DNA of 64,000 nucleotides, taken from assembly GCA_963789265.1 (NCBI GenBank), contig CAWBKB010000001.1:64001-128000 (forward strand), given 5' to 3'. Shown here one piece after another: positions 1 through 64,000 of the stretch. Numbering within the stretch: the first letter of the stretch is position 1; each line of letters begins with the position of its first letter. This DNA comes from an uncultured delta proteobacterium. GTDB taxonomy: Bacteria > Desulfobacterota > Desulfomonilia > Desulfomonilales > Desulfomonilaceae. The notes under the pieces are model-generated. The model saw only the letters and a list, made by a program, of their open reading frames with translations. It ran no database searches and was not told the DNA's origin. A program made the translations under genes and the position numbers.

Positions 1-1
1 T

Positions 2-241
2 CTGGAGCGCAAGGGTGAGGGCTGTTTTCTCATCTCGTACCGGGTTAACGACGTGGCCGGGGCCCTCGACGAAATTCAAGCCGCAGGACGTCAGACCATA
101 GATAGGGAGCCGCGCCACCTTATGGGGAACCGGTACGCGTTTATCGATCCGCCTAAGGTGTTGCACGGGGTCCTCGTAGAGATATTGGACGGGGAATTCA
201 TCAATCCCGCGTCCAGCGACGAGCCAGTGAACCGTCTCTGA
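2..241 (+). CDS. VOC/glyoxalase (methylmalonyl-CoA epimerase-like) family protein, 5' end outside window
   Basis: Open frame from nt 2: LERKGEGCFLISYRVNDV...YAFIDPPKVLHGVLVEI, a typical VOC C-terminal half. Confidence 0.75.
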   Translation: MERKGEGCFLISYRVNDVAGALDEIQAAGRQTIDREPRHLMGNRYAFIDPPKVLHGVLVEILDGEFINPASSDEPVNRL

Positions 242-557
242 ACCCTAGCACTTCTTCGAAGTGAATTTACCGGTGTCAGCAGATTGTCCTTCAGATTTTC
301 TCGCAAAAGATCCAGGCCAACTCGTCGATCGCCTTTGCCAGGCCCTGAACTGGGTTGTTGATCGAAAAACCGGAAATAAGAAAACCTGCACCATTCGGAC
401 ATAATTATAGACACTAGCTATAAAAGACCCGACAGGTGCATGAAGTGCAGAGAAATCCGCTAAGACCCATCTGTGCTACCGTGCGGAAAGAATCGTCTAA
501 AATTGCGCGACTTTTCCGGATGGATTTGATAAGAGCCTCCCATGATTTTTGGGAGGT

Positions 558-869
558 ATGGAGATGCCCCGGATCGCGCTTAGACTTTCTGCTGACGAAT
601 TGCAGGATGTCAGGAAGCTTCGAGCGATCCTCGAAAAGGCAGGGAAGCACAGCCTAGACCTGAGATTACGGGCTGTTCTGCTCGTCTCGCAAGGGACTCC
701 CATCAAGCAGACCGCAGGGATGTGCGGGGTAGGCACAACTGCCGTCAGAAGATGGTTCACCACTTGTCGGGAAAAAGGTCTATGGACGCTGATCTCCTTG
801 AAACCGTACCACGACAAAAAGCCAGGGTGGTTTCTGACAACGGGAAGCACGAACTCAATGCTCGCATGA
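558..869 (+). pseudogene. IS630-like transposase N-terminal HTH remnant
   Basis: LRLRAVLLVSQG...AGMCGVGTTAVRRWFTTCREKGL HTH pattern; no DDE domain follows. Confidence 0.55.
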
Positions 870-1254
870 GAGGTATTCCTGGAGGCAGCAGTCAGGGTCG
901 GGATGTGCGAACACTATCCATCTCAGATCCGGGACATTCTGCACGGGCTGAGATTCTTTGTCCAGTGTCCTGTGCGGCACGGTGATCGAGTGAGGCGAGA
1001 AGACCGAATCATCAAGTGATTGCGAGAATCTCTAACAAATTTTGACGGCTGCTCATGAAAAGCGTAGTCACTATTGACTTGCGAATGCGGAACCAAGTGG
1101 GGTGAGAAACAATGATCCCAGGATGAGATGAGAAACAAGGGCAATTGCCCCCGTTTTCCTGAACAATAGGCTTTCAAAAGGATCAGTATGCCGCCATATG
1201 CCGCGATATCACACCGGCTTTTGCGTAACCTATTGAATTGATTAGCTCAGGAAA

Positions 1255-1302
1255 GGCCTGTCACGCCGGAGGTCGCGAGTTCGAGTCTCGTCGCTCCCGC
1301 CA
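1255..1302 (+). tRNA. 3' half of tRNA-Asp(GTC), att-site fragment, copy 1
   Basis: ggc-ctgtcac-gccgg anticodon arm, T arm gcgag-ttcgagt-ctcgt, cgctccc-g-cca end; no acceptor 5' strand or complete D arm upstream. Confidence 0.85.
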
Positions 1303-1317
1303 TTAAAAGACCGTAAT

Positions 1318-1356
1318 ATCGGGGCGTTGACGTTAGGAGTCAGCTCCCCGATTTTT
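1318..1356 (+). terminator. Rho-independent terminator-like hairpin after tRNA fragment 1
   Basis: atcggggcgttgac...gtcagctccccgat followed by tttt. Confidence 0.6.
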
Positions 1357-1666
1357 ATGTACCGGCAAATTTGCGCCGTTTTTTTGATTTCTTTGGAAAA
1401 GGAACTTACAGGGATGATCAGGAACGTGATGAAGGTCGGAGCGCAAGTCGTGTTTTATGGTCGGCGATGCAAACTTTATGCGGTTTAAGCGTTCCTCAGG
1501 TCCCCCCGGTACTGCCAGCTGTTTTCCGGTAAGGACGGCAAGGACATTTGTTGACAGAGAGGCAGACAGTCAGGTACGCTTGAAAAACAGGCAGAATCAG
1601 GTTTTTTCAGCACCGTTAAGACGGTTTTGCCTCCGTCAGGTCTTGTGGTGGAGGACTGAATCTAAC

Positions 1667-2215
1667 ATGATAGGAGTACAATTGGATCAATTTGGCATGA
1701 GTTCTAATGCATTGAATCTGCCGAAGGTGGGTCAGATCGGGATTCTCGTGTACGATGTTGAAAAGACCAGATCGCACTACGAAAAGGTCTATAGTATTAA
1801 GCCGTGGATTGTTTTTGAAAAAAAACCTGAATTCGCCATTGAAAGAACCGGGCCCGTGGATGCAACTCTCAAGATTGCAACGGCTTATTGTGGAGGTGTG
1901 CAGTTGGAGCTGATCCAGGTGGTGAGCGGCAGGAGCTACTACAACGAAACGCTTGACGTCCGTGAAGGGCTGCATCATCTCGGCTTCATGGTGAATGACC
2001 TTGAGAAGCGGCTCGAAATATGTAGGGCCAATGGAATAGGAGTGCTTCAGCGCGGACAGATAAAACTGAAACTGGTCACCGTGGATTACGCCTACCTCGA
2101 CACAGCGACCCAGGGGGGAATCATTTTTGAACTCATCCAGACGCGCATCGGTTCCATAAAGATGAAGATGAACTGGCTCAACCACCGGATCTCAGCTTGG
2201 ACAGGGATTCAATAG
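1667..2215 (+). CDS. VOC family protein (glyoxalase_4 / epimerase-like)
   Basis: GQIGILVYDVE, VQLELIQ, EGLHHLGF and IIFELIQ motifs; start may instead be 1697. Confidence 0.85.
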   Translation: MIGVQLDQFGMSSNALNLPKVGQIGILVYDVEKTRSHYEKVYSIKPWIVFEKKPEFAIERTGPVDATLKIATAYCGGVQLELIQVVSGRSYYNETLDVREGLHHLGFMVNDLEKRLEICRANGIGVLQRGQIKLKLVTVDYAYLDTATQGGIIFELIQTRIGSIKMKMNWLNHRISAWTGIQ

Positions 2216-2264
2216 AACCCATGCTCGATTCCGACAGTATCGCGGCAAGAAAGCCTTTTTCATA

Positions 2265-2480
2265 GGAGTTCCGGGTACACCATACCTAATTTTTGTAATG
2301 ACATCCGGGAGTGTTGGTGCCCCATGTCCGAAGCCTCCGATCACTTTTGTCCCCAAATTTCTACTCTTCCCATGATCGAAGATCAGCCGATCAATCTCCC
2401 GCACGAGATCCGCATCAGTGATCGTAAGATGCACGCTCCTGACGTCCTTCTTCGAGTCGGTACCTTCTTCGATACCCACT
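2265..2480 (-). mobile_element. Composite repeat copy A: REP-like motif plus tyrosine-integrase C-terminal remnant
   Basis: ggagttccgggtacaccatacctaatttt at 2265-2294; minus-strand KKDVRSVHLTITDADLVREIDRLIFDHG homologous to 48289-48537 and about 49470-49660. Confidence 0.7.
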
Positions 2481-2571
2481 AACCCAAAAATCTACATACA
2501 ATTCTGAGGGGTTGGGATATGATATGATGTGCCTGATGATTGCACGGCACAGAAGATCACAGGAGGGAACG

Positions 2572-3069
2572 ATGCTGTCGGTGGTTTTTTTATCAGCGTC
2601 TCTTGTGGGTTTTGCCCTACACCTGGGGTTGAGCAGGCAACCTCGGACAAGAGCCAGGATCGTCGAACTTTTACTCTTGTACCTGCTCGTGATAAACATC
2701 GGCCTCGGCGGTCTCCTGGCTTGGTTCGGACACACATTCACGGGAGATGAAATCGCTCGCGAGATAGGTTGGCAGCCGGGAAGTCCATTTCAATTCGAAG
2801 TAGCTGTAGCAGACCTTAGCTGGGGCGTATGCGGAGTGCTTTGTATTTGGCTAAGACAGCACTTTTGGACGGCCACGGGTATCGGAAGCTCTGTTTTTCT
2901 TTTGGGATGCGCTTTTGGCCACATCAGACAGATAATCCAAGAGGGGAATATGGCGATCTACAATGCAGGGCCTGTGCTATGGATCGGTGATCCGGGCGTT
3001 CCCATTACCATCTTGATTTTGCTCGTAATGCGGTCCCGACTTCAGAAAAGAGCCAGCCTAATTTCGTAG
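2572..3069 (+). CDS. Membrane protein, DUF6790-like
   Basis: RBS aggagg; several TM segments; IGWQPGSPFQFEVAVA and GHIRQ...GN...NAG motifs. Confidence 0.7.
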   Translation: MLSVVFLSASLVGFALHLGLSRQPRTRARIVELLLLYLLVINIGLGGLLAWFGHTFTGDEIAREIGWQPGSPFQFEVAVADLSWGVCGVLCIWLRQHFWTATGIGSSVFLLGCAFGHIRQIIQEGNMAIYNAGPVLWIGDPGVPITILILLVMRSRLQKRASLIS

Positions 3070-3179
3070 ACAAGGGTCCTCCTCTTGACCTTGAGATGGT
3101 CTATCCCTCAAGGATTACCCTCTTGGACCCTTAAATACGAGCGGTTCGGCTTGGTTTATAAGCCGAAAAGGTGCAGAAC

Positions 3180-4097
3180 ATGGCAGCATTGAAATCGGCG
3201 TGGCTTGCGTGCATCCTCGCCCTGGCTCTGCTCGCGGGCTGGGGTGGGAACAACGGCGCCCTCTCCAGCGCGGAACTGGCCGACAAGCAGGCGACGCAAC
3301 CGCCGGCGAAACCAGCGGCCTTCTTTATCGGTCTGGAAAAGGCTCGGCAGATCGAGAAAGAGAATTCTCTTCCGCTTTCCAGGTTCTACGACACACCCGA
3401 TCTTCCCAAGGGAAAACCAGGTGACTTGATCCGCACCGAGGAGTGTTCGGACTATCGGTTCCCGGCTGAGCTGGCACTCGAGCCCAGTGAGATTGGGATA
3501 AAGGTCGTGCGGTTTCTTTACCTCTCGAAGTGTGCGACTGGGCAGCAGGTGCCCGCGTCGGGTGTGATTGTCATTCCCTACGGGGAACCACCTCCGGGCG
3601 GCTGGCTGGTCACCCTCGCCACCTTCGCGGAGAAAATCCCGGCCGGCAGGGTGCTGAAGCCCGATTGGGCCAACAATCGACATTTCCAGAAGTTTCGCGA
3701 GCTCAGCGTGCTGGGTGAAAGACCCACTCACGGGCCGATCTTGTTGCTCCAGGGCGAGGCGGACCAGTCCATCCCGCCCCGCCCCACGGATGCTCTCTAC
3801 GAGCGAATGAAGCGACAGAAATCGCAGGTCGAGTACCGGAAGTACCCTGGCCTCGACCATGTTCCCCTGGTGTTTGGCTCCTTCCGCGACCAAGTCCGCT
3901 GGGTGCAGGACCGATTCGCCGCTAGGCCGGTGTCCAACAACGCTGTCACCCCCCATGGCATTGCGTTTGCGGCACTGATCAGGAACACGGGGTCTCAGCA
4001 CACGACGCAGTTCAAATTTGGCGGCCTTATCATTCCAAATTTGGCGGCCTGTTCCAAACTGAGTGAGAACCGGGACCTGAGAGGAGAAGGCAAATGA
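3180..4097 (+). pseudogene. Secreted lipase-family alpha/beta hydrolase with in-frame internal deletion
   Basis: Signal peptide, FYDTP...PGDLIR, SGVIVIP.GEPP.GGW, then jumps to LLLQGEAD...YPGLDH; no GxSxG nucleophile; tail after about 3940 looks like read-through. Confidence 0.6.
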
Positions 4098-5119
4098 AAG
4101 AATTGGGTGTGGGAATCATAGGAACTGGCTGGGTCTCTGATGAATACGTCCGCTCTTTTCAGATGAACCCTCATACAAGGGTAATGGCTATTTGCAGCCG
4201 GGACAAAGAGGAGGCTAAAGCCAAGGCGGTCCAGCACGATCTGGTAAATTGCGCTCCTGTCACCACGCCAGAGGAAATGATGAAACTTCCCGGTCTTGAT
4301 ATCGTCTGCATCAACACCCCGAACTTTCTTCACGCCGAACAAACAATCATGGCCGCCGAACACGGAAAGCACATTGTCGTTGAGAAGCCCATAGCCATAG
4401 ACTGGCAGGATATGAAACTCATGAAAGACGCAGTTGACAAAGCAGGGGTCGTAACCATCGTAGGATTCGTCTTGCGATGGAATCCTCTCTTCATGACAAT
4501 TAAGCAGATGCTAAGCGATGGCGTGCTCGGCAAGGTGAACTATGCCGAAGTGGACTACCTGCATGCGATCACCCCGGCTTATAAGTGCTATCCGTGGTCA
4601 GTAAAGAAGGAGACAGGAGGGTCGATTCTGCAAGTTGGGGGCTGCCACGCAGTGGACGGCCTTCGTTGGTTCGTGAACGATGAGGCTACAGAGGTCCTCG
4701 CCGTCTCAGGTAGGTTCCGATCAGATTTTGAACAGGACACGACGATTACTCTGTTGGTGAGATTCAGAAGCGGTTCGATTGGAAAGGTGTGCTGTTCATA
4801 TGATGTGGCGTGTCCGTACATTTACAATGTCGAACTCTTTGGGAGCAAGGGAACAGTGATCAATAACCGGGTATGGGCTCAGCAGAGCTTTCCGGGACAG
4901 GAAGACTGGATTACAATCCCGACCACAACACCGGATTCAGGAGACGTAGCGCACCATCCTTTCCCCAATCAGGTCGACCATTTCGTGGACTGCATTCTTG
5001 GTCAACGGAAGACCATTGTGGATCTGGACGATGCCACCAAAACCTTCGAGATCATCGAAGCCGCCGACCGGAGCGCCGTCTCCGGAGGACAGCCGGTGAA
5101 GCTCCCCCTGGGTTGGTGA
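4094..5119 (+). CDS. Gfo/Idh/MocA family oxidoreductase
   Basis: GIIGTGW Rossmann motif, TPNFLH, VEKP, GGCHAVD. Confidence 0.92.
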   Translation: MKELGVGIIGTGWVSDEYVRSFQMNPHTRVMAICSRDKEEAKAKAVQHDLVNCAPVTTPEEMMKLPGLDIVCINTPNFLHAEQTIMAAEHGKHIVVEKPIAIDWQDMKLMKDAVDKAGVVTIVGFVLRWNPLFMTIKQMLSDGVLGKVNYAEVDYLHAITPAYKCYPWSVKKETGGSILQVGGCHAVDGLRWFVNDEATEVLAVSGRFRSDFEQDTTITLLVRFRSGSIGKVCCSYDVACPYIYNVELFGSKGTVINNRVWAQQSFPGQEDWITIPTTTPDSGDVAHHPFPNQVDHFVDCILGQRKTIVDLDDATKTFEIIEAADRSAVSGGQPVKLPLGW

Positions 5120-5508
5120 AAACCAACTAACCCCTTGCCTTAAAGCGCCCATGTGAGGAGCCAAGTCGTAAGGTAAAGCCGGAAACTCTGGCCACATGAA
5201 AATTGAGTCTTTGACCGTGGACCAAATCTCAATTTCAAGACAGGTCACACAGAAAATGGATCTGACTCTGCAAGAATATTGAGCAAATCCATGCTCATAA
5301 AGACATGATGCTCCTGTTTTGACTGTCCTGCATTTTGCGGTCGATGATTTCTCCCGTGGCTACAATCAAGACTACTGCAGAAAACTAAATGATTACTGTG
5401 GGCATTTCTCCTAAATCCGGCATTATGCAGGGCAGTGTAGTGTAGTTTTGGTCTGCTGCGGCAAAACGGTCTGATGTCACCGTAGACCGTGGAAGTGATC
5501 AAAATCCC

Positions 5509-5531
5509 AGGGCTCCCAAAGGGCTCCCAAA
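5509..5531. repeat. 11-bp tandem repeat agggctcccaa x2 (possible integrase arm site)
   Basis: Near-identical tandem at 44434-44455; both lie next to tRNA-Asp fragments. Confidence 0.55.
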
Positions 5532-5620
5532 GTACATAATGTGGCGTTATTTAAGCTTGTAGCTAACGTGAATTGACGTGTGATATCAGCTAATGCTGGA
5601 CATTATTGCCTGGACCTTCC

Positions 5621-5667
5621 GCCTGTCACGCCGGAGGTCGCGAGTTCGAGTCTCGTCGCTGCCGCCA
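5621..5667 (+). tRNA. 3' half of tRNA-Asp(GTC), att-site fragment, copy 2
   Basis: gcctgtcacgccggaggtcgcgagttcgagtctcgtcgctgccgcca; 1 mismatch to copy 1. Confidence 0.85.
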
Positions 5668-5680
5668 CAACACGCCAAAA

Positions 5681-5741
5681 AACACAGGAGATTTCAGGCC
5701 AGGTAATTTCCTGGTGTTAAGGGCAAAATCATTTTGCCCTT
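5681..5741. terminator. Hairpin plus perfect palindrome after tRNA fragment 2
   Basis: aacacaggagatt...aatttcctggtgtt, then aagggcaaaat-c-attttgccctt. Confidence 0.5.
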
Positions 5742-6599
5742 GTTGCAATTTTCAATGGGTTAATTTGAGCGATCCTTGAGGGCTTCCCCCTCCCAAGGAT
5801 TTCTATTTTGTGGGTGGGAATCCATATCGCTGTCTCCTATAATGGAAGGAAGTCAGATCGATCGCTAGCGGTTCCCAGTCCTTGGATGCAAACGATTAAT
5901 ACCATCTACATGGGATATGCTGCTCGGTGCCGAAGGGTGGCATGGAATACGCCAGTTGCTCGAGAGTAGGGCAGCCCATGCCACGCGGTGCAATTCCGAA
6001 TAATTGGCCAACGGGAAACAAAACCTTTCGACGCCGTCTCTCGGACGATGCACTCAAAGATGCATACGAGAAACTGAGGGCCCGGCCATGGGGCGTAGGG
6101 AGACGAAAATTCTCTTTGATTTCGTATCCCGAGCCTTGCGCCGCCCTGGACCATCTTTAAAGAATATCATGGAATGCCGCAGGGGCGTCACCAGAAACAA
6201 GACTGACTTCAATCCTTGGTTCAGGTGTCTTTCACTTGTCGTGAATAGTGAACTGTTGGTTCTGAGGCGCAAGTCGGATCCCACCGTTAACCTGAGACCC
6301 GAGGATAGGAACAATAACCGGTGGTTTAAGATAGAAACCGATCACATTTCCATTGCCATTCCTCAGTCTGGAGGGCAAAATTCAGGCCTTTTCGCGAGGG
6401 CACTTTCAGAAGTGCCGGGGAAAAGCCATTCATTCCCGCGCAGCATAATGACACCCGTTAAGATAAGGACGACGCTAAAAATGCCATCATTGCGACAACG
6501 CACAAGCGGATAGAAGAGAAGTCTTTGAAGGACATGTCATTCTGGTTGAGACTTAAGGATTTATCACGTTAGGTCGTCTCTTGGCTGAAAGTTCCCATT

Positions 6600-8606
6600 C
6601 TAAATGATTAGAGCCATATCAAAGCCCACTCTAACCGCGGTCGAAATTTTTCCTATTTCTTTGGCATCTCCTATCACCACAACATTGGTCCGGTCTGAGT
6701 TCACGGATCTCGCAAGATCATTCACTGGTACAGTGCCTGTAGCAACAATGACCGTATCAGCCGGAATCGATTCCGTTCCGGTATCAGTTTCTATGCGCAC
6801 ACATTTCTTGGCAATTTCGATGATTCTCGTCCTCGTTCGAATGCGCACCCCCGTGAGCTCGAGATTCTTAAGGAGTGACCAGCGAGTGCTTATACCAACA
6901 TTTGTTGCCGGGCGTTCGGTAATTTCGATGACCGTTATCTGTCGTCCACCCTCGTAAAGCAGTGCACGGAGTTGCTCTATGTTGTCAGCGGAATGGTACG
7001 CTAAGAAGGTAAACGCCTCTGCGGTCAACACGCCGAGATTGGCCACCAATAACGCCGTTTCACAGCCTGTAGCTCCACCGCCTATTATCACTACTCGCTT
7101 TCCGATATCAGACACGGTGCCGCAGAGCACATCCCAGGCATTTATGACATCAGAGCTATCCATTCCCGGAATATCCAATTTCGCCGGCTTGGCTCCGGTG
7201 GCAACAATCAGAACGTCCGGCCGCTCGGATTCGATTATTTCCGGGGTCAGCGACGTATTAAGCTTTATTTTGACGCTCGACGATGCCAAACGATTCTCAA
7301 GGCTAGTCACAGCTTCCAGATACAAGCCTTTTCCAGGCAGAGGACCGATTAGGTTTATCTGCCCTCCCAATTTGTTATCGTTTTCGTACAAAGTAATATC
7401 ATGGCCTCTTCTGCTGGCGATAAGGGCAAACTCCATACCTGCAGGGCCTCCACCGGCTACGAAAATCCGCTTTCTTACATCGGTTTCTCGGATTTCCGTC
7501 TCCGCTTCACGACCTACGCGAGGATTTAGAGTGCAGCACACGGCTGAGCCAGTAAAGATTGCATCGATACATCCCTGATTGCAGCCTATACAGGGCACTC
7601 TCTCTTGTTGTCGGCCGGTTCTAACCTTTATAGGAAGATTAGGGTCGGCGATGAGAGGTCTCCCCCAGCAGATCATATCCGCGGCTCCAGAGCGCAAGGC
7701 CCTTTCCGCCACCATGGGGTCCCCCAAACGATTTGAGGCAAAAACGGGGACCCCGACTTTCTCCTTTATTGCACGAGACAGGTACAGGTAGGCACCTGGC
7801 GGAACTTCACTGGTCACTTGCGGAACCTTTGTCTCATGCCATCCACCGGTAACATTGATGCCGTTGACTCCCGCCTTTTCGGCCTCTATGCAAAAGAGGG
7901 AAGACTCGGCAAGCGTATTTCCACCGTTGACGAAATCCTGTCCCGAGACCCTGATCCCCATAGGAAAGTCCTCTCCCAGGGCAATTCTCACTCGTTCTAT
8001 TACTTCAAGCCCGAAGCGCATTCTTTTCTCGATGGACCCTCCATATTCATCTGTTCTATGGTTGGTCACCGGAGACAGAAATTCTCCAATAAGATAGCTG
8101 CCGCCTGCCAAGACTTCGACATAATCAAATCCTGCCGCCTTGGCGCGCAATGCCGCCTTCACATAGGCTTCCTGGACCTCGGCTATATCGTCTTTTGTCA
8201 TCGCGCGAGGCAATTCTCCACTTAGCGGATTGGCTATGGCGGATGGGGCAATTGGCTTCATTCCAGTTATCTTTTCAGAAGCGTTGCGACCCTGCTGCAT
8301 GAGCTGTATACCGATTTTGGCTTCGGCGGTGTCATGAAGCTCATTAATGTATTCGAGAAACGGGCCTACAAAGGAGTCGTCAAAAAGACCGAGTATAAGG
8401 GGAGAGCTACCGATCCTGTCAATGGCCACGGGACCGATTGTCATGAGGCCGACTCCCCCCTTTGCTCTTTCTCGGTAGAAGGCCTTATAACGATCCGTTA
8501 GGCTGTAATCGTGAGTATAGAAGAGTGCCATGGCCGGCATGACTATTCTGTTTCTTAACGAAAGCCGATTGATATCAATCGGCTCAAAGAGCTTTACAAA
8601 TTCCAT
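6600..8606 (-). CDS. NADH:flavin oxidoreductase, 2,4-dienoyl-CoA/enoate reductase (FadH-like; FMN barrel + 4Fe-4S + FAD domain)
   Basis: LRNRIVMPAM, YLIGEFLSP..NHRTDEYGG, CIGCNQGC...C, GGGPAG, IIGGGATGCE. Confidence 0.9.
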   Translation of the reverse strand: MEFVKLFEPIDINRLSLRNRIVMPAMALFYTHDYSLTDRYKAFYRERAKGGVGLMTIGPVAIDRIGSSPLILGLFDDSFVGPFLEYINELHDTAEAKIGIQLMQQGRNASEKITGMKPIAPSAIANPLSGELPRAMTKDDIAEVQEAYVKAALRAKAAGFDYVEVLAGGSYLIGEFLSPVTNHRTDEYGGSIEKRMRFGLEVIERVRIALGEDFPMGIRVSGQDFVNGGNTLAESSLFCIEAEKAGVNGINVTGGWHETKVPQVTSEVPPGAYLYLSRAIKEKVGVPVFASNRLGDPMVAERALRSGAADMICWGRPLIADPNLPIKVRTGRQQERVPCIGCNQGCIDAIFTGSAVCCTLNPRVGREAETEIRETDVRKRIFVAGGGPAGMEFALIASRRGHDITLYENDNKLGGQINLIGPLPGKGLYLEAVTSLENRLASSSVKIKLNTSLTPEIIESERPDVLIVATGAKPAKLDIPGMDSSDVINAWDVLCGTVSDIGKRVVIIGGGATGCETALLVANLGVLTAEAFTFLAYHSADNIEQLRALLYEGGRQITVIEITERPATNVGISTRWSLLKNLELTGVRIRTRTRIIEIAKKCVRIETDTGTESIPADTVIVATGTVPVNDLARSVNSDRTNVVVIGDAKEIGKISTAVRVGFDMALII

Positions 8607-8644
8607 AGTAGCAGACCTTGTGTTGGGAGCTGTTGCCTGGATCA

Positions 8645-8662
8645 TGACTGAGCCGCCAGTCA
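8645..8662. promoter_or_regulatory. Predicted TetR operator TGACTG-N6-CAGTCA (site 1)
   Basis: tgactg-agccgc-cagtca about 40 nt upstream of the fadH-like start; same arms at 10207-10224. Confidence 0.7.
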
Positions 8663-8919
8663 TCTCGCTTAGCACATGTCAAGGTTGCCGGTCAAGCGTT
8701 TCTTCGAATGGCGTCCACCGAGACCGTAGGGACATAGCTGAGCCGATATCCTATTTTTCCAGCTTATTGCCCGGATTTTGGTTGCACTTCGTCCTCTTTT
8801 TTATTTACGTCGCCGTTTTCGGCTTGCCTTCACAAGTAAAGAGAATTAGATTGTTCGTGTAATCAATTCTGACTTTCAGGTCACCTCATGGAAATTTTGA
8901 CCAAAAAGGGGATCTTCTC

Positions 8920-9952
8920 GTGACAGAACTAAGGCAAATGCTCGATAAAGGGCTCCTAACGCGCGACGACGCGTCCGACCCGGAAGTCGGTGCCGGGCAG
9001 AATGAACGACCGGTGGAAACGGAGGTCTCGGACTTACAGCAGGCCAAGAGGCTGCAAATTATAGACAAATCAATTGCTTTGTTTTCCCAATTCGGTTACG
9101 ACGCCGTCAAAGTAAGTGATATCACTTCCGCGTCTTCAGATGGGCAAGGGCACCTTTTATCTCTATTTCAAGAATAAAAGAGAACTTCTGCTTGCCTGCT
9201 TCGACCGGCTATATTGGCTCTTGGTCCCTCTGGAAATGTGGGATGTGATTCGGAATGAAACGGACATCTTCCTCAAGTTGCGCCACAGGTGGGTGGGGGG
9301 GAATGAGAAGTATTCCACATTCGCGGGAGTGCTGAGCCTCATTAGGACTTCGTGTTTTTGGGACGAAGGGGAGGTGAAGGAAAATGCGAGAAAGGCCTAC
9401 GATGTAATTATTGCGCCCATCAGGAAAGATGTGGAAGAAGCAATCGCCAACGGCATAATCCGGCCTATGGATGCACAACTGGCTTCTCACGCGGTTCTCG
9501 GAATTATGGAAGGCGTCTCTTTTTTATTGAGCCTGGACCCGAGATTCTCTAATGAAGAAGGAGCGGATTTTATCTACACCTTTGTGAGATCCGCCTTAAG
9601 TGAAAATAAATCGGCCGAAGTTGTGCAGAAAGCTGGGCAGGATTTGCGTGCAACGATAACAGACGTGAATGGTGTGGTCATCGAGTTGACCGACGTCTGC
9701 TTCAACGGGTCACCTTACCTGGCCGGAAGATTAGGTGATGCTGAAATAAGTGTAGACCTGTGGCGACTTTCAAGTATCAGGCCGGGGATTGCAGATTCAA
9801 AGAAGATCGCCCTACTCACTGCGAATAATGGACAGGAGACGTCGCTCGAAATCGATGACAACATCTTGATTACTGGTGATACACCTTTTGGCGGCCTGCA
9901 AATTCCCTTCGAGAGAGTCCTTCAAATATCTTTCCAAGCGCAACAACCTTGA
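8920..9952 (+). CDS. TetR/AcrR family regulator with extra C-terminal domain (frameshift near 9130)
   Basis: IIDKSIALFSQFGYDAVKVSDIT joined to MGKGTFYLYFKNKRELL in the next frame. Confidence 0.85.
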
Positions 9953-10167
9953 TTCATACCTGGAAACCACTATAGGCCGGCTTTCTCTATCCTCTGCAAT
10001 GTGTGTGTAGGGTTGGGCTGACCGGCCATTCAGTGTTGTCTGGCCCAGTTTTCCAACTTCAGAATTGTGCCCCATCCCAGCTTGATCATCAGACCTAGCG
10101 ATATCTTCTGTAATTGCTGGGCATTATCACTCAAGGAAAACTTTTATAGTGATCGCCCAAAAAGTTC

Positions 10168-10224
10168 TTGACAGGGTAGCTCAACGCCAGCTAATGTATC
10201 GGAACCTGACTGGGACGTCAGTCA
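10168..10224 (+). promoter_or_regulatory. sigma70-like promoter plus TetR operator (site 2)
   Basis: ttgaca at 10168, taatgt at 10192, tgactg-ggacgt-cagtca at 10207-10224. Confidence 0.65.
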
Positions 10225-10329
10225 CCACAATGCTCTGCGATAGGCTCTGTCCGATGGTGCTCGATCCTACCATTCTTACGCTGTTTTCCCCTTTTGAGGC
10301 CGGTTCTTTCGTCGCGGGAAGGAGGAACG

Positions 10330-11880
10330 ATGTTCACTCTCGGTGATATCCCGCGACGAAGTGCTCGCCTATACGCTAACAAAGAAGCGCTGGTATTCGG
10401 AAACCATCGGCTTACCTTCGGTCAGTTTGACCAAAGAGTCAACCGCGCAGCCAACGCCCTTTTGAGTCTGAAATGCCAGAAAGGCCAGCGCATAGCCATT
10501 CTTTCGGAAAACAGCCACAAGTACCTTGAAGTCTATTTTGCCGCAGCCAAAGCGGGTCTCGTCGTAGTACCTTTGAACTTCAGGCTTTCCGCAAACGAGC
10601 TTCTTCAGATTGCCGGCGATTCCGAACCCGTCGTATTCCTGGCGGGCGAAGGCTACGAAAACATCGCATCGAGCATCGGGCGGCTATTACCGAGCATTCG
10701 CGTATGGATTGGTCTCGATAATCCGGTCGAAGGATGCTTCCTCTATGAAGACCTTTTGCAAGGTGCTTCTGATTCAGATCCTCGAATTTCGGTAGATGAG
10801 AATGAACTTGCAGTCTTGATGTACACCGGCGGAACCACCGGCCAACCCAAGGGGGTCATGCTCTCTCACAGAAACCTCCTCTCGGCAACTCTCGGAATGG
10901 CTCTGGGATTTCAGTTCAACGAATTTGACACTACTTGCATGTTTTTGCCTCTTTTTCACGCCTCAATCTGGCCGGTTTTCGTATGCATGATGGTCGGTGG
11001 AAGCGTCGTGTTGCTGAAGCGCCCTGACCTTGAAGTCATTCTTCAGGTTATTCAGGATGAAAAATGCACACATATGAATGCAGTTCCTACTGTCTATAAC
11101 TGGCTCATGGACTATCCTGGGCTGGACAATTACGACCTGTCGAGCCTTCGCCTCATTATTTATTCCGGCAGCCCGATGCCCCTGGAAATCCTCAGGCGGT
11201 GCATCAACAAGTTCGGCAACATTATGGCCCAAGGCTACGGGCTCACTGAAGCGGCTCCGCTTGTGACAATGCTCATGCCGCATGACCACGTTTTGGAAGG
11301 TCCCAGATCGAGGTTGTTAATGAGCGCCGGTAGAGAATCGGTACCGGTTGAGGCGAGTGTTGTAGGTGTGGATGGAAAACCTCTAAAGCCAGGCGAGGTC
11401 GGCGAAATAGCCGTCCGCGGGCCTAATATCACGACCGGGTACTGGAAGAACGAGAAGCTTACAAAAGACAAGATACGGGACGGATGGCTGCATACCGGTG
11501 ACGTGGGGAAGTTCGATGAAGAAGGATATCTCTATCTCATTGATCGCAAGGCCGACATGATCGTCACCGGCGGTGAAAACGTCTACCCCACGGAAACGGA
11601 AAATGTTCTCTACCAGCACCCGGCCGTCCACGAGTGCGTAGTTGTTTCGGCGCCCGACAACCGATGGGGGGAACGGGTTCAGGCGGTTGTGGTGTTGAAA
11701 GCTGGAGCCACCGCAAAAGAAGAGGAATTGATCGCCTTCAGCAAGGAAAGATTGGCTGGGTATAAATGCCCAAAGAGAATCGAATTCTGGGAGACGATTC
11801 CCAAGAGCCCTGTCGGCAAATTGCTTCGCAAAGATGTGAAAAGAGAGTTCTGGAAGGAGATGGAAAGAAGCATCAGTTAG
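10330..11880 (+). CDS. Acyl-CoA synthetase (AMP-forming)
   Basis: YTGGTTGQPKG, QGYGLTE, WLHTGD, GGENVYP, PKSPVGK; RBS ggagg. Confidence 0.93.
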   Translation: MFTLGDIPRRSARLYANKEALVFGNHRLTFGQFDQRVNRAANALLSLKCQKGQRIAILSENSHKYLEVYFAAAKAGLVVVPLNFRLSANELLQIAGDSEPVVFLAGEGYENIASSIGRLLPSIRVWIGLDNPVEGCFLYEDLLQGASDSDPRISVDENELAVLMYTGGTTGQPKGVMLSHRNLLSATLGMALGFQFNEFDTTCMFLPLFHASIWPVFVCMMVGGSVVLLKRPDLEVILQVIQDEKCTHMNAVPTVYNWLMDYPGLDNYDLSSLRLIIYSGSPMPLEILRRCINKFGNIMAQGYGLTEAAPLVTMLMPHDHVLEGPRSRLLMSAGRESVPVEASVVGVDGKPLKPGEVGEIAVRGPNITTGYWKNEKLTKDKIRDGWLHTGDVGKFDEEGYLYLIDRKADMIVTGGENVYPTETENVLYQHPAVHECVVVSAPDNRWGERVQAVVVLKAGATAKEEELIAFSKERLAGYKCPKRIEFWETIPKSPVGKLLRKDVKREFWKEMERSIS

Positions 11881-11915
11881 CAGAGAGAACGATTAGCCCA
11901 TGAAAGGAGACACGC

Positions 11916-13274
11916 ATGTCAAACAACAGCTTCACTCATTTGCTTAGCCCTATCAAGATAGGTCCGTTCGAGCTTAAAAACCGGATCGCACTTGCCCCGA
12001 TGAACGAGACTATGGCAGGCCTCAACGGGGAGTGCACGATGCAGGAAATCGCCTATTACGCTACCCGTGCAAAAGGGGGAGCCGCACTAGTAACCACCGG
12101 CGCCATTATGGCCACCAGGCTGGGATCACGGTTTGTGTGGGGACGCAACATGCACTGCTTTAATCCCGGCCACCTTCAAGGCTTGGGAATGCTGACCACG
12201 CACATTCATTATTTTGGGGGCCTTGCCAGTGCGCAGATGAGCATGGGGTTCGGCCGCCAGGGGCATTCATATGACGAGCATGAGCTTGCACCCGCTCCCA
12301 CGGCAGGGCTTCCCTATGAAGCAGCCATGAATACCCAGACAAAGGGGCTCGAGAAAATTTTTGCCAAAAATGAGAGGGCCCGTGGGTTCCTTGTAGGCCA
12401 GATGACGCGGGAGATGAGCATATCCGAGATCCGAAGCGAACAAAAGGAATACGCTCAAAGCTGCCAGCTTGCAGTTGTCGCGGGTTTCGACATGATCGAA
12501 ATCCATGGGCCCCACGGCTACCTCGAGCATGAGTTCCTCTCTCCCCTTTCTAATAAGAGAACCGACATGTACGGCGGGGAATGGAGGAACCGCAAGCGCC
12601 TCATCAACGATACGATGGAGCAGGTGCGCTATGCCTGTCCCGGCGTGGCCGTAGGAGTTCGTATTAGCGCAGAAGAGCACGTTGAGGGCGGTTTGACGCG
12701 CGAGGAAATGATCGATGTGGCCAAGGACCTGGAAGCCCGAGGCGCTGACTTTATAAGCCTCTCCGATGGCGGGGGTTATGAAGAGACATCTCACCTGGTG
12801 GGGACGGAAGAAGCTGCTGCACACATCCCCGATGCAGGTGCAGATTTCAAAAAGGCTTTGAAAATTCCGGTCATCGTTGCCTCCCAGCACGATCCGGTAA
12901 AGGCCGATGCAGATATCGCCACCGGCAAATTCGATGTGTCCGCCATGGCTCGACAGTTGTTTTGCGATCCGGAGTTTGCCAACAAGCTTATGCAGGGGCG
13001 TGCCGATGAAATCGTTCGTTGCAAGAGATGCAATATGTGCCTTATGCGGTGCCTTTCGGGCATTACTCCTGAATGTCCTCAAAATCCTTGGCTTGGCAGG
13101 GAATATGCCGACCCCGACTACGGCTTTGGAGCCCGCAAAAAAGGCGAGTCTATACTGATGAAGGGTATGCAGAACGCACCGATGCCCGCACTGGAAAGAC
13201 CGTGGTGGAAACCCGAGGTCCCGCTGCTTGAAGAACACTGGAGAGCTTTCCGGGGTCCCGGTCCAAGGCAATAG
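11916..13274 (+). CDS. NADH:flavin oxidoreductase (OYE-type barrel + Cys-rich Fe-S motif, no FAD domain)
   Basis: LKNRIALAPM, IEIHGPHGYL, NKRTDMYGG, CKRCNMCLMRC...C. Confidence 0.88.
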   Translation: MSNNSFTHLLSPIKIGPFELKNRIALAPMNETMAGLNGECTMQEIAYYATRAKGGAALVTTGAIMATRLGSRFVWGRNMHCFNPGHLQGLGMLTTHIHYFGGLASAQMSMGFGRQGHSYDEHELAPAPTAGLPYEAAMNTQTKGLEKIFAKNERARGFLVGQMTREMSISEIRSEQKEYAQSCQLAVVAGFDMIEIHGPHGYLEHEFLSPLSNKRTDMYGGEWRNRKRLINDTMEQVRYACPGVAVGVRISAEEHVEGGLTREEMIDVAKDLEARGADFISLSDGGGYEETSHLVGTEEAAAHIPDAGADFKKALKIPVIVASQHDPVKADADIATGKFDVSAMARQLFCDPEFANKLMQGRADEIVRCKRCNMCLMRCLSGITPECPQNPWLGREYADPDYGFGARKKGESILMKGMQNAPMPALERPWWKPEVPLLEEHWRAFRGPGPRQ

Positions 13275-13409
13275 TGGTTGAGTGTTTCGGTCCCCCTTCG
13301 CTGTTTCGCATGAGGGACCTGAGCACAATATTCCACTAAGCGCGACAGGAAGACGAGGCGAACTGGCAAGTTCATGTGGAGATTTGACCAAACAGTAGAG
13401 GAGCATCAA

Positions 13410-14423
13410 ATGACAATGGAGCTTAACCGGGATGACTTCTTCAAGATCGATCCGGAACCTCATTTGGTGGGAGATAGTGAGCCTTTCGAGTATTTTCCGG
13501 GTGTCAGACTGTGGTGGCACTCAATCGGAGCAATAACGCGGCCGATGATGCAGGGAATGCCAAAATCCTTTATGGAGACGCTTGAACCACACGAATTGAA
13601 GAAGAATGCCGATCCGGCCTCATTACTTAACGCCATGGACAAGTACGGGGTGGATATCGCCTGTCTATTGCCCGAATCCATGATGGACACAACGGGCTTT
13701 ACCGGTCGTTTTTGCAGTAACGGTGAAATGGCAAAGGTAGTCGAATCGAATCCCGACCGCTTCATGTATCAGCCTAACATCTCTCCCATCAAGTACAAGG
13801 GCGTCAAGAACACGATATGGGAACTCGAATACTGGGTAAAGGAGAAAGGCGCCAAGATCTTCAAGTACTACCCGCCCGAAGACACCCATATCAACGACCC
13901 TGACCTCTGGCCTTTCTACAAGAAGGCAGAGGAGTTGGATATCGTGCTGGATATACACACCGGCTTCGGCTGGTGTGCACCCGGAAAGTTCAACAACGGC
14001 CTTCCTGCCTACTTGGATGACGTGGCCCGCGACTTTCCGGAACTGAAAATCGTAGCCTTCCACATGGGATACCCTTATTGCGACGACCTCAACATGGTGG
14101 CAATGGCTCATAAGAATGTCTACGTCTGTATAAGCCTCGTCGTAACTTGGGCTCTTTCCTCTCCCCGTAAATTCGCCAAGATGCTCGGTGAGGCTATGCG
14201 ATGGGTAGGCCCCGACAAAATCATCTGGGGCAGCGACGATCCGGGGCTTCACATGCAGATGGCTTGCGCTGTCAGGGGCTTCAGGGATTTTGAGATACCG
14301 CAGGATTTGCAAGAGCAGTACGGCTATCCGGAGGTAACGGATGAAGATAAACGGAAAATTTTCGGTGAAAACCTTGGGAAACTTATGGGCATAGACACCT
14401 CGAAAAGAAGGGTTCCTGCATAA
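13410..14423 (+). CDS. Amidohydrolase_2 family protein
   Basis: AMDKYGVD, DIHTG, FPELKIVAFHMGYP, IIWGSDDP, IFGENL. Confidence 0.85.
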   Translation: MTMELNRDDFFKIDPEPHLVGDSEPFEYFPGVRLWWHSIGAITRPMMQGMPKSFMETLEPHELKKNADPASLLNAMDKYGVDIACLLPESMMDTTGFTGRFCSNGEMAKVVESNPDRFMYQPNISPIKYKGVKNTIWELEYWVKEKGAKIFKYYPPEDTHINDPDLWPFYKKAEELDIVLDIHTGFGWCAPGKFNNGLPAYLDDVARDFPELKIVAFHMGYPYCDDLNMVAMAHKNVYVCISLVVTWALSSPRKFAKMLGEAMRWVGPDKIIWGSDDPGLHMQMACAVRGFRDFEIPQDLQEQYGYPEVTDEDKRKIFGENLGKLMGIDTSKRRVPA

Positions 14424-14462
14424 CTACTACAGTGTGGACGAATTGAAGGGAGACATGAGGTC

Positions 14463-15666
14463 ATGTCCAAGGCGGAGTTTGCAATCATAGGCACGGGCGA
14501 AGTCCCCTGTGGCATATACCCGCACAGAAGTGAGTTCGAAATAGCGTACAGGGTTGCCAAGCTGGCTATAGAAGACGCTGGGATCGACAAGAACGAAGTC
14601 GGGGCGGTGCTCAATGCAGCCCATATCATGGGTTCGGAGTTCAACACGGAGGCATTCTTCGGGCGTCTCCCGGAAGCCATTGGGGCCAAAGGCTGCAAAA
14701 TTGTGGCCACTACGGTTTCCGGGGGCGGATCGAGCTTTTCCATAAGGAAGACGGCCGAAGGCATCCTACACTCCGGTGAGACCGATTACGTTCTGGTTAT
14801 ACATGCCCAGCGTTTTTCCCAGTTTCCGGTCAACGAGCAAATAAACTTCTTTGCCCATGCCGGCTCCGATTTGGAATGGGAAGTCCCTTATGGCATGACC
14901 TACAACGCCCTCTCCGCCATGATGACCCAAGGCTACATGGCCTATACCGGGACAACTCTTGAACAGGTGGCAAGCGTATGCGTGGCTTGCCGGAAATGGG
15001 CAAATCTGCAGCCTAATGCCATGTTCTGGGACAAGATCCTCACAGTTGAGGACGTGCTTAATAGCCGAATGGTTGCATACCCCTTGACTGCACTGATGTG
15101 CAACGTCCTGGCCGACGGTGGATGCGCATACATCATGACCACTGCAAAAAAAGCAAAAGAGGTCTGTTCCAGGCCCGTGGACGGTACTGGGGGAAGGCTC
15201 CGACTTCAGCCATCGCAGCATCATAAATCTCAAAACCAAAGACCTCGACAAAATGTATGAATTCTATGCCCCCATTGCCCAAAAGGCCTATGAGCGTGCT
15301 GGCCTTGGACCGAAGGATATGGATATATATGAAGTCTATGGCGCTTATCCTATCACCTCCCTGATGTTTTTGGACTCGCTGGGCATCGTGGAGCCGGGAA
15401 AGTCCGGCGCACTCGTGGAATCAGGTCAGACTAGCCCTGGCGGGAAGTATCCAACTTCCACCAACGGGGAGGCAATGAGCTTCGGCCATACCGGTACGGG
15501 AGTCGGTTTTTCGGTTTTCGTGGAAGGTGTTCGTCAGCTTCAGGGCAAAGCTGGAAAGGCACAGGTTGAGGGTGCCCGATTCCTTATAGAAAATTGTGGC
15601 GGCGGCGCTTTCATGGACGCTCACTTCACCATTCTGGGCACCGAAATCCCGAGTCCTGGACTTTGA
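14463..15666 (+). CDS. SCP2/Ltp2-type thiolase-fold protein (frameshift near 15180)
   Basis: AIIGTGE, NPNAM-like LQPNAM, PLTALMCNVLADGG, VLGEG, STNGEAMSFGH, VRQLQGKAG. Confidence 0.85.
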
Positions 15667-15696
15667 ATCCCAACTCCACACCCAAGGAGCAAGGCA

Positions 15697-16152
15697 ATGA
15701 ATATGAAAGACACTCTCAAGCAGAAGTTGGGATGCACAGACAAAGATTTCATAAAGCCCCTACCTATGCCGGCGCCCTGGTCAAAACCTTTTTGGGAGGC
15801 CGCCAGGCAGCACAAATTGGTCCTCAAGAAATGTAAAGACTGCGGGCATATCGATCATCCCCCTTATCTCTACTGTACGTCTTGCTCCAGTGAGAATTGC
15901 GAGTGGGTCGAAGCGTGTGGCAAGGCTACGCTCTATGCCTACGCTGTGAACCTCTATGGAGTTCCTTTCGCGTTTATAGAAGATCTTCCCTATGTGCTGG
16001 CTCTGGTCGATCTCCCGGAAGGGCCTCGCATGATCTCGAACATTGTCGGCTGCGACCACAAGGATCTCAAGAACGGTATGGAGCTGGAGGTGGTCTTCGA
16101 TGATGTTTCGCAGGAAGTCACGCTCCCTAAATGGAAACCAGTTTCGAAGTAA
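15697..16152 (+). CDS. DUF35 Zn-ribbon/OB-fold partner protein
   Basis: PFWEAA, CKDCG, CTSC, PYVLALVDLPEGPRMISNIV. Confidence 0.92.
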   Translation: MNMKDTLKQKLGCTDKDFIKPLPMPAPWSKPFWEAARQHKLVLKKCKDCGHIDHPPYLYCTSCSSENCEWVEACGKATLYAYAVNLYGVPFAFIEDLPYVLALVDLPEGPRMISNIVGCDHKDLKNGMELEVVFDDVSQEVTLPKWKPVSK

Positions 16153-16164
16153 GGGGATGCACGC

Positions 16165-16971
16165 ATGGCAAAGCAGTACGAAAGACTCCTCTGTGAGCGT
16201 AAAGGCGTTGGGAAAGAAGCGTTATGGATCACCCTGAACAATGAAGAAATGCGCAACGCACTCGACGCCACGATGCAGCGAGAGTTGCTCGATGTCCTTA
16301 ATGAAATCGCCTTCGATCATAGTATCCGCTGTGTGGTAATTACAGGCGCAGGTGAAAAAACATTCTGCAGCGGCGGAGATATCAACGCATTTCAAGCGAT
16401 GAATCACCTGACTGGGTACGACAACATACGCCAGAGAGGCAATGCCATTCAGCAGCTTCTCAGCAATATGGAAAAACCGGTAATAGCCGCGGTAAACGGC
16501 CATTGTTATGCGGGCGGGCTAGAACTCGCGCTCATGTGCGACTTCATCTACGCCACTGAAAAATCTACCTTCGGGCTCGTGGAGATAAACCTGGGGCTTC
16601 TTCCTGCCTGGGGCGGGACAGTAGGGCTGCCCAGGGCGGTTCCAATCCGGCGGGCGAAGGAAATGATCTTTCGTGGCGAAGTCATTGAAGCCCACGAAGC
16701 TCATAAATGGGGCTTAGTAAATCGGCTTTTTGCCTCTCGCGATGAAATGATGAAAGAAATCGAAAAGGTTGTCGAAGAGATCATATCCAAACCCGCGATG
16801 GCTTTACGGGTGGCGAAGGCTATCGTGAACACGTCTATGTCTTGCAGCAGCCCGGATGCCATCATGTCGATCGAAAGAGGCAATATCATGTGGTTGTGGT
16901 CGTCTGAAGATTTGCAGGAAGGAGTCGCTGCTTTTGTGGAGAAGCGGAAACCCCAATTCAAGGGGCGATAA
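16165..16971 (+). CDS. Enoyl-CoA hydratase/isomerase
   Basis: FCSGGD, AVNGHCYAGGLELALMCD, GLVEINLGLLP; both catalytic Glu present. Confidence 0.93.
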   Translation: MAKQYERLLCERKGVGKEALWITLNNEEMRNALDATMQRELLDVLNEIAFDHSIRCVVITGAGEKTFCSGGDINAFQAMNHLTGYDNIRQRGNAIQQLLSNMEKPVIAAVNGHCYAGGLELALMCDFIYATEKSTFGLVEINLGLLPAWGGTVGLPRAVPIRRAKEMIFRGEVIEAHEAHKWGLVNRLFASRDEMMKEIEKVVEEIISKPAMALRVAKAIVNTSMSCSSPDAIMSIERGNIMWLWSSEDLQEGVAAFVEKRKPQFKGR

Positions 16972-16982
16972 GGGAGTATTAA

Positions 16983-18146
16983 ATGGATTTCCAGTTCACG
17001 GATGAACAAAAACTTATTCGGGATACCTACCGCAAATTCCGCGAGAAGGAATTCACTCCGGACTATGTCCGATGGGTCGACGAAAACTGTGATTTTCTCC
17101 CGGAAGATATGCTGCAAAAGCTCGCCGAGCTTGGGACCATGGGCATCACGATCCCTCAGGAATATGGCGGCCTTGGCTTGGGAATGACCGAGTTCTGCAT
17201 CATCGCCGAGGAATTATCCATTGCCAGTCCGGCTATAGCGATGTGCGCACTCATTGGACTATCTTTCGGCGCTACGCCCCTACTGGGAATAGGCACTGAA
17301 GAGCAAAGGCGAGAGCACCTTCCGCGGATCGCTGCCGGAAAGGAAAAGTGGTCGTTATGCATGACCGAGCCCGACGGCGGCACCGACATTCTAGGGGCCA
17401 TAAAGACATCATCGGTTAAAGATAGCGGCAATTATGTCGTGAACGGAACCAAGATGTGGATATCAGGGGCGCATAAGGCCGATTACTTTATGACCCTCGT
17501 TATAACGGACAAAGCGGTTGAACGAAAAAAAGGACTCTCAGCCCTGATCATCGATGCAAGGAGCGAAGGGATCTCGATACGTCCCATCCAAAAGCTCGGT
17601 ATACATGGATGCGGCGTGAACGAGGTCCGCTTTGACGATGTGAGAGTGCCTGCTGAAAACCTGCTCGGAAAGGAAAACCGCGGTCGGTACCAATTGCTCG
17701 GGACCCTAAATCCGGAACGCATCTCCACGTCGCTTTTCTCACTGGGCATTGCAATGGCGGCGTTAAACTATGCCGTTCAATATTCTAAAGAGAGAACAGC
17801 CTTTGGGAAGACTATCGGCAGTTTTCAGATATTGCAGCATTACCTGGCCGATATCGCCATAGAGATCGAGAACGCACGCAACCTGATCTACAAGTGCGCA
17901 TGGCTGTGCGATACAGGGCAAAAATATGACGTGGAAGTAGCAATGGCCAAGATCGTGGCATGCCGCGCTTCCGAGCTGGCGGCTCTTCACGGAATGGAGA
18001 TCCTCGGGGGCTACGGTTTTGCCATGGAATACGACATGCAGAGATACTTCAGGGATTACAAGCAAATGAAATTTTCACCGATTTCCGACGAAATGGCCAG
18101 GAACTACATTGCGGAGGTCGGGTTTGGACTTCCCAGAAGTTTCTGA
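16983..18146 (+). CDS. Acyl-CoA dehydrogenase (BbsG/CaiA-like subgroup)
   Basis: TEPDGGTD, GTKMWIS, LNPERI, FGKTIGSFQ, GGYGF, SPISDE, GLPRSF. Confidence 0.9.
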   Translation: MDFQFTDEQKLIRDTYRKFREKEFTPDYVRWVDENCDFLPEDMLQKLAELGTMGITIPQEYGGLGLGMTEFCIIAEELSIASPAIAMCALIGLSFGATPLLGIGTEEQRREHLPRIAAGKEKWSLCMTEPDGGTDILGAIKTSSVKDSGNYVVNGTKMWISGAHKADYFMTLVITDKAVERKKGLSALIIDARSEGISIRPIQKLGIHGCGVNEVRFDDVRVPAENLLGKENRGRYQLLGTLNPERISTSLFSLGIAMAALNYAVQYSKERTAFGKTIGSFQILQHYLADIAIEIENARNLIYKCAWLCDTGQKYDVEVAMAKIVACRASELAALHGMEILGGYGFAMEYDMQRYFRDYKQMKFSPISDEMARNYIAEVGFGLPRSF

Positions 18147-18226
18147 CGAGCTATCGGACTCTGCCCGAAAACAAGACTGGTAGCTAGCCCGCTGGAGCGA
18201 CGCTGACCCTTGGAAAAGGAGAGTGC

Positions 18227-19087
18227 ATGGAAGGCCTGATCGGGACCATAGTAGATGCCTTGATGTTGTCGTCGATATACATCCTGGTGTCTGTGGGTTT
18301 CGCTCTTGTTCTTAGCATCATCGGCATCCTGAATTTCGCCCACGGCGCCCTGTACATGATCGGAGGTTATGTCTGCTACTGGCTGTCGGTGCAGTGTGGC
18401 CTGAATCAATGGCTGTCACTGCTTCTGTCCGCCTTGGTGCTCGGCCTGGCCGGCTTGTTCCTCGAGAGGTTTTGTTTTCGCCCCTTCGCCGGTGATCCTA
18501 ACCGCACGATAATTATGGCCATAGCCCTAATTCTGGTTCTGGAGACTACCATCAACGTGCTGGCCGGAGGCGTCACCAGGACCATATCACCATTTGTTCC
18601 CGGCCTATTGAAGGCAGGGGCTATATCGGTGAGTCTCGAAAGGGTGGCAACCATGATCATGGGCGGAGGCCTGTTGCTGGGCTTAACACTGTTCATAGAG
18701 AAGACTAAGACGGGTCAACAGATGCTGGCCGTGTCCCAGGACCCGGAAGGGGCAATTTTGCAAGGGATTCGCATCCATCGTGTTGCCGCATTGGCCGTTG
18801 CCATGAGTTGCGCTCTTGCCGCCCTTGCCGGATCTTTTATGGGGGCTATTTTCGATCTGAAGCCATTTATGGGTGGGCCAATGCTTGTAAAGGCGATTCA
18901 AGTGGTCGTCCTGAGTGGCGTGGGCAGCATAGGAGGCGTATTGGCAGGAGGATTGATCATCGGAACCATTGATACAGTGCTGCCTCTTTTCGCTGGCGGC
19001 GCTGTGACACAAGCAGTCGGGCTCGGCATCATCATTGTGCTCCTCCTTCTCAAACCTCAAGGGTTGTTTGGTCGCGAGGTGGCATAA
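18227..19087 (+). CDS. HAAT ABC transporter permease (LivH-like)
   Basis: ILNFAHGALYMIGGY, multiple TM segments, LKPQGLFG. Confidence 0.92.
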   Translation: MEGLIGTIVDALMLSSIYILVSVGFALVLSIIGILNFAHGALYMIGGYVCYWLSVQCGLNQWLSLLLSALVLGLAGLFLERFCFRPFAGDPNRTIIMAIALILVLETTINVLAGGVTRTISPFVPGLLKAGAISVSLERVATMIMGGGLLLGLTLFIEKTKTGQQMLAVSQDPEGAILQGIRIHRVAALAVAMSCALAALAGSFMGAIFDLKPFMGGPMLVKAIQVVVLSGVGSIGGVLAGGLIIGTIDTVLPLFAGGAVTQAVGLGIIIVLLLLKPQGLFGREVA

Positions 19088-19090
19088 ATT

Positions 19091-20059
19091 ATGGCCCCCA
19101 AGTGCCGCGGATTGATAAAGGTATCGATGGTTGTGGGCCTCGTGGCTGTCCTGGCCGCAATTCCACTCTTTGTCAAGTCTGTCTATTTCTTGCACATCAT
19201 TATTCTTGTCTACATCTATGTGATTGCCGCCAGCAGTCTCCGCACGATTGCGATTTCAGACCAACTGTCTCTGGGCCACGCCGGTTTCATGGGCATCGGA
19301 GCCTATACTTCGGCCGTATTGGCCAAGCAATTAGGCTGGACGCCGTGGCTCACCATGCCCTTGGCAGGGGTGGCTACGATGGTGGTGGCCATAATAGTCG
19401 GGTACCCGTTCTCGAGGTTGAGGACATTCTATTTCTCCATGGTGAGCCTCTTCTTCGGGATGGGTATTCTGGCTGTTAATACCATCTTCAGCAGATTCAC
19501 CGGGGGCTATTACGGTCTTGCCGGGATTCCTCCATTGTTCGTAGGATCAAAAGTACCTTTCTACTTCTTCTTCCTTGGGTTGATGGTCCTCAGTCTTCTT
19601 TTCCTTTACCGTTTCGAGTCTTGCCGGATAGGCACATGCCTCAAGGCCGTGGCGCAATCACACGAGGTGGCAGCCAGCGTAGGGATTGATGAATCCGGAT
19701 ACAGGGTGCTGGCCTTGGCCGTGGGCTGTTTCATTGTCGGACTGGCAGGCGCCGGATACGCTCATTATAACCTGGTGCTCTCCGAGAGTTCCTTTGATCT
19801 TCTGGCCAGCATCAATCTGATGGTCTACATGGTCGTCGGAGGAATTGGCAGCTTCGCCGGGCCGATCATAGGTGCGGCTGTCCTCGTAGTCGTCCCCGAG
19901 ATGTTTCGCGGGCTGAAAATGTTCACACCCTACGTATTCGCGGGCATCGTAATACTGACCATCTTCCTTATTCCGCATGGGCTTGTCGGCCTCTATGAGA
20001 AGATTGGTTTTCACTCCAAAGAGTCCGCTAACGAAGGCAGGAAGACCGGTGTTGCTTGA
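19091..20059 (+). CDS. HAAT ABC transporter permease (LivM-like)
   Basis: QLSLGHAGFMGIGAY, VGGIGSFAGPIIGA. Confidence 0.92.
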   Translation: MAPKCRGLIKVSMVVGLVAVLAAIPLFVKSVYFLHIIILVYIYVIAASSLRTIAISDQLSLGHAGFMGIGAYTSAVLAKQLGWTPWLTMPLAGVATMVVAIIVGYPFSRLRTFYFSMVSLFFGMGILAVNTIFSRFTGGYYGLAGIPPLFVGSKVPFYFFFLGLMVLSLLFLYRFESCRIGTCLKAVAQSHEVAASVGIDESGYRVLALAVGCFIVGLAGAGYAHYNLVLSESSFDLLASINLMVYMVVGGIGSFAGPIIGAAVLVVVPEMFRGLKMFTPYVFAGIVILTIFLIPHGLVGLYEKIGFHSKESANEGRKTGVA

Positions 20060-20810
20060 AATCAAGCGATTGACCAAGCTCTTCGGCGGATTGACCGCTG
20101 TGAGTAACCTCGACATGTACGTCGAGGAAGGGGAAATGGTTGGTATGATCGGCCCAAACGGCGCGGGAAAGAGTACCCTCTTCAACTTGATTACAGGCTT
20201 TATCCGTCCAACGACAGGAAGAGTGATCTTCGATGAGAAAGACATCACGAGTACAAAACCGCACAGGATCGCCCGGCTGGGCATAGGTCGTACTTTTCAA
20301 CTGAACCCGCTTTTCGGGGAGTTTACCGTTCTGCAAAACGTGATCGCTTCTTTCTACCTGCACCCGAAATCGAGTTGGCGTGCCGCGTTTTTCAATACTT
20401 CCACGTACCGTCGCAATGAACGCCGGATCGCAGCGGAGGCCCTCGCTATCCTGGACCTGCTTGGATTGGATAAGACGAAAGATGTACCGGCAAAGCATCT
20501 GCCCCACGGATACCAGAAGATGCTCGGCGTTGCCAGGGCATTGGCTACAAGACCGAAGCTGCTCTTGCTCGACGAACCCCTCGGCGGAATGAATCCCGCT
20601 GAAATAGAGTTCGCAATGGAGATAATCGACAAAACACGGCAGCAGGGGATAACGATCCTGCTGGTCGAGCACAATATGCAGATCATGGACATCGTCGATC
20701 GGGTCGTGGTCATAAACTTCGGCCGGAAGATCTGCGAAGGCACAATTGATGAGGTGAGAGAGAACGAGCAAGTCGTGGAGGCCTACTTTGGCACCGACCA
20801 CTCTGCTTAG
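20049..20810 (+). CDS. ABC ATPase (LivG-like)
   Basis: GPNGAGKST, RTFQ, LLLLDEP, VEH, EAYFG. Confidence 0.92.
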   Translation: MLLEIKRLTKLFGGLTAVSNLDMYVEEGEMVGMIGPNGAGKSTLFNLITGFIRPTTGRVIFDEKDITSTKPHRIARLGIGRTFQLNPLFGEFTVLQNVIASFYLHPKSSWRAAFFNTSTYRRNERRIAAEALAILDLLGLDKTKDVPAKHLPHGYQKMLGVARALATRPKLLLLDEPLGGMNPAEIEFAMEIIDKTRQQGITILLVEHNMQIMDIVDRVVVINFGRKICEGTIDEVRENEQVVEAYFGTDHSA

Positions 20811-21504
20811 TGTAAAGGAGATAACGGTTCAATACGGAAAGGCCACGGCAATAGATGGAATTTCCCTTTCTGTTGCCGAAGGGAGCGTCGTCGGTATGAT
20901 CGGGGCCAACGGAGCAGGCAAGACAACCGTTTTGAGGGCTATTTCCGGGCTGACACCGTTGCGCTCGGGGGAGATCTTCTTCGAGGGCAAGAGGATAGAC
21001 AAGACGGACCCGGCGGACATCGTGAGAATGGGTGTGATCCACATTCCTGAAGGCCGACGGCTCTTCCCGTATCTTTCGGTTATGAGCAACCTTAAACTTG
21101 GGGCCAGCCTGCGCAAGGATAAGGACGGGATCAAGAAAGACCTGGATGAGGTCTTCGGATACTTCCCTCGGCTCTATGGAAGAAGGAATCAAAAGGCCGG
21201 TACCCTGAGCGGTGGAGAACAGGAAATGCTGGCAATCGGTCGCGGCTTGATGGCCAAACCGAAACTCCTCCTCATGGATGAGCCTTCACTGGGGTTAGCA
21301 CCGATAGTGGTCAACGATCTGGCGGTTGTGATCAACAACGTCAACAGTGGGGGAGTGTCTGTGTTGCTCGTTGAGCAAAGCATTCCTTTGGTCCTTCGAG
21401 TTGCCGAACGGGGTTATGCACTGCAAGTGGGCAGGGTCGTGATGGATGCCGATATAGGAGACTTTAAGGCCGGCCTTGTCAAAAAGGCTTACCTGGGCGG
21501 ATGA
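20788..21504 (+). CDS. ABC ATPase (LivF-like)
   Basis: GANGAGKTT, LSGGEQ, DEPSLGLAP, AYLG. Confidence 0.92.
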   Translation: MAPTTLLSVKEITVQYGKATAIDGISLSVAEGSVVGMIGANGAGKTTVLRAISGLTPLRSGEIFFEGKRIDKTDPADIVRMGVIHIPEGRRLFPYLSVMSNLKLGASLRKDKDGIKKDLDEVFGYFPRLYGRRNQKAGTLSGGEQEMLAIGRGLMAKPKLLLMDEPSLGLAPIVVNDLAVVINNVNSGGVSVLLVEQSIPLVLRVAERGYALQVGRVVMDADIGDFKAGLVKKAYLGG

Positions 21505-21585
21505 GATAGACACCGATGTTTAACAGATGAACTATAGCAACTACGCAATCAAAGGAATTCATCAAGGCCCGGATAAGAGGACACT

Positions 21586-22371
21586 ATGGGTCGTTTAGAG
21601 AACAGAGTCGCCATCGTTACAGGGTCGAGTTCCGGTTTCGGCAGGGCCATTGCCAAGGCCTTTGCTGATGAAGATGCCAAAGTGGTTTGTTCCGACCTTC
21701 GTGTCGAAGCACGTGATGAAGGGTTTGAGATGGATCTTGGTGTTTCTACCCATGAAGCCATCCAAAAGGCCGGTCATGAAGCGGCATTTGTTTGCTGCGA
21801 CGTTTCAAAAGTTGGTGAGGTGAAGGCGTTAGTTGAGGCAGCGGCAGAAAAGTACGGTCGCCTTGATATTATGGTTGCCAACGCCGGTATCTTTCCGGGC
21901 TTGGCCAAAATCCATGAAACCACCGAGGATGATTATAGCCTGAGCATGAATGTCAATTGTAAGGGTCTCTGGAATTCCAACCAGCAAGCCATAGTCCAGC
22001 TCTTGAAACAGGGCATAGGTGGAAAGGTTATCAACATCATCTCCATAGGGGGCTTGGTCGGGATTCCCAAGGGAGCCGCTTATTGCACGGCGAAAGGAGC
22101 GGCATCGAACCTTACGCGGCAATTAGCCGTTGATTACGGCCGCGACGGGATTACCGTCAACGGAATTTGTCCCAATTTCGCAGCGACAGCCATGACCAGG
22201 CCCGCTTATCATGACAAGGGCATGCAATCGTTCGTACAGGGCCGGACCCCGCTCGGCCGATGGGCGACCTCAGAGGACGTGGCCAGGCTGGCCGTCTTTT
22301 TGGCATCGAGCGACGCAGATTACATAACTGGAGCGCTCATACCGGTCGATGGAGGGTACACAGCGCAATAG
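21586..22371 (+). CDS. Short-chain dehydrogenase/reductase
   Basis: TGSSSGFG, NAG, YCTAK, VDGG. Confidence 0.93.
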   Translation: MGRLENRVAIVTGSSSGFGRAIAKAFADEDAKVVCSDLRVEARDEGFEMDLGVSTHEAIQKAGHEAAFVCCDVSKVGEVKALVEAAAEKYGRLDIMVANAGIFPGLAKIHETTEDDYSLSMNVNCKGLWNSNQQAIVQLLKQGIGGKVINIISIGGLVGIPKGAAYCTAKGAASNLTRQLAVDYGRDGITVNGICPNFAATAMTRPAYHDKGMQSFVQGRTPLGRWATSEDVARLAVFLASSDADYITGALIPVDGGYTAQ

Positions 22372-22520
22372 GCGCTGCGGTGGTGCTGCCGGAAACCTGG
22401 CATTTTAACCCGCGTTGTGGCTGGTGGAATCCTTCGGATAGTGCAGACAGTGAACCAGGCAAACAGAGGCTGTCAGAATTAGATCGTGTCAGTCTTCAAT
22501 TCAAAACGAGGAGGCCGCTC

Positions 22521-23734
22521 ATGAGGACGAAAGGGTTTTTCTGGACCATGGGAAGTATTACGATGACTTCCCTATTTGTGCTACTGGTCTTTTCTTCCGT
22601 CGGATTTTCCGCTGAAAAGACTTTAAAGATCGGATGCATCACCGCTCTGACAGGCTTTGCTGCTCCCGGGGAGGGACCAATGGGGGTGGGCAGTAGCTTG
22701 GCCGCGGATTGGATCGACGAGAACGGCGGGATCACGATCAAAGGCGAGAAATACCGTGTAAAGCTTGTCACCGAGGACCATAAGAGCACTGCTGAGGGCG
22801 CGGCAGCCGCGGCTAACAAACTTGTCTACGAGGACAAAGTGAAGTTCATTATCGGCGGCATGATGCCCTTCACCAATATCGCCATAGGCGGCGTGACGGA
22901 ACCGGCTAGGGTTCTTCACGCATCAATCGGTAACTGTTCCGCCATCCCCGACGAATACGGACCCAAAACTCCTTACTCATTCTACACGATGAACGGCACC
23001 GCTGAAGACATCTGTACCATGCTTGACTACATCAAAGCGGACCACCCAGAGGTCAAAACGATTGCGGTCACCCAACCGGATGATGGCAGTATTCCCATTA
23101 TGCAGCCCAGGGTAATGCAGATCGCCAAAGAGCACGGGATGACCCTGTCAGGGGACGTGATCGGTTATGCTCTTGATACAGTGGATTTCACTCCCATCGC
23201 GAAGAAGATTCTTGCTCGCAACGCCGACGGGATATGTATTGTAAACGGCTGGCCATCCATGGTCGGGGTGTTCTAAAAATCGCCCGCCAATCCGGCTCCA
23301 CCAAGCTTATATGTAATGTCAATCATCCTCAAGCAGAGGACATTCTCAAAGTTGCAGGTTCAGAGAATTCAACAAACTTCTACTTCCATAGTCTTCTTCC
23401 GAACGATCCCAAGAACCAGCCTATAGTTGCCGAAGTGCTGCGCAGGCTCAAAGCCAAAACTGGTAATGGCGACAATCTGTGCTACGCATCCATTGGGTTT
23501 GATAACCTCTGGATGGTAGTTCAGGCCATCGAAGCAGCACAAAGCCTTGACCCGACGGTGGTAAGGGACAAGTGGCAAACGATGGACACCATGAAAAGCG
23601 TGTGGGGAACCGCGCACCGGGGTGGTTTGAAAACCTACGGGATGAATCATACAATGACTCATCCCTTGCCTGTAGTGAGCTATGTGAAAGGCCAACCGAA
23701 GACCATGAAGTGGGTGGATATAACGGCGCCATAG
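22521..23734 (+). CDS. HAAT ABC substrate-binding protein (frameshift near 23270)
   Basis: Signal peptide, LKIGCITALTG, ENGGITIKG, DFTPI, AIEAAQSLD. Confidence 0.85.
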
Positions 23735-23898
23735 TATGCTTGGTTGCTGCTTCTGGACCCGGGGCAGGCTCAGAGCACTGCCCTAGGTCTTTTGGGGGCC
23801 GACAGATCCATTTTACATCATCAAGTAGGTCGCCGCTGCCTCGTATAGAGAAGAACGGAATGCGAGGGCCTCAAAGCACACACGGGAGCACAGCGAAG

Positions 23899-26602
23899 AT
23901 GTCGAAGACAGCGAGTCTAGGAGAGCTCAAGCGCATCCGTACTACCTGCCGTGCCTGCGGGAAGATGGAATGCGGGGTTTGGGTGACAGTCAAGAACGGC
24001 CGTGCCATCAAGATTGAGGGTGACCTCTCTGCACATCAGAGCAGAGGGAATTGTTGTACCAAGAGTATGGCATCGCTCCAGGCTGTGTATCACCCCGACC
24101 GCATCAAGTATCCAATGAAACGCACTCGACCCAAGGGAGAAGATCCCGGCTGGGTGAGGATTTCGTGGGATGAGGCATTGGAGACGACCGCCACGAAGCT
24201 GAAAGAGATCCAGAGTAAATACGGCGGCAAGAGCATCTTTACTATGAACGGTACGATGCGAATTTGGTCGATGGGCGGCTATGCGGCTCTAAGGCAATTG
24301 GTTCAGACACCGAACTGCATCGTGACCTACCAGGTGTGCAAGGGGCCTCGACATTTCGCCACCAAACTCACCGATGAATTCGGTTCCAGTTGGATGGCTA
24401 CAGTGGACAACCCAAAGGTCTACGTTCAGTGGGGAGCATCTCCGGAGATTTCAAACTACGACGATTCCGGGCGCACTACTGTCGATGCATATACCAGGGC
24501 GCAAACTGTACATCAGCGTTAATCCCCGCTTGTCCAATGCGGGAAAGGAGGCCCACATCTGGCTGCCTTTGAGACCCGGAACTGATGCGGCCATGGCCCT
24601 ATCCTGGATCGACGTTATCATCACTAATAAGCTTTATGACCCCCTGTTTTGCAAGCGATGGACGAACGGCCCTTTCCTTTACTGCCCAGACATTGAACCC
24701 GGCGGAGGCACCCACGACAACGGCTGGGGCTTTGAGTTCCAGCTCAAGACGAGGTTGCTCAAAGAAAGCGATATAGTAGAAGGTGGGAATCCAAAGCGGT
24801 TCATGGTCTGGGACAATGTCAACAGCAGACTCACCTACTTCGACGCCGAAGTCATGCTTTGGGAAGGCGAAATTTTCCGGCCACCGACCAGTGGTACCGA
24901 GGTTCAGGGAGGATTTCTTCCCGAGCCATCGAAGTTCGATCCGCCCATTGACCCGGCAATCTTCGGTGAATTCACGGTAACACTGAGGGACGGCAAGAAA
25001 TCGAAGGTCACCCCCGTCTTTCAGCTCCTGGCTGAACGTGCGGCCCGGTATGCCCCCGAGCACGCCGAAAAGATCACGGGCGTCCCTGCTGAAAAAATAG
25101 AGCTTGCAGCCAAGACCTATGCCACCCGGCTTCATGAGCGTTGCGGAAACGGCGGCATCCAGTACATGTTGGGAGTCGAACATGGAGGCAATTGCATTCA
25201 GGCCGTCCGCGCTCTGGCCTTGCTGGTCGGCATTACCGGCAACTTCGATGGGCCCGGCGGAAACAGAGGACCCACCAAGGCGAACATTATCCAGTCCGTA
25301 GGCGGGTTCGCGCCGGGCGCTCCGCCGCCGCCGTCCGATGAGATCCTCGGCCTAGATCGGTTCCCTCTGCTCAAGTGGTGGGGAGGTATATGGGCCGATG
25401 CAACCTCAGTCTGGGAGGCAATCCATACCGGCGAACCGTATCCTGTCAAGGCCGGCATATGCCAGTCCAGCACCTTCGCGACCATGTGTAATTCCGCCTA
25501 TACCTGGGAGGCCCTGAAAAAGCTTGACTTCTTCGTGGTCATAGACCTCTGGCGCCATCCGACTGTAGAAATGGCCGATATCGTCTTTCCAGCCTGCCAC
25601 TGGCTAGAGGTGGACTGTCCGCGCATATCCCAGGGCAGCAGCGGAGGCGCCGGCGCCAACGTCCGGTGCATTGAGCCACCTGGTGAGTGCAAGCCCGATT
25701 ATGAATTTGTGCAGCTTCTATTCAAAGCAATGAGAGTGCCTTACGGTCCCGATCCCAAGGATCCGTGGCCCGGTGTGGAAGCAGATCTTGACCAGTCTGT
25801 GACCGGACTGGGGATGACCTGGAGGGAGTACAAGGAGAAATTCCAGAAGGAGGGATGGTTCGACGTCAAGAAGCTATTCCCCAAGCATTGGGGCACTTAC
25901 CGACGCTATGAAATGGGCGTTCAGCATCGGCCGCTCCGGACCGTCGGAAAGGGATTGATGGATGAATTCTTTATGGTGGACACGGACCGCGAGTTGGTAC
26001 CGGGATTCAACACTCCCACGGGTAAACAGGAGATCTGGTCCACCGTCATGGAGACCTTCCTTCCGGGACAAGACTATGAGCTCCCCAACCATGAAGAGCC
26101 TCCCGAGAGCCCAATCCGTACACCGGAGATCTACGAAAAGTATCCGATTACAATGATCACCGGGCGGCGTATTCCGGTCTACTTCCACACCGAACACCGC
26201 CAGTTGCCGTGGTGCCGCGAGCAGTGGCCGGCTCCACTGGTTGAAATCAACCCAGAAACAGCCGCAAAGTACGGCATCAAGCAGGGTGATTGGGTTTGGA
26301 TCGAGAACGACAGGGGGCGCATGCGCCAGCAGGCCGATCTCTACCACGGAATTGCTCCAGACGTCATCAACTGCGAGCACTCGTGGTGGTATCCGGAGGC
26401 TCCCGCCCCGGAGCACGGCTGGAGGTACTCGTGTGTCAACCAGCTTGTCGACAGTCGTTCTCAGGACCCGATCTGCGGTTCAGTCCATCTCCGCGGTTAT
26501 CCGGTCAGGATTTACAAGGCCGAAGAAGGTGCCCCTGAAGGAATAATTACTTCGAGCGACGCCCCGATGCTGGGGCAATGGTTGCCGCCCAACGAGGAGT
26601 AG
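23899..26602 (+). CDS. bis-MGD molybdopterin oxidoreductase, catechol dehydroxylase (Dadh/Hcdh)-like catalytic subunit (frameshift near 24500)
   Basis: CRACGKMEC..C 4Fe-4S motif, YHPDR..YPMKRT, QVCKGPRHFAT, SNYDD, LRPGTD, GNGGIQYML, TGRRIPVYFH; no Tat signal. Confidence 0.85.
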
Positions 26603-26607
26603 GCGTG

Positions 26608-27216
26608 ATGCGAAACGCAATAGTCTGCGATCTGGATCGCTGTACGGGTTGTCTGACCTGTTCGGTAGCGTGCAAGATGGAGAATAAAGTTCCCATTGGC
26701 TCCGCCCATACCAGAGTTATGAGGATAGGCCCCAACCCGAAACGTGAGGGCGCGCGGTTCCCGGACGTCGAACTGTACTTTCTGCCGCTCTCGTGCCAGC
26801 ACTGCTCCGACCCTGAGTGCATCAGCGTGTGTCCCACCGAGGCTTCGTACAAGGCCCTGGATGGGGCAGTGCTGATCGACGCGGAAAAGTGCAATGGCTG
26901 CAAGTTGTGTATAGAAGCCTGTCCGTATGGCACCCGTCATTACAATTCACAACGAGATATTGTTGAAAAATGCACCATGTGCAACCACCTAGTGGTCCAG
27001 GGCGAAGAGCCTATGTGTGTATCGCAATGCGTCGGACGAGCTCTCGTGTTCGGAGATCTGGACGATCCCCATAGCCCTGTGTCTGTGATGATCGCCGCCG
27101 CCGGGGACCATGTGTACAGCTTGCTCGACGCAGGCAATCATCCGCCGTTCAAGTACATCCTCCGGAAGGCAAAGTGGAGAGAGTATCCAAGACCAGGTTC
27201 TGAGAGTTGTGTTTAA
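26608..27216 (+). CDS. 4Fe-4S dicluster electron-transfer subunit (DmsB-like)
   Basis: CTGCLTCSVAC, CQHC..PEC...CP, CNGCKLCIEACP, KCTMC...C...C. Confidence 0.93.
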   Translation: MRNAIVCDLDRCTGCLTCSVACKMENKVPIGSAHTRVMRIGPNPKREGARFPDVELYFLPLSCQHCSDPECISVCPTEASYKALDGAVLIDAEKCNGCKLCIEACPYGTRHYNSQRDIVEKCTMCNHLVVQGEEPMCVSQCVGRALVFGDLDDPHSPVSVMIAAAGDHVYSLLDAGNHPPFKYILRKAKWREYPRPGSESCV

Positions 27217-27308
27217 CCGGAGTTTCCGCTGGAGGGCTAAACAAAGTGGTTTTATGGGTATGATATGGATTGGTTATGAGGAATTTTCATGACGCCCCAA
27301 TGCCGAGG

Positions 27309-27545
27309 CTACCTTTTGCAATGAGAGGATAGCACAAACATCTTGGCTTGGAGCTTCGATCTGTCGGAGATGATTTTGAAGAGCTTCCCTGAGGCGGTTA
27401 CCCAGAGCCTCAGCGAGAGGTCGGACAGTTCGTCTTTGATGATCTCCAGGCTGAGCAAGATTCCTTGCTTCCTGAGCCTGAGTTGGAGAAGCGTCAGCAA
27501 AAGCAGGCCCAGGATGCAGGTGAATGCGTGCATCACGATCTGGGG
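27309..27545 (-). pseudogene. Transposase C-terminal remnant (IS1634-like)
   Basis: HAFTCILGLLLLTLLQ...ELSDL...RSKLQAKMF; truncated at the RAYT repeat. Confidence 0.5.
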
Positions 27546-27548
27546 ATG

Positions 27549-28581
27549 GGGTCAAGTCTACTCTTGACTCATAGGAGGGTTCGCTCGATCGCTTGCACTT
27601 TCCTTCTCAGGTTCCTGTCGCTCGCGATCTTTTGCTTCATGCGAGAAACCACGCTGCTCACACTGCTGTAATGCTCCAGTCCAAAGGCATCTCCTATGGT
27701 TGACAGTGTTTGACCGGAGAGCCGTCTGGCAAGATAGACTGCCACGTTCCTGGCGTCGTTGCTCATTCCTCTTCTGCTCGACAGCAGCTCATTGCGATCT
27801 ATGCAATAGCTCGCGCATACGGCAGATTGTATCGCCTCCAATCCCGGAACGAGTAACCGTGAGGCAGGCATCTCTCGATGAGATCGGAGGCTCTGAAAGT
27901 TTGCCTTCACCCAGCCCACAAACTCATCTGATCCCAGAAGCGACGGGACATTTCTTTTGGACAACACTGCCGTGAACTCCTCTGATTCGTCCTGCACCAT
28001 GAACTCCCGGTAGGCCCTTGCCGAATCCTCTCCAGCCCGGCACAGCATGGAGAACACCATTTCCCTGTATAGCCAAGCCCATCTAGCTGAAAGGGACAAA
28101 TAAGCTATGTGGCTGCTCCAGAGGTATCGATCGAGTCGACTCACCAACCCGGCCCGCAATGGATTCCGGTGAATATATCGGACCAAATCGAGCAGATACG
28201 TGTCGGCCTCTACGAGAATGGCCTTGTAACGGCCTCGGAAGAGAGAGCCGTCGCACTTGTGGAACCAGTTGAATCGCTGAGTGTATACGCCGTCCACATG
28301 CCTCATAAACCGTGAAAGGTTAGCATCCGGAGTCTGGACCAACAGGTGGTAGTGATTCGGCATCAGGCAAAATGCTGCAATCCTGACATTCCACATGGTG
28401 GAGCCTGCCCGTAAATGTTCCATAAATCGCTGACAATCTTCCCGTCCGGGAAAAATCACTTCGTCGCGTCTGCCCCTGTTCATCACATGGTACCAGGCAT
28501 CTGGATATTGAATTCGTAATGGCCGCGACATGGACCAGCCATACCACCACGTCCGGTATGAGTCAAGAGCAGACTTGACCC
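27549..28581 (-). mobile_element. RAYT-like Y1 element bounded by 25-bp inverted repeats
   Basis: gggtcaagtctactcttgactcata (27549-27573) vs tatgagtcaagagcagacttgaccc (28557-28581), 24/25 complementary; each repeat is internally palindromic. Confidence 0.85.
27569..28531 (-). CDS. REP-associated tyrosine (Y1/HUH) transposase with C-terminal DnaA_C-like HTH
   Basis: MSRPLRI.YP.AWYHVMNRG, FCLMPNHYHLL, LFRGRYKA, RYIHRNP, WSSH; C-terminal ARNVAVYLAR...LSTIG..FG.EHYSSV. Confidence 0.9.
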   Translation of the reverse strand: MSRPLRIQYPDAWYHVMNRGRRDEVIFPGREDCQRFMEHLRAGSTMWNVRIAAFCLMPNHYHLLVQTPDANLSRFMRHVDGVYTQRFNWFHKCDGSLFRGRYKAILVEADTYLLDLVRYIHRNPLRAGLVSRLDRYLWSSHIAYLSLSARWAWLYREMVFSMLCRAGEDSARAYREFMVQDESEEFTAVLSKRNVPSLLGSDEFVGWVKANFQSLRSHREMPASRLLVPGLEAIQSAVCASYCIDRNELLSSRRGMSNDARNVAVYLARRLSGQTLSTIGDAFGLEHYSSVSSVVSRMKQKIASDRNLRRKVQAIERTLL

Positions 28582-28967
28582 TTTTTTTGCACGAATCGCG
28601 AATATTTGTTAGATGAAGTAGGAACAAGGGTGGGGCGGCAAAAATGATTCTAGAACTGCATGATGAACGAGGGCGATTGCCCCTGTTTTCATTTTGAATA
28701 GGTTAGTTTGAAACTGTCTCTTCGCATCGCCAGGCATAGAAATTTTCTGGGGGATTCAAGACGCGGGACCTGTTCGCTGCCGTACTTTCCAGAGGGAGGT
28801 GGCACCGTAATTCCGCTTTATCCTGAATGGACCCTCTGGGTCATGTCCTGCAGGACCGAGCCTCACTACTCGTAGTTACAGCGCCGCCGAAAGAGCAAGG
28901 CATTCGGAAAATACTCGGCAACCCCAACAAAAAAGAGTAACATTTACGGAGCTGAAGGAATGACCCA

Positions 28968-30563
28968 ATGAATGGAAAGCGTTTTTGTCAACCGGGAGTC
29001 GGTTCTTCCGGCATTCCGAGAGCGACCGGTCTCGCTGAAGTAAGGCCCGGTAGCCGAGTGTTGAACTGGGACAAGTTCATTCTTGGCCTGAAAAAGACCA
29101 CCAAAGAGTTCATAGAGAATGTCCTGGAAAACATAATAGAATCCATTGTGGTGGCGAGCTTGGACGGGCGGCTGGTTTTCTTCAATAAGTTCTCCGAAGA
29201 GATGTTCGAATACCGAGCGGAGGAAGTACTCAACCGGCACATAGTCATCCTTGGAGCCCATGAGCCGGATGTTCTCGGCCATATTCGACAGAACAAGTCC
29301 TTTCACGGAGAAATCATTCTAAAGACTAAAGGGGGACGACGGTTCCCCGCGCACGTCCGCTGCGTGCCGCTACGTGATGAAACTGATCGCCCCATCGCCA
29401 TGGTAGGCGTGGCCCGAGACCTGACCCGCGAAAAAGATTCGGATTTTATTGACCGCAAAGTGGCTCATCTGGAAGCCTTCAACGAGAATTTGATTTCCTC
29501 TCTTAACGATGGAATCCAGATAATCGATATCCAGGGATTCATAACCTTCGCAAACAATCGCCTGGAGGACCTCCTGGAATACGGGCGAGGCGAACTGGCG
29601 GGAGTACACTACTCTGAAGTGGTTATTTCAGAGGGATGCCCGCTTTTTGAGACGCTTATCGAAGCAGAGGGAGGTGCGCCGGGACGCTTTTCGTTCGAAA
29701 CGAGGTTCGTAACGAGTTCGGGCACGAGGATCGCGGTACTTGTCAACGGCTCACCTTTTATAGACCCTGCCGGCGGTATGGGCATAATTGCTGCGGTTAC
29801 CGACGTGTCGGAGGTTCAGAGGCTCAAAGAAGAGCTGTTTCAGTCCGAGAAAATGTCGCTCATTGGCACGTTGGCCAGTGAGGTGGCGCACGAAATCAAC
29901 AATCCGCTGGGCGGGCTGATCATGGCAGTGCAGATGCTGACTGAAGATATCCAGCACGGCAACCTGGAACCTGGCAATTTTCTCCACGAACTTGCTGAAA
30001 TCGAGGCAGACGCCCGCCGATGCAGGAGAATCGTTCAGAAACTCCTGCAATTCTCGAGGCGGGTGCCTGAAGAAAATACTCCGCTGGATTTGAACAACGT
30101 GATCGAAGAGGCGATGCTCTTGGTACAGCGTCAGGCAGAACTCGACGATATCTCCTTTTTCAAGTCTTACGCAGACAATTTGCCCCCAGTAAAGGGGAAC
30201 TCCAATGACCTCCAGCAAGTCTTCATAAACCTGATGAAAAATGCACGAGACGCTATGCCTCAGGGGGGCCGCATCGGCGTGTCCACAAACAGACTGCTCG
30301 AGGAAGGGGATGAATTCGTCTGTGTGCACATCTCTGACACTGGGTCGGGAGTATCGCCCGTAGTCGCGGACCGGGTGTTCGAATCATTTTTCACCACAAA
30401 AGAGAGAGGCAAAGGTACCGGTCTCGGATTGGCAGTCAGCAAACGGATCGTAAAGGAGCATGGTGGACGTATCGGTTTTACAAGCAATCCCGGGGAAGGA
30501 GCCGTATTCTGGGTCATCCTCCCTGCGGCAGTCGGCGCAGAATGCGGAGACAACGATGACTGA
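28968..30563 (+). CDS. Cytoplasmic sensor histidine kinase with two PAS domains (start may be 29058)
   Basis: Two PAS repeats, AHEINNPL, QVFINL..NA, DTGSG, FFTTK..GKGTGLGL; no TM segment. Confidence 0.92.
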   Translation: MNGKRFCQPGVGSSGIPRATGLAEVRPGSRVLNWDKFILGLKKTTKEFIENVLENIIESIVVASLDGRLVFFNKFSEEMFEYRAEEVLNRHIVILGAHEPDVLGHIRQNKSFHGEIILKTKGGRRFPAHVRCVPLRDETDRPIAMVGVARDLTREKDSDFIDRKVAHLEAFNENLISSLNDGIQIIDIQGFITFANNRLEDLLEYGRGELAGVHYSEVVISEGCPLFETLIEAEGGAPGRFSFETRFVTSSGTRIAVLVNGSPFIDPAGGMGIIAAVTDVSEVQRLKEELFQSEKMSLIGTLASEVAHEINNPLGGLIMAVQMLTEDIQHGNLEPGNFLHELAEIEADARRCRRIVQKLLQFSRRVPEENTPLDLNNVIEEAMLLVQRQAELDDISFFKSYADNLPPVKGNSNDLQQVFINLMKNARDAMPQGGRIGVSTNRLLEEGDEFVCVHISDTGSGVSPVVADRVFESFFTTKERGKGTGLGLAVSKRIVKEHGGRIGFTSNPGEGAVFWVILPAAVGAECGDNDD

Positions 30564-31969
30564 GAGTGTCCGCATCCTCGTGGTGGACGACGAAGACTCA
30601 GTTCGCAAGCGATGCGTTCGATTGCTTGCTCGGCATGGCTATGACGTCGTAGGAGCGAGAGACAGCAAGGCCGCCCTGAATATAGTTCAAACCACATCCT
30701 GCGATGTCATGCTGGTGGATATCCGCATGCCCGGAATGGACGGTTCTGGAGCTTCTCAAACGGGTGAAGGCATTTTCCCATTCCATCGAGGTGATCATGA
30801 TGACAGGATACGCTGCGGTGGAGACCGCTGTGAAAGCCATGAAATGCGGAGCTTATGATTACCTGGCCAAGCCTTTTGAACCGGAAGAACTCCTTCATGT
30901 AATTCAAAATGTAGCTGAGAAGAAGCGCCTGCAGAGAGAAATTACGGAACTGCGCGGACAGCTCAGAGAGCATCAGGAAAGCCCTCTGGTCGGTAATTCC
31001 GGGGCTATGGCTGCAATTATTCGTTTCATCGACAAGGTTGCTCCAGTAGACTGCAACATTCTGTTGCAGGGAGAAAGCGGCACCGGAAAGGAATTGGTAG
31101 CCAAGAGGATTCACGCGAGCAGCCCCAGGAGCCAGTTACCCTTTGTGGTAGCCGATTGCGCCGCACTGTCGGGAGCCCTGCTCGACAGCGAACTCTTCGG
31201 GCACGTAAAGGGGGCCTTTACTAGTGCGTACACCACTCGCAGAGGGTATTTCGAATCAGCGGACCGGGGGACGATATTCCTCGATGAAATTGCCGAGTTG
31301 CCGCTGGATTTGCAAGGGAAGCTTCTGCGAGCCGTCGAGGAAAACGTAGTATTCAGGATTGGTTCCAGCGATCCGATCAAAGCCGATGTCCGAATAATTG
31401 CCGCCACCAACAAAAACCTGGAAGATTACGTGTCAAAGGGCCTTTTCAGGCATGATCTCTTTTACCGGCTGAACGTGGTAGGACTCACTATTCCTCCCCT
31501 ACGTGAGCGGTCGGAGGACATTCCCCTCCTTATAAAATACTTTTCAAGTCGGTCTGCAGCCCTGCTCGGTCTCTCGAAGCTCCCTCAGATGTCTCCGGAG
31601 GTCCAGAATTCCTTGACGGCCTATGATTGGCCGGGGAATGTCAGAGAGCTGGAAAACGCTGTGTACAGGGCGTTGGTGCTGGCCGAGGACGAGCAACTGT
31701 CAGTGCATCACATGCTCCCGGTCAGTGCCTGGGGGGGTGCTTCTCATACGGTGTCCGCTCCGGCCGGCGATAAGAATTTTAAGACTCTGCGCCGACAAGT
31801 TGCCCAAGATTTTACCAAGAACTACCTGGAATCCTGCCTCAGGCTCTATGGTGGAAACGTTACGTTGGCCGCTAATGCCTTGGGCATGCGTCGAACTTCT
31901 TTGCAGAGACTCCTCAAGCGGGTCGGGCTGGATGCCGGAAAATTCCGGGGACAGGTGCCTCTCAAATAG
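30556..31969 (+). CDS. NtrC-family sigma54-dependent response regulator (frameshift near 30743)
   Basis: ILVVDDE, DIRMPGMDG, GESGTGKE, ELFGHVKGAFTSA, FLDEI, WPGNVREL, C-terminal HTH. Confidence 0.9.
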
Positions 31970-32125
31970 AGGCGGGCCTCCTATCCTGTCGTCCCCAAAA
32001 AGTTAAAGTTCGTAGGCTATTAGTGATGTCAGATGCCTCCCTGAAGAGGCAGATAGTCGTCACAATCCGCGATGCCCACCGCGCTACATCCTCAAGATTT
32101 CAAGGCTTATCTCTGGTCTTCGTCC

Positions 32126-32142
32126 TTGGCACGCTCTTTGCT
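32126..32142 (+). promoter_or_regulatory. sigma54 -24/-12 promoter
   Basis: TTGGCACGCTCTTTGCT matches YTGGCACG-N4-TTGCW, 68 nt upstream of the hcrB-like ATG. Confidence 0.85.
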
Positions 32143-32209
32143 CTTCCTTCTATTTTTTGGACCTTTCATCCGGGGGCAGCGTCTTTCCCGCGTCTCCAAG
32201 GAGTTCAAC

Positions 32210-33208
32210 ATGCGTCTTCCAAGGTTTGAGCTTCTACAGCCAAGGTCAGTGGCAGAAGCTGTCGAGTCTTTGGCACAGCATGGATTGTCAGCCAAAGTGG
32301 CCGCCGGCGGTACGGACCTGTTCCCGAGGATGAAATACGGGGTGGCCCGTCCGGAAGTTCTCGTGAGCCTTAAAGGTGTGCCCGTGAGGAGTCCCGCTGT
32401 TAGTCCCGACGGTTACCTGTCTATCAGTGCCTTGATGAGGCTGACCGATGTCATAGGCTCTGATGTGGTGCGGGAGAAGGCTCCGTTACTGGTTCAGGCT
32501 GCACTTGCTGTGGGATCTAATCAGATTCGCCACATGGGGACTTTGGGCGGCAATCTTTGTCTGGAGAACCGTTGCGTCTACTACAATCAGAGCCACCAGT
32601 ACCAGTTTGTCGAGCCTTGTTTCAAACGGAACGGCAAGCTCTGCTATTTGATGCCTCAGGGCAAGAAGTGCTGGGCTGTTTCTGCTGCGGACACGGTTCC
32701 GGCCCTGATATCACTGAACGCTCAGTTGGTCATTGAAGGTCCGGGAAATAACCGCTGTCTACCCCTGGACGCACTCTATGGAGGTGATCCTTTGCGTCCT
32801 CTCACTCTTGGTCCCGCTGAGGTGGTGACGGACGTTAGAATCCCTCTGGCTCCAAACGGTCGTCGAGCAGCTTTCGCCAAATTCTCTCAACGCGGAGGGC
32901 TCGAATTTGCTCTGGTGAACGTAGCCGTCGTAATGGACCTCGCTGACGACAGACAAACATGCCTTGACGCGAGGATAACCGTTAGCGGAGTCTCTTCCGG
33001 GCCGATCAGGGCAAAGAAAGCGGAGGCTGCCCTTCTTGGACAAAAGATCTCGCCGGACCTTTTCCAGGCGGCGGCGGCAACGACGGCAAACGAAATCGTA
33101 CCCATGCCGCGTTTTGAATTCTCTATGCCGTACCTGAGGAAGTGCGTTGAGGTTCAATCACGGGACGCCTTGGCGTTAGCCATAGATGAGTCGATCAGTA
33201 ATCAGTGA
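32210..33208 (+). CDS. hcrB: 4-hydroxybenzoyl-CoA reductase-like beta (FAD + 4Fe-4S insert) subunit
   Basis: AGGTDL; GTLGGNLC.ENRC.YYNQS...CFK..G..C......KKC four-Cys insertion characteristic of HcrB; RBS aaggag. Confidence 0.8.
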   Translation: MRLPRFELLQPRSVAEAVESLAQHGLSAKVAAGGTDLFPRMKYGVARPEVLVSLKGVPVRSPAVSPDGYLSISALMRLTDVIGSDVVREKAPLLVQAALAVGSNQIRHMGTLGGNLCLENRCVYYNQSHQYQFVEPCFKRNGKLCYLMPQGKKCWAVSAADTVPALISLNAQLVIEGPGNNRCLPLDALYGGDPLRPLTLGPAEVVTDVRIPLAPNGRRAAFAKFSQRGGLEFALVNVAVVMDLADDRQTCLDARITVSGVSSGPIRAKKAEAALLGQKISPDLFQAAAATTANEIVPMPRFEFSMPYLRKCVEVQSRDALALAIDESISNQ

Positions 33209-33242
33209 CAGCGGGCCGCACCCCGGCTGAGGGAGATGGAGT

Positions 33243-33739
33243 ATGAAAAAGCTAATAGAGCTTTCTATTAACGGTGAACGCTACGAATTGGCCGTGAACT
33301 CTCAGGTTACTTTACTGGAGGTGCTCCGGGAGCACCTTGGGTTAACGGGGACGAAAGAGGGATGCGGTACCGGAGAATGTGGTTCCTGTACGGGTACTAG
33401 CGGACGGAAAGCCCATCCTCTCATGTCTGACCTTGGCCGCGGAATGCCAGGGCATGGCCATTACCACCATAGAAGGACTTTCGCAGGAAAACGTACTCAC
33501 ACCTGTCCAGGAAACATTCTTGGAAAAAGGAGCCGTTCAGTGCGGGTTCTGCACTCCGGGCATGGTGACTCTCTGTGACCGCGCTGCTCCAGGAGATCAA
33601 CAATCCTACCGAGATAGACATAAGAAAAGCGCTGGAAGGAAATCTCTGCAGGTGCACAGGGTACAACAAAATCATAGAGGCGGTGAACGAGGTGGTCCAG
33701 CAGTCTTGTTGTCAGGCCCACGAGGAAAATCAGACATGA
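33243..33739 (+). CDS. hcrC: 2x[2Fe-2S] gamma subunit (frameshifts near 33390 and 33565)
   Basis: [22 protein letters not shown] and GNLCRCTGY spread over three frames; TGA overlaps the next ATG. Confidence 0.8.
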
Positions 33740-36070
33740 AAGAACTCGATTACGTCGGCAAACGCGTTCTTCGCAAAGACGGCCCTGAGAAAGTCACCGG
33801 GAAGGCCCTATATACCGCGGACATCCACCTGCCCGGAACTCTGGTGGGTCGGATACTTCGCAGCCCGCATCCGCACGCCCGCATCATAAATGTTGACGCC
33901 TCCAGGGCCCGCGGCGTGCCCGGAGTCAAGGCCATCATCACAGGGCAGGACACGCACGGGGCAATGCACGGATTCGTGGAAACCCCCAGGTACCCTCCTG
34001 ATCAGGTACTGTCTGGCCCTAGACAGGGTTCGATATGTCGGTGAGGAAGTGGCCGCTGTTGCAGCCACCGATGAATACGCCGCTGAGGAAGCTATCCGCC
34101 TGATAGACGTGGAGTATGAGCCTTTACCGGCAGTATTCGATCCCTTTGAAGCTATGGAACCGGGTGCTCCCGAGATTCATCCGCGACATCCCAAAATCAC
34201 CGACCCCTTTCCCAACATTGCGGGGAAGACTGAGTCATCATGGGGCAACGTAGAAGAGGGCTTCGCGCGTTCGGATTATGTGACGGAGGGACGTTTCGAG
34301 AGCCACCTCCGGACACACGGGTACCTTGAGCCTCAGTGTACACTGGCGAGCTTCGAGCCTAGCGGCAAGCTCAACGTGTGGACATCATCCCAAGGGCCTT
34401 TCATCAAGCGTGCCAAGCTCGCCAGAGCCCTGAGGTTGCCCCAGTCGACCGTCTGGGTACACAAAGCATATGTGGGCGGGGCCTTTGGCGGGAAAATCGA
34501 TCTGTTTGCTCACGAGTATTGTGCCTGCCTGCTCTCCATGAAAGCCGGCCGTCCGGTGCTGATCGTGGCCTCGCGAGAAGAGATCTTCTCAGTGTACCGT
34601 CATGGCCAACCACTCTGGACAGAGGTCAAGACTGGGGTGAAAAAGGATGGGACAATTGTGGCCCAGCAATTCAAGGTAGTCAATAGCTGCGGTGCTTACC
34701 GCGGCAGCGGAGTGGTAGTCATCTTCCTGACCTGGGGATTCGCTATGCTTCCCTACCGCGTAGCTAACCTCAAATGGGACGCATACACGGTATACACGAA
34801 CAACCCGGTCAGATGTCCCCAGCGAGGCCACGGCGCTCCGCAACTACGCTTCGCCGTCGAGTCGCAGTTGGACATGATTGCGCAAGAGCTTGGCTTGGAT
34901 CCCATTGAAATACGACTCAAGAACGCTCGTCAGCCTGGAGAGCAGCTTCCAAACGGCGACAATGTTCATAACAGTGGGCTTGCTGAGTGCGTTCAGAAGG
35001 CAGCCGAGCATACTCGTTTCAAGGAGACATACACTGAAAACCGGTCGAAGTCCTCTTCGACGGACCGATACCGCAGAGGCATTGGCATAGGGGTAAGCGC
35101 CTATTTCAGTGGCTCTCTCATTTATCCGAACAGTTCGTCCGTGGTTGTGAAAATGAACGACGACGGTACCGTGACGGTGTTGACCGGATCCATGGATGTC
35201 GGGCAGGGTGCGGAGACGATTGTTTCTCAGATCGTGGCCGAAGAACTCAAAATTCCTGTGAACGAGATAGAGGTGATCGCTGGCGATACGGAGACCACGC
35301 CTGTGGATATCGGCTCATGGATAAGCGGCCATGCGTACGTATCCGGCAATGCTGCGAGGGAGGCCGGGACTCAGGTGCGCAAGAAGCTCTTGGAGATCGC
35401 GGCAGACGAGATGGAAGCCAATGTCAAAGATCTCATTGTGGAAAACAAGAGCGTCCACGTCGTGGGATCTCCAGACAGACGGCTCACCTATTCGCAATTG
35501 GTGGCTGCGAGCATCCGCAAGAACCGAGGTGAGCCGATTTCTGCCGAGGGCCACTGGCGGACCATGCGGGACGAACCCATGCATCCGAGTTTGGCCACGA
35601 CCAAAGGCCGGTGGAGCGAAAACTACGCGTTCGACGCCCAAGTAGCCGAAGTGGAAGTCGACACTGAAACGGGCCTGGTAAGCCTTCTGCGCGCGGTGAC
35701 GGCCCACGACTGCGGCTTTCCGATAAATCCCTTGCTGGTCGAAGGACAAGTTGATGGCCAGGTGTCCATGGCTCTTGGACATGCGTTCATGGAACAGGTG
35801 GTCATGAAGGAAGGTCGAACCGTTAACCCGAATTGGCTCGATTACCACATGCCATGTATCCACAATATGGCCGTTTCGGAACACATCGATGTGATCACCG
35901 AGAGTTACCAGGTAGGAGAACCGTATCGGACCAAAGAGGTAGGAGAGGGTCTCGTCTCAGCTATATTGGCGGCTATCGCCAATGCGGTTTACAACGCGGT
36001 GGGAGTGAGGCTTGATTCCACCCCCTTCACCCCGGAGAAGATCTTACGAGGGCTGGGTAAGATCAAGTGA
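33736..36070 (+). CDS. hcrA: Xanthine-oxidase-family Mo subunit, HcrA-like (frameshift near 34005)
   Basis: [50 protein letters not shown]. Confidence 0.8.
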
Positions 36071-36155
36071 CATGGGTCAACGTTGATGTCTTGATGTTAA
36101 GCGATATTTCTCAGATGTCACCCCACTGCATGAATACACTTACAAGAGGTCAAAG

Positions 36156-37475
36156 ATGGAAGAGGTTACCTACTGGCGCAAAGAAATGGAAACCCTCGCA
36201 AGAGAAAAACTTGCCGAACTGCAGCTCAAACGCTTCAAGGAGCGCATGCAGTACGTCTACGAGCGCAGTCCGATGTACCGGCGCAAGTTTGACCTGGCGG
36301 GAATTAAACCGGATGACATCCGCACCCTGGATGAAATTGAGAACGTTCCATTTACCGTGAAAGAAGAGCTTCGGGAGAGTCAAGCCGAGCATCCTCCGTG
36401 GGGAGATTTCATCTGCATTGACCCTGAACAAGGAGTCAGAGTATTTCAGACCTCCGGCACGACCGGGATTCCGGTGAAAGCCATTCTGAACAAGAAAGAT
36501 TGGACCGTTCATTACTACGAAGAGTTCATGCATTTTATGTACGGTTACGGCATAAAGACGTCAGATATTCTTTTTGTTCCGTTCAATTTTGGACTGCACA
36601 TTGCCTGGTGGGGATTTTCAGCCGCTTTAGAACAGGAAGGAGTCATGATCGTTCCCGGAGGAGGGCAATCTTCACAGGACCGCGTCAGGAACATTTTCGA
36701 GTGGGGAGCTACCGTCGTGTGCGGTACACCCACCTATATGCTGCACCTCGGAGAAACGGCCGCAAAAATGGGGCAACCATTAACCGAGTCCAAGGTGCGC
36801 ATCGTGGTCACGGCCGGGGAACCGGGTGCAAATGTGTCCGCAACGAAGAGAGCCATTGAAGCGCTCTGGGGAGCCAAGTGCTATGATGATCTGGGATCGA
36901 CGGAGGCCGCCAATTTTGGCTTTGAGTGCATTGCCCAAAGGGGAACTCACTTGATCGAAAGCCAGTTCTATGCGGAATGCTTGGACGTGGAGACGCTACA
37001 GCCGGTGAGCCCGGGAGAAGTGGGAGAACTGGTGATCTCGAACTTGTGCTGCGAAAGTATGCCACTCTTGAGGTATCGGATAAAAGATCTCGTGCGCTTC
37101 AATCTCGAGCCGTGTGAGTGCGGAAGAACCTTCCTGAGACTGGACGGTGGAGTGCTCGGAAGATCTGACGATATGTTCCAATACGTCGGCGTGAACATCT
37201 TTCCCTCTGCTATTGAAAATCTTGTTCGCGAAGTTGATGAATTCTCCAACGACTACCAACTGGTGGTTCCCAGGATGGGTAGCGGCAAGCGCCTGACGAT
37301 CCGTGTAGAACCGGCCCAATCTGACATTCCCGTAAAAAAGCTCGAGGAAGCAGCCAACAGACTTGTCGACACAGTGAAATTCCGTATCAGCATCACCCCG
37401 GCAGTGGAAATCGCAGTTATAGGTGAGCTCCCCAGATTTGAGGGCAAGGCAAGACGGGTGATCAGGGAGGAGTAA
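36156..37475 (+). CDS. Phenylacetate-CoA ligase (PaaK) family
   Basis: PFTVKEELR, TSGTTG, TPTY, AGEP, PLLRYRIKD, GRSDDM, GVNIFP, GKARRV. Confidence 0.88.
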   Translation: MEEVTYWRKEMETLAREKLAELQLKRFKERMQYVYERSPMYRRKFDLAGIKPDDIRTLDEIENVPFTVKEELRESQAEHPPWGDFICIDPEQGVRVFQTSGTTGIPVKAILNKKDWTVHYYEEFMHFMYGYGIKTSDILFVPFNFGLHIAWWGFSAALEQEGVMIVPGGGQSSQDRVRNIFEWGATVVCGTPTYMLHLGETAAKMGQPLTESKVRIVVTAGEPGANVSATKRAIEALWGAKCYDDLGSTEAANFGFECIAQRGTHLIESQFYAECLDVETLQPVSPGEVGELVISNLCCESMPLLRYRIKDLVRFNLEPCECGRTFLRLDGGVLGRSDDMFQYVGVNIFPSAIENLVREVDEFSNDYQLVVPRMGSGKRLTIRVEPAQSDIPVKKLEEAANRLVDTVKFRISITPAVEIAVIGELPRFEGKARRVIREE

Positions 37476-37584
37476 CGGTTCCGCTGTTGCCGAAGAAAAG
37501 GTTCCAGTTGCCGGCGAATGTCACCTGCATGAGGAAAACGGACGAACCGAAGTTCGGAAAGCATCTAAAACAGAGGAGGTTAAA

Positions 37585-38784
37585 ATGAGCCGCAGATTTT
37601 TAGCGATTGTGCCATTGTGCCTTGGGTTGATCCTTTCTTGGGCTGCGCTACCGGCGGTAGCCGCCGATGTGCCCGAAGCCATCGTAATTGGAGCAACTGT
37701 TTCTCAAACCGGGCACTTCTCCTCGGAGGTAGGGCCATTCAAACGACTCATGGAGGCATGGGCCAAAGTGGTCAACGAAAAGGGCGGTATCAAACTGAAA
37801 CAATACGGCAAGAGCCTACCCGTGAAATTCGTGATTTATGACGACGCTAGCAATGAAGCCACCACCAAGAAGTATTACGAGCGTCTGGCAACGGTTGACA
37901 AGGCAAACCTCCTCCTGGGGCCTTACAGTAGTCCTTTAACCTTTGCGGCCAGCACGGCCGGTGAAAATCACAAGATCCCATTCATCGCGGTGTGCGCAAA
38001 TTCCCAAAAGATCTATGCCAGAGGGTTTAAATGGCTGGTGGGCGTCATAGATCTCGGCCCTCGTTACACCTACCGTTACTGGGAGATGATCAAGGCGGAA
38101 GGCAAGGCCAAGACCGTTTCCTTCGTCGTCGAGGACACGCTTCATCCTCTCGACGTCTTCGAGGGCTCGAAGAAGCTTGCCGAAGCAGCCGGCCTGAAGG
38201 TTCTTACGAGTGATGTAATCCCAGCCGACGCTCGAGATTTCACCCCGGTCATCACGAAGGTCAAGAAAAGTGATCCCGACATCGTGTACGTATCCTCCAA
38301 CATCCCCTTCGCTATTAACTTCATGAAACAAGCCAAGGAGATGAAGCTCAATCCTAGGGAGTTTCACTGTATTCATCACAGCGGGGTTTTCCGAGACCCG
38401 CTTGGCGATGTGGCGGACTTTGTTGTCGGGCAATCGTATTGGGTAGAGGGGATGAAGCTGGGTGATTCCGCGCTCATCGTTGATCTGCTCAAGAGAGCGA
38501 ACATCTCGGAACCTATGTACCCATGGGCACCTGCGTATGTAGCAGGCTTCCAGATAATCCAGGCCGCTCTCGAGAAAGCAGGGACTCTCGACAACGAGGC
38601 CGTTATGGCTGCTCTGAAGAGTCTCAAGTTGGAAACGGTGCTTGGGCCGGAACGATTCCACGAGACAGGTTATGGCTCGATCAACACGTACCCTTCACAG
38701 ATACAAGGCAAGAAGTGGGTGGTGATCTGGCCGAAAGCCGTTGCCACAGGCCAACACGTCTACCCCCGACCGATGTGGAAATAG
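37585..38784 (+). CDS. HAAT ABC substrate-binding protein
   Basis: Signal peptide, VNEKGGI, YDDAS, LLGPYSS, QIQG...VIWP. Confidence 0.9.
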   Translation: MSRRFLAIVPLCLGLILSWAALPAVAADVPEAIVIGATVSQTGHFSSEVGPFKRLMEAWAKVVNEKGGIKLKQYGKSLPVKFVIYDDASNEATTKKYYERLATVDKANLLLGPYSSPLTFAASTAGENHKIPFIAVCANSQKIYARGFKWLVGVIDLGPRYTYRYWEMIKAEGKAKTVSFVVEDTLHPLDVFEGSKKLAEAAGLKVLTSDVIPADARDFTPVITKVKKSDPDIVYVSSNIPFAINFMKQAKEMKLNPREFHCIHHSGVFRDPLGDVADFVVGQSYWVEGMKLGDSALIVDLLKRANISEPMYPWAPAYVAGFQIIQAALEKAGTLDNEAVMAALKSLKLETVLGPERFHETGYGSINTYPSQIQGKKWVVIWPKAVATGQHVYPRPMWK

Positions 38785-38816
38785 GTAGGGTTCACCAAGA
38801 ACGGGAAGGGGCGACA

Positions 38817-39690
38817 ATGCTGTCCGACGTAATTCAGCTTTTGGTCGGGGGCCTGTTGCTGGGCGGCATCTACGGGCTTGCCGCCTTCGGACTGTCCATA
38901 AGCTTTGGGGTTTTGAATATCCTGAACCTGGCTCATGGAGAGTTTCTGATGCTCGGTTCTCTGGCTGGCTATTCAGCATTTGTGACCTTAGGCACAAACC
39001 CCTTCCTGGCGGCCGTGCTAATTATTCCTCTCTTTGTGCTGATCGGGGCGGGCTTTTACGTCCTTCTGTTGAGACCCATAAGTGACAAGCCCCCCCACCA
39101 ATTGCTGGTGTCTTCCATACTGGTTACTCTAGGGGCTTCTCTCGCCATCGAAGACTTGACGGCATTCTTCTGGCAACGACCAATCACGGGTATTGAATAC
39201 TCTTTGCCTCCTTTAGAGATGGGCGGGGTAGTCGTGTCTTCGCTCAGGCTTCTGATTCTGTTGTTCATTTGTGTTTTGGCTGTGGTCCTCCAGGTTTACC
39301 TGAGGCGAACCTTTATCGGTCGGGCCATCCAGGCCCTTACACAGTGTCGCGAGGGTGCCAAGGTTGTGGGTGTTCCCATCGCGCGGGTTTCAGCGGTCAC
39401 CTTTGGCCTCGGGGCAGCACTTGCAGCTTCTGCCGGCGTCTTCTATGCGACGCTGTTCACGGTCACTCCGGTGATCGGAATTCCTCTTACGGTCAAGTAT
39501 CTTTGCGTGGTGGTGCTGGGTGGCCTGGGAAGTCTGGTGGGATCGGTGGTCGGGGGTCTCATATTGGGCCTGGCTGAAGCGTTTACAGCCTACTACGTGG
39601 GATCCGAATGGTCGCCCTGTGTCCCGTTTGTCCTGTTGATATCAGTACCTGATTATCAGGCCTTCCGGGCTGTTCGGATCGAGTGTATGA
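38817..39690 (+). CDS. LivH-like permease (frameshift near 39645)
   Basis: ILNLAHGEF; true C-terminus IIRPSGLFGSSV* in the alternate frame, stop overlapping the next ATG. Confidence 0.85.
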
Positions 39691-40652
39691 ACACGGGGCG
39701 GTACCGAATATCTCTCCTTGTGGGCGCATGTCTTGCCCTGGCGATTCCCGCTGTCCTGCCGTGGCTGGCAGGGTCTTATCTTCTCGTGTGGGTGTTCCTC
39801 CTTGCGGTATACCTTACGCTGGCTGTGAGCTACGACATCGTGGGCGGTTCCATGGGATACATGAACTTAGGGCACTCCACCTTCTTTGGTCTAGGCGCCT
39901 ATACGACCGTCATACTGCTTAACCAAGGCCACCATCTGGGGTTGTGTCTTGCGGCTGCTGCTGTCGTGGCCGCGGTCTTCGCTGCGCTGGTGAGTTACCC
40001 CATTTTTCGCCTGAGGGGCGCTTATTTTGCCTTAGCCACCTTTGGTCTCATCAGCCTGATGGGCATTCTGGCAAACAATCTCAGGGATCTAACAGGAGGA
40101 GCGGGTGGAATTTCAACTCCTTCCGGAGATCACACCGTCACGTCATATTACCTCTCTGTGGCAGTTTCCATAGCGACGGTGGTCCTAAACCTGGGACTCT
40201 CACGATCTCGGTTTGGGCTCGCACTGCTAAGCATTCGCGAAGACGAAGAGGTTGCCCGTGCCCTGGGTACTCCTACGAATTTCTACAAGAGTCTCGCCCT
40301 CGTTGTAAGCTCCGTACCCGCCGGCTTGATAGGGGGGGTATATGTCTGGAATGTGACATACATCAGCCCTTCGGCGGTTTTCGGGCTCGACATAGCGTTG
40401 AGTCCCATCGTTATGGCTATGTTGGGAGGAACGGGAACCGTAATGGGCCCGATCCTCGGCGCGTTTTCCCTCACCCTACTACAGGAATTGCTGTGGACAC
40501 AGATTCCTTACCTCCATTTAACCATGTATGGGATGGTTATGGTCCTGGTGGGTCTGTTTATGCCGGGCGGTTTGGTGAGAACCCGACTGTTCGAACTCTT
40601 CATTCAGCGCTTTGTGCCCGGAGGCAAGGCGCATTACCAGGGAGAACCCTGA
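39687..40652 (+). CDS. LivM-like permease
   Basis: GYMNLGHSTFFGLGAY, RLRGAYFALAT, IREDE, LGGTGT..GP. Confidence 0.88.
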   Translation: MNTGRYRISLLVGACLALAIPAVLPWLAGSYLLVWVFLLAVYLTLAVSYDIVGGSMGYMNLGHSTFFGLGAYTTVILLNQGHHLGLCLAAAAVVAAVFAALVSYPIFRLRGAYFALATFGLISLMGILANNLRDLTGGAGGISTPSGDHTVTSYYLSVAVSIATVVLNLGLSRSRFGLALLSIREDEEVARALGTPTNFYKSLALVVSSVPAGLIGGVYVWNVTYISPSAVFGLDIALSPIVMAMLGGTGTVMGPILGAFSLTLLQELLWTQIPYLHLTMYGMVMVLVGLFMPGGLVRTRLFELFIQRFVPGGKAHYQGEP

Positions 40653-40677
40653 ACCGGCAGAGAGTTGTGTAGCAACA

Positions 40678-41430
40678 ATGGCGACTGTCCTGGAATGTCA
40701 GAACGTATTTAAACTGTTCGGCGGGGTCGTAGCTCTGTCAGACATAAACCTCCGGGTAGAGGAGGGTCGGATACTCGGTATCATCGGTCCCAACGGTGCG
40801 GGCAAGACTACTCTCTTCAACATAATTTCCGGAGCGCTTACGCCCACCAAGGGCAGGGTTTTCTTTCATGGTCGAGACATCTCCGGGATCGGAGCGAATC
40901 GGATCTGCAGGCTGGGAATCGCTCGAACTTACCAACTCGTGAGACCTTTTGCTTCCCTGACGGCTTTGCAAAACGTTCTCATCGGCGTCAGCTTCGGCCG
41001 AGGTTCTAGAGCACGTCGCGGCCAGCGGGTGCCTTTGGCCATGACCGAGTTGGAGTTCGTAGGATTGGCGGCAAAAGCGAACCAACCAGCCGCAAACCTT
41101 ACGTTGGTCGAGAAGAAACACCTGGAAATTGCTCGAGCCCTCGGCACAGATCCCTCAGTAATTTTACTGGACGAAGTGGTCTCAGGCTTGTCCCCGGGTG
41201 AAGCGGCGCACGTCATTGACACGATTCGGGAGATTCAGCGGCGAGGGATCACCGTTGTCATGATAGAGCACGTCCTGAGAGTGGTGATGGAGCTGTGTCA
41301 TTCCGTATTGGTATTACATTTTGGTGTACAACTCGCCTATGATCGCCCGGAAGCCGTAGTCAAAGACAAACAGGTTATTGAGGCTTATCTTGGCCGTGAC
41401 GAACCCACATCCGGAGGACCGAGTGCTTGA
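40678..41430 (+). CDS. ABC ATPase (LivG-like)
   Basis: GPNGAGKTT, ARTYQ, LLDE, IEH, EAYLG. Confidence 0.9.
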   Translation: MATVLECQNVFKLFGGVVALSDINLRVEEGRILGIIGPNGAGKTTLFNIISGALTPTKGRVFFHGRDISGIGANRICRLGIARTYQLVRPFASLTALQNVLIGVSFGRGSRARRGQRVPLAMTELEFVGLAAKANQPAANLTLVEKKHLEIARALGTDPSVILLDEVVSGLSPGEAAHVIDTIREIQRRGITVVMIEHVLRVVMELCHSVLVLHFGVQLAYDRPEAVVKDKQVIEAYLGRDEPTSGGPSA

Positions 41431-42127
41431 TGTCGTCAATCTGAACGTTAGCTATGGGCCGCTACACGTCTTGTGGGACGTGTCGTTGACGGTGAAGGAG
41501 CGGGAAATAGTTGCGCTCCTCGGCTCCAATGGCGCGGGTAAAACCACGACACTCAAGACGATTCAGGGACTTCTTCGCCCATCCTCCGGCCAGGTACACT
41601 TCATGGGTGAAAGCGTTCATCAATTGGCCTCACACCAGGTGGTAGCGCGCGGTTTGTCCCTTGTGCCTGAAGATCGGTTGCTATTCCCGGAAATGACCGT
41701 TCTCGATAATCTGGAACTCGGTGCCTTTCCCGCTGGAGCACGTCAGAAACGTCAAGATACGCTTGACTGGGTGTACCAATTGTTCCCGCCCGTTTTCCAT
41801 CGTGCGAAGCAGAAGGTTAAGACCCTCTCGGGTGGCGAGCAACAGATGGTGGCCATTGGACGGGCCCTCATGGCGAAACCTAAGTTGCTTTTGCTGGATG
41901 AGCCGTCGCTGGGCTTGGCTCCATTAGTGGTAGCCGAACTCTTCCGGACGGTGAAACAAATCAATCGCCAGGGCATCTCGGTCCTCCTCGTGGAACAGAA
42001 CGTGAAAAAGAGTCTCGAACTGGCGCACCGTGCATACGTGCTGGAAACGGGTAAAGTAATACAGGATGGTCCGGCAAGAGACCTCTTGAACGATCCCAGA
42101 GTCCGAGAAGCGTATCTAGGCGTGTGA
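41423..42127 (+). CDS. ABC ATPase (LivF-like)
   Basis: GSNGAGKTT, LSGGEQQM, DEPSLGLAP, VEQN. Confidence 0.9.
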   Translation: MLDVVNLNVSYGPLHVLWDVSLTVKEREIVALLGSNGAGKTTTLKTIQGLLRPSSGQVHFMGESVHQLASHQVVARGLSLVPEDRLLFPEMTVLDNLELGAFPAGARQKRQDTLDWVYQLFPPVFHRAKQKVKTLSGGEQQMVAIGRALMAKPKLLLLDEPSLGLAPLVVAELFRTVKQINRQGISVLLVEQNVKKSLELAHRAYVLETGKVIQDGPARDLLNDPRVREAYLGV

Positions 42128-42214
42128 TGCTATAGTATGCAGTTCTGAGAATTTCGACAGGGCCAAAGGTGCAGAATCCCGACGGCATCGATGATCCCGT
42201 ACATCAATGGTCGC

Positions 42215-42292
42215 GGGGTCAGGGGACATCAGTGATAACCGGGATGATTCTAGGTAGTTGGATCGCTCACGCGTGTCGGCTAATGTCGAGGG
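42215..42292 (+). repeat. Degenerate fourth copy of the REP/RAYT-remnant repeat
   Basis: ggggtcaggggacatc resembles ggagttcagggtacacc; tagttggatcgc-tcacgcg resembles 49371 tagctggatcgcgtcacgcg; tgtcggctaatgtc resembles tgccgtctaatgtc at 48193. Confidence 0.45.
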
Positions 42293-42756
42293 CCATTGCA
42301 GCGACTTGTCTTGTCGGCCCAATATGGGCTTCAAAACGCCCCGCGAATTGTGAAGCCTGCTGCGGGTCTATGACCTCGAACTAGGGTCTATCTTTTCCCG
42401 CGAATATTTAAGATAAGATCCCTCTCTTTTGACTCCCAGCTTATTGTGTCCCACCGAGCCACAGATCTTAATTTCTTCGGGACGAAGCTGATAGTATTAA
42501 CTTTAAAGTGTATGCTATTGATATACCAGTATAATTTGCCCACAGCTACAGGCCGGGGAAAAGCCCAAGGCGTGTTACGGCGCTTTAGAAGCCTCCCCTC
42601 AAGCCTTCGACAATGAAAATCGACACCGTAGTCGAGAGCTGCTCATACGATTCCTCCGGGGTGCCTCCAAACCATAGGCGCCAATGGTACAACACATTTA
42701 CGCCCTACAGCGAGTATGAGTTGGCTACAGTCCATGTTTAAAAGGAAATGTGATCT

Positions 42757-42804
42757 ATCCAGTGCACCACGGCTGGGGTTAGAAGGGGCCGTCGTGCACT
42801 GGAT
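42757..42804. repeat. Long inverted repeat / hairpin
   Basis: atccagtgcac-c-acggc...gccgt-c-gtgcactggat. Confidence 0.7.
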
Positions 42805-42928
42805 CGACCTTTAACCTGGATGAGTACAAATTGGACGAAGAACCCACGAGGACGTTAAGGGTCATATGACAAGAGGAATATTCTGGTTATGGACCGCCGC
42901 ATCACTTTGGTAAACCATAAAGGGAGGA

Positions 42929-43247
42929 ATGAACATGAGATTCTTGTTTAAAGCTTCAATTCCTGTTGAAGCAGGGAACAAGGCAGCAAAAGAAGGCCGC
43001 CTGGCTAAAATTATCGAGTCAATTCTCGGAGATTTGAAGCCCGAAGCTGCCTATTTTCTGGGTGATAATGGGGAGAGAACGGCTTATATCTTTTTCCAGA
43101 TGGAGGATGGTTCCGAAATTCCGAAGGTGACAGAAACCTTGGATGCTTGCGTTAGATGCCAGCATCGAGATGCATCCGGTAATGGCACTCGAGGATCTGA
43201 TGAAAGCTGCGCCTTATATAGATGAAGCCGTTAGAAAATATACCTGA
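42929..43247 (+). CDS. Small conserved hypothetical protein (frameshift near 43137)
   Basis: RBS ggagg; MRFLFKASIPVEAGN...LKPEAAYF...G.RTAY...; continues WMLALDASIEMHPVMALEDL in the alternate frame. Confidence 0.7.
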
Positions 43248-43744
43248 ACCAGAATTAGACGGCGGTCTTGCCATTGCGGGGGTGTTTGGGCCGATGCCCG
43301 GTCGCGGGAAGGTTCATCGGACCCCGAAAAGGCTCCGCATCTGATCTCTCAAGGCCCGACAGATAGAAAACCGTCGTCAAGTCTATACAGTTGACATCGG
43401 AGCCACATGCGCTAGAAAGTAGCCGTGGCACGTGTTTGTGAATCAACACGCCATTCTCGGTATCATCGCTGAAGCGATGCGATCAGCGGGATACTGAGGG
43501 AGAATGGCAAAAACGGACCAATGCCAAGAAAATAGACGTGACCCCACGCATCGTGTGTTGGAATTGCGTATAAGGACAGGGGTGGTCTTGAAGTGCCGCC
43601 AAGCGCTTGCTATTTTCAATGCACGACCGTATCGACGCGACTTCAATGCCCTGAACCCACGTGTCTGGAGGGAAGGGCGAGAACTGACAGTGTCAAGCCC
43701 GGACACTATACATAGTGCACAGGCCGCACTGCATGGAGGTGAAG

Positions 43745-43972
43745 ATGTCGGACCTGGACGAGGCTCTAAAACATGCCTTGAGCCTAAACGTTCGTGATCG
43801 TGCAACCCTGGCGGAAAGGCTTCTAGCCAGCCTGGAAGAGTTGCCTGAAGAGGAGGCGGAGCGTCTTTGGGCAGACGAAGCTCAAAGGCGTTTAGAGACT
43901 TACCGAACGGGTCGCGCAAGAGCGGTTCGAGCGGAAGAGGTTCACGAGAAGGCTGAAAGACTGTTGCGGTGA
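43745..43972 (+). CDS. Addiction-module antitoxin (TIGR02574-like)
   Basis: ALSL...DRA.LAERLLASL...W.DEA.RR; overlaps the toxin start. Confidence 0.8.
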   Translation: MSDLDEALKHALSLNVRDRATLAERLLASLEELPEEEAERLWADEAQRRLETYRTGRARAVRAEEVHEKAERLLR

Positions 43973-44276
43973 CGCCCATAAGGTATCACGAGGCAGCAGA
44001 GGCTGAATTATTGGATGAGATCGGCTACCTTGAGTTTAGGGCCAAGGGGCTCGGGCGACGCTTCTTCGCAGAAATTCGTCGGGCCGAGAGCGTCATCGCG
44101 CAGTTCCCGGAATCCGGCGAGGAGATTCGCCCAGGCATCCGCAAGATGATGGTTCGGAAGTTCCGGTACTCGCTCATCTACGCAATCGAAAAGATGGATT
44201 ACTCATCTTAGCCGTGGCGCACCAGAGCGGTCGGGCTGGGTATTGGGTTGGTCGCATCGGCGGCGGCAAAAGATAA
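43969..44276 (+). CDS. ParE/RelE-family toxin (frameshift near 44190)
   Basis: HEAAEAEL...GLGRRF...FPESG...KFRYSLIY, then ILAVAHQ...GYW in the alternate frame. Confidence 0.8.
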
Positions 44277-44313
44277 GTAAGGACCGAGGCTGGTGTCATA
44301 AATGAGGAAAAGG

Positions 44314-44363
44314 CCGGCCTGTCACGCCGGAGATCGCGAGTTCGAGTCTCGTCGCTCCCGCCA
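44314..44363 (+). tRNA. 3' half of tRNA-Asp(GTC), att-site fragment, copy 3
   Basis: ccggc-ctgtcac-gccgg full anticodon arm through cca; 1 mismatch to copy 1. Confidence 0.85.
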
Positions 44364-44380
44364 CTTAACAGACTGAAATC

Positions 44381-44415
44381 ACAGGGAAGCCTAAACAAGC
44401 AGGCATCCCTGTTTT
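44381..44415 (+). terminator. Terminator-like hairpin after tRNA fragment 3
   Basis: acagggaagcct...aggcatccctgt followed by ttt. Confidence 0.6.
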
Positions 44416-44497
44416 CGTTTAACGGGATGATCCAGGGCCCCCAAAGGGCTCCCAGGGTAATGAAGGACGTCGTCGCTTCGCCATCAATAAGGGGTGG

Positions 44498-44704
44498 TTG
44501 CCCATGAGAGTCTTGGGCCACAGTTTCCTCCACATACTCCGCCAATGCTACCTCGCGGGCGAAGAAGTCAAACGGTCAATGGAGTGGCTCGTCAAACGTC
44601 TGATCAAGGTCGGAGCGAAAGTGTCGTATCACGGTCGGAGGAGGTATGTCCATGTGGCGTCGGGCTTTCCTTTGGCCCGACATTACCGTGCAGTGTTCGG
44701 GTGA
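44498..44704 (+). pseudogene. IS1380-like transposase C-terminal remnant
   Basis: LIKVGAKVSYHGRR..VHVA pattern. Confidence 0.5.
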
Positions 44705-44936
44705 CGAGCGTAGTGGCAAAAATCCTTGACGGAGTGGCGGAAGGTGAAGTACGCTCAGAAACAGGAAAAAAGGGGCTTTTATATCAAAATGACGACTTTT
44801 CTGCCGTGCTCCTGTCTTCTAAGGGACCATCGGGGGTCTTATTGGTTGTCAGGAGACTCTGACGAGACCAGATTCCGAGGCAAACAGCCCCGATATGGCA
44901 AGACCGCCGCATAATTCCCGCTAAGGAGGATTGACC

Positions 44937-46052
44937 ATGATTTCCAGAGAGCTGAAGTTTTCATTAATCGCCCTTGTCTTGCTCTTCGGTTTGACCGCCG
45001 TATGGATTCAGCCGTCGGCACAGGCTTGCACAGGCATTATGTTGCGTAACGCGGACGGCAGCTTTGTCCATGGTCGCACGCTCGAGTTCGGTGTCACCAT
45101 TGAGGTTACCCAAGCAATTGTTCCTAGAGGTTACGAATTTGTGGGCAAGGCGCCGGGCGGACCGGGAATGAAGTACAAGGCGAAATATGGTTGTGTAGGG
45201 TCTTACGCCTTTAAGGATCTCGCCATTTGTGACGGACTTAATGAAAAAGGTCTGGCGGTCCATGTTTTTTACTTTCCCACTTTCGCCAAATATGCGGAAA
45301 TCACCAACGAAAACCGCGGCAAAGCGCTCTCCCCGCTCGACTTTTCCAACTGGCTCCTGGTGCAATTCGCGACGGTTGCTGAAGTGCGTGAAGCTCTCGA
45401 ACGCGGGGATGCCGTCATTGCACCGACTGTTCTGGAAGCTTGGGGTCCTGAGCCGCTGCCTTTGCACTATGTTGTGTATGATAAGACAGGGGGCTGCATC
45501 GTGATTGAACCCATCGAGGGAAAGCTGAAAATTTTCAACAACCCGCTCGGCGTCCTCACCAACTCGCCCGCCCTCGATTGGCACATCACGAACCTGCGCA
45601 ATTACATTGCCCTGAATCCCCTCGATGTACCTCCGGTGGAGCTAAATGGGGTCAAGTTGCGGGCGACGGGCATAGGAAGCGGCATGCTGGGACTTCCCGG
45701 CGACTTTACACCGCCCTCGCGATTCGTGCGTGCCGCGGTTTTCGGCGCCGCTGCAATTCCCTCGCCGAATGCGGACAAGGGTATCCTGCAGGTCTTTCAC
45801 ATCCTCAACAACTTCGACATCCCGGTGGGACTGATACGCGAGAAGGGCCAGCAGGGAGCTGTCTACAAGGACTACACCCAACTTACTACGGCCACTGACC
45901 CGCAAAACCTCAGGTACTATTACAAGACGTACGAGGACCAGACTATCAGGATGCTGGATCTGCGGAAATTCGACTTGAACGCCAAAGAGGTGAGGACACT
46001 AAGCCCGAAGACCACCCAGCCGATTGTAGACATGTCTGCTGAGATGAAGTGA
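44937..46052 (+). CDS. Secreted Ntn hydrolase, penicillin V acylase / choloylglycine hydrolase family
   Basis: Signal peptide ending AQA-CTG (N-terminal Cys), GRTLEF, DGLNEKGL, VLTNSP, GLPGDFTPPSRFVRA. Confidence 0.92.
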   Translation: MISRELKFSLIALVLLFGLTAVWIQPSAQACTGIMLRNADGSFVHGRTLEFGVTIEVTQAIVPRGYEFVGKAPGGPGMKYKAKYGCVGSYAFKDLAICDGLNEKGLAVHVFYFPTFAKYAEITNENRGKALSPLDFSNWLLVQFATVAEVREALERGDAVIAPTVLEAWGPEPLPLHYVVYDKTGGCIVIEPIEGKLKIFNNPLGVLTNSPALDWHITNLRNYIALNPLDVPPVELNGVKLRATGIGSGMLGLPGDFTPPSRFVRAAVFGAAAIPSPNADKGILQVFHILNNFDIPVGLIREKGQQGAVYKDYTQLTTATDPQNLRYYYKTYEDQTIRMLDLRKFDLNAKEVRTLSPKTTQPIVDMSAEMK

Positions 46053-46122
46053 GCCCTATGTCTGCTGCCCATATCGGCGGCTATTTGCAATCAACAAGTT
46101 TGGAAAGGAATTAGGATCGCAC

Positions 46123-46692
46123 ATGAACAAAGTAGGATTGTTTCTGGCCTTGGCAGCAGCCGGTCTGGGCCTTTACGCCGCAACCGCTCAAGGAGACAAA
46201 GCAATTGATGTGGACAAGTTAGTTACTGCGGAAGGAAGAATCATCTTGCCCAAAGACTATCGTGGCAGTTGGGTACATCTCGGTTCATGGGCAGTCGCGG
46301 AAGAAGGGGCTAAGGGAGGGGGATTCCATGATGTCTATACTCAAGCGGGGACAGCGGAAGCCTACCGCAAGTCCGGCGAGTTTCCCGACGGAGCCTGCCT
46401 GATCAAAGAGATCCGAACCGTCAAGTCTGACAAATTGGCTTCGGGACACGTCATGTGGGCCGGGGACGTAAAGAAGTGGTTCATGATGATCAAGGACGCA
46501 AAGGGCAGATTTAAAGACAACCCCAATTGGGGTGAAGGATGGGGTTGGGCTCTGTTCTTGGCGGACGATCCCGGTAAGAACGTGTCGACGGATTTCAAGA
46601 AAGACTGCCTCGGTTGCCACGCACAAGCAAAGAAGACCGACTGGGTCTACGTGTTCGGCTACCCGACGCTCCGGGAAAGCAAAGGTCGATAG
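46123..46692 (+). CDS. Cytochrome P460 family protein
   Basis: Signal peptide, P.DYR..W..LG, FPDG..LIKE, M.KD..., GWGW, C-terminal CLGCH, DWVYV. Confidence 0.85.
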   Translation: MNKVGLFLALAAAGLGLYAATAQGDKAIDVDKLVTAEGRIILPKDYRGSWVHLGSWAVAEEGAKGGGFHDVYTQAGTAEAYRKSGEFPDGACLIKEIRTVKSDKLASGHVMWAGDVKKWFMMIKDAKGRFKDNPNWGEGWGWALFLADDPGKNVSTDFKKDCLGCHAQAKKTDWVYVFGYPTLRESKGR

Positions 46693-46945
46693 CTCGACGC
46701 GTCAATAAGCACGGTGGTCAGGGGGAGGCTCCGACCTCTCGTGCTGAACCGCCTTCTCCGACACGGTCGACGTGTTTGCTAATCACAGCGGCAAGTGGGA
46801 CGAAATAACAAATTCGTCCCGCTCTCCCTGGCATAAAGACCTCAATATTTGAGGACCGGAACTCCAATGGGGCAAGTGTTGTCCCATGTGACAATGGATC
46901 GGAACACCGATACGGGGCGTTGTTGAATTGATAAGGAGGGATCCG

Positions 46946-47968
46946 ATGAAATTGAAAGTTGGTTCTACGATGATACTAGCGATCCTATTGGGGGTTATTG
47001 TCCCGCTCTCGGCCGCTGCACGACAGGAAACCTCCCAACTCGCAACGCGAACGGGCGATCAGAGCTTCAAGTGTTCCCCGACCGGGGCGCCGCCCATTCG
47101 AACAGTCCCTCCCATAACAGAACGTCCGTCCTGTCATCCTCGGGGGCAAGTCGTCTCGTTCGATCAGAACGGTGTTACTCGCTATGCTTGCCTCTATCCT
47201 CCGCAGCAGGCCGCAGAAACTCAGATAGGCAAGAATGGCTACAAATGGCCTCTGCTCATCTATCTCCATGCTTCACTCACGACCCCGGAAAGTCTCCATT
47301 GGCTCGGCAGGGATTTACTTGACCTTGCTGACGCTTTCCCTCTTTCCGGCGATGAGAAAGTGAAGGGTTTCTTTGTTCTCGCTCCTGAAAGTAGAATAGC
47401 CGACCCGTGGCCTTCGAATGCGCCAGGGGCAGCGGAGACCGGTAGCGGCACTTACTGGGACGAATGGTACCGCGATCCGTCCCGTAACCTCGACGCGCTG
47501 GCCGTAGACCATTTCGTGGACCAACTTATTGCATCGGAAAAAGTGGACACGAGCAGAATATATGTATTTGGCTGGAGCAATGGAGCTTACATGGCAGCGC
47601 TGTATGGAATGTGGCGGAGTGACCGGATTGCTGCGATTGGCCAATACGCTGGAGCTGACCCCTATTCGCGTCCTCCATGCCCTGTTCCCATGGAGTACCA
47701 CCGGCAAGTTCCGTTGATATTGCTGCGAAACTTATGTGACGGCCGAGTTTCTTGCGAGACGACCGGCGCTTGGATCGACACTCTCACGAAAGAGCAATGG
47801 CCCTACAAGCTGGTTAACCTCGACCTCAGCGGCGAGGTAACTTCCAGCGATCAGGAATGTTATCGGAGATGCTCCAAAATCATCGGGCTTTTCGAACATA
47901 TCCGTTGGCCGAGGGACGCGGCGCTGAAGGAGATGCTGAGGTTCTTCAACCAGCATGTCCAGCCGTAA
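46946..47968 (+). CDS. Secreted alpha/beta hydrolase (esterase/PHB-depolymerase-like)
   Basis: Signal peptide, PLLIYLH, D..RIYVFGWSNGAYMA. Confidence 0.75.
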   Translation: MKLKVGSTMILAILLGVIVPLSAAARQETSQLATRTGDQSFKCSPTGAPPIRTVPPITERPSCHPRGQVVSFDQNGVTRYACLYPPQQAAETQIGKNGYKWPLLIYLHASLTTPESLHWLGRDLLDLADAFPLSGDEKVKGFFVLAPESRIADPWPSNAPGAAETGSGTYWDEWYRDPSRNLDALAVDHFVDQLIASEKVDTSRIYVFGWSNGAYMAALYGMWRSDRIAAIGQYAGADPYSRPPCPVPMEYHRQVPLILLRNLCDGRVSCETTGAWIDTLTKEQWPYKLVNLDLSGEVTSSDQECYRRCSKIIGLFEHIRWPRDAALKEMLRFFNQHVQP

Positions 47969-48097
47969 GCCAGCATTATGCCTCACTAATTCGGAATGTA
48001 ATTTGGCAACATACTTTGCGGAATCCGGCTACACTATACTTTATTCCCGTGGTTGGAGACTGTCTGGAGCAGCATCCGGTATGCTGGGACAATCTCT

Positions 48098-48537
48098 GCA
48101 CGGATTGCGGCTCCAGCTCATCCGAATCACGTCACCTAGAGAGTCAATCGGCGCAACTGAGCTTCCTATGCTCACGACGCCCAATTCATGCCTGCCGTCT
48201 AATGTCCTCAGGGGGGGGCCGAGGACACCATACTTAATTCTTGAAATGACATCGGGGAGTGCCAAGCCCTCACGCCCAGAGCCACCAGTCACTTTGATCC
48301 CCAAATCTCCGTCCTCCCGTGGTCAAAGGTCAGCCGGTCAATTTCTCGTACCAAGTCCGCGTCATTAATGGCTAGATACAAGCTCTTCACGTTCTTTTTC
48401 CTGTCTCCATTTTCCACAATCGCGTCGGCTATGAGAGGATGCAGGCCACTTCTCATGGCGTTGGTCTTGCAGCAATGACGGAGATCAGGAATTCGGGACA
48501 GCGGACCGAATTCAAGGCTTTCTAAGGCTTTTGTCAA
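48098..48537. mobile_element. Composite repeat copy B: RAYT 5' remnant (+), REP-like motif, integrase C-terminal remnant (-)
   Basis: + strand ARIAAPAHPNHVT*RVNRR and IHACRLMS; ggacaccatacttaatt at 48223; - strand PDLRHCCKTNAMRSGLHPLIADAIV..GDRKKNVKSLYL...IDRLTFDHGRTEIW. Confidence 0.75.
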
Positions 48538-48648
48538 ACCTTCTTCGAAAATTCAGTCACACACTCCCGACTTCGACTGCGTAGAATGTGATGACCAGCG
48601 GTAAGCGCCCCGGCGGCGTCATTTCCCTGTGTTGACGTTGCGTCTCCA

Positions 48649-48677
48649 TTGAGTTTGGGGACCTTATTACATACAAT
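48649..48677 (+). promoter_or_regulatory. sigma70 promoter, probably leaderless brnT transcript
   Basis: ttgagt-N17-tacaat, ATG 7 nt later, no Shine-Dalgarno. Confidence 0.55.
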
Positions 48678-48684
48678 CAGAGAC

Positions 48685-48968
48685 ATGAGAATTCACGAGC
48701 TAGTCTGGCCGGAGGCCGGATTGAACACATTGCCCGTCATGGGGTGAACCCTGAAGAAGTCGAAGAAGTGTGCTTTGGCCATGCTTGGCTGCGGCGGGCC
48801 AAGTGTGCGGGGGCCAACCCAGTGTATTACGTACTCGGCCAGACGGCAGCAGGCCGGTATCTGTTCTGCGTTGTCATACAGTTTCCAGACAGCAAAGGCT
48901 TCCCAGTCACCGCGCGCCCCACGACAGAGCGGGAACAACGGCGATTCAATCAATGGAGAAACACATGA
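48685..48968 (+). CDS. BrnT-like toxin (frameshift near 48715)
   Basis: MRIHELVW...EHIARHGV.PEEVEEV...LGQT..GRYL..V......PVTAR....E. Confidence 0.75.
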
Positions 48969-49222
48969 AGGCTACGAACATTCCCAACACGGATTCAATT
49001 TCAGAACTCGCAACTTTTTGGAATACACACGACCTTACCGATTTTGAAGACGAGTTAGAAGATGTGCATGAGGCGGTATTTGAGCGTCCTCCGGAAGAGA
49101 CAGTGACGATACATTTGCCCGCTGGGGACGTCGAGGTGGTGAAACGAATGGCCCAGGCGAAGGGGGTTGGATATGCGGTATTAATCCGGGAATGGGTACT
49201 TGAAAAACTACATCGCGTCTGA
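48965..49222 (+). CDS. BrnA/CopG-like antitoxin
   Basis: ELATFWNTHDLTDF, VTIHL...KRMA..KGV.Y..LIREWV.EKL; ATGA overlap with the toxin. Confidence 0.8.
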   Translation: MKATNIPNTDSISELATFWNTHDLTDFEDELEDVHEAVFERPPEETVTIHLPAGDVEVVKRMAQAKGVGYAVLIREWVLEKLHRV

Positions 49223-49272
49223 AATCCGGGAACGTTTCAATTTCGACAACTGACAGTGGCATGGCGTCTCCA

Positions 49273-49670
49273 GGAGTTCAGGGTACACCATACCTAATTT
49301 TTGACGTGGAAAGTTGACAGGAATATGGAGCGGCCCGCCGGGGCAACTTGCCCGAGGAACTTGTCCAGCCTAGCTGGATCGCGTCACGCGCAGAGTCAAT
49401 CGGCGGCGACAGACCTTCCTCTGGTCAACGCCCAATTCATGCCTGCCTGCTAAGGATTTCAATCATCTCTGCCCCCAAATCTCAGTCTTCCGGTGATCAA
49501 AGGTGAGCCGATCAATTTCACGTAATAAATCCGCGGCACTGATCGTCAAATACAGACTTTTCACATCGTTCTTCCTGTCCCCGTGGCCGACAATTGCATC
49601 AGATACGAGTGGATGCCGGTCGCGCACATCCCGTTGGTCTTGCAGCAGTCCCGGAGATCCTATTCAAGGC
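49273..49670. mobile_element. Composite repeat copy C: REP-like motif, RAYT 5' remnant (+), integrase C-terminal remnant (-)
   Basis: ggagttcagggtacaccatacctaattttt; + strand RVTRRVNRRRQTF; - strand DLRDCCKTN...HPLVSDAIVGHGDRKNDVKSLYLTISAADLLREIDRLTFDH. Confidence 0.75.
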
Positions 49671-49943
49671 CCACCCGCCCCTTTCGCTATACTGATCGCA
49701 TGTATCCTACATACTACTCCCGGTGATCCTATCCCTATACTAGGAAGTCAAGGCACTATACCTCCGACTCAACAAGTGGTAGATACGCTGGGGGCAAGTT
49801 ACTCAGTGTATCGATCAAGGTCGTCAAAACTCTGAAGCAGAATCCGGTTCAAAACAGAGGGGATGACGTCCTGTCGGCTTTCAGTCTATCGAGATCTGAA
49901 CTTTCTCACATCTGAAGAATTCACTCCTTAAAGTCAGGAGGTT

Positions 49944-51341
49944 TTGGTGGTCCAAGACCAATCCGTCAAATCGCTCTTTCTGTCTCCTCGGTCGGTAGTG
50001 TTTATCGGCGTTCCTCGTAAAAGTGGCCCGGGCACTTTAAATTCGATAGATAATCTCAGAAACTGGGGCTACGAGGGACGAGTCGCAATTGTCCATCCCC
50101 ACGTACGAGAAATAGCGGGAATTCCCGTATTGCCATCCGCCTCCGAATTAAATTCTAAGATTGATCTGGCCATCGTTTCGACTCCAAGAGAAACGGTTCC
50201 TGCGATTATAAGAGAATGCGGCCAAAAGGGCATCAAAGCTGTGATTGTTACCAATCAAGGTTTTGCCGAGTCAGATGGAAGGGGCCAGGAGTTGCAAAGA
50301 GAAATGCTCGCAGAGGCCGATGAGTTCGATATGCGCATTCTCGGGCCCAATACACTCGGCGTATCCAACGCATTCCACCGGTTCAATTCTTCGTTCATGC
50401 CGCTCCATCGGGAAGAGGCCCCCATCGGGCTTATTTGTCAATCCGGCGTCTTCTTTGTGGGCGTGAATCAGCTTCTAGGCGGCATGGGCCTCGCAATAGA
50501 CGTAGGGAACGCCTGCGACGTGACCGCGGTGGACGCTCTGGAATGGTTGGGTGAAGATGAAAGAATACGCGTGATTGCCCTTCATGCCGAGGAAATTCGA
50601 GACGGCAAACGTTTCCTTGAAGTTGCCGAAAGAGTTGGTCGCCGAATTCCCATAATCGCCCTGAAAACGGGGAGGTCTCAAGAAGGGGCTACCGCGGCGG
50701 CCTCGCACACTGGCTCCCTGTCAGTTGATGACAGAATGGTTGATGCTGCTTTTCAAAAGGCTGGGGTGCTTCGCGCTGACGAGACTCAAGACCAGGCGGA
50801 TTTGGTTCGAGGCTTCGTGCGGCTGCCGCCTATGAAAGGCCCCAGAGTAGCCGTGGTGACTCTTACCGGCGCTGGTGGAATTATCCTCCTCGATGCGATG
50901 GAAAGATACGGCCTGGAGTTATCAAGGTTTTCTCCAAAAACCATTAATGGCATTCAGAGATTGTCCCCCGACTGGATGTCGCTCACGAATCCAACGGACA
51001 TTTGGCCGGCCGTAATGAAAAACGGAATGCGCAAGGCCTATACCACCGCCTTGCGAGATGTTTTGTCCGACCCCAACGTGGACGGCGTCCTCTGCGTGGC
51101 TCTTGGCCTTGCAGATGCGGAACAGCAGCACCTGGGGGCCGAGGACGTGATTCAGCAATTATCGGAAAACTCGAGCAAACCAGTCGTGACCTGGGTTTAC
51201 GGACCGCAAGCTGAAGAAACTGCCAGGAGACTGGAGCGATACGGTCGAGTTCTGTCGGTGCGCAGTCTCGAAAGAGGCGTTCGGGTTTTGGCTTCTATGG
51301 CGCGCTATGAGAAATGGAAAGAATCGCAAGCCAGCGAATGA
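49944..51341 (+). CDS. Acyl-CoA synthetase (ADP-forming) alpha-type, CoA-binding protein
   Basis: SPRSVVFIG, GFAE, RILGPNTLG, QSG, GN..D, KTGRS, AASHTGSL, NPTD. Confidence 0.88.
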   Translation: MVVQDQSVKSLFLSPRSVVFIGVPRKSGPGTLNSIDNLRNWGYEGRVAIVHPHVREIAGIPVLPSASELNSKIDLAIVSTPRETVPAIIRECGQKGIKAVIVTNQGFAESDGRGQELQREMLAEADEFDMRILGPNTLGVSNAFHRFNSSFMPLHREEAPIGLICQSGVFFVGVNQLLGGMGLAIDVGNACDVTAVDALEWLGEDERIRVIALHAEEIRDGKRFLEVAERVGRRIPIIALKTGRSQEGATAAASHTGSLSVDDRMVDAAFQKAGVLRADETQDQADLVRGFVRLPPMKGPRVAVVTLTGAGGIILLDAMERYGLELSRFSPKTINGIQRLSPDWMSLTNPTDIWPAVMKNGMRKAYTTALRDVLSDPNVDGVLCVALGLADAEQQHLGAEDVIQQLSENSSKPVVTWVYGPQAEETARRLERYGRVLSVRSLERGVRVLASMARYEKWKESQASE

Positions 51342-51749
51342 ACGATATATCATGAGGGGGCCTTTCTTCAGAGCAAAAAGACTTCTACAGCATCACTCTT
51401 GCTCGATTCCTCAGCCATCGTTAACGTTAAGAACGTAGCTGCCGGTCATTGTAACAGCAGTCCTGCCCGTGCAAGCATTCCTGCAAAGTTTAACGGACCC
51501 TGAGAGAAGGTAATCAACGGAGGTCCTGCACGGATCGTCCGCATTGCTGAGGTCGCGGCCGTCACCAATGGACAGTTTCAGAATCAGGATTCTATGAAAT
51601 TCGACGCGTCAGGAGCGCTAGGTTACTAAAATCGGAAAAAAGAGACAGCGATGTTGCGATTTTATCTTGACTTTGGTTCTGCTATCCCTTAGTCTACGAT
51701 TCACGTAGTCATGAGGTTGAAACGTTACGATTCCCGGAGGGTCGATGGG

Positions 51750-52235
51750 ATGAACGGTGAGGGTCCAATTGACAGCACCGACAGGGAGATCATGTCGATC
51801 CTGCAAAAGAATTCTCGGGTTACGAATACCGAAATCGCCAGGCGCCTGGACATCTCCGAAGGAACGGTACGCAACCGGATCAAAAGACTGGTGGACGAGC
51901 GCATCATTCGGAATATTACAGTGGTCAACCCTGAGACTCTTGGGTACCAGGTTCATGTAATTGTTGGCGTCCAAGTTGAGTACAAGAAACTGCCGGAAGT
52001 CACGAAACAGCTTAAGGAAAAGGAGGCGGTCCACTTCCTGGGAATTGCTGCGGGGAGGTATGACCTGATGGTGATAGCCTTTTTCCGTAATACCGAAGAG
52101 CAGCTTGCCTTTTTTACCAATGAGCTGGCTTCCATAGACGGCATAGTGCGATTGGAGACCTTCACAGTACTACAGATGCTCAAGACAAAGTATCTCTGGG
52201 GTGTTTCGGTGGCCGAGTCCAAAGCGGCCGACTAA
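51750..52235 (+). CDS. Lrp/AsnC family regulator
   Basis: D.TDREI...LQKNSR...EIARRL..SEGTVRNRI, GRYDL. Confidence 0.93.
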   Translation: MNGEGPIDSTDREIMSILQKNSRVTNTEIARRLDISEGTVRNRIKRLVDERIIRNITVVNPETLGYQVHVIVGVQVEYKKLPEVTKQLKEKEAVHFLGIAAGRYDLMVIAFFRNTEEQLAFFTNELASIDGIVRLETFTVLQMLKTKYLWGVSVAESKAAD

Positions 52236-52293
52236 ATTGGAACGGAGACTGCAAAGTTGACCGCGGTGGTAAAGCTGGAGTCGGAGAGGGTGC

Positions 52294-52698
52294 ATGATCA
52301 AGAAAATTAAACACATAGGTTTGGCGGTGGAGAACCTTGCCGAAGCCAGCGATTTTTTCCGGAAGCACTTCCAAGTCTCGGTTTCGGAACGTGAACATTT
52401 CGGAGAGCTGATTTTCTCTTTCATCCCTGTAGAAGGCGCCCACCTGGAGCTTCTCCAGTCCACTTCAGGCGACGGGCAAATCGCGAAGTTCATTCAGAAA
52501 AAGGGTCAAGGTGTTCACCACATTGCCTTTGAGGTAGACGATATTCAGGCCGAATTGGACCGTTTGAAGAGCGAAGGCCTAACCATGATAAATGAAAAGC
52601 CTTACCTGAACGCACACCAAGACTTGGTGGCCTTTCTTCACCCGAAGTGTACGTACGGTGTTCTTATAGAGCTTATACAGACCAAGAAAAACGCATGA
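52294..52698 (+). CDS. mce: Methylmalonyl-CoA epimerase family
   Basis: HIGLAV, LELL, KKGQGVHHIAFEVDDI, AFLHPK..GVLIEL. Confidence 0.88.
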   Translation: MIKKIKHIGLAVENLAEASDFFRKHFQVSVSEREHFGELIFSFIPVEGAHLELLQSTSGDGQIAKFIQKKGQGVHHIAFEVDDIQAELDRLKSEGLTMINEKPYLNAHQDLVAFLHPKCTYGVLIELIQTKKNA

Positions 52699-52761
52699 CG
52701 GAACAGCTCGGAAATCATCTGAATCCATCACTTGGCGCCGGCCAAACGGGATAGAGGTATC

Positions 52762-54327
52762 ATGGGAATCACCAAGACCTGGGATAGCGAACTGGCCAAA
52801 CTGCAATCCAAGGATTCTGAAGCTCGGCTGGGAGGAGGAGAAGACCGGCTTCAGAAACAGCGGGACATGGGAAAAATGACGGCCAGGGAACGCATTGACC
52901 ACATTTTGGATCCGGATAGCTTCGTCGAACTCAATATGTTGGCCGAACATCAGTGCCGCGATTTTGGCATGGACAGAAAGAAATTTGTCGGTGACGGCGT
53001 GGTAACAGGCTATGGAACTATAGAAGGTCGCAAGATCTACATTTATTCCGAAGACGACACGGTCTTAGGCGGATCCACCGGTAAGGTCCATGGAGCCAAG
53101 ATCCATTACGTTCTGCGGTTGGCGCGCGAGCACATGGTGCCGGTGATCGGGTTAAACGATTCCGCTGGGGCACGCATCCAGGAAGGGATGGACAATGTGT
53201 ACGGTATCACTGGTATGTTTTACCAGAACACTCTCAATTCCGGCATTGTCCCCCAGATCGCTGCCATCATGGGAGCATGCACGGGCGGAGCGGCCTATTC
53301 AGCCGCTTTGTGCGACTTCATCGTTCAAGTAGAAAAAACTTCGCACATGTTCATCACCGGACCTGCTGTGGTCAAGGTGGTGACAGGCGAGAATGTGGCA
53401 TTTGAAGATTTGGGCGGAGCGAAAGTTCATGCCACGAAATCCGGAGTAACCCATCTGACAGCCAAGGACGACCAACAATGCCTCGACCTGATAAAGCGGC
53501 TGCTGTCCTATCTTCCCCAAAACAACCTCGAAAAACCTGAAAAGAAGCCAACGAACGATCCCGTGGATCGAAGCACCTCGGAATTGGTCGAGATCGTTCC
53601 GATCCAAATGTCTCAGACTTATGACATGAAGAAGGTCATTCTGACCATCGTGGACGACAAAGACTTCTTTGAAATTCAACCTGCTTTCGCCAAAAACATA
53701 GTGATCGGCTTTGCCCGCATGGGAGGGCGGACGATCGGCATCGTAGCCAACAACCCCAGGGTTCTAGGCGGTTGTTTGGACATAGATTCCTCTGACAAAG
53801 CATCGCGTTTCATACGGACGTGCGACGTCTTCAATATCCCTATGGTCACTCTCGTAGATGTGCCTGGATTTCTGCCGGGAGTCCACCAGGAGCACGGCGG
53901 CATCATACGCCACGGAGCGAAGCTGCTCCACGCTTGGACCGAGGCCACAGTGCCCAAGATTTCCTGCATCCTCCGAAAAATGTACGGCGGCGCAATCCCG
54001 GCCATGGGAGTACACCAAATCGGCTTCGATCAGGTATTTGCTTGGCCGTGCGCGGAGATGCAGATGCTTGGCGCCGAGCCGTCCGTCAAAATCCTGTACC
54101 GCCGCGAGCTCGGGGAGGCAGAAGATTCAGAGGCGTTTTTGCAGCAGAAGATCGAAGAATATCAAAACCTCTATTTAACGCCTTACCATGCCGCGTCACT
54201 TGCGGTCATCGACGCTGTTATTCATCCCGCGGACACCCGCAAGAGAATCATTTCCGCTTTGGAGATTCTGGAAGACAAGGTCGCCGAAAAAAGGCCGTTT
54301 CGGAAACACACAAATATTCCGCTGTGA
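52762..54327 (+). CDS. Acyl-CoA carboxyltransferase/decarboxylase beta subunit (PccB/MmdA family)
   Basis: GKMTARERI, GDGVVTG, SAGARIQEG, MFITGP, DVPGFLPG, IIRHGAK, KHTNIPL. Confidence 0.92.
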   Translation: MGITKTWDSELAKLQSKDSEARLGGGEDRLQKQRDMGKMTARERIDHILDPDSFVELNMLAEHQCRDFGMDRKKFVGDGVVTGYGTIEGRKIYIYSEDDTVLGGSTGKVHGAKIHYVLRLAREHMVPVIGLNDSAGARIQEGMDNVYGITGMFYQNTLNSGIVPQIAAIMGACTGGAAYSAALCDFIVQVEKTSHMFITGPAVVKVVTGENVAFEDLGGAKVHATKSGVTHLTAKDDQQCLDLIKRLLSYLPQNNLEKPEKKPTNDPVDRSTSELVEIVPIQMSQTYDMKKVILTIVDDKDFFEIQPAFAKNIVIGFARMGGRTIGIVANNPRVLGGCLDIDSSDKASRFIRTCDVFNIPMVTLVDVPGFLPGVHQEHGGIIRHGAKLLHAWTEATVPKISCILRKMYGGAIPAMGVHQIGFDQVFAWPCAEMQMLGAEPSVKILYRRELGEAEDSEAFLQQKIEEYQNLYLTPYHAASLAVIDAVIHPADTRKRIISALEILEDKVAEKRPFRKHTNIPL

Positions 54328-54363
54328 GCTCTGGAAAAGAAGTCACGGGCAAGGTGGAGACGT

Positions 54364-56031
54364 ATGGACAAGATTAGGGAAAAACTGGCGTTTTGGGAGG
54401 AGTCCACATTGAAAAAAGCTGTGGACGGCTCCGGTGAAAAGAAAGAGATCTTCACTACAGACAGCGGGATCCCGGTCAAGAATTTGTATACGCCCCTGGA
54501 CTTGGAAGGTATGGACTACAACCAAGACTTAAGTTTTCCCGGAGACTATCCCTACACTCGAGGGGTCTATCCTTCGATGTATAGGGGCCGCCTCTGGACC
54601 ATGAGGCAATACGCGGGCTTTGGAACAGCCGAAGAAACGAACAAAAGATTCCGTTATCTTCTGAACCAAGGGTCCACGGGCTTGTCCATGGCTTTCGATC
54701 TGCCCACTCAACTCGGATATGACTCGACCGACCCCTTGGCAGAAGGCTCTGTAGGCCGGGTAGGCGTTGCCGTAGACACTCTGGCGGATATGGAAACGAT
54801 ATTTCAAGGCATTCCTTTGGATAAGGTGTCTACGTCGATGACCATAAACGCCACTGCTCCGATTCTTTTGGCCATGTACATTGCAGTTGGGGAAAAACAG
54901 GGTGTGTCGCGGAATCAGTTGATGGGAACTACCCAAAACGACATTCTCAAGGAATTCATTGCACGAGGAGCATACATCTTTCCGCCCGAGCCAAGTCTCA
55001 GATTGACGCTGGATATCATCGAGTATTGTTTTCAGCACGTTCCAAGGTGGAACACGCTCAATATCGCCGGGTATCACATCCGAGAAGCGGGTGCTAGTGC
55101 AGTTCAGGAGCTAGCTTTCACACTGGCCGATGCCATCACGTATATCGAAAAAGCGCAGGAGAGAGGGCTGGAGGTTGACGATTTTGCCCCGAGGCTCTCG
55201 TATAGCCTGGGCTGTTATCGAGATTTGTTTGAAGAGGTAGCGAAATTTAGGGCTGCCAGACGTCTATTTGCCAAAATCATGAAAGACCGCTTTGGAGCCA
55301 AAGACCCGAGGAGCTGCCTCTTCCGGACGTTCAGTGGCTCCTGCGGCTCCACGCTTGTCTCCCAACAGCCAATAAATAACATTGTCAGGGTTACCATGCA
55401 CGCCCTCATGTCGATTCTCGGCGGACATCAGGCTATTCACACTGCCTGTTGGGATGAGGGTTACGCAATCCCCAGCCAGGATTCCGCAACGATTGCACTG
55501 AGGACACAGCAGATACTTGCCTACGAATCCGGCTTGACTAGCACAATCGACCCGTTAGGGGGCTCCTACTACGTGGAAGCGCTGACCAACGAAATCGAAG
55601 AGAAAAGCCAGGAGTATCTGGACAAAATCGACAATATGGGTGGAATGCTCTCGGCCATCGAGGACGGTTACATTCAACGGGAGATCCAGGAATCCAGCGT
55701 TCGGTCTCAACAAGAGATCTATAGCGGTGAGAAAGTCTTTGTAGGGGTGAACAAGTTTAGGGACTCCGAAGAAGCGACGGAAGACCATGATTTCTTTGAA
55801 CTGGATTCCGGTGTGGAGGATCGGCAGAAAGCCAAACTCGTCCAGCTCAGGGCCGAACGGAGCACTGCGAAAGTGGGGGCTGCGCTTACGGCCCTCAATG
55901 AAGCCGTCGACCGCAAAGAAAACCTCATGCCTTTCATACTGGAAGCGGTCAGGAGCTATGCCACGGTAGGAGAGATTTGCGGGCTCATGCGGGAAGCCTG
56001 GGGCGAGTTTAAGGCCCCGATTTACATCTAA
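54364..56031 (+). CDS. B12-dependent acyl-CoA mutase, large (substrate-binding) subunit
   Basis: PYTRG.YP.MY, WTMRQYAGFG, AFDLPTQ, QNDILKE, GYHIREAG, DPLGGSY. Confidence 0.93.
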   Translation: MDKIREKLAFWEESTLKKAVDGSGEKKEIFTTDSGIPVKNLYTPLDLEGMDYNQDLSFPGDYPYTRGVYPSMYRGRLWTMRQYAGFGTAEETNKRFRYLLNQGSTGLSMAFDLPTQLGYDSTDPLAEGSVGRVGVAVDTLADMETIFQGIPLDKVSTSMTINATAPILLAMYIAVGEKQGVSRNQLMGTTQNDILKEFIARGAYIFPPEPSLRLTLDIIEYCFQHVPRWNTLNIAGYHIREAGASAVQELAFTLADAITYIEKAQERGLEVDDFAPRLSYSLGCYRDLFEEVAKFRAARRLFAKIMKDRFGAKDPRSCLFRTFSGSCGSTLVSQQPINNIVRVTMHALMSILGGHQAIHTACWDEGYAIPSQDSATIALRTQQILAYESGLTSTIDPLGGSYYVEALTNEIEEKSQEYLDKIDNMGGMLSAIEDGYIQREIQESSVRSQQEIYSGEKVFVGVNKFRDSEEATEDHDFFELDSGVEDRQKAKLVQLRAERSTAKVGAALTALNEAVDRKENLMPFILEAVRSYATVGEICGLMREAWGEFKAPIYI

Positions 56032-56059
56032 AGATTTGAGACGTCGAAAGGTCGCTCCT

Positions 56060-56449
56060 GTGGAACGAAAGATTCGAGTGTTGCTCGGTAAGGTCGGACT
56101 GGATTCTCATGACCGCGGTATCAAGATTGTGGCCCGTTTCCTACGCGATGCCGGCATGGAAGTCATATATGTCGGGCTACGGACCAAGGTGGAGGAGCTG
56201 GTCAATGCAGCAGTTCAAGAGGATGTCGATGTGGTAGGCCTGAGTTTCTTAGCCGGTGACCACATGGTTCTGGTGCCCAAGGTGCTAACCGGTTTGAAAG
56301 ACAAAGGGAAAAACGATGCTCTGGTCCTTGTGGGCGGCATCATCCCGAAAAAGCACATACCGGACCTGTTGGCGTTAGGAGTGACAAAGGTCTTCTTGTC
56401 GGGAAGGCCCCCGACGGAGATCGTTGAGTGCATACAGGAGCATGTTTGA
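56060..56449 (+). CDS. Cobalamin-binding small subunit of the mutase
   Basis: GLDSHDRG (DxHxxG), GMEVIY.G, VGGII. Confidence 0.92.
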   Translation: MERKIRVLLGKVGLDSHDRGIKIVARFLRDAGMEVIYVGLRTKVEELVNAAVQEDVDVVGLSFLAGDHMVLVPKVLTGLKDKGKNDALVLVGGIIPKKHIPDLLALGVTKVFLSGRPPTEIVECIQEHV

Positions 56450-56564
56450 TGCCGTACGCCCAGTCGCGGGGGCATGACTTTGTGGCCTCGCAAACCATCA
56501 CTCAGTCTCTGACCATCACAGTACTTTTACACAGTCCAGAATTGGAAAGGGAGGAAAAACAAGG

Positions 56565-57494
56565 ATGATCATCGACGTTCACAGACACTTGGTGGCGAAA
56601 GACACCGTGCAAGGGGCTTACATAAAAGGGGCTTCCTTGAGCTTCAGCATGATGTATCGCAAAGCACACAATCTCGATATCAGCCCCCGAGACTTTGTGG
56701 AGAAGGTAGTCCGGCCACTTCTTGACCCTCAGGGTGACAAGGTCATCGAAGAGATGGACGCTGCCGGCGTGGACATGACCGTGATTTTTCCGGTGGATTA
56801 CGGATTGATCTTCGGCGAGGCGCCCATGCACATATTCGATCAGAACAAATTGTATGCCGAGACGGCTAAGAGGCACGAAGGTCGCCTGATGGCCTTCATG
56901 GCAATCGATCCTCGCCGCAAAGGGGCCCTGAAGCACTGCGAACAGGCTTACCATGAATGGGGAATGAAAGGCTTCAAGCTTCACGCCGGAGTCGGCTACA
57001 TGCCAGACGATCCCGTCTGTTACTGGGTTTACGAAAAAGCGGCGCAATGGAACATACCGGTCATGTGCCACACAGGAGGCGCACCTTCGGTGGGCCTTCA
57101 CTGGGAGAATTCACGGCCGTCCTTTTTCGCAACGGCCGCTTCACGATTTCCTGAAGTAGATTTCATTTTTGCGCATGCCGGCGACCTGGCTTGGTGGCAT
57201 GAGGCCATGCAAGCCGCGGTTTGGCTTCCGAACGTCTATCTGGATCTGTCGCTGTGGCAGAAACCATTTAAGAAAATGCCGCCCGAAAAGTTCTATCAAT
57301 GGCTGCGCCACATGGTCGACATGACCGGGCCTGAGAAGCTTCTGTTTGCGACCGATGCACCTTATCCAAACCTTTTCTATCCTCTGAAGGACTGGGTGAA
57401 AGTCTTCAGCAGCCCCAACGGGGACGTCAAGTTTTCTGGAGAGGAAATGAAGCTGATCCTCGGTGAGGCGGCCCGCAAGGTCCTCAGGCTGTAG
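56565..57494 (+). CDS. Amidohydrolase_2 family protein
   Basis: IIDVHRH, EMDAAGVD, GFKLH, CHTG, AHAG, LFATDAP. Confidence 0.88.
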   Translation: MIIDVHRHLVAKDTVQGAYIKGASLSFSMMYRKAHNLDISPRDFVEKVVRPLLDPQGDKVIEEMDAAGVDMTVIFPVDYGLIFGEAPMHIFDQNKLYAETAKRHEGRLMAFMAIDPRRKGALKHCEQAYHEWGMKGFKLHAGVGYMPDDPVCYWVYEKAAQWNIPVMCHTGGAPSVGLHWENSRPSFFATAASRFPEVDFIFAHAGDLAWWHEAMQAAVWLPNVYLDLSLWQKPFKKMPPEKFYQWLRHMVDMTGPEKLLFATDAPYPNLFYPLKDWVKVFSSPNGDVKFSGEEMKLILGEAARKVLRL

Positions 57495-57506
57495 AGAGGG
57501 ATTTTC

Positions 57507-58178
57507 ATGCCCGACATCATAGACGTCATCACGAGCAGAAAGAGTATTCGCCGGTACAAAGCCGACGCTGTGCCGGACGATATGATCGACAGGATCCTCG
57601 AGGCGGCCAGATGGGCACCGACAGGAGAGAACTATCAACCTTGGCGATTCATCGTGGTCCGGGACCCGGAGACGAAGAACAAAATAGGCGATTTGGCGAA
57701 GATTGGGAGCGGCTCCCGGATGACCGCTTGGTATTGTCAAGGCCACATGCAAAAGAGGTTCGAAAAGATTCAGGATCCTCAAAAAAGAGCCGAAGTCCTG
57801 CGGCTCATGTATTCGGGACAAGTCTCGGAGTTTGCCAAGCAGGCGCCCGTGGTGATCGCAGTGATCGGCAGCCTGATGGAAGGCTCGGTCGATGTGCCCT
57901 ACGACCTTTCGGCCGCCATTGAAAACATGCTTTTGGAGGCACACTCTTTAGGCTTGGGCGCCTGCTGGGTGCACGGCCCTGTGGCCACCACAAGAGACGC
58001 TAAGAAATTTAAAGAGATACTTGGGATTCCCACGGGAATGGGAGAATACAAGGTCATTGCCTACGTAGCGTTTGGCTGGCCGGCTGAACAGCGAAGACAT
58101 CCAAGGCCGAAAAAGGAACTACAGGATATCGTTTATTGGGAGAAGTTCGGCCGGAGAGAGAGGCCGCAGTATGGATAA
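57507..58178 (+). CDS. Nitroreductase family protein
   Basis: RKSIRRY, AARWAPTGENYQPWRF, ENMLLEAHSLGLGACW, GWP. Confidence 0.92.
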   Translation: MPDIIDVITSRKSIRRYKADAVPDDMIDRILEAARWAPTGENYQPWRFIVVRDPETKNKIGDLAKIGSGSRMTAWYCQGHMQKRFEKIQDPQKRAEVLRLMYSGQVSEFAKQAPVVIAVIGSLMEGSVDVPYDLSAAIENMLLEAHSLGLGACWVHGPVATTRDAKKFKEILGIPTGMGEYKVIAYVAFGWPAEQRRHPRPKKELQDIVYWEKFGRRERPQYG

Positions 58179-58652
58179 TACACAATACTATAATGAACTC
58201 CTTTACCGGCTGGAAAACTCTTCTACCACGAACTGTCGGATTGTGCCCCGTGGAAAACCGAATACATAGGCATTGACTTCATTCAGGCCAAGAATGTCAG
58301 CGGAACCACTGAGGATGACATCATCTCAGCTTGCATCACGGAAATCGTCGGTGCTGACCTGGTCAAAGTCATGTCCTACTCCATCGAGGGGCGCGGCATT
58401 CTCCTTAAACTGAAGATCCAAGGGTGCAGGCACCTGCCAAAAGAAACTATGCTGCGGAGAAGCGGCATCAAACCTTACAATTGTCCGATCACCAACATGA
58501 TTTTGGATCAACTCATAGAGAAGTTAAGTTACACCACCACGTATTTGGCTGACCTGAGCGTTGATGAGGAAAGCGGGGAATGCAGCATCAGGGCCGCAAT
58601 TTATGCAACTCCGGACCAAATAGGAGTAGTGTCTGACTGGTCGAAAGTATAA
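58171..58652 (+). CDS. Hypothetical protein, possibly V4R-like metal/ligand-binding fold (frameshift near 58215)
   Basis: ATG overlaps the nitroreductase stop; open frame 58217-58652 with GCRH, NCP and a distal C. Confidence 0.55.
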
Positions 58653-58849
58653 CTCCTCTTAGCTGGGTCCATCTTCACCAAAGTATGTGCTGGACTTCGG
58701 CCTCTATCACCAACAATCAGGCGAGTGGAGCACAAATGGCAACACCACTCTGCCCGCCGACAGGGATGGACCGCGTGCCGCATGGCTGGGTAGGCTTTTT
58801 GAAGTGAACTAAATCCTGATCCCAAGAATCACAGAGAGGAGGATACAAC

Positions 58850-60517
58850 ATGGCCCTATTGGCGGGATGTCGGCCCTATGAAAAAGAAGATGCCGAGTTA
58901 TATGTTCGCCGTCGGTGGTGGCCGGGACTGACGTTCGGCGATCTCCTGGATAGAGCCGCGGACATATATCCGGAAAGATTGGCGGTGGTGGATGGTCAAA
59001 GGCGCCTCACCTACAGTGAATTGAGAGACACCGCCGATAGGCTGGCCATCGCGTTGCTGAACTTAGGGATAGAGCCTCTGGACCGGGTCCTGGTGCAACT
59101 GCCCAACTGGCATGAATTTGCCTTCATCTATTTCGCTCTGCAAAAGATCGGTGCGATTCCTGTCATATTGATAGATCGATATCGGCAATACGAAGCAAAC
59201 CATCTCTGTAAGGTCGTGCAGGCATCCGCATGGATAGCTCCCGAAGCTGTAGGCAAGGTCGATTATCGCTCCGTCATACATGATGTGTTGAAGAATAATC
59301 CGCAAACCAGGCACGTCATTATGGTTCGGGCCAGTGAGACCTGCTCTTATCACAGGCTGGAGGACTTAATAGCTCCGGTGGTCCGAACCAAGGAGAGCAT
59401 TCGGAGGTTGGACGCTCTCCGGCCGGATCCCGCCCAGGTAGCACACATGGGCCCCACCGGAGGCAGCACCGGCATCCCCAAGGTCGCTCCTCGCACGCAC
59501 AATGATCTCATCTGCAACACTAAGTACTGCGCCGCAGCGTGGGAACTGACTGTTCACGACCGAACCCTGCTGGCAAGCCCCATAGGGCACGACCTGACGT
59601 TTACAAAAGGCTTCTTGGGTGCCATGACTACGTACGGGCAAGCAGTCATGCTCGACTCAACGGACCCCGAGCGCATCTGTGCTACCATTGAGAATGAAAA
59701 AGTGACGGCGGTTGTCTGGGTGCCAACGCTGGCAGCACGGCTTCTCGATTATGACCGGTTGAAAGAGTATGACCTCAGTTCCTTGAAAAAGATGCACTGC
59801 GGCGGGGGAAAAAGCCAGCCCGAACTTATCAGAGGGGTGTGGGAGACATTGAACTGCATTTACTTTAATGCTTGCGGCTCCACTGAGGGACTGACTTGCA
59901 TTACTCGGCCCCATTACGATCTGGACCGAGTGTGCCGGACTGTGGGGCGACCGACCTGCCCGTATGATGTCTACAAAGTAGTCGATCTGGAGGGCAATGA
60001 AGTGGGGTCCAATGCCAAGGGCGAACTGCTCATCAAAGGCCCGGGGATTTTCACCGGTTACTACAACAATCCGGAAGAGAATGAGATCGCCTTCACGGCC
60101 GATGGTTTTTTCCGCACCGGTGATCGGGCCGTGATTGACGATAATGGAGACGTTACCCTCTCGGGCCGACTGAAGGATACTATCAAGAGAGGTGGGGAAA
60201 GCATTAGTGCGCCGGAGATAGAAACTTTGATCGGTGGGCACCCCGATGTAGTACTCGTAGCCGTTGTAGCAATGCCGGATACACAGATGGGCGAACGGGT
60301 GTGCGCTTATATTCAGCCTCGGACCGGAGCGAAACTGGATTTCACAACGGTCATCTCATACCTGCGGAGCTTGGGAGCCTCAGTCCTGCAGCTTCCCGAG
60401 AGAATCGAATTCGTCGACAAAATGCCTCTGACCCAGTCGGAAAAAGTGGATAAGCGTAGCTTGCGGGAGGATATCGAGAGGAAACTTTCCACGAACATAC
60501 CGCAAGGCGGCCGGTAA
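58850..60517 (+). CDS. Aryl-acid adenylating enzyme (DhbE/EntE-like AMP ligase)
   Basis: QLPN, TGGSTGIPK..PRTHND, P.GHD, STEG, GFFRTGD, RGGE.I, LPERI. Confidence 0.85.
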   Translation: MALLAGCRPYEKEDAELYVRRRWWPGLTFGDLLDRAADIYPERLAVVDGQRRLTYSELRDTADRLAIALLNLGIEPLDRVLVQLPNWHEFAFIYFALQKIGAIPVILIDRYRQYEANHLCKVVQASAWIAPEAVGKVDYRSVIHDVLKNNPQTRHVIMVRASETCSYHRLEDLIAPVVRTKESIRRLDALRPDPAQVAHMGPTGGSTGIPKVAPRTHNDLICNTKYCAAAWELTVHDRTLLASPIGHDLTFTKGFLGAMTTYGQAVMLDSTDPERICATIENEKVTAVVWVPTLAARLLDYDRLKEYDLSSLKKMHCGGGKSQPELIRGVWETLNCIYFNACGSTEGLTCITRPHYDLDRVCRTVGRPTCPYDVYKVVDLEGNEVGSNAKGELLIKGPGIFTGYYNNPEENEIAFTADGFFRTGDRAVIDDNGDVTLSGRLKDTIKRGGESISAPEIETLIGGHPDVVLVAVVAMPDTQMGERVCAYIQPRTGAKLDFTTVISYLRSLGASVLQLPERIEFVDKMPLTQSEKVDKRSLREDIERKLSTNIPQGGR

Positions 60518-60580
60518 GTGTGGCCAGGTGACCTCCAACATTGATCTCCGTTTTGCCGTTTAGAGGAGTATAGAACGACC

Positions 60581-60716
60581 ATGTTCTTGCAGTAACTGAT
60601 CAACGGCATCATGCTTGGAAGCACCTATTCAGTAGTGGCTATCGGCTACGCTCTTATCTTCCGGGCGCTCAGCGTCCTCCATTTTGCTCATGGTGAAGTC
60701 TTCATGCTCGGCGCCA
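60581..60716 (+). pseudogene. LivH-like permease 5' fragment
   Basis: MFLQ*LINGIMLGSTYSVVAIGYALIF...LHFAHGEVFMLGA, then homology ends. Confidence 0.7.
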
Positions 60717-60941
60717 TCAACAAGTGGAGAGCGAAAGCGACCTGTTTGCAACGCGCGCCAAGTCCTTTGTGTTGCACAGTGTTGCCACCGACTGTGACGA
60801 ACCGTGGGAGCATGAAGACCGGAATGATATGCCCTGGAACGTTCCACGGGCAGGTGCGTGGGTTGTCCTTGTTTGGGCAGCCGCAGGCATCGAGCGACCC
60901 CGGCCTGGATCATTGGCCGTTACAAGGGAGAGCCAACCGTT

Positions 60942-62747
60942 ATGGCAGATAAGTTCGTCAGTCAGCGAAACATGGAGTTTATGGTTCATGAGGTTCTGAA
61001 TACCGAGGGCCTGACCCAATATTCGTACTTCGAGGACCACGGTCGCGAAGCCTTCGATCTGGTTTTGGACACTGCCGTGAAGATCGCCCAGGGGCTGCTC
61101 AGGCCGAGCCTTAAGATAATGGACCAGGATCCGCCGAAACTGGTTAACGGTCGAGTGAGAGTGCAGGCTATCGTGAGAGACTTCATGAAAGAATTCGGCG
61201 AAGGGGGATGGATATCCGCCACGGCGCCGTACGAGCTTGAAGGACAACAACTGCCCCAGGTCATGAAGGCTTCTTCTTCGTTTATCTTCGCCGCGGCCAA
61301 TTATTCAGCCAGCGTTTACCCGATGCTGACCACAGGCGCGGCCCATCTAATCGAATCCTTTGGCTCTGAAGAGTTGAAACGGACATATATTCCCAAAATG
61401 TTCTCAGGCGAGTGGCAGGGAACAATGGCCATGACGGAGCCCCAAGCAGGTAGTTCCCTTTCAGATATCATTACCCAGGCCGAACCCACCCCTGATGGCT
61501 ATTACAAAATTTGGGGTCAGAAGATATTCATTTCGGCTGGTGACCACGACGGTGTGGACAATGTTGTCAATCTTATGCTTGCCAAAATTAAAGGAGCTCC
61601 GCCAGGAGTCAAAGGTATCTCGTTGTTCGTAGTCCCCAGGCTGCGTCCCGACAAGAACGGCGGTTTGGAACCCAATGACGTTAACATAGCCGGGATTTTC
61701 CACAAATTGGGCTATCGCGGCTGTCCTATTACTCAGCTCAGTCTGGGCGAGAGCGGCGACTGTCGCGGTTGGTTGGTCGGAGTACCTCACCAGGGCCTGG
61801 CCTATATGTTTCAAATGATGAATGAAGCCCGCATAGAAGTAGGAATCGGCGCGGCGGGCATCGCTTCAGCCGCTTACTATGCTGCTCTTGAGTATGCCAA
61901 AGCAAGGCCTCAAGGCCGTAAGCCTGGGACCAAAAACCCGTCGTTGCCTCCCGTTCCCATCATTCAACATGCCGACGTCAAACGCATGCTGCTTTTTCAA
62001 AGGGCCGTAGTCGAGGGCTCTCTTGCCCTTCTCCTCCAATGTGCATTGTATTCCGATTACACAAAGGTCACTGAGGGGCAAGAGCGGGAGAAGTACGGTC
62101 AACTCTTGGATCTATTGACACCAATAGCCAAGACCTATCCGTCGGAAATGGGCATTCTCTCCTGTAGCCAGGGCCTCCAGGTCCTGGGGGGATACGGATA
62201 TTGCGATGAATTTCCCTTGGAACAATTCTATCGCGATTGCCGGATTCATCCTATTCACGAAGGGACCACGGGCATCCACGGTCTGGATCTTCTGGGTCGA
62301 AAAATAGTGATGAAGAACGGGCAGGCCTATCAGAGCTATTTAAGAGAAGTCCAGCAGACAATCCAATTGAGCAGGAGCAACCCGCTGATCGAGCCCTACG
62401 CCATCCGGCTTGACCAAACCATACTTAGACTCGAAGACGTCACACACCATCTCCTTGAAATCTCTAGAAACCATGGACCAGAACTCTTTTTAGCGGATTC
62501 GACTCTTTATCTGGAAGTTTTTGGGATCATTGCCGTCGCTTGGCAGTGGCTTGTCATGGGACTGGCAGCGTCCAAGGCATTAGATCAGGCGCCGTCCGAA
62601 GTGGAAGCCTCCTTCTATGAGGGAAAGCTTCAGACGATGAAATACTTTTTTCATTACGAACTTGTGAAATCACACGGGCTTTTTGAGCGGCTTTTGAATG
62701 GGGATGGCCTGACCGTAGAAACCAATGAAAACCATTTCATGGACTGA
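60942..62747 (+). CDS. Long-type acyl-CoA dehydrogenase
   Basis: GTMAMTEPQAGS, GQKIFIS.GDHD, GISLF.VP, MFQMMNEAR, LGGYGY, IHEGTTGI. Confidence 0.92.
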   Translation: MADKFVSQRNMEFMVHEVLNTEGLTQYSYFEDHGREAFDLVLDTAVKIAQGLLRPSLKIMDQDPPKLVNGRVRVQAIVRDFMKEFGEGGWISATAPYELEGQQLPQVMKASSSFIFAAANYSASVYPMLTTGAAHLIESFGSEELKRTYIPKMFSGEWQGTMAMTEPQAGSSLSDIITQAEPTPDGYYKIWGQKIFISAGDHDGVDNVVNLMLAKIKGAPPGVKGISLFVVPRLRPDKNGGLEPNDVNIAGIFHKLGYRGCPITQLSLGESGDCRGWLVGVPHQGLAYMFQMMNEARIEVGIGAAGIASAAYYAALEYAKARPQGRKPGTKNPSLPPVPIIQHADVKRMLLFQRAVVEGSLALLLQCALYSDYTKVTEGQEREKYGQLLDLLTPIAKTYPSEMGILSCSQGLQVLGGYGYCDEFPLEQFYRDCRIHPIHEGTTGIHGLDLLGRKIVMKNGQAYQSYLREVQQTIQLSRSNPLIEPYAIRLDQTILRLEDVTHHLLEISRNHGPELFLADSTLYLEVFGIIAVAWQWLVMGLAASKALDQAPSEVEASFYEGKLQTMKYFFHYELVKSHGLFERLLNGDGLTVETNENHFMD

Positions 62748-62774
62748 GACTCACCTTCCTTTGACGGAGGCTTC

Positions 62775-63546
62775 ATGTTTACATCCAAATTCGATCTGAC
62801 TGGAAAAGTCGCCTTAGTCACTGGCGGAAACGGCGGCATCGGCCTGGGCATGGCTAGCGCTCTGGCCGAGTCGGGCGCGGACGTCTGCATCTGGGGTCGC
62901 AGCGAGACCAAGAATCACACGGCAGAAAACGTATTGAAAGCATATGGCCGACGAACACTTGCCTTGAAGTGCGACATCACCGACGAATGCCAGGTTAAAG
63001 AGTGCTTCGCCAGGACGACGGATGTCTTGGGAGGAGTCGACGCGTGTTTCGCCAATGCAGGCTTGCATAGAATGTCCACGCCTTTCCATGAGATGGATGC
63101 TGAGGAATGGAGACTCATATTTCGGACCAATATGGACGGCACATTCTTTACTCTTCGGGCCGCGGTACGACACATGTTGGAACGAGGGAAGGGCGGCTCG
63201 CTTGTGGCAACCAGCAGCCTCTCGGGGATTTCCGCTATGCCTAGAGGTGAACATTACGCAGCAACCAAGGCCGGCGTAATTGCCATGATACGTTCCGTGG
63301 CAGTGGAGTATGCCCGATACGGGATACGAGCGAACGCCATCTTACCCGGATGGGTCGAATCGGAGATGACCGGAGATTTGCTGGCCTGGGACAAGTTTCA
63401 GGCCGCGGGTACTTCCTAGGGTGCCCATGCGCCGTTGGGGAACACCGGAAGATTACGGGGCGATAGCCGTGTACTTCGCCAGCGATGCGAGCACGTACCA
63501 CACTGGCGACATCGTGGTCATCGACGGGGGGTACCACTGCTTTTGA
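62775..63546 (+). CDS. Short-chain dehydrogenase/reductase (frameshift near 63410)
   Basis: TGGNGGIG, ANAG, YAATK, PGW; C-terminus PMRRWGTPED...IDGGY in the alternate frame. Confidence 0.88.
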
Positions 63547-63722
63547 CATTCCTCAGGCGGTCATTTGAGAGAAGAGGGCTGCCTTGTGAGCTCCGTATTG
63601 GGCGTATCCAGGTTCTTTCTGTGCTTGGGTGACATCTATGTGATCCGAAGCGCAACGCACTTTCCGGGTTGCCAACCTTGGTTCGATCAACTTTTCTTTC
63701 AGGTTCACAGGAGGAAAGGGAT

Positions 63723-63845
63723 ATGCTCCTGCCAAAATTTGACTATCACGAACCCTCGACTCTTGAGGAAGCCTTGCACCTTCTCTCGGAGTTCGGAGGC
63801 AATGCCAAGGTACTGGCGGGCGGGACTGACCTTCTCGTCAAGCTC
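63723..63845 (+). pseudogene. 5' fragment of a xanthine-oxidase-family FAD subunit (CoxM-like)
   Basis: MLLPKFDYHEPSTLEEALHLL.......VLAGGTDLLVKL, then broken at a hairpin. Confidence 0.7.
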
Positions 63846-63887
63846 ATCTTCGACAGTGCCCCAAAATGGAGCACTGTCGAAGATGAG
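63843..63887. repeat. 17-bp perfect inverted repeat
   Basis: ctcatcttcgacagtgc-N11-gcactgtcgaagatgag. Confidence 0.8.
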
Positions 63888-64000
63888 TGTGACGAGAACG
63901 CCTGTCAATCGTTCAATGGTCCAAACGCAATTTTTCATTTTCTCTGTGTAACAAGACTGCAGGGAGGACACCGTGCAAAAGGTATCTACCGCAACCGTCG

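Follow-up and report, generated by a model that had tools for sequence, protein, structure and literature searches.

The gene run at positions 10294-27216 of the window, i.e. of the whole 64,000-nucleotide stretch of DNA from an uncultured delta proteobacterium analysed here, may well be a mosaic of three modules within an island of catabolic genes in an anaerobe that degrades aromatic compounds, a reading whose chances we judge to be about evenly balanced. The first module (10294-18146) is a widespread, uncharacterised CoA-dependent gene set. The second (18227-23734) would comprise an ABC importer of the LIV type that is specific to the strain, along with an SDR and a binding protein of its own. 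The third (23899-27216) would encode a cytoplasmic two-subunit Mo/W-bisPGD enzyme, whose ancestors would be TAT-exported enzymes related to the catechol dehydroxylases of the gut.

Gene content and integrity of the run

The run lies on the + strand and consists of 16 co-oriented genes. All genes named in the original prediction are present on this strand and in the order given there, and domain searches bear out the families to which they had been assigned. The run and its flanking genes comprise the following features:

9116..9952, + strand: TetR-family regulator, C-terminal part (weak TetR_N match)
10294..11880, + strand: AMP-forming acyl-CoA ligase (AMP-binding and AMP-binding_C domains)
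11916..13274, + strand: FMN enzyme of the OYE family, [4Fe-4S] Cys motif at the C-terminus (Oxidored_FMN)
13374..14423, + strand: Amidohydro_2 TIM-barrel metal enzyme of the decarboxylase/hydratase branch (Pfam, Foldseek)
14463..15666, + strand: SCP2-type thiolase-like protein lacking the nucleophilic Cys (Thiolase_C_1; extra base in the record at 15183)
15697..16152, + strand: stand-alone DUF35 protein, OB fold and C4 zinc ribbon (OB_ChsH2_C and zf-ChsH2)
16165..16971, + strand: crotonase-type enoyl-CoA hydratase (ECH_1, E 1.4e-66)
16983..18146, + strand: acyl-CoA dehydrogenase (three ACAD domains)
18227..21504, + strand: LIV-type ABC importer, two permeases and two ATPases (BPD_transp_2 twice, ABC_tran twice, BCA_ABC_TP_C)
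21586..22371, + strand: SDR oxidoreductase (adh_short_C2)
22521..23734, + strand: periplasmic binding protein with signal peptide (Peripla_BP_6, Pfam on both pieces; record one base short behind 23266)
23899..26602, + strand: Mo/W-bisPGD catalytic subunit, 900 aa (Molybdop_Fe4S4, Molybdopterin, Molydop_binding; extra base in the record at 24507)
26578..27216, + strand: DmsB-type electron-transfer subunit, four Cys groups for [4Fe-4S] (Fer4_11)
27569..28627, - strand: IS200/Y1-type transposase-like gene with a DnaA_C HTH (Y1_Tnp and Bac_DnaA_C)

Genes within the run overlap or are separated by 3-99 bases, with two exceptions: around 149 bases lie between the SDR and binding-protein genes and 164 bases between the binding-protein and Mo genes. 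No terminator-like site was found on the + strand between the latter two genes. A promoter-like site is located at 23627-23655; such sites occur here at chance frequency. The co-orientation of the 16 genes, their short spacers and the lack of a + strand terminator before the Mo gene make a single transcript, and hence a shared function, possible. The GC and GC3 contents of the Mo genes are unremarkable and thus do not indicate that these genes were inserted recently from a foreign source. The product of 9116..9952 shares 33% identity with residues 149-416 of a MerR/TetR regulator encoded upstream of a related module (locus L049), and its N-terminal part is probably encoded upstream in another frame. 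On its 3' side, the run is bounded by the transposase-like gene at 27569..28627.

In the record, the genes for the thiolase-like protein, the binding protein and the Mo subunit are split by frameshifts, and a response regulator near 30750 and an XDH-family gene near 33990 are also split. Taken at face value, the run would be a decaying remnant in which the three genes are pseudogenes. However, contigs assembled from public short-read runs of a near-identical strain and relatives (X1, X2 and X3) compensate by one base at each of the three positions: one base fewer is found at 15183 in the X1, X2 and X3 contigs and at 24507 in the X1 contig, and the X3 contig has an extra C behind 23266. When these one-base changes are applied, fully open frames of 400 aa (thiolase-like protein), 404 aa (binding protein) and 900 aa (Mo subunit) are obtained. 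Similar breaks are seen throughout the window, as expected of indel errors in a long-read assembly. The three apparent frameshifts are errors of the record, and decay of the run is very improbable.

The CoA-dependent module and its proposed role in side-chain shortening

The CoA ligase scores 533.9 bits against the NCBIfam model PRK06187, above the cut-off of 476, and its best solved relatives are the fatty-acyl/feruloyl-CoA synthetase structures 8weu/8wev (E ~1e-99). The following gene, originally described as a flavin reductase, does encode a reductase using FMN, though not a generic one: its best solved relative is the 2-naphthoyl-CoA reductase 6qkg (E 1.1e-36), and it carries the motif CKRCNMC...C at residue 369 and lacks an NAD(P)H/FAD domain, which places it with the FMN/[4Fe-4S] enzymes of the NCR/dienoyl-CoA-reductase kind. 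The amidohydrolase has no match among the NCBIfam models. Its AF2 model (pLDDT 84.8) is predicted to have a dihydroxybenzoate-decarboxylase/LigW-like fold, the reaction being putative: Foldseek retrieved BB4693, 2,6- and 2,3-dihydroxybenzoate decarboxylases, LigW, LigJ and LigY (E ~1e-11, TM ~0.6), with an identity of only 15-18% to these structural matches, and the nearest structure is the uncharacterised protein 3irs. Residues E28, H30, H195, H230 and D288 are invariant in an alignment of 29 sequences; E28, H30, H195 and D288 supply, on the TIM-barrel fold found by Foldseek, the metal-ligand set of Glu/His-x-His, His and Asp. We take the Glu-x-His to be a mark of gamma-RSD and LigW. Fold and invariant Glu-x-His, His and Asp set are thus shared with the Amidohydro_2 (de)carboxylases and hydratases such as gamma-resorcylate decarboxylase, 2,3-DHB decarboxylase, LigW, LigJ and LigY, from which the enzyme differs in its low identity and in the position of its gene beside those of CoA-ester enzymes.

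The thiolase had been predicted to be Cys-less, and indeed a Thr takes the place of the catalytic Cys found in 7yvy, BbsB and the L049 homolog; the thiolases of L049-L051 retain the nucleophilic Cys (CNAGG). Furthermore, YGAY is found where HDCF/YDHF stands in relatives. The DUF35 protein, which contains the motif CxxC-x12-CxxC, pairs with the thiolase-like protein. Steroid side-chain degradation offers known examples of Cys-less thiolase/DUF35 pairs (PMC12329534). The same article describes the aldolases Ltp2-ChsH2(DUF35) and Sal-Shy(DUF35), which share with the present pair a Cys-less thiolase fold, a C4-ribbon DUF35 partner and a Tyr as first residue of their YDHF/YDCY motif; in the alignment, the Tyr of the thiolase-like protein occupies the position of this catalytic base in Ltp2 and Sal. 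In contrast to these aldolases, the motif is YGAY and thus has neither the Asp nor the His/Cys, DUF35 forms a protein of its own, the hydratase belongs to the crotonase rather than the MaoC type, and steroid genes were not found near the run. The Thr in place of the nucleophile and the missing 276-aa SDR, which is usual in such modules, suggest that retro-aldol cleavage is likely rather than thiolysis. This activity would be read from two residues of a protein whose counterpart of the aldolase motif contains neither Asp nor His/Cys.

All NCBIfam matches of the hydratase lie under their cut-offs. The same holds for the dehydrogenase, whose top models are AcrC (acryloyl-CoA reductase), glutaryl-CoA dehydrogenase and cyclohexanecarbonyl-CoA dehydrogenase; the description of this enzyme as BbsG-like has no specific support. 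An identity of the thiolase/DUF35 pair as BbsAB was rejected, as the two pieces of the thiolase-like protein reach 69.5 and 52.3 bits against the BbsB model (cut-off 750) and carry Thr instead of the BbsB nucleophile, and the DUF35 protein reaches 43.3 bits against the BbsA model (cut-off 250). Anaerobic 3-phenylpropanoid beta-oxidation in Desulfococcus multivorans, Aromatoleum aromaticum EbN1 and Rhodopseudomonas palustris likewise involves an operon-like set of ligase, dehydrogenase, hydratase and thiolase beside aromatic catabolic genes (PMC5109826), and the bbs operon has a thiolase and DUF35 pair in BbsAB. The present module differs from these systems by the additional OYE-family and Amidohydro_2 enzymes, a thiolase without nucleophile, BbsA/BbsB scores far under the cut-offs, and a ligase instead of a CoA transferase. 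The aromatic-acid setting that had been proposed fits the resemblance of the ligase to fatty-acyl/feruloyl-CoA synthetase, the fold of the amidohydrolase and the presence in the genome of the benzoyl-CoA ring hydrolase BamA/Oah (above cut-off), and the clusters neighbouring the run are aromatic in type.

The importer and the Mo/FeS enzyme

The binding protein matches solely urea-binding proteins, and weakly, and none of 69 other genomes of the family encodes it at E <= 1e-40. Judged by sequence, the SDR of the run is not an orthologue of the 276-aa module SDR of the relatives, as it is only 30-34% identical to the SDRs encoded in the L048 and L049 modules.

The N-terminus of the Mo subunit reads MSKTASLGELKRIRTTCRAC. 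In its corrected frame, the protein shares 82/79% identity with P0002/P0003 and 51-53% with unnamed Eggerthellaceae and Parvibacter proteins, among which it nests in the tree. Its C-terminal piece has acetylene hydratase 2e7z as best solved match (E 2.8e-47; next match 1.2e-24), as does the orthologue P0003 (7.4e-63 versus 5.5e-42 for the next); pyrogallol transhydroxylase is absent from the matches. Like the catechol dehydroxylases, the enzyme combines a subunit of Fe4S4, Molybdopterin and Molydop_binding domains with an FeS partner. Furthermore, PMC7028382 names acetylene hydratase as the nearest of the characterised DMSO-reductase-family members to the catechol dehydroxylases and reports homologs of the latter in anaerobic aromatic degraders; acetylene hydratase is also nearest to the Mo subunit. 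Solved-structure matches, Eggerthellaceae matches and the tree place the Mo subunit in the acetylene-hydratase/catechol-dehydroxylase clade, in agreement with the original prediction. The label Dadh-like is apt at the level of this clade and nothing finer, and the term dehydroxylase would likewise be clade-level, since the sequences compared in the tree are uncharacterised relatives.

The FeS subunit carries its Cys groups at residues 22, 73, 105 and 132, has neither a signal peptide nor a membrane segment (maximum hydropathy 1.18) and is 70% identical to its partners in the orthologous loci L002, L003 and L088. No twin-arginine motif was found in the Mo subunits of the window, L002, L003 and L088, whereas most relatives at <=69% identity possess a TAT motif; in a tree given without support values, the sequences lacking the motif group in a single clade that lies within the TAT-bearing ones. 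A membrane-anchor gene was not found, and there is no hydrophobic ORF between the FeS gene and the opposite-strand transposase-like gene. The layout of the Eggerthella-type dehydroxylases was therefore rejected, as both TAT signal and membrane anchor are missing. The Gordonibacter-type arrangement of two cytoplasmic subunits beside a transporter (PMC11887054) is matched in layout, but the sequence groups with TAT-bearing relatives. Taken together, the pair shares with Dadh, Cadh and Hcdh of Eggerthella lenta and Dodh and Gp Hcdh of Gordonibacter a bis-MGD subunit that carries a [4Fe-4S] motif at its N-terminus, an FeS partner with several clusters, acetylene hydratase as nearest solved relative and, for the Mo subunit, ~50% identity to many Eggerthellaceae paralogues. 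It differs in that the Mo subunit lost its TAT signal, though nested among TAT-bearing proteins of ~950 aa, that anchor, accessory and LuxR-type regulator genes are not adjacent, that it comes from an environmental anaerobe possessing a benzoyl-CoA pathway, and that the pair adjoins CoA-dependent catabolic genes.

The cluster Cys residues are also shared with acetylene hydratase of Pelobacter acetylenicus, and a Cys of the Mo subunit aligns with that of the hydratase motif MCIGNT (ICKGPRH in the Mo subunit), which we take to be the metal ligand. However, the Mo subunit is ~170 residues longer, has an FeS partner and contains a Gly after the second cluster Cys, where the hydratase has an Asp that is presumably catalytic. 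Gly at this position and the FeS partner led us to reject an acetylene hydratase proper.

Genomic contexts and competing readings

Orthologues of the Mo/FeS pair with 78-81% identity are found in L002, L003 and L088, and none of these three loci contains the ligase, amidohydrolase, thiolase, DUF35, hydratase, importer or binding protein. Instead, the pair is accompanied by E1/E2/E3-type and lipoylation genes and a TorD-like chaperone in L002, by an MFS gene directly upstream and HdrA/MvhD/GltD-like and AOR genes in L003, and by two HGD-D-family genes in L088; including the present run, it occurs in four different contexts and is portable. At E <= 1e-100, the Mo enzyme has no match in the 69 other family genomes. 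At E <= 1e-30, the amidohydrolase is matched in six of them, and the genome of the window itself encodes a further copy. Homologs of ligase, amidohydrolase, thiolase, DUF35, hydratase and dehydrogenase (37-71% identity, two arrangements) were found at all six loci fetched around these matches, none of which contains the present Mo enzyme. The amidohydrolase family comprises 606 relatives at E <= 1e-10, the best 120 of which are 68-88% identical and belong to several phyla. The L049 module additionally contains an SDR and TRAP transporters, which points to a carboxylate substrate, and an SCP2 gene is present in the L048 and L052 copies. In one of the six loci, L048, which derives from a same-genus relative, a different acetylene-hydratase-like Mo enzyme, of acetylene-hydratase size and lacking an FeS partner, lies inside the module, an arrangement that may reflect a genuine functional connection of the module with enzymes of this clade.

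The original prediction had coupled ring dehydroxylation to side-chain removal in one pathway. A catecholic, hydrocaffeate-like aryl-alkanoate would be imported, lose its para-hydroxyl to the Mo enzyme, be activated with CoA and have its side chain removed, and the resulting hydroxybenzoyl-CoA or aldehyde would enter the benzoyl-CoA pathway. This agrees with the tight, co-oriented genes and the lack of a terminator-like site before the Mo gene, the feruloyl-CoA synthetase resemblance of the ligase, the BamA/Oah gene and the Mo enzyme of the same broad clade in the L048 module. Moreover, the cytoplasmic Mo enzyme lies near an importer, as Gordonibacter-type dehydroxylases lie beside transporters (PMC7028382), and hydrocaffeate dehydroxylases occur in both gut enzyme types (PMC11887054). 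Nevertheless, nothing identifies a catechol as the substrate, the spacer before the Mo gene, with its chance-frequency promoter-like site, is the longest of the run, and the conservation data speak against the coupling: module and importer are absent from all three orthologous Mo/FeS loci, the present Mo enzyme from all six module loci, and Mo enzyme (at E <= 1e-100) and binding protein (at E <= 1e-40) from all 69 other family genomes. The prediction was to fall if the Mo-enzyme genes were transcribed separately and never occurred with the beta-oxidation genes; the findings come close to this, but L048 holds another clade member within its module, so that some association with this clade may exist. 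Because related genomes keep the parts separate, the combined pathway is a hypothesis, which we consider unlikely.

Somewhat less likely still is a non-aromatic substrate, in which case module 1 would degrade an alicyclic or branched carboxylic acid, and the Mo enzyme, rather than being a dehydroxylase, would resemble acetylene hydratase or other hydroxylases of the DMSO-reductase family and work as a non-redox hydratase or a water-dependent hydroxylase. A 3-hydroxyacyl-CoA that cannot be oxidised would then explain the aldolase-like thiolase, a hydratase is the only solved and characterised close relative of the Mo enzyme, and the Mo enzyme embedded in L048 resembles it in size and in having no FeS partner. 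The glutaryl-CoA and cyclohexanecarbonyl-CoA dehydrogenase matches, the SCP2 genes in L048 and L052 and the steroid side-chain precedent for Cys-less thiolase/DUF35 pairs (PMC12329534) point the same way. However, the Gly at the Asp position of acetylene hydratase speaks against this reading, the four-cluster FeS partner argues for redox chemistry, the structural neighbours of the amidohydrolase use aromatic or lignin-derived acids, and the neighbouring clusters are of aromatic type. In addition, the nearest large group of relatives of the Mo enzyme consists of Coriobacteriia enzymes, whose characterised members dehydroxylate catechols (PMC7028382).

In the mosaic reading, the modules may still share a pathway for hydroxylated aryl-alkanoates, adjacency being the sole basis for this. 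The Mo/FeS pair would remove (most likely) or add (less likely) a ring hydroxyl of a phenolic acid inside the cell, using electrons that would pass from some donor through the four-cluster subunit, and it may condition the acid imported by module 2, a suggestion drawn from adjacency alone rather than from a conserved pathway design. Module 1 would activate a carboxylic acid and shorten its side chain by dehydrogenation, hydration and retro-aldol cleavage, thereby yielding an aldehyde or ketone and acetyl-CoA.

Gene run, borders and errors of the record

The source assembly of the window comprises 6.06 Mb in nine contigs and is 95.6% complete, and the nearest homologues of the window's genes carry the names Desulfosarcinaceae, Desulfobacteraceae and 'Deltaproteobacteria', which hints at a sulfate-reducer-like organism from the Thermodesulfobacteriota. 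ORF listing together with Pfam and NCBIfam scans confirmed the co-oriented gene run of the original prediction, which can be divided into three modules:

10294-18146, + strand: CoA module; in order, CoA ligase, OYE-family enzyme, Amidohydro_2 protein, thiolase-like protein, DUF35 protein, crotonase (hydratase) and acyl-CoA dehydrogenase
18227-23734, + strand: two permeases and two ATPases of a LIV-type importer, an SDR and a periplasmic binding protein
23899-27216, + strand: Mo/FeS pair; a Mo-bisPGD subunit followed by a four-cluster FeS subunit

The run is bordered by a TetR-family gene at its 5' end and by a Y1-transposase-like gene on the opposite strand at its 3' end. Its intergenic spacers are short, except for approximately 149 bases 5' of the binding-protein gene and 164 bases 5' of the Mo gene. 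Neither promoter-like sites (14 observed, 14.2 expected) nor terminator-like sites (22 observed, 18.6 expected) exceeded chance in the respective scans, and no terminator-like site was seen 5' of the Mo gene. A comparison of base composition revealed similar GC and GC3 for the Mo and FeS genes and their neighbours. Upstream of the run, past the regulator and in opposite orientation, lies a gene for a complete 691-aa enzyme of the FadH/BaiCD/2-enoate-reductase type with OYE and pyridine-nucleotide disulphide oxidoreductase domains (6600-8675, - strand); an OYE fragment is likewise present upstream of the regulator at L049, another locus with the CoA module.

In the deposited record, single-base frameshifts split five genes within 64 kb (at about 15183, 23266, 24507, 30750 and 33990). 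Three of these genes lie in the run and encode the thiolase, binding protein and Mo subunit; the other two, further downstream, are a response-regulator gene and a gene of the XDH family. Logan contigs from four public sequencing runs (X1, X2, X3 and X5) were aligned to positions 10001-28000. Run X1 is near-identical to the window, with 99% identity or higher for 40 of its 42 pieces, and its contigs have one base fewer at 15183 and one fewer at 24507. The base at 15183 is likewise absent from contigs of X2 and X3, and a contig of X3 contains an additional C behind 23266. With these three corrections, stop-free frames of 400 aa (thiolase), 404 aa (binding protein) and 900 aa (Mo subunit) are obtained. 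Since the frames become stop-free after one-base changes supported by contigs, the three genes are intact in the organism and the frameshifts at 15183, 23266 and 24507 are errors of the record; a reading of these three as pseudogenes is rejected on the strength of the public contigs and the restored frames. The breaks at about 30750 in the response regulator and 33990 in the XDH-family gene look the same. Runs X2, X3 and X5, which derive from relatives 90-99% alike, cover approximately 10001-23300 and nearly nothing of 23400-27400; as no contig bridges this stretch, their coverage is not evidence that the Mo genes are absent from these strains.

The CoA module and its proposed side-chain cleavage

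The CoA ligase exceeds the cut-off of subfamily PRK06187 and is closest to the fatty-acyl/feruloyl-CoA synthetase pair 8weu/8wev. The nearest relatives of the OYE-family enzyme are 2-naphthoyl-CoA reductase and 2,4-dienoyl-CoA reductase, whose [4Fe-4S] motif it shares; an NAD(P)H/FAD domain was not found in it. The solved relatives of the binding protein are weak matches to urea-binding proteins only, which therefore give no hint of its ligand.

For the amidohydrolase (13374-14423), no NCBIfam match was found and the protein atlas returned 'Amidohydro_2' clusters only. A search at E <= 1e-10 gave 606 relatives of the protein; the 120 best (P0122-P0241) are 68-88% identical and come from several phyla, and named relatives include Desulforhabdus, Desulfosporosinus, Dehalococcoidia and Actinobacteria. 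The family is unusually conserved, and no source gives it a functional name. Residues E28, H30, H195, H230 and D288 are invariant among 29 aligned sequences. The structural model (pLDDT 84.8) has BB4693 as its best match, followed by 2,6- and 2,3-dihydroxybenzoate decarboxylases, LigW, LigJ and LigY. At 15-18% identity to these proteins, the predicted fold places the amidohydrolase in a branch whose members decarboxylate, hydrate or cleave aromatic-derived acids.

Of 69 other family genomes, 6 gave amidohydrolase matches at E <= 1e-30, and the window's own genome has a further match outside the run. Six of the nine places outside the window were fetched (L048-L053), leaving out two 3.5-kb contigs of genome G025 and a 41% match in G047. 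All six contain the ligase, amidohydrolase, thiolase, DUF35, hydratase and dehydrogenase genes, in two arrangements. At L049, the module continues into an SDR and TRAP transporters. The own second copy (L053, G000:C1:1308500-1328400) has the order thiolase-DUF35-hydratase-dehydrogenase-ligase-amidohydrolase-OYE-SDR.

The thiolase had been described as lacking its cysteine, and the alignment bears this out: a Thr replaces the nucleophilic Cys of 7yvy, BbsB and the L049-L051 homologues. Where thiolases read HDCF or HDAF, the protein reads YGAY; the aldolases Ltp2 and Sal have YDHF/YDCY at the corresponding position, according to the portion of PMC12329534 available. The 276-aa SDR that follows the module at L048, L049, L051, L052 and L053 has no orthologue in the window's run. 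Because of these two sequence features and the one missing gene, we infer that the window's copy probably acts by hydration and subsequent retro-aldol cleavage of the side chain instead of thiolysis.

The Mo/FeS pair

Among solved structures, the closest relative of the Mo subunit is acetylene hydratase, with E 2.8e-47 for its large piece and 7.4e-63 when the orthologue P0003 is used; thiosulfate reductase follows at a wide distance, and pyrogallol transhydroxylase is absent among the solved-structure matches. The subunit retains the cluster Cys residues and a Cys aligned to the metal ligand of acetylene hydratase; after the second cluster Cys, where acetylene hydratase has an Asp, it carries a Gly. 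The corrected protein is 82% identical to P0002, 79% to P0003, 73% to P0006, 69% to P0007 and 64% to P0009, and 51-53% identical to proteins of Eggerthella sp. and Parvibacter. The designation 'Dadh-like' holds at the level of the clade only.

Characterised catechol dehydroxylases stem from gut Coriobacteriia. In the accessible parts of PMC7028382 and PMC11887054, the Eggerthella-type enzymes are described as TAT-exported and anchored, the Gordonibacter-type enzymes as cytoplasmic, with two subunits and located beside transporters. The same portions place the catechol-dehydroxylase clade closest to acetylene hydratase and note environmental homologues in Desulfobacula, Thauera, Azoarcus and others; such homologues in environmental aromatic degraders were already noted in 2020 (PMC7028382), without an assigned role. 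A twin-arginine motif is missing from the Mo subunits of the window and of L002, L003 and L088, the three loci with an orthologous pair, and is mostly present in P0007 and remoter relatives. In a FastTree phylogeny of 73 sequences, which was printed without support values, the sequences lacking the TAT signal fall into a single clade, which is nested within TAT-bearing proteins about 950 aa long. The 212-aa FeS partner contains four Cys groups; a signal peptide and a membrane segment were both not found in it, nor was a membrane-anchor gene found after it in the window. At the Coriobacteriia loci L021 and L005, a crude scan detected no hydrophobic segments in the ORFs after the FeS gene. Being TAT-less, two-subunit, anchor-free and nested among TAT-bearing proteins, the pair has a Gordonibacter-type layout on an apparently TAT-bearing lineage. 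Judged by sequence, the window's enzyme, its counterparts at the three loci and a few proteins from metagenomes make up a small environmental branch of the catechol-dehydroxylase clade that lacks the TAT signal.

Few orthologues of the Mo subunit were found. Within the family, 69 other genomes, with up to 15 candidates scored in each, gave no match at E <= 1e-100. A sample of 400 other genomes of the phylum, with two candidates scored in each, gave one match, and the species-representative collection contained two loci of at least 78% identity among 36. A metagenome scan yielded 30 loci, one partial at 65% identity and the others at 60% or less and mostly gut-type. At L002, L003 and L088 the FeS partner is kept at 70% identity and all other neighbours differ:

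L002: second Mo paralogue, SDR, M24 protein, E1 alpha/beta, E2, TorD-like chaperone, E3, lipoate genes
L003: XDH-family enzyme, Mo paralogue, DsrC, hydrolase, MFS, then HdrA/MvhD/GltD-like genes and aldehyde:ferredoxin oxidoreductase
L088: two HGD-D-family genes, TetR gene, DUF1329/DUF1302, flavoprotein, sigma-54 activator

At L002:944-16589, this closest pair lies between the E1 alpha/beta-E2 and E3 genes of a complex of the 2-oxoacid/acetoin-dehydrogenase type, with a LipB-LipA fusion, the chaperone and the second paralogue alongside. This context recalls the hydroxybenzoquinone-dehydrogenase genes of the oxidative resorcinol pathway, as far as the part of PMC10084136 available describes them, as a resemblance only. 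At L088:8651-14370 (genome G360), the pair is followed by the two HGD-D-family genes (2-hydroxyacyl-CoA dehydratase/benzoyl-CoA reductase-type subunits), for which no obvious activator gene was seen at this locus. Throughout the clade, the FeS partner is thus retained across differing anaerobic catabolic contexts.

Coupled pathway or chance adjacency

According to the original prediction, ring dehydroxylation is coupled to CoA-dependent side-chain removal in one pathway for catecholic aryl-alkanoates. The components and the aromatic flavour of this proposal stand. The genome encodes 6-oxocyclohex-1-ene-1-carbonyl-CoA hydrolase (BamA/Oah; 553.6 bits, cut-off 464), which equips it for the anaerobic benzoyl-CoA pathway. 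Two further gene sets of the window are a second catabolic unit (28968-42127) and a group of CoA-centred genes (52732-63419):

28968-42127: PAS histidine kinase, sigma-54 response regulator, XDH-family enzyme, PaaK-like CoA ligase and a second LIV-type ABC importer
52732-63419: carboxyltransferase, methylmalonyl-CoA mutase with B12 subunit, another Amidohydro_2 protein, nitroreductase, a 2,3-dihydroxybenzoate-AMP-ligase-like enzyme (391.7 bits, below cut-off), a long acyl-CoA dehydrogenase and an SDR

The best NCBIfam matches of the XDH-family enzyme are 4-hydroxybenzoyl-CoA reductase alpha (545.7 bits) and beta (199.7 bits), neither of which reaches its cut-off; the enzyme may be a second ring dehydroxylase, from the other Mo family and within 10 kb of the first. 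In a sulfate reducer, beta-oxidation of 3-phenylpropanoate and cinnamate has been described (available part of PMC5109826). Recently proposed benzene-activation clusters comprise other proteins, unrelated to the CoA module, in the portions of PMC13416013 and PMC13101534 available. The literature searched, from which subscription journals were mostly absent, contained no report of a dehydroxylase coupled to beta-oxidation.

The coupling itself, however, is not supported: the window's Mo or FeS gene occurs at none of the six module loci, the three orthologous Mo loci differ in context, no match to the binding protein reached E <= 1e-40 in the 69 other family genomes, and the window's gene combination was found in no other genome searched. 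Since module and Mo/FeS pair recur separately and the binding protein is without a match in those genomes, the run is a mosaic. Nevertheless, module and pair may be coupled, because they are adjacent and co-oriented and no terminator-like site precedes the Mo gene. L048 (G026, same genus) hints that cooperation of the module with such enzymes is possible: a 712-aa Mo enzyme of the same broad clade (8039-10177; best solved relative acetylene hydratase, E 5.1e-101) is flanked there by the module's SCP2 and SDR genes and has no FeS partner. L052 and L053 are otherwise syntenic with L048 and lack this enzyme; a gene 83% identical to it is found elsewhere in the window's genome (C6:133645-135762). 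Chance adjacency is a real alternative, because the genome is rich in both kinds of genes: it carries at least six acetylene-hydratase-like paralogues besides its two module copies. One such Mo gene, frameshifted in the record and directly followed by a LIV-type ABC importer (L094, G000:C1:1289000-1308499), is separated by some 22 kb, including an opposite-strand block, from the second copy of the module.

Overall, the window contains a representative of the TAT-less environmental branch of catechol-dehydroxylase-like enzymes next to a variant copy of the CoA module, which is widespread and uncharacterised; this copy probably works by aldol cleavage. A more specific proposal, to which we give little credence, is that the Mo/FeS pair would be a cytoplasmic reductive dehydroxylase of a CoA thioester (3,4-dihydroxyphenylpropionyl-CoA or of the protocatechuyl-CoA type), acting with a thiolase-free hydratase/retro-aldolase side-chain route. 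Sulfate-reducing and denitrifying bacteria are reported to dehydroxylate protocatechuyl-CoA to 3-hydroxybenzoyl-CoA, a reaction that is not known to have an assigned enzyme. If the proposal were true, such an enzyme would carry catechol-dehydroxylase chemistry from gut respiration into sediment carbon catabolism.

The analysis brings to light a CoA ligase/Amidohydro_2/thiolase-DUF35/hydratase/dehydrogenase module that is widespread, highly conserved and unstudied, and whose variant in the window seems to have given up thiolysis in favour of aldol cleavage. As its FeS partner is always kept and its contexts vary, the TAT-less clade offers a tractable entry to the roles of these enzymes outside the gut. 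If Mo/FeS pair and module are independent, the run is a warning against inferring pathways from adjacency in a single genome; if they cooperate, they would provide a defined anaerobic route for lignin-derived hydroxylated phenylpropanoids.

Follow-up and report, generated by a model that had tools for sequence, protein, structure and literature searches.

A conserved clade of split B12-dependent mutases with an altered acyl pocket, probably acting on a substituted succinyl-CoA

A split acyl-CoA mutase is encoded as two subunits at 54364-56449 of the window, that is, the whole stretch of 64,000 nucleotides that was analysed. It is preceded by an epimerase and a carboxyltransferase and followed by a series of genes read in the same direction (Table 1). 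These four genes are the predicted core of a larger catabolic operon, which spans about 51.7-63.4 kb in the window and probably serves the anaerobic breakdown of an organic acid. The host is a soil relative of sulfate reducers.

Table 1. Genes at and around the mutase locus (window positions)
Feature	Position	Strand	Basis and remarks
ADP-forming acyl-CoA synthetase, alpha-type part only	49944..51341	+	Pfam CoA_binding + Succ_CoA_lig; possible cluster member
AsnC/Lrp-type transcription regulator, first in operon	51711..52235	+	Pfam HTH_24, HTH_AsnC-type, AsnC_trans_reg
Methylmalonyl-CoA-type epimerase, glyoxalase fold	52294..52698	+	TIGR03081 122.6 bits, above cut-off 114.95
Carboxyltransferase (PccB / MmdA / 12S type), acyl-pocket motif RKMYGGAIPAMG	52732..54327	+	PF01039 598.6 bits
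Acyl-CoA mutase large (substrate-binding TIM-barrel) subunit	54364..56031	+	PF01642 707.8 bits; TIGR00641 744.8 bits
Mutase small subunit, B12-binding domain	56036..56449	+	PF02310 88.3 bits; TIGR00640 136.5 bits
Amidohydro_2-family metal hydrolase / decarboxylase / hydratase-like enzyme	56565..57494	+	PF04909 118.1 bits
Nitroreductase-family flavoprotein	57507..58178	+	PF00881 113.4 bits
93-aa protein, no known family	58371..58652	+	three invariant Cys
AMP-forming (ANL) acyl-CoA ligase, related to aryl-acid adenylating enzymes	58850..60517	+	PF00501 + PF13193
Long acyl-CoA dehydrogenase (DmdC / FadE5-like)	60858..62747	+	Pfam Acyl-CoA_dh_N/M/1 + Acyl-CoA_dh_C
Short-chain dehydrogenase (SDR), frame broken near 3' end	62775..63419	+	PF00106 171.5 bits, 214 aa only

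The mutase motifs quoted in the first-pass annotation are all present in the translation of the large subunit, namely RQYAG (residues 81-85), KEFIARG (196-202), NIAGYH (233-238), RLSYS (277-281), RTFSGS (321-326) and QAIHTA (356-361). The small subunit carries its DxHxxG motif as GLDSHDRG. Positions are given in P. shermanii numbering, obtained by counting chain positions in a HMMER alignment to 1REQ_A and adding one to the chain index; this reproduces all three of Tyr89, Arg207 and His244, the numbers used in the literature. On this scale, the large subunit differs from 1REQ_A by S239N, S241A, F286Y, F287S, W288L, H328F, Q330G, T331S, S332C, S362A, L363I, N366A, S367C, L368W and A371G. The four changes numbered earlier by manual alignment (F287S, H328F, Q330G, N366A) are correct, and their numbering agrees with the solved structures. 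The canonical residues stand at the changed sites in both human MMUT and P. shermanii MCM. The carboxylate-binding Tyr and Arg are retained as had been claimed, the equivalents of Tyr89 and Arg207 being invariant in 171/171 clade sequences together with those of Gln197, Tyr243, His244 and Glu370. The enzyme is thus predicted to bind the free carboxylate in the manner of methylmalonyl-CoA mutase, with the wall of the substrate/adenosyl cavity rebuilt. This pocket looks enlarged but polar. Most of its new residues are small and polar (Ser, Cys, Thr, Tyr, Gly) and would suggest a substrate side chain of moderate size, possibly polar.

Fold and cofactor domain are shared with methylmalonyl-CoA mutase (MutB 1REQ, MMUT 2XIJ and the split archaeal and bacterial forms), as is the linkage to an epimerase and a PccB/MmdA-type carboxyltransferase, whereas the changes at F286, F287, W288, H328, Q330, T331, S332, S362, N366, S367 and L368 set the window mutase apart. 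Its score against the NCBIfam methylmalonyl-CoA mutase equivalog is 611, under the cut-off of 876. The best-scoring solved structure is that of the 2-hydroxyisobutyryl-CoA mutase HcmA (4R3U, 558 bits), with which it shares the split two-subunit architecture and the Asn at the S239 position (NISGYH in HcmA). In contrast, HcmA has Ile and Gln (RQIAG, KEYMAQK) in place of Tyr and Arg, and keeps the canonical FF, H-Q and HTN at the sites changed in the window mutase.

The altered pocket is fixed throughout a clade. F287S, H328F/Y, Q330G and N366A/S occur together in 171/171 clade sequences, position 328 being either Phe or Tyr and position 366 either Ala or Ser, while F286Y, F287S, W288L, Q330G, T331S, S332C and L368W are invariant. 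The resulting S-F/Y-G-A/S pattern is found in 52/52 clade loci and in 119/119 homologues identified by overall similarity; these 119 are at least 72% identical and all carry the motifs. The metagenome loci were retrieved by a DNA pattern for HTACWDEG, so that the constancy of HTACWDEG there is circular; the 119 proteins are free of this retrieval bias. Whether such substitutions are common in other mutases was also checked: F-H-Q-N at positions 287/328/330/366 is kept by 74 of the 77 other split mutases from reference genomes, of both the Tyr/Arg and the Phe/Gln types, and S-F/Y-G-A/S is not one of the eight most frequent four-site combinations that were listed for the nearest 150 representatives of 50% clusters. 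The four-site pattern is far more frequent than chance would allow. The clade is monophyletic in the tree (51/51, support 1.0, stem 0.35) and includes a sister subclade, type B (support 0.999), with the signature LSITGYH and FRTYSGS. A canonical mutase is encoded separately in the same genome by the paralogue par1 (C1:332297-333961), with SISGYH, RLSFFF, RFHTQT and QSLHTN; a biotin carrier of 87 aa and an epimerase are its neighbours. These comparisons support the assignment of the window mutase to a distinct conserved clade rather than to the ordinary methylmalonyl-CoA mutase paralogues.

The carboxyltransferase deviates as well. It scores 713 bits against TIGR01117, under the cut-off of 998.8, and its top PDB match is 1VRG, the PCC beta subunit (586 bits), in which the pocket stretch reads RKAYGGAYIAMG. 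The deviation reported earlier was found again: KMYGGAIPAM lies in this protein, and two other carboxyltransferases of the genome read RKAYGGAY[IV]VM. The pocket motif co-varies with the mutase subclade, RKMYGG[AS]IPAMG being present in 15/15 type-A-linked carboxyltransferases covering that region and RKAYGGGW[AS]AMG in the type-B-linked ones (2/2), which supports the enzyme as a putative matched partner of the mutase with a clade-specific pocket motif of its own. Of the 29 clade loci with enough upstream DNA, 13 have an epimerase relative (at least 55% identity) on that side. Pfam detects neither a biotin carrier nor meaB in 49944-63419, in agreement with the first-pass annotation. The eight biotinyl-domain matches of the genome are all outside the window, and its MeaB matches above cut-off lie at C3:453088, within an IcmF-like gene (C1:2505774) and in a short stretch of 24 bits (C4:83430).

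The conserved unit exceeds the four genes singled out at first, with the Amidohydro_2, nitroreductase-family, 93-aa, ANL ligase and β-oxidation genes downstream. Among clade loci with enough flanking DNA, the small subunit follows the large one in 52/56, an Amidohydro_2 relative (at least 60% identity) lies downstream in 18/35, a nitroreductase relative (at least 70% identity) in 20/34, and the 93-aa gene is present in 16/30. Since only about half of the loci carry them, the Amidohydro_2 and nitroreductase enzymes are not obligatory partners; they form one front end among at least two alternatives. ANL ligase relatives (59-82% identity) are found downstream in L121, L169, L158, L119 and L123, long acyl-CoA dehydrogenase relatives (45-64% identity) in L158, L100, L145 and L133, and thiolase, SDR, MaoC hydratase and long acyl-CoA dehydrogenase genes are linked to clade mutases in other loci. 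The AsnC/Lrp regulator is 82% conserved in L121, and a GntR/FCD regulator takes its place in most other clade loci (26 loci). The alpha-type synthetase part scores 344.8 bits against TIGR02717, under the cut-off, and its full-length relative recurs next to clade mutases (L162, L168, L134, L124).

The Amidohydro_2 enzyme has no match among PDB sequences at E<=0.001. Its AF2 model (pLDDT 81.4) is closest to LigW, LigY, LigJ and dihydroxybenzoate decarboxylases, at TM 0.6-0.69 and 14-20% identity, which is a generic fold match. The nitroreductase-family protein shows a mean column identity of 88% over 24 relatives; against the BluB model TIGR02476 it scores just 73.5 bits, for a cut-off of 150. 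The 93-aa protein has no match in Pfam or the PDB, its weak AF2 model (pLDDT 66.8) has no fold match at E<=0.001, and C19, C38 and C71 are invariant in 13 relatives. DhbE (1MD9, 339 bits) is the top PDB match of the ANL ligase, in which the DhbE stretch HNYPLSSPG reads HDLTFTKG, the aryl-acid binding stretch not being conserved. The long acyl-CoA dehydrogenase matches 8PNG (353.8 bits) and 6IJC (344.4 bits). The missing C-terminus of the SDR runs on in another frame, and an XDH FAD subunit survives just as a fragment at the 3' edge of the cluster; because of this damage, the window copy may not be fully functional. The type-B mutases adjoin a 4-HBCR/XDH-like Mo hydroxylase, CoxG, a family III CoA-transferase, a RutB-like isochorismatase, a DoeA-like M24 hydrolase and amidases, a neighbourhood that may follow the same logic, with a ring modified, opened and the product then rearranged.

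On balance, the mutase probably represents a class of dicarboxylyl-CoA mutases with a new specificity, working in a pathway that would open a ring, rearrange the product, decarboxylate it and end in β-oxidation. Its most likely reaction is the interconversion of a succinyl-CoA substituted at C2 with the corresponding substituted malonyl-CoA, and not that of succinyl- with methylmalonyl-CoA. We infer the substrate class, the direction of the route and the part played by each accessory enzyme as follows. The ANL ligase would activate an organic acid, and two enzymes would then reduce it and open or trim it: the Amidohydro_2 enzyme and the nitroreductase-family flavoprotein, the latter perhaps together with the 93-aa protein. 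The resulting substituted succinyl-CoA would be converted by the mutase into its malonyl form, the epimerase would invert C2, and the dedicated carboxyltransferase would remove the carboxyl group or pass it on, with a biotin carrier encoded elsewhere. The pathway would finish with β-oxidation by the long acyl-CoA dehydrogenase and the SDR, which are joined in other loci by a MaoC-type hydratase and a thiolase. The distinct clade, the separate canonical mutase, the carboxyltransferase motif and the linked β-oxidation genes make this scheme of rearrangement, epimerisation and decarboxylation, already put forward in the first-pass annotation, the most economical one; the "bulky" substrate proposed with it is not supported by the new pocket residues, which are mostly small and polar. 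The route could also run in the carboxylating direction, because no biotin carrier stands beside the carboxyltransferase or among the 30 commonest neighbour families of the clade loci (83 loci examined). A ring-shaped substrate is a guess, since the ligase is devoid of the DhbE aryl-acid stretch and the Amidohydro_2 fold match is generic.

The substrate of Ecm/MeaA is a substituted dicarboxylyl-CoA, and an epimerase is its partner enzyme (cited in PMC8360864). Ecm presumably keeps the Tyr/Arg pair and differs in the pocket, so that a split functional analogue could be considered here, acting on the methylsuccinyl-CoA/ethylmalonyl-CoA pair or on a different homologue with a small alkyl group, with decarboxylation to butyryl-CoA followed by β-oxidation. 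The retained carboxylate-binding residues, the moderately enlarged cavity and the linked epimerase, acyl-CoA dehydrogenase, SDR and thiolase would all suit such a route, which leaves however no role for the Amidohydro_2, nitroreductase, Mo hydroxylase and amidase neighbours. Ecm is a single fused polypeptide, whereas the window mutase is split and, by description, differs also in its catabolic neighbourhood with hydrolases. With a new wall that would be polar (Ser, Cys, Thr, Tyr) and not hydrophobic, this analogue looks unlikely.

That the enzyme is orthologous to IaaGH, or closely analogous to it, also has a rather small chance of being correct; IaaGH is the mutase that acts on phenylsuccinyl-/(2-aminophenyl)succinyl-CoA in anaerobic indoleacetate degradation. 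By description, the phenylsuccinyl-/benzylmalonyl-CoA mutase of the Aromatoleum aromaticum iaa operon resembles the window mutase in its substituted succinyl-CoA substrate and its anaerobic degradation operon. The study of IaaF places this B12 mutase with a CoA ligase, a CoA-transferase and β-oxidation genes, and iaa operons in sulfate reducers (PMC8360864). The context of a Mo hydroxylase (XDH-type) and a CoA-transferase (family III) is shared by the type-B relatives, which also have an epimerase nearby; at L141 an indolepyruvate:ferredoxin oxidoreductase is adjacent too. The window operon, in contrast, has no CoA-transferase and just a fragment of an XDH subunit. Decarboxylation in the iaa pathway is attributed to the acyl-CoA dehydrogenase IaaF (PMC8360864), whereas it is assigned here to the linked, dedicated carboxyltransferase. 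A better iaa-like candidate in this genome is par3, another mutase, with a Gly-rich pocket and an adjoining CoA-transferase, Mo hydroxylase and ligase.

It is quite improbable that the enzyme simply duplicates the ordinary methylmalonyl-CoA mutase of propionate/succinate metabolism and that its pocket has drifted with the substrate unchanged. "Methylmalonyl-CoA mutase" is indeed the public label of its relatives, the epimerase exceeds the methylmalonyl-CoA epimerase cut-off, the carboxyltransferase is nearest to PCC beta and MmdA-type proteins, and the Tyr89, Arg207, Gln197, Tyr243 and His244 equivalents are all retained. However, changes fixed in every clade member, against F-H-Q-N in nearly all of the other split mutases compared, are the reverse of drift, the carboxyltransferase motif is altered in step with the mutase, par1 already provides a canonical enzyme with epimerase and biotin carrier, and the neighbours are catabolic enzymes without relation to propionate.

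A role as the mutase that acts on (1-methylalkyl)succinyl-CoA when alkanes are degraded anaerobically by way of fumarate addition can hardly be envisaged. The proposed alkane route has a CoA ligase, a putative mcmLS mutase and a carboxyl transferase (PMC6776118), and the trio of genes here follows the same logic, but no fumarate-adding glycyl-radical enzyme occurs near the window mutase or among the 30 commonest neighbour families of 83 loci, the sole Gly_radical match of the genome is about 1 Mb away (C1:1125443), and the neighbours are hydrolases and flavoproteins instead of ass/mas genes.

The preferred reading remains that of a dicarboxylyl-CoA mutase of new specificity. Besides its canonical enzyme, the organism thus has a second B12 mutase, from a family that is conserved and unstudied and whose substrate pocket has been rebuilt. 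Its wiring to a matching decarboxylating enzyme and to enzymes of ring-opening type suggests that a substituted succinyl-CoA is probably rearranged.

The mutase lies in a gene run longer than the first-pass annotation had taken in, which spanned just its first four enzyme genes. The spacers separating the epimerase, the carboxyltransferase (CT), the mutase large subunit (mutL) and the B12-binding small subunit (mutS) are 33, 36 and 4 bases. A scan of positions 51300-64000 gave two promoter-like sites, both on the minus strand, versus 8.5 expected, and 15 terminator-like sites versus 12 expected; these counts are uninformative on the operon limits. Two DNA sequencing runs of one soil-metagenome study hold the sequence (shares 0.48 and 0.28), and no RNA run was found among the sequencing runs listed.

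Genes of the run around the mutase, with their positions in the window and the matches that identify them
Feature	Position	Strand	Evidence
AsnC-type regulator	51711-52235	+	
Epimerase	52294-52698	+	Methylmalonyl-CoA epimerase equivalog TIGR03081, 122.6 bits, cut-off 114.95
CT	52732-54327	+	Carboxyl_trans, PF01039 598.6 bits
Acyl-CoA mutase large subunit (mutL)	54364-56031	+	MM_CoA_mutase TIM barrel, PF01642 707.8 bits, profile positions 1-512 of 512
B12-binding small subunit (mutS)	56036-56449	+	PF02310 88.3 bits; GLDSHDRG
Amidohydro_2 protein	56565-57494	+	
Nitroreductase-family protein	57507-58178	+	
93-aa ORF	58371-58652	+	
ANL ligase	58850-60517	+	
Long acyl-CoA dehydrogenase (ACAD)	60858-62747	+	
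SDR	62775-63419	+	

The family of the mutase is clear. mutL scores 744.8 bits against TIGR00641 (cut-off 303.8), which places it in the B12 acyl-CoA mutase superfamily, and mutS carries the DxHxxG motif of His-on, base-off binding, with 136.5 bits against TIGR00640. In end-to-end HMMER alignments the best match of mutL is HCM (558 bits), followed by human MMUT (471) and P. shermanii MCM (454). The methylmalonyl-CoA mutase (MCM) equivalog NF006944 gives 611.1 bits, under its cut-off of 876, a weak test because this model was built on the fused form. Residues were numbered as the 1REQ_A chain index plus one, which yields the textbook Tyr89, Arg207 and His244. In alignments to 1REQ_A and 2XIJ_A, mutL keeps the equivalents of Tyr89, Gln197, Arg207, Tyr243, His244 and Glu370, all of them invariant across the clade described below and all but the last being residues that define MCM. 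The first-pass annotation had held that Tyr and Arg speak against the isobutyryl-, hydroxyisobutyryl- and pivalyl-CoA types, and both residues are indeed in place. The Phe or Ile for Tyr89 and the Gln for Arg207 of ICM, HCM and PCM are absent, so these identities were rejected; the IcmF model NF045497 gives 304.7 bits for a cut-off of 1500.

The cavity wall departs from MCM. At positions 287, 328, 330 and 366, where MCM has Phe, His, Gln and Asn, mutL reads Ser, Phe, Gly and Ala. These four substitutions and their P. shermanii numbering, first proposed from a manual alignment, were reproduced on the 1REQ_A count, and the motif strings quoted with them were all found in the gene translations. 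They belong to a wider set of changes, namely S239N, S241A, F286Y, F287S, W288L, H328F, Q330G, T331S, S332C, S362A, L363I, N366A, S367C, L368W and A371G. The replacements put small, mostly polar residues into the wall (Ser, Cys, Thr, Tyr and Gly, besides one Trp), so that an acyl side chain of moderate size and able to accept hydrogen bonds might be expected, rather than a large hydrophobic one. From its sequence, the mutase thus appears to fall outside MCM by its wall, and outside ICM, HCM and PCM by its Tyr and Arg.

This remodelled wall is fixed among relatives. A similarity search with mutL gave 119 proteins at 72-90% identity, most of them from MAGs under the labels Deltaproteobacteria or Desulfobacteraceae; the closest carries the label Desulfomonile tiedjei. 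With the query included, APRLSYSLGC occurs in 118 of 120 sequences (the other two are one residue off), and both G-S-C-G-S-T-L after FR[TI][FY][STA] and Q[AS]IHT[AS][CS]WDEG in all 120. The four sites read S-F/Y-G-A/S in 119/119 homologues. The substitutions could have proved common in MCMs, as the first-pass annotation had allowed; the MCMs of the PDB shown read F-H-Q-N, as do 74 of a set of 77 further split mutases, 49-61% identical, taken from reference genomes. The comparison set came from a reference-genome scan with generic peptides, which gave 79 ordinary split mutases and one clade member, L008. Its Tyr89 position is Tyr in 60 and Phe in 15, and its Arg207 position Arg in 60 and Gln in 17. 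Since F-H-Q-N spans Tyr/Arg and Phe/Gln types alike, the wall seems normally constant whatever the acyl group, and constantly different in the clade. A caution comes from an exhaustive search of 50%-identity representatives, which yielded 24,247 relatives, the best 53% identical, with highly varied pocket motifs; S-F/Y-G-A/S is absent from the eight commonest four-site combinations listed for 150 of them. Given this diversity, the clade is one of many unstudied pocket variants. Three metagenome loci (L091, L094 and L150) hold a mutase of another type, 42-43% identical, with HTACWDEG but with MNVCGAH and VRLFAFIIAGA, which likely forms another unstudied specificity class.

To collect loci, we used a DNA pattern encoding HTACWDEG, which is itself one of the clade's motifs; the pattern was exact and so misses Ser variants. 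In this form it occurs in 3 of 401 sampled genomes of the phylum, one being the present genome, and in 0 of 7 genomes of the same family. Among metagenomes, 117 stretches carried it; 80 of them, joined by L008, L088 and L090, made up the 83 loci examined, with genes from our own ORF calls. A clade mutase of 65% identity or more is present in 66 of the 83. Neighbours were counted only where enough DNA lay on the relevant side. Downstream, the small subunit was found at 52/56 clade loci, an Amidohydro_2 relative (at least 60% identity) at 18/35, a nitroreductase relative (at least 70%) at 20/34 and the 93-aa gene at 16/30. Upstream, the epimerase occurs at 13/29 and a CT of at least 60% identity at 9/17.

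Scanned with Pfam and NCBIfam, the neighbour families that recur fall into two layouts. In type A, to which the window belongs, a divergent arm (SDR, thiolase, CT, epimerase) lies opposite a GntR/FCD regulator, which is followed by mutL, mutS, Amidohydro_2, nitroreductase, the 93-aa gene and one or two ligases, with the long ACAD and a MaoC-type hydratase in the vicinity. The window and L121, another locus, have an AsnC regulator and every gene in the same direction. Type B starts with GntR, mutL and mutS and continues with an XDH-family Mo hydroxylase with CoxG, FAD and 2Fe-2S subunits and a family III CoA-transferase. The Mo hydroxylase is nearest to the 4-hydroxybenzoyl-CoA reductase alpha subunit (689 bits, below the cut-off). 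The rest of type B comprises an epimerase, a RutB/biuret-hydrolase-like isochorismatase, a DoeA-like M24 hydrolase, NIPSNAP, a ligase and an ADP-forming acyl-CoA synthetase. At one metagenome locus (L141:296-2767), indolepyruvate:ferredoxin oxidoreductase alpha and beta genes adjoin a type-B mutase cluster.

A FastTree phylogeny (LG+gamma) of 163 large subunits, built without named references, is consistent with this division. It comprised the window protein, two paralogues of the same genome and 50 clade loci, together with every third genome locus, three other metagenome loci and, among the representatives, P0124-P0215 where their length is 500-730 aa. Not entered were representatives outside this length or after P0215, the remaining two thirds of the genome loci and any locus with under 500 residues. 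All 51 clade rows form one group with support 1.0 on a stem of 0.35 substitutions per site. Two Tyr/Arg mutases form its sister pair (support 0.894); outside both stands a group with the canonical split MCM and ICM types, among them the genome's own canonical copy. The type-B mutases form a single subclade (support 0.999) with the signature LSITGYH and FRTYSGS.

The carboxyltransferase has changed along with the mutase. It matches 1VRG, the beta subunit of Thermotoga PCC, at 586 bits, and scores 713.4 bits against the curated mmdA model TIGR01117, whose cut-off is 998.8. The deviation proposed earlier at its acyl-pocket motif was borne out by translation and by the 1VRG alignment: the CT reads RKMYGGAIPAMG, not the canonical RKAYGGAY, and 1VRG has RKAYGGAYIAMG at this position. 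In Streptomyces PccB, the residue after GGAY helps determine specificity. The motif RKMYGG[AS]IPAMG is present in all 15 type-A CTs covering the region and RKAYGGGW[AS]AMG in both type-B CTs, and two other CTs of this genome have the canonical motif. The CT motif thus splits along the same type A/type B line as the mutase, and this joint change argues for a shared non-standard acyl group, as read from the sequences. Two other CTs of the genome have a biotin carrier within 2-3 kb; the CT of the mutase operon has none nearby, in line with the first-pass annotation.

The genome itself offers points of comparison. A PF01642 search of the 6.06-Mb assembly gave seven places in five loci. One paralogue (contig C1, 332297-333961) has SISGYH, RLSFFF, RFHTQT and QSLHTN and adjoins an epimerase and an 87-aa biotin carrier, so that the genome is predicted to encode a normal MCM besides the window mutase. 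The third mutase of the genome (G000:C1:2147770-2149533, minus strand, locus L208, outside the window) keeps the Tyr and Arg equivalents and has a Gly-rich pocket, RGLFGGGGFGL and AQTTALCSFDEA. It adjoins a family III CoA-transferase, an XDH-type Mo hydroxylase and an AMP ligase, a layout resembling the iaa operon. Its conservation in Desulfomonilaceae MAGs is 82-95%, and its listed matches are Desulfomonilaceae-type MAG proteins, with no Aromatoleum protein among them. The remaining two mutase loci hold an IcmF-like gene and a further divergent mutase, each with broken frames. One stand-alone MeaB is encoded on another contig.

Two known mutase systems were considered as identities for the window operon. 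An iaa-type operon was rejected, as 49944-63419 holds no CoA_transf_3 gene (IaaL) and the ACAD is DmdC/FadE5-like, not of the IaaF type. The window operon has a CT where the iaa operon has IaaF, and lacks a CoA-transferase; the type-B relatives, like the iaa operon, carry one. An alkylsuccinyl-CoA mutase of fumarate-addition pathways was set aside too, with no glycyl-radical enzyme (alkyl- or methylalkylsuccinate synthase) in the 30 commonest neighbour families, and the single Gly_radical match of the genome about 1 Mb from the mutase. It is in operon context that the class differs from IaaG and from alkane mcmL; in sequence it may yet belong with one of these, or with Ecm.

Among the accessory proteins, the Amidohydro_2 protein has no sequence relative among solved structures, and its clusters in the ESM Atlas are named 'amidohydrolase family protein' only. 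Its model (pLDDT 81.4) reaches TM 0.6-0.69 at 14-20% identity to the nearest structures, a family-level likeness to LigW, LigY, LigJ, dihydroxybenzoate decarboxylases, ACMSD and IDCase. The nitroreductase-family protein, better conserved than the mutase with a mean column identity of 88% across 24 sequences, is nearest to structures of uncharacterised NADH oxidases and nitroreductases; BluB-like proteins, iodotyrosine deiodinase and albonoursin synthase match it more weakly. The 93-aa protein has three invariant Cys, no Pfam or PDB sequence match, and a weak model without a fold match at E<=0.001. A complex prediction for these two proteins scored 0.00 in a run without controls, which speaks neither for nor against binding. 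The ligase is related to DhbE; the substrate-binding stretch HNYPLSSPG of DhbE is not conserved in it, so the idea of an ortho-hydroxy-aryl acid ligase was dropped.

Broken frames are numerous in the assembly, and the SDR at the cluster end is one case. Within the window, overlapping ORFs in different frames break up the genes of a periplasmic binding protein, a molybdopterin oxidoreductase, an XDH-family large subunit and the SDR (22260-23734, 23572-26602, 33379-36070 and 62775-63419); elsewhere in the genome, one CT and two mutase paralogues are likewise split. These splits reflect either assembly indel errors or widespread gene decay. At 63669-63998, an XDH-family FAD-binding subunit can be recognised over its first ~40 residues only, beyond which the ORF has no likeness; the fragment is possibly a remnant of a type-B-like Mo hydroxylase set. 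A gene for an MFS transporter begins just beyond the window end. Further off, 10294-18146 forms a separate catabolic block with an AMP ligase, an OYE-type flavoprotein, a second Amidohydro_2 protein, a ChsH2-like OB-fold/zinc-ribbon protein, an enoyl-CoA hydratase and an ACAD, followed by a branched-chain-type ABC transporter. The region 32072-42127 looks like an aryl-acid CoA pathway, with an XDH-family Mo enzyme (FAD, 2Fe-2S/hammerhead and MoCoBD parts), a PaaK-like ligase (AMP-binding_C_2) and an ABC transporter, preceded by a PAS histidine kinase and a sigma-54 activator. An ORF at 27569-28627 (minus strand) joins an IS200-like Y1 transposase domain to a DnaA C-terminal helix-turn-helix domain.

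What emerges from these comparisons is a predicted carboxylate-binding B12 mutase with a fixed, altered cavity, together with a co-varying CT, an epimerase and beta-oxidation genes, and two alternative enzyme sets of kinds that modify and open rings or amides. In the route that we propose, an organic acid would be activated, then reduced or hydroxylated and opened to a 2-substituted succinyl-CoA. The mutase would shift the thioester group to give a substituted malonyl-CoA, the epimerase and CT would remove the extra carboxyl, and beta-oxidation would shorten the chain. The pathway may also run in reverse, in the carboxylating direction, a possibility kept because no biotin carrier is linked. 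The proposed degradative route follows the logic put forward for indoleacetate (PMC8360864) and for alkylsuccinates (PMC6776118).

Literature searches on the gene combination or the pocket positions returned no description of the module, and we know of no printed one. To our knowledge, known acyl-CoA mutase specificities are a handful (methylmalonyl, ethylmalonyl, isobutyryl, hydroxyisobutyryl, pivalyl, phenylsuccinyl), and each newly found one revealed a pathway and gave a carbon-skeleton rearrangement tool. A more specific reading, which we regard as improbable, is that the clade catalyses an undescribed carbon-skeleton rearrangement of a polar-side-chain succinyl-CoA, as the hub of an anaerobic route for hydroxylated (hetero)cyclic acids. 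An example substrate would be a centrally activated tricarballylate CoA ester, or its amide or amino analogue, giving (2-carboxyethyl)malonyl-CoA and then, by decarboxylation, glutaryl-CoA. If so, the ring would be prepared by a new two-part flavoenzyme (the nitroreductase-family protein and the 93-aa Cys protein) and an Amidohydro_2 ring opener, and in the sister subclade by the Mo hydroxylase and amidases. The clade is found commonly in metagenomes from anoxic sediment and soil (over 119 clusters at 90% identity, besides the 117 motif-matched stretches), and its clusters bear only the public name 'methylmalonyl-CoA mutase'. Because it is so common and so annotated, with a co-evolved CT and two upstream enzyme sets, the clade may mark a widespread, unrecognised route of anaerobic carbon turnover, and metabolic reconstructions that count its genes as 'methylmalonyl-CoA pathway' may be wrong.
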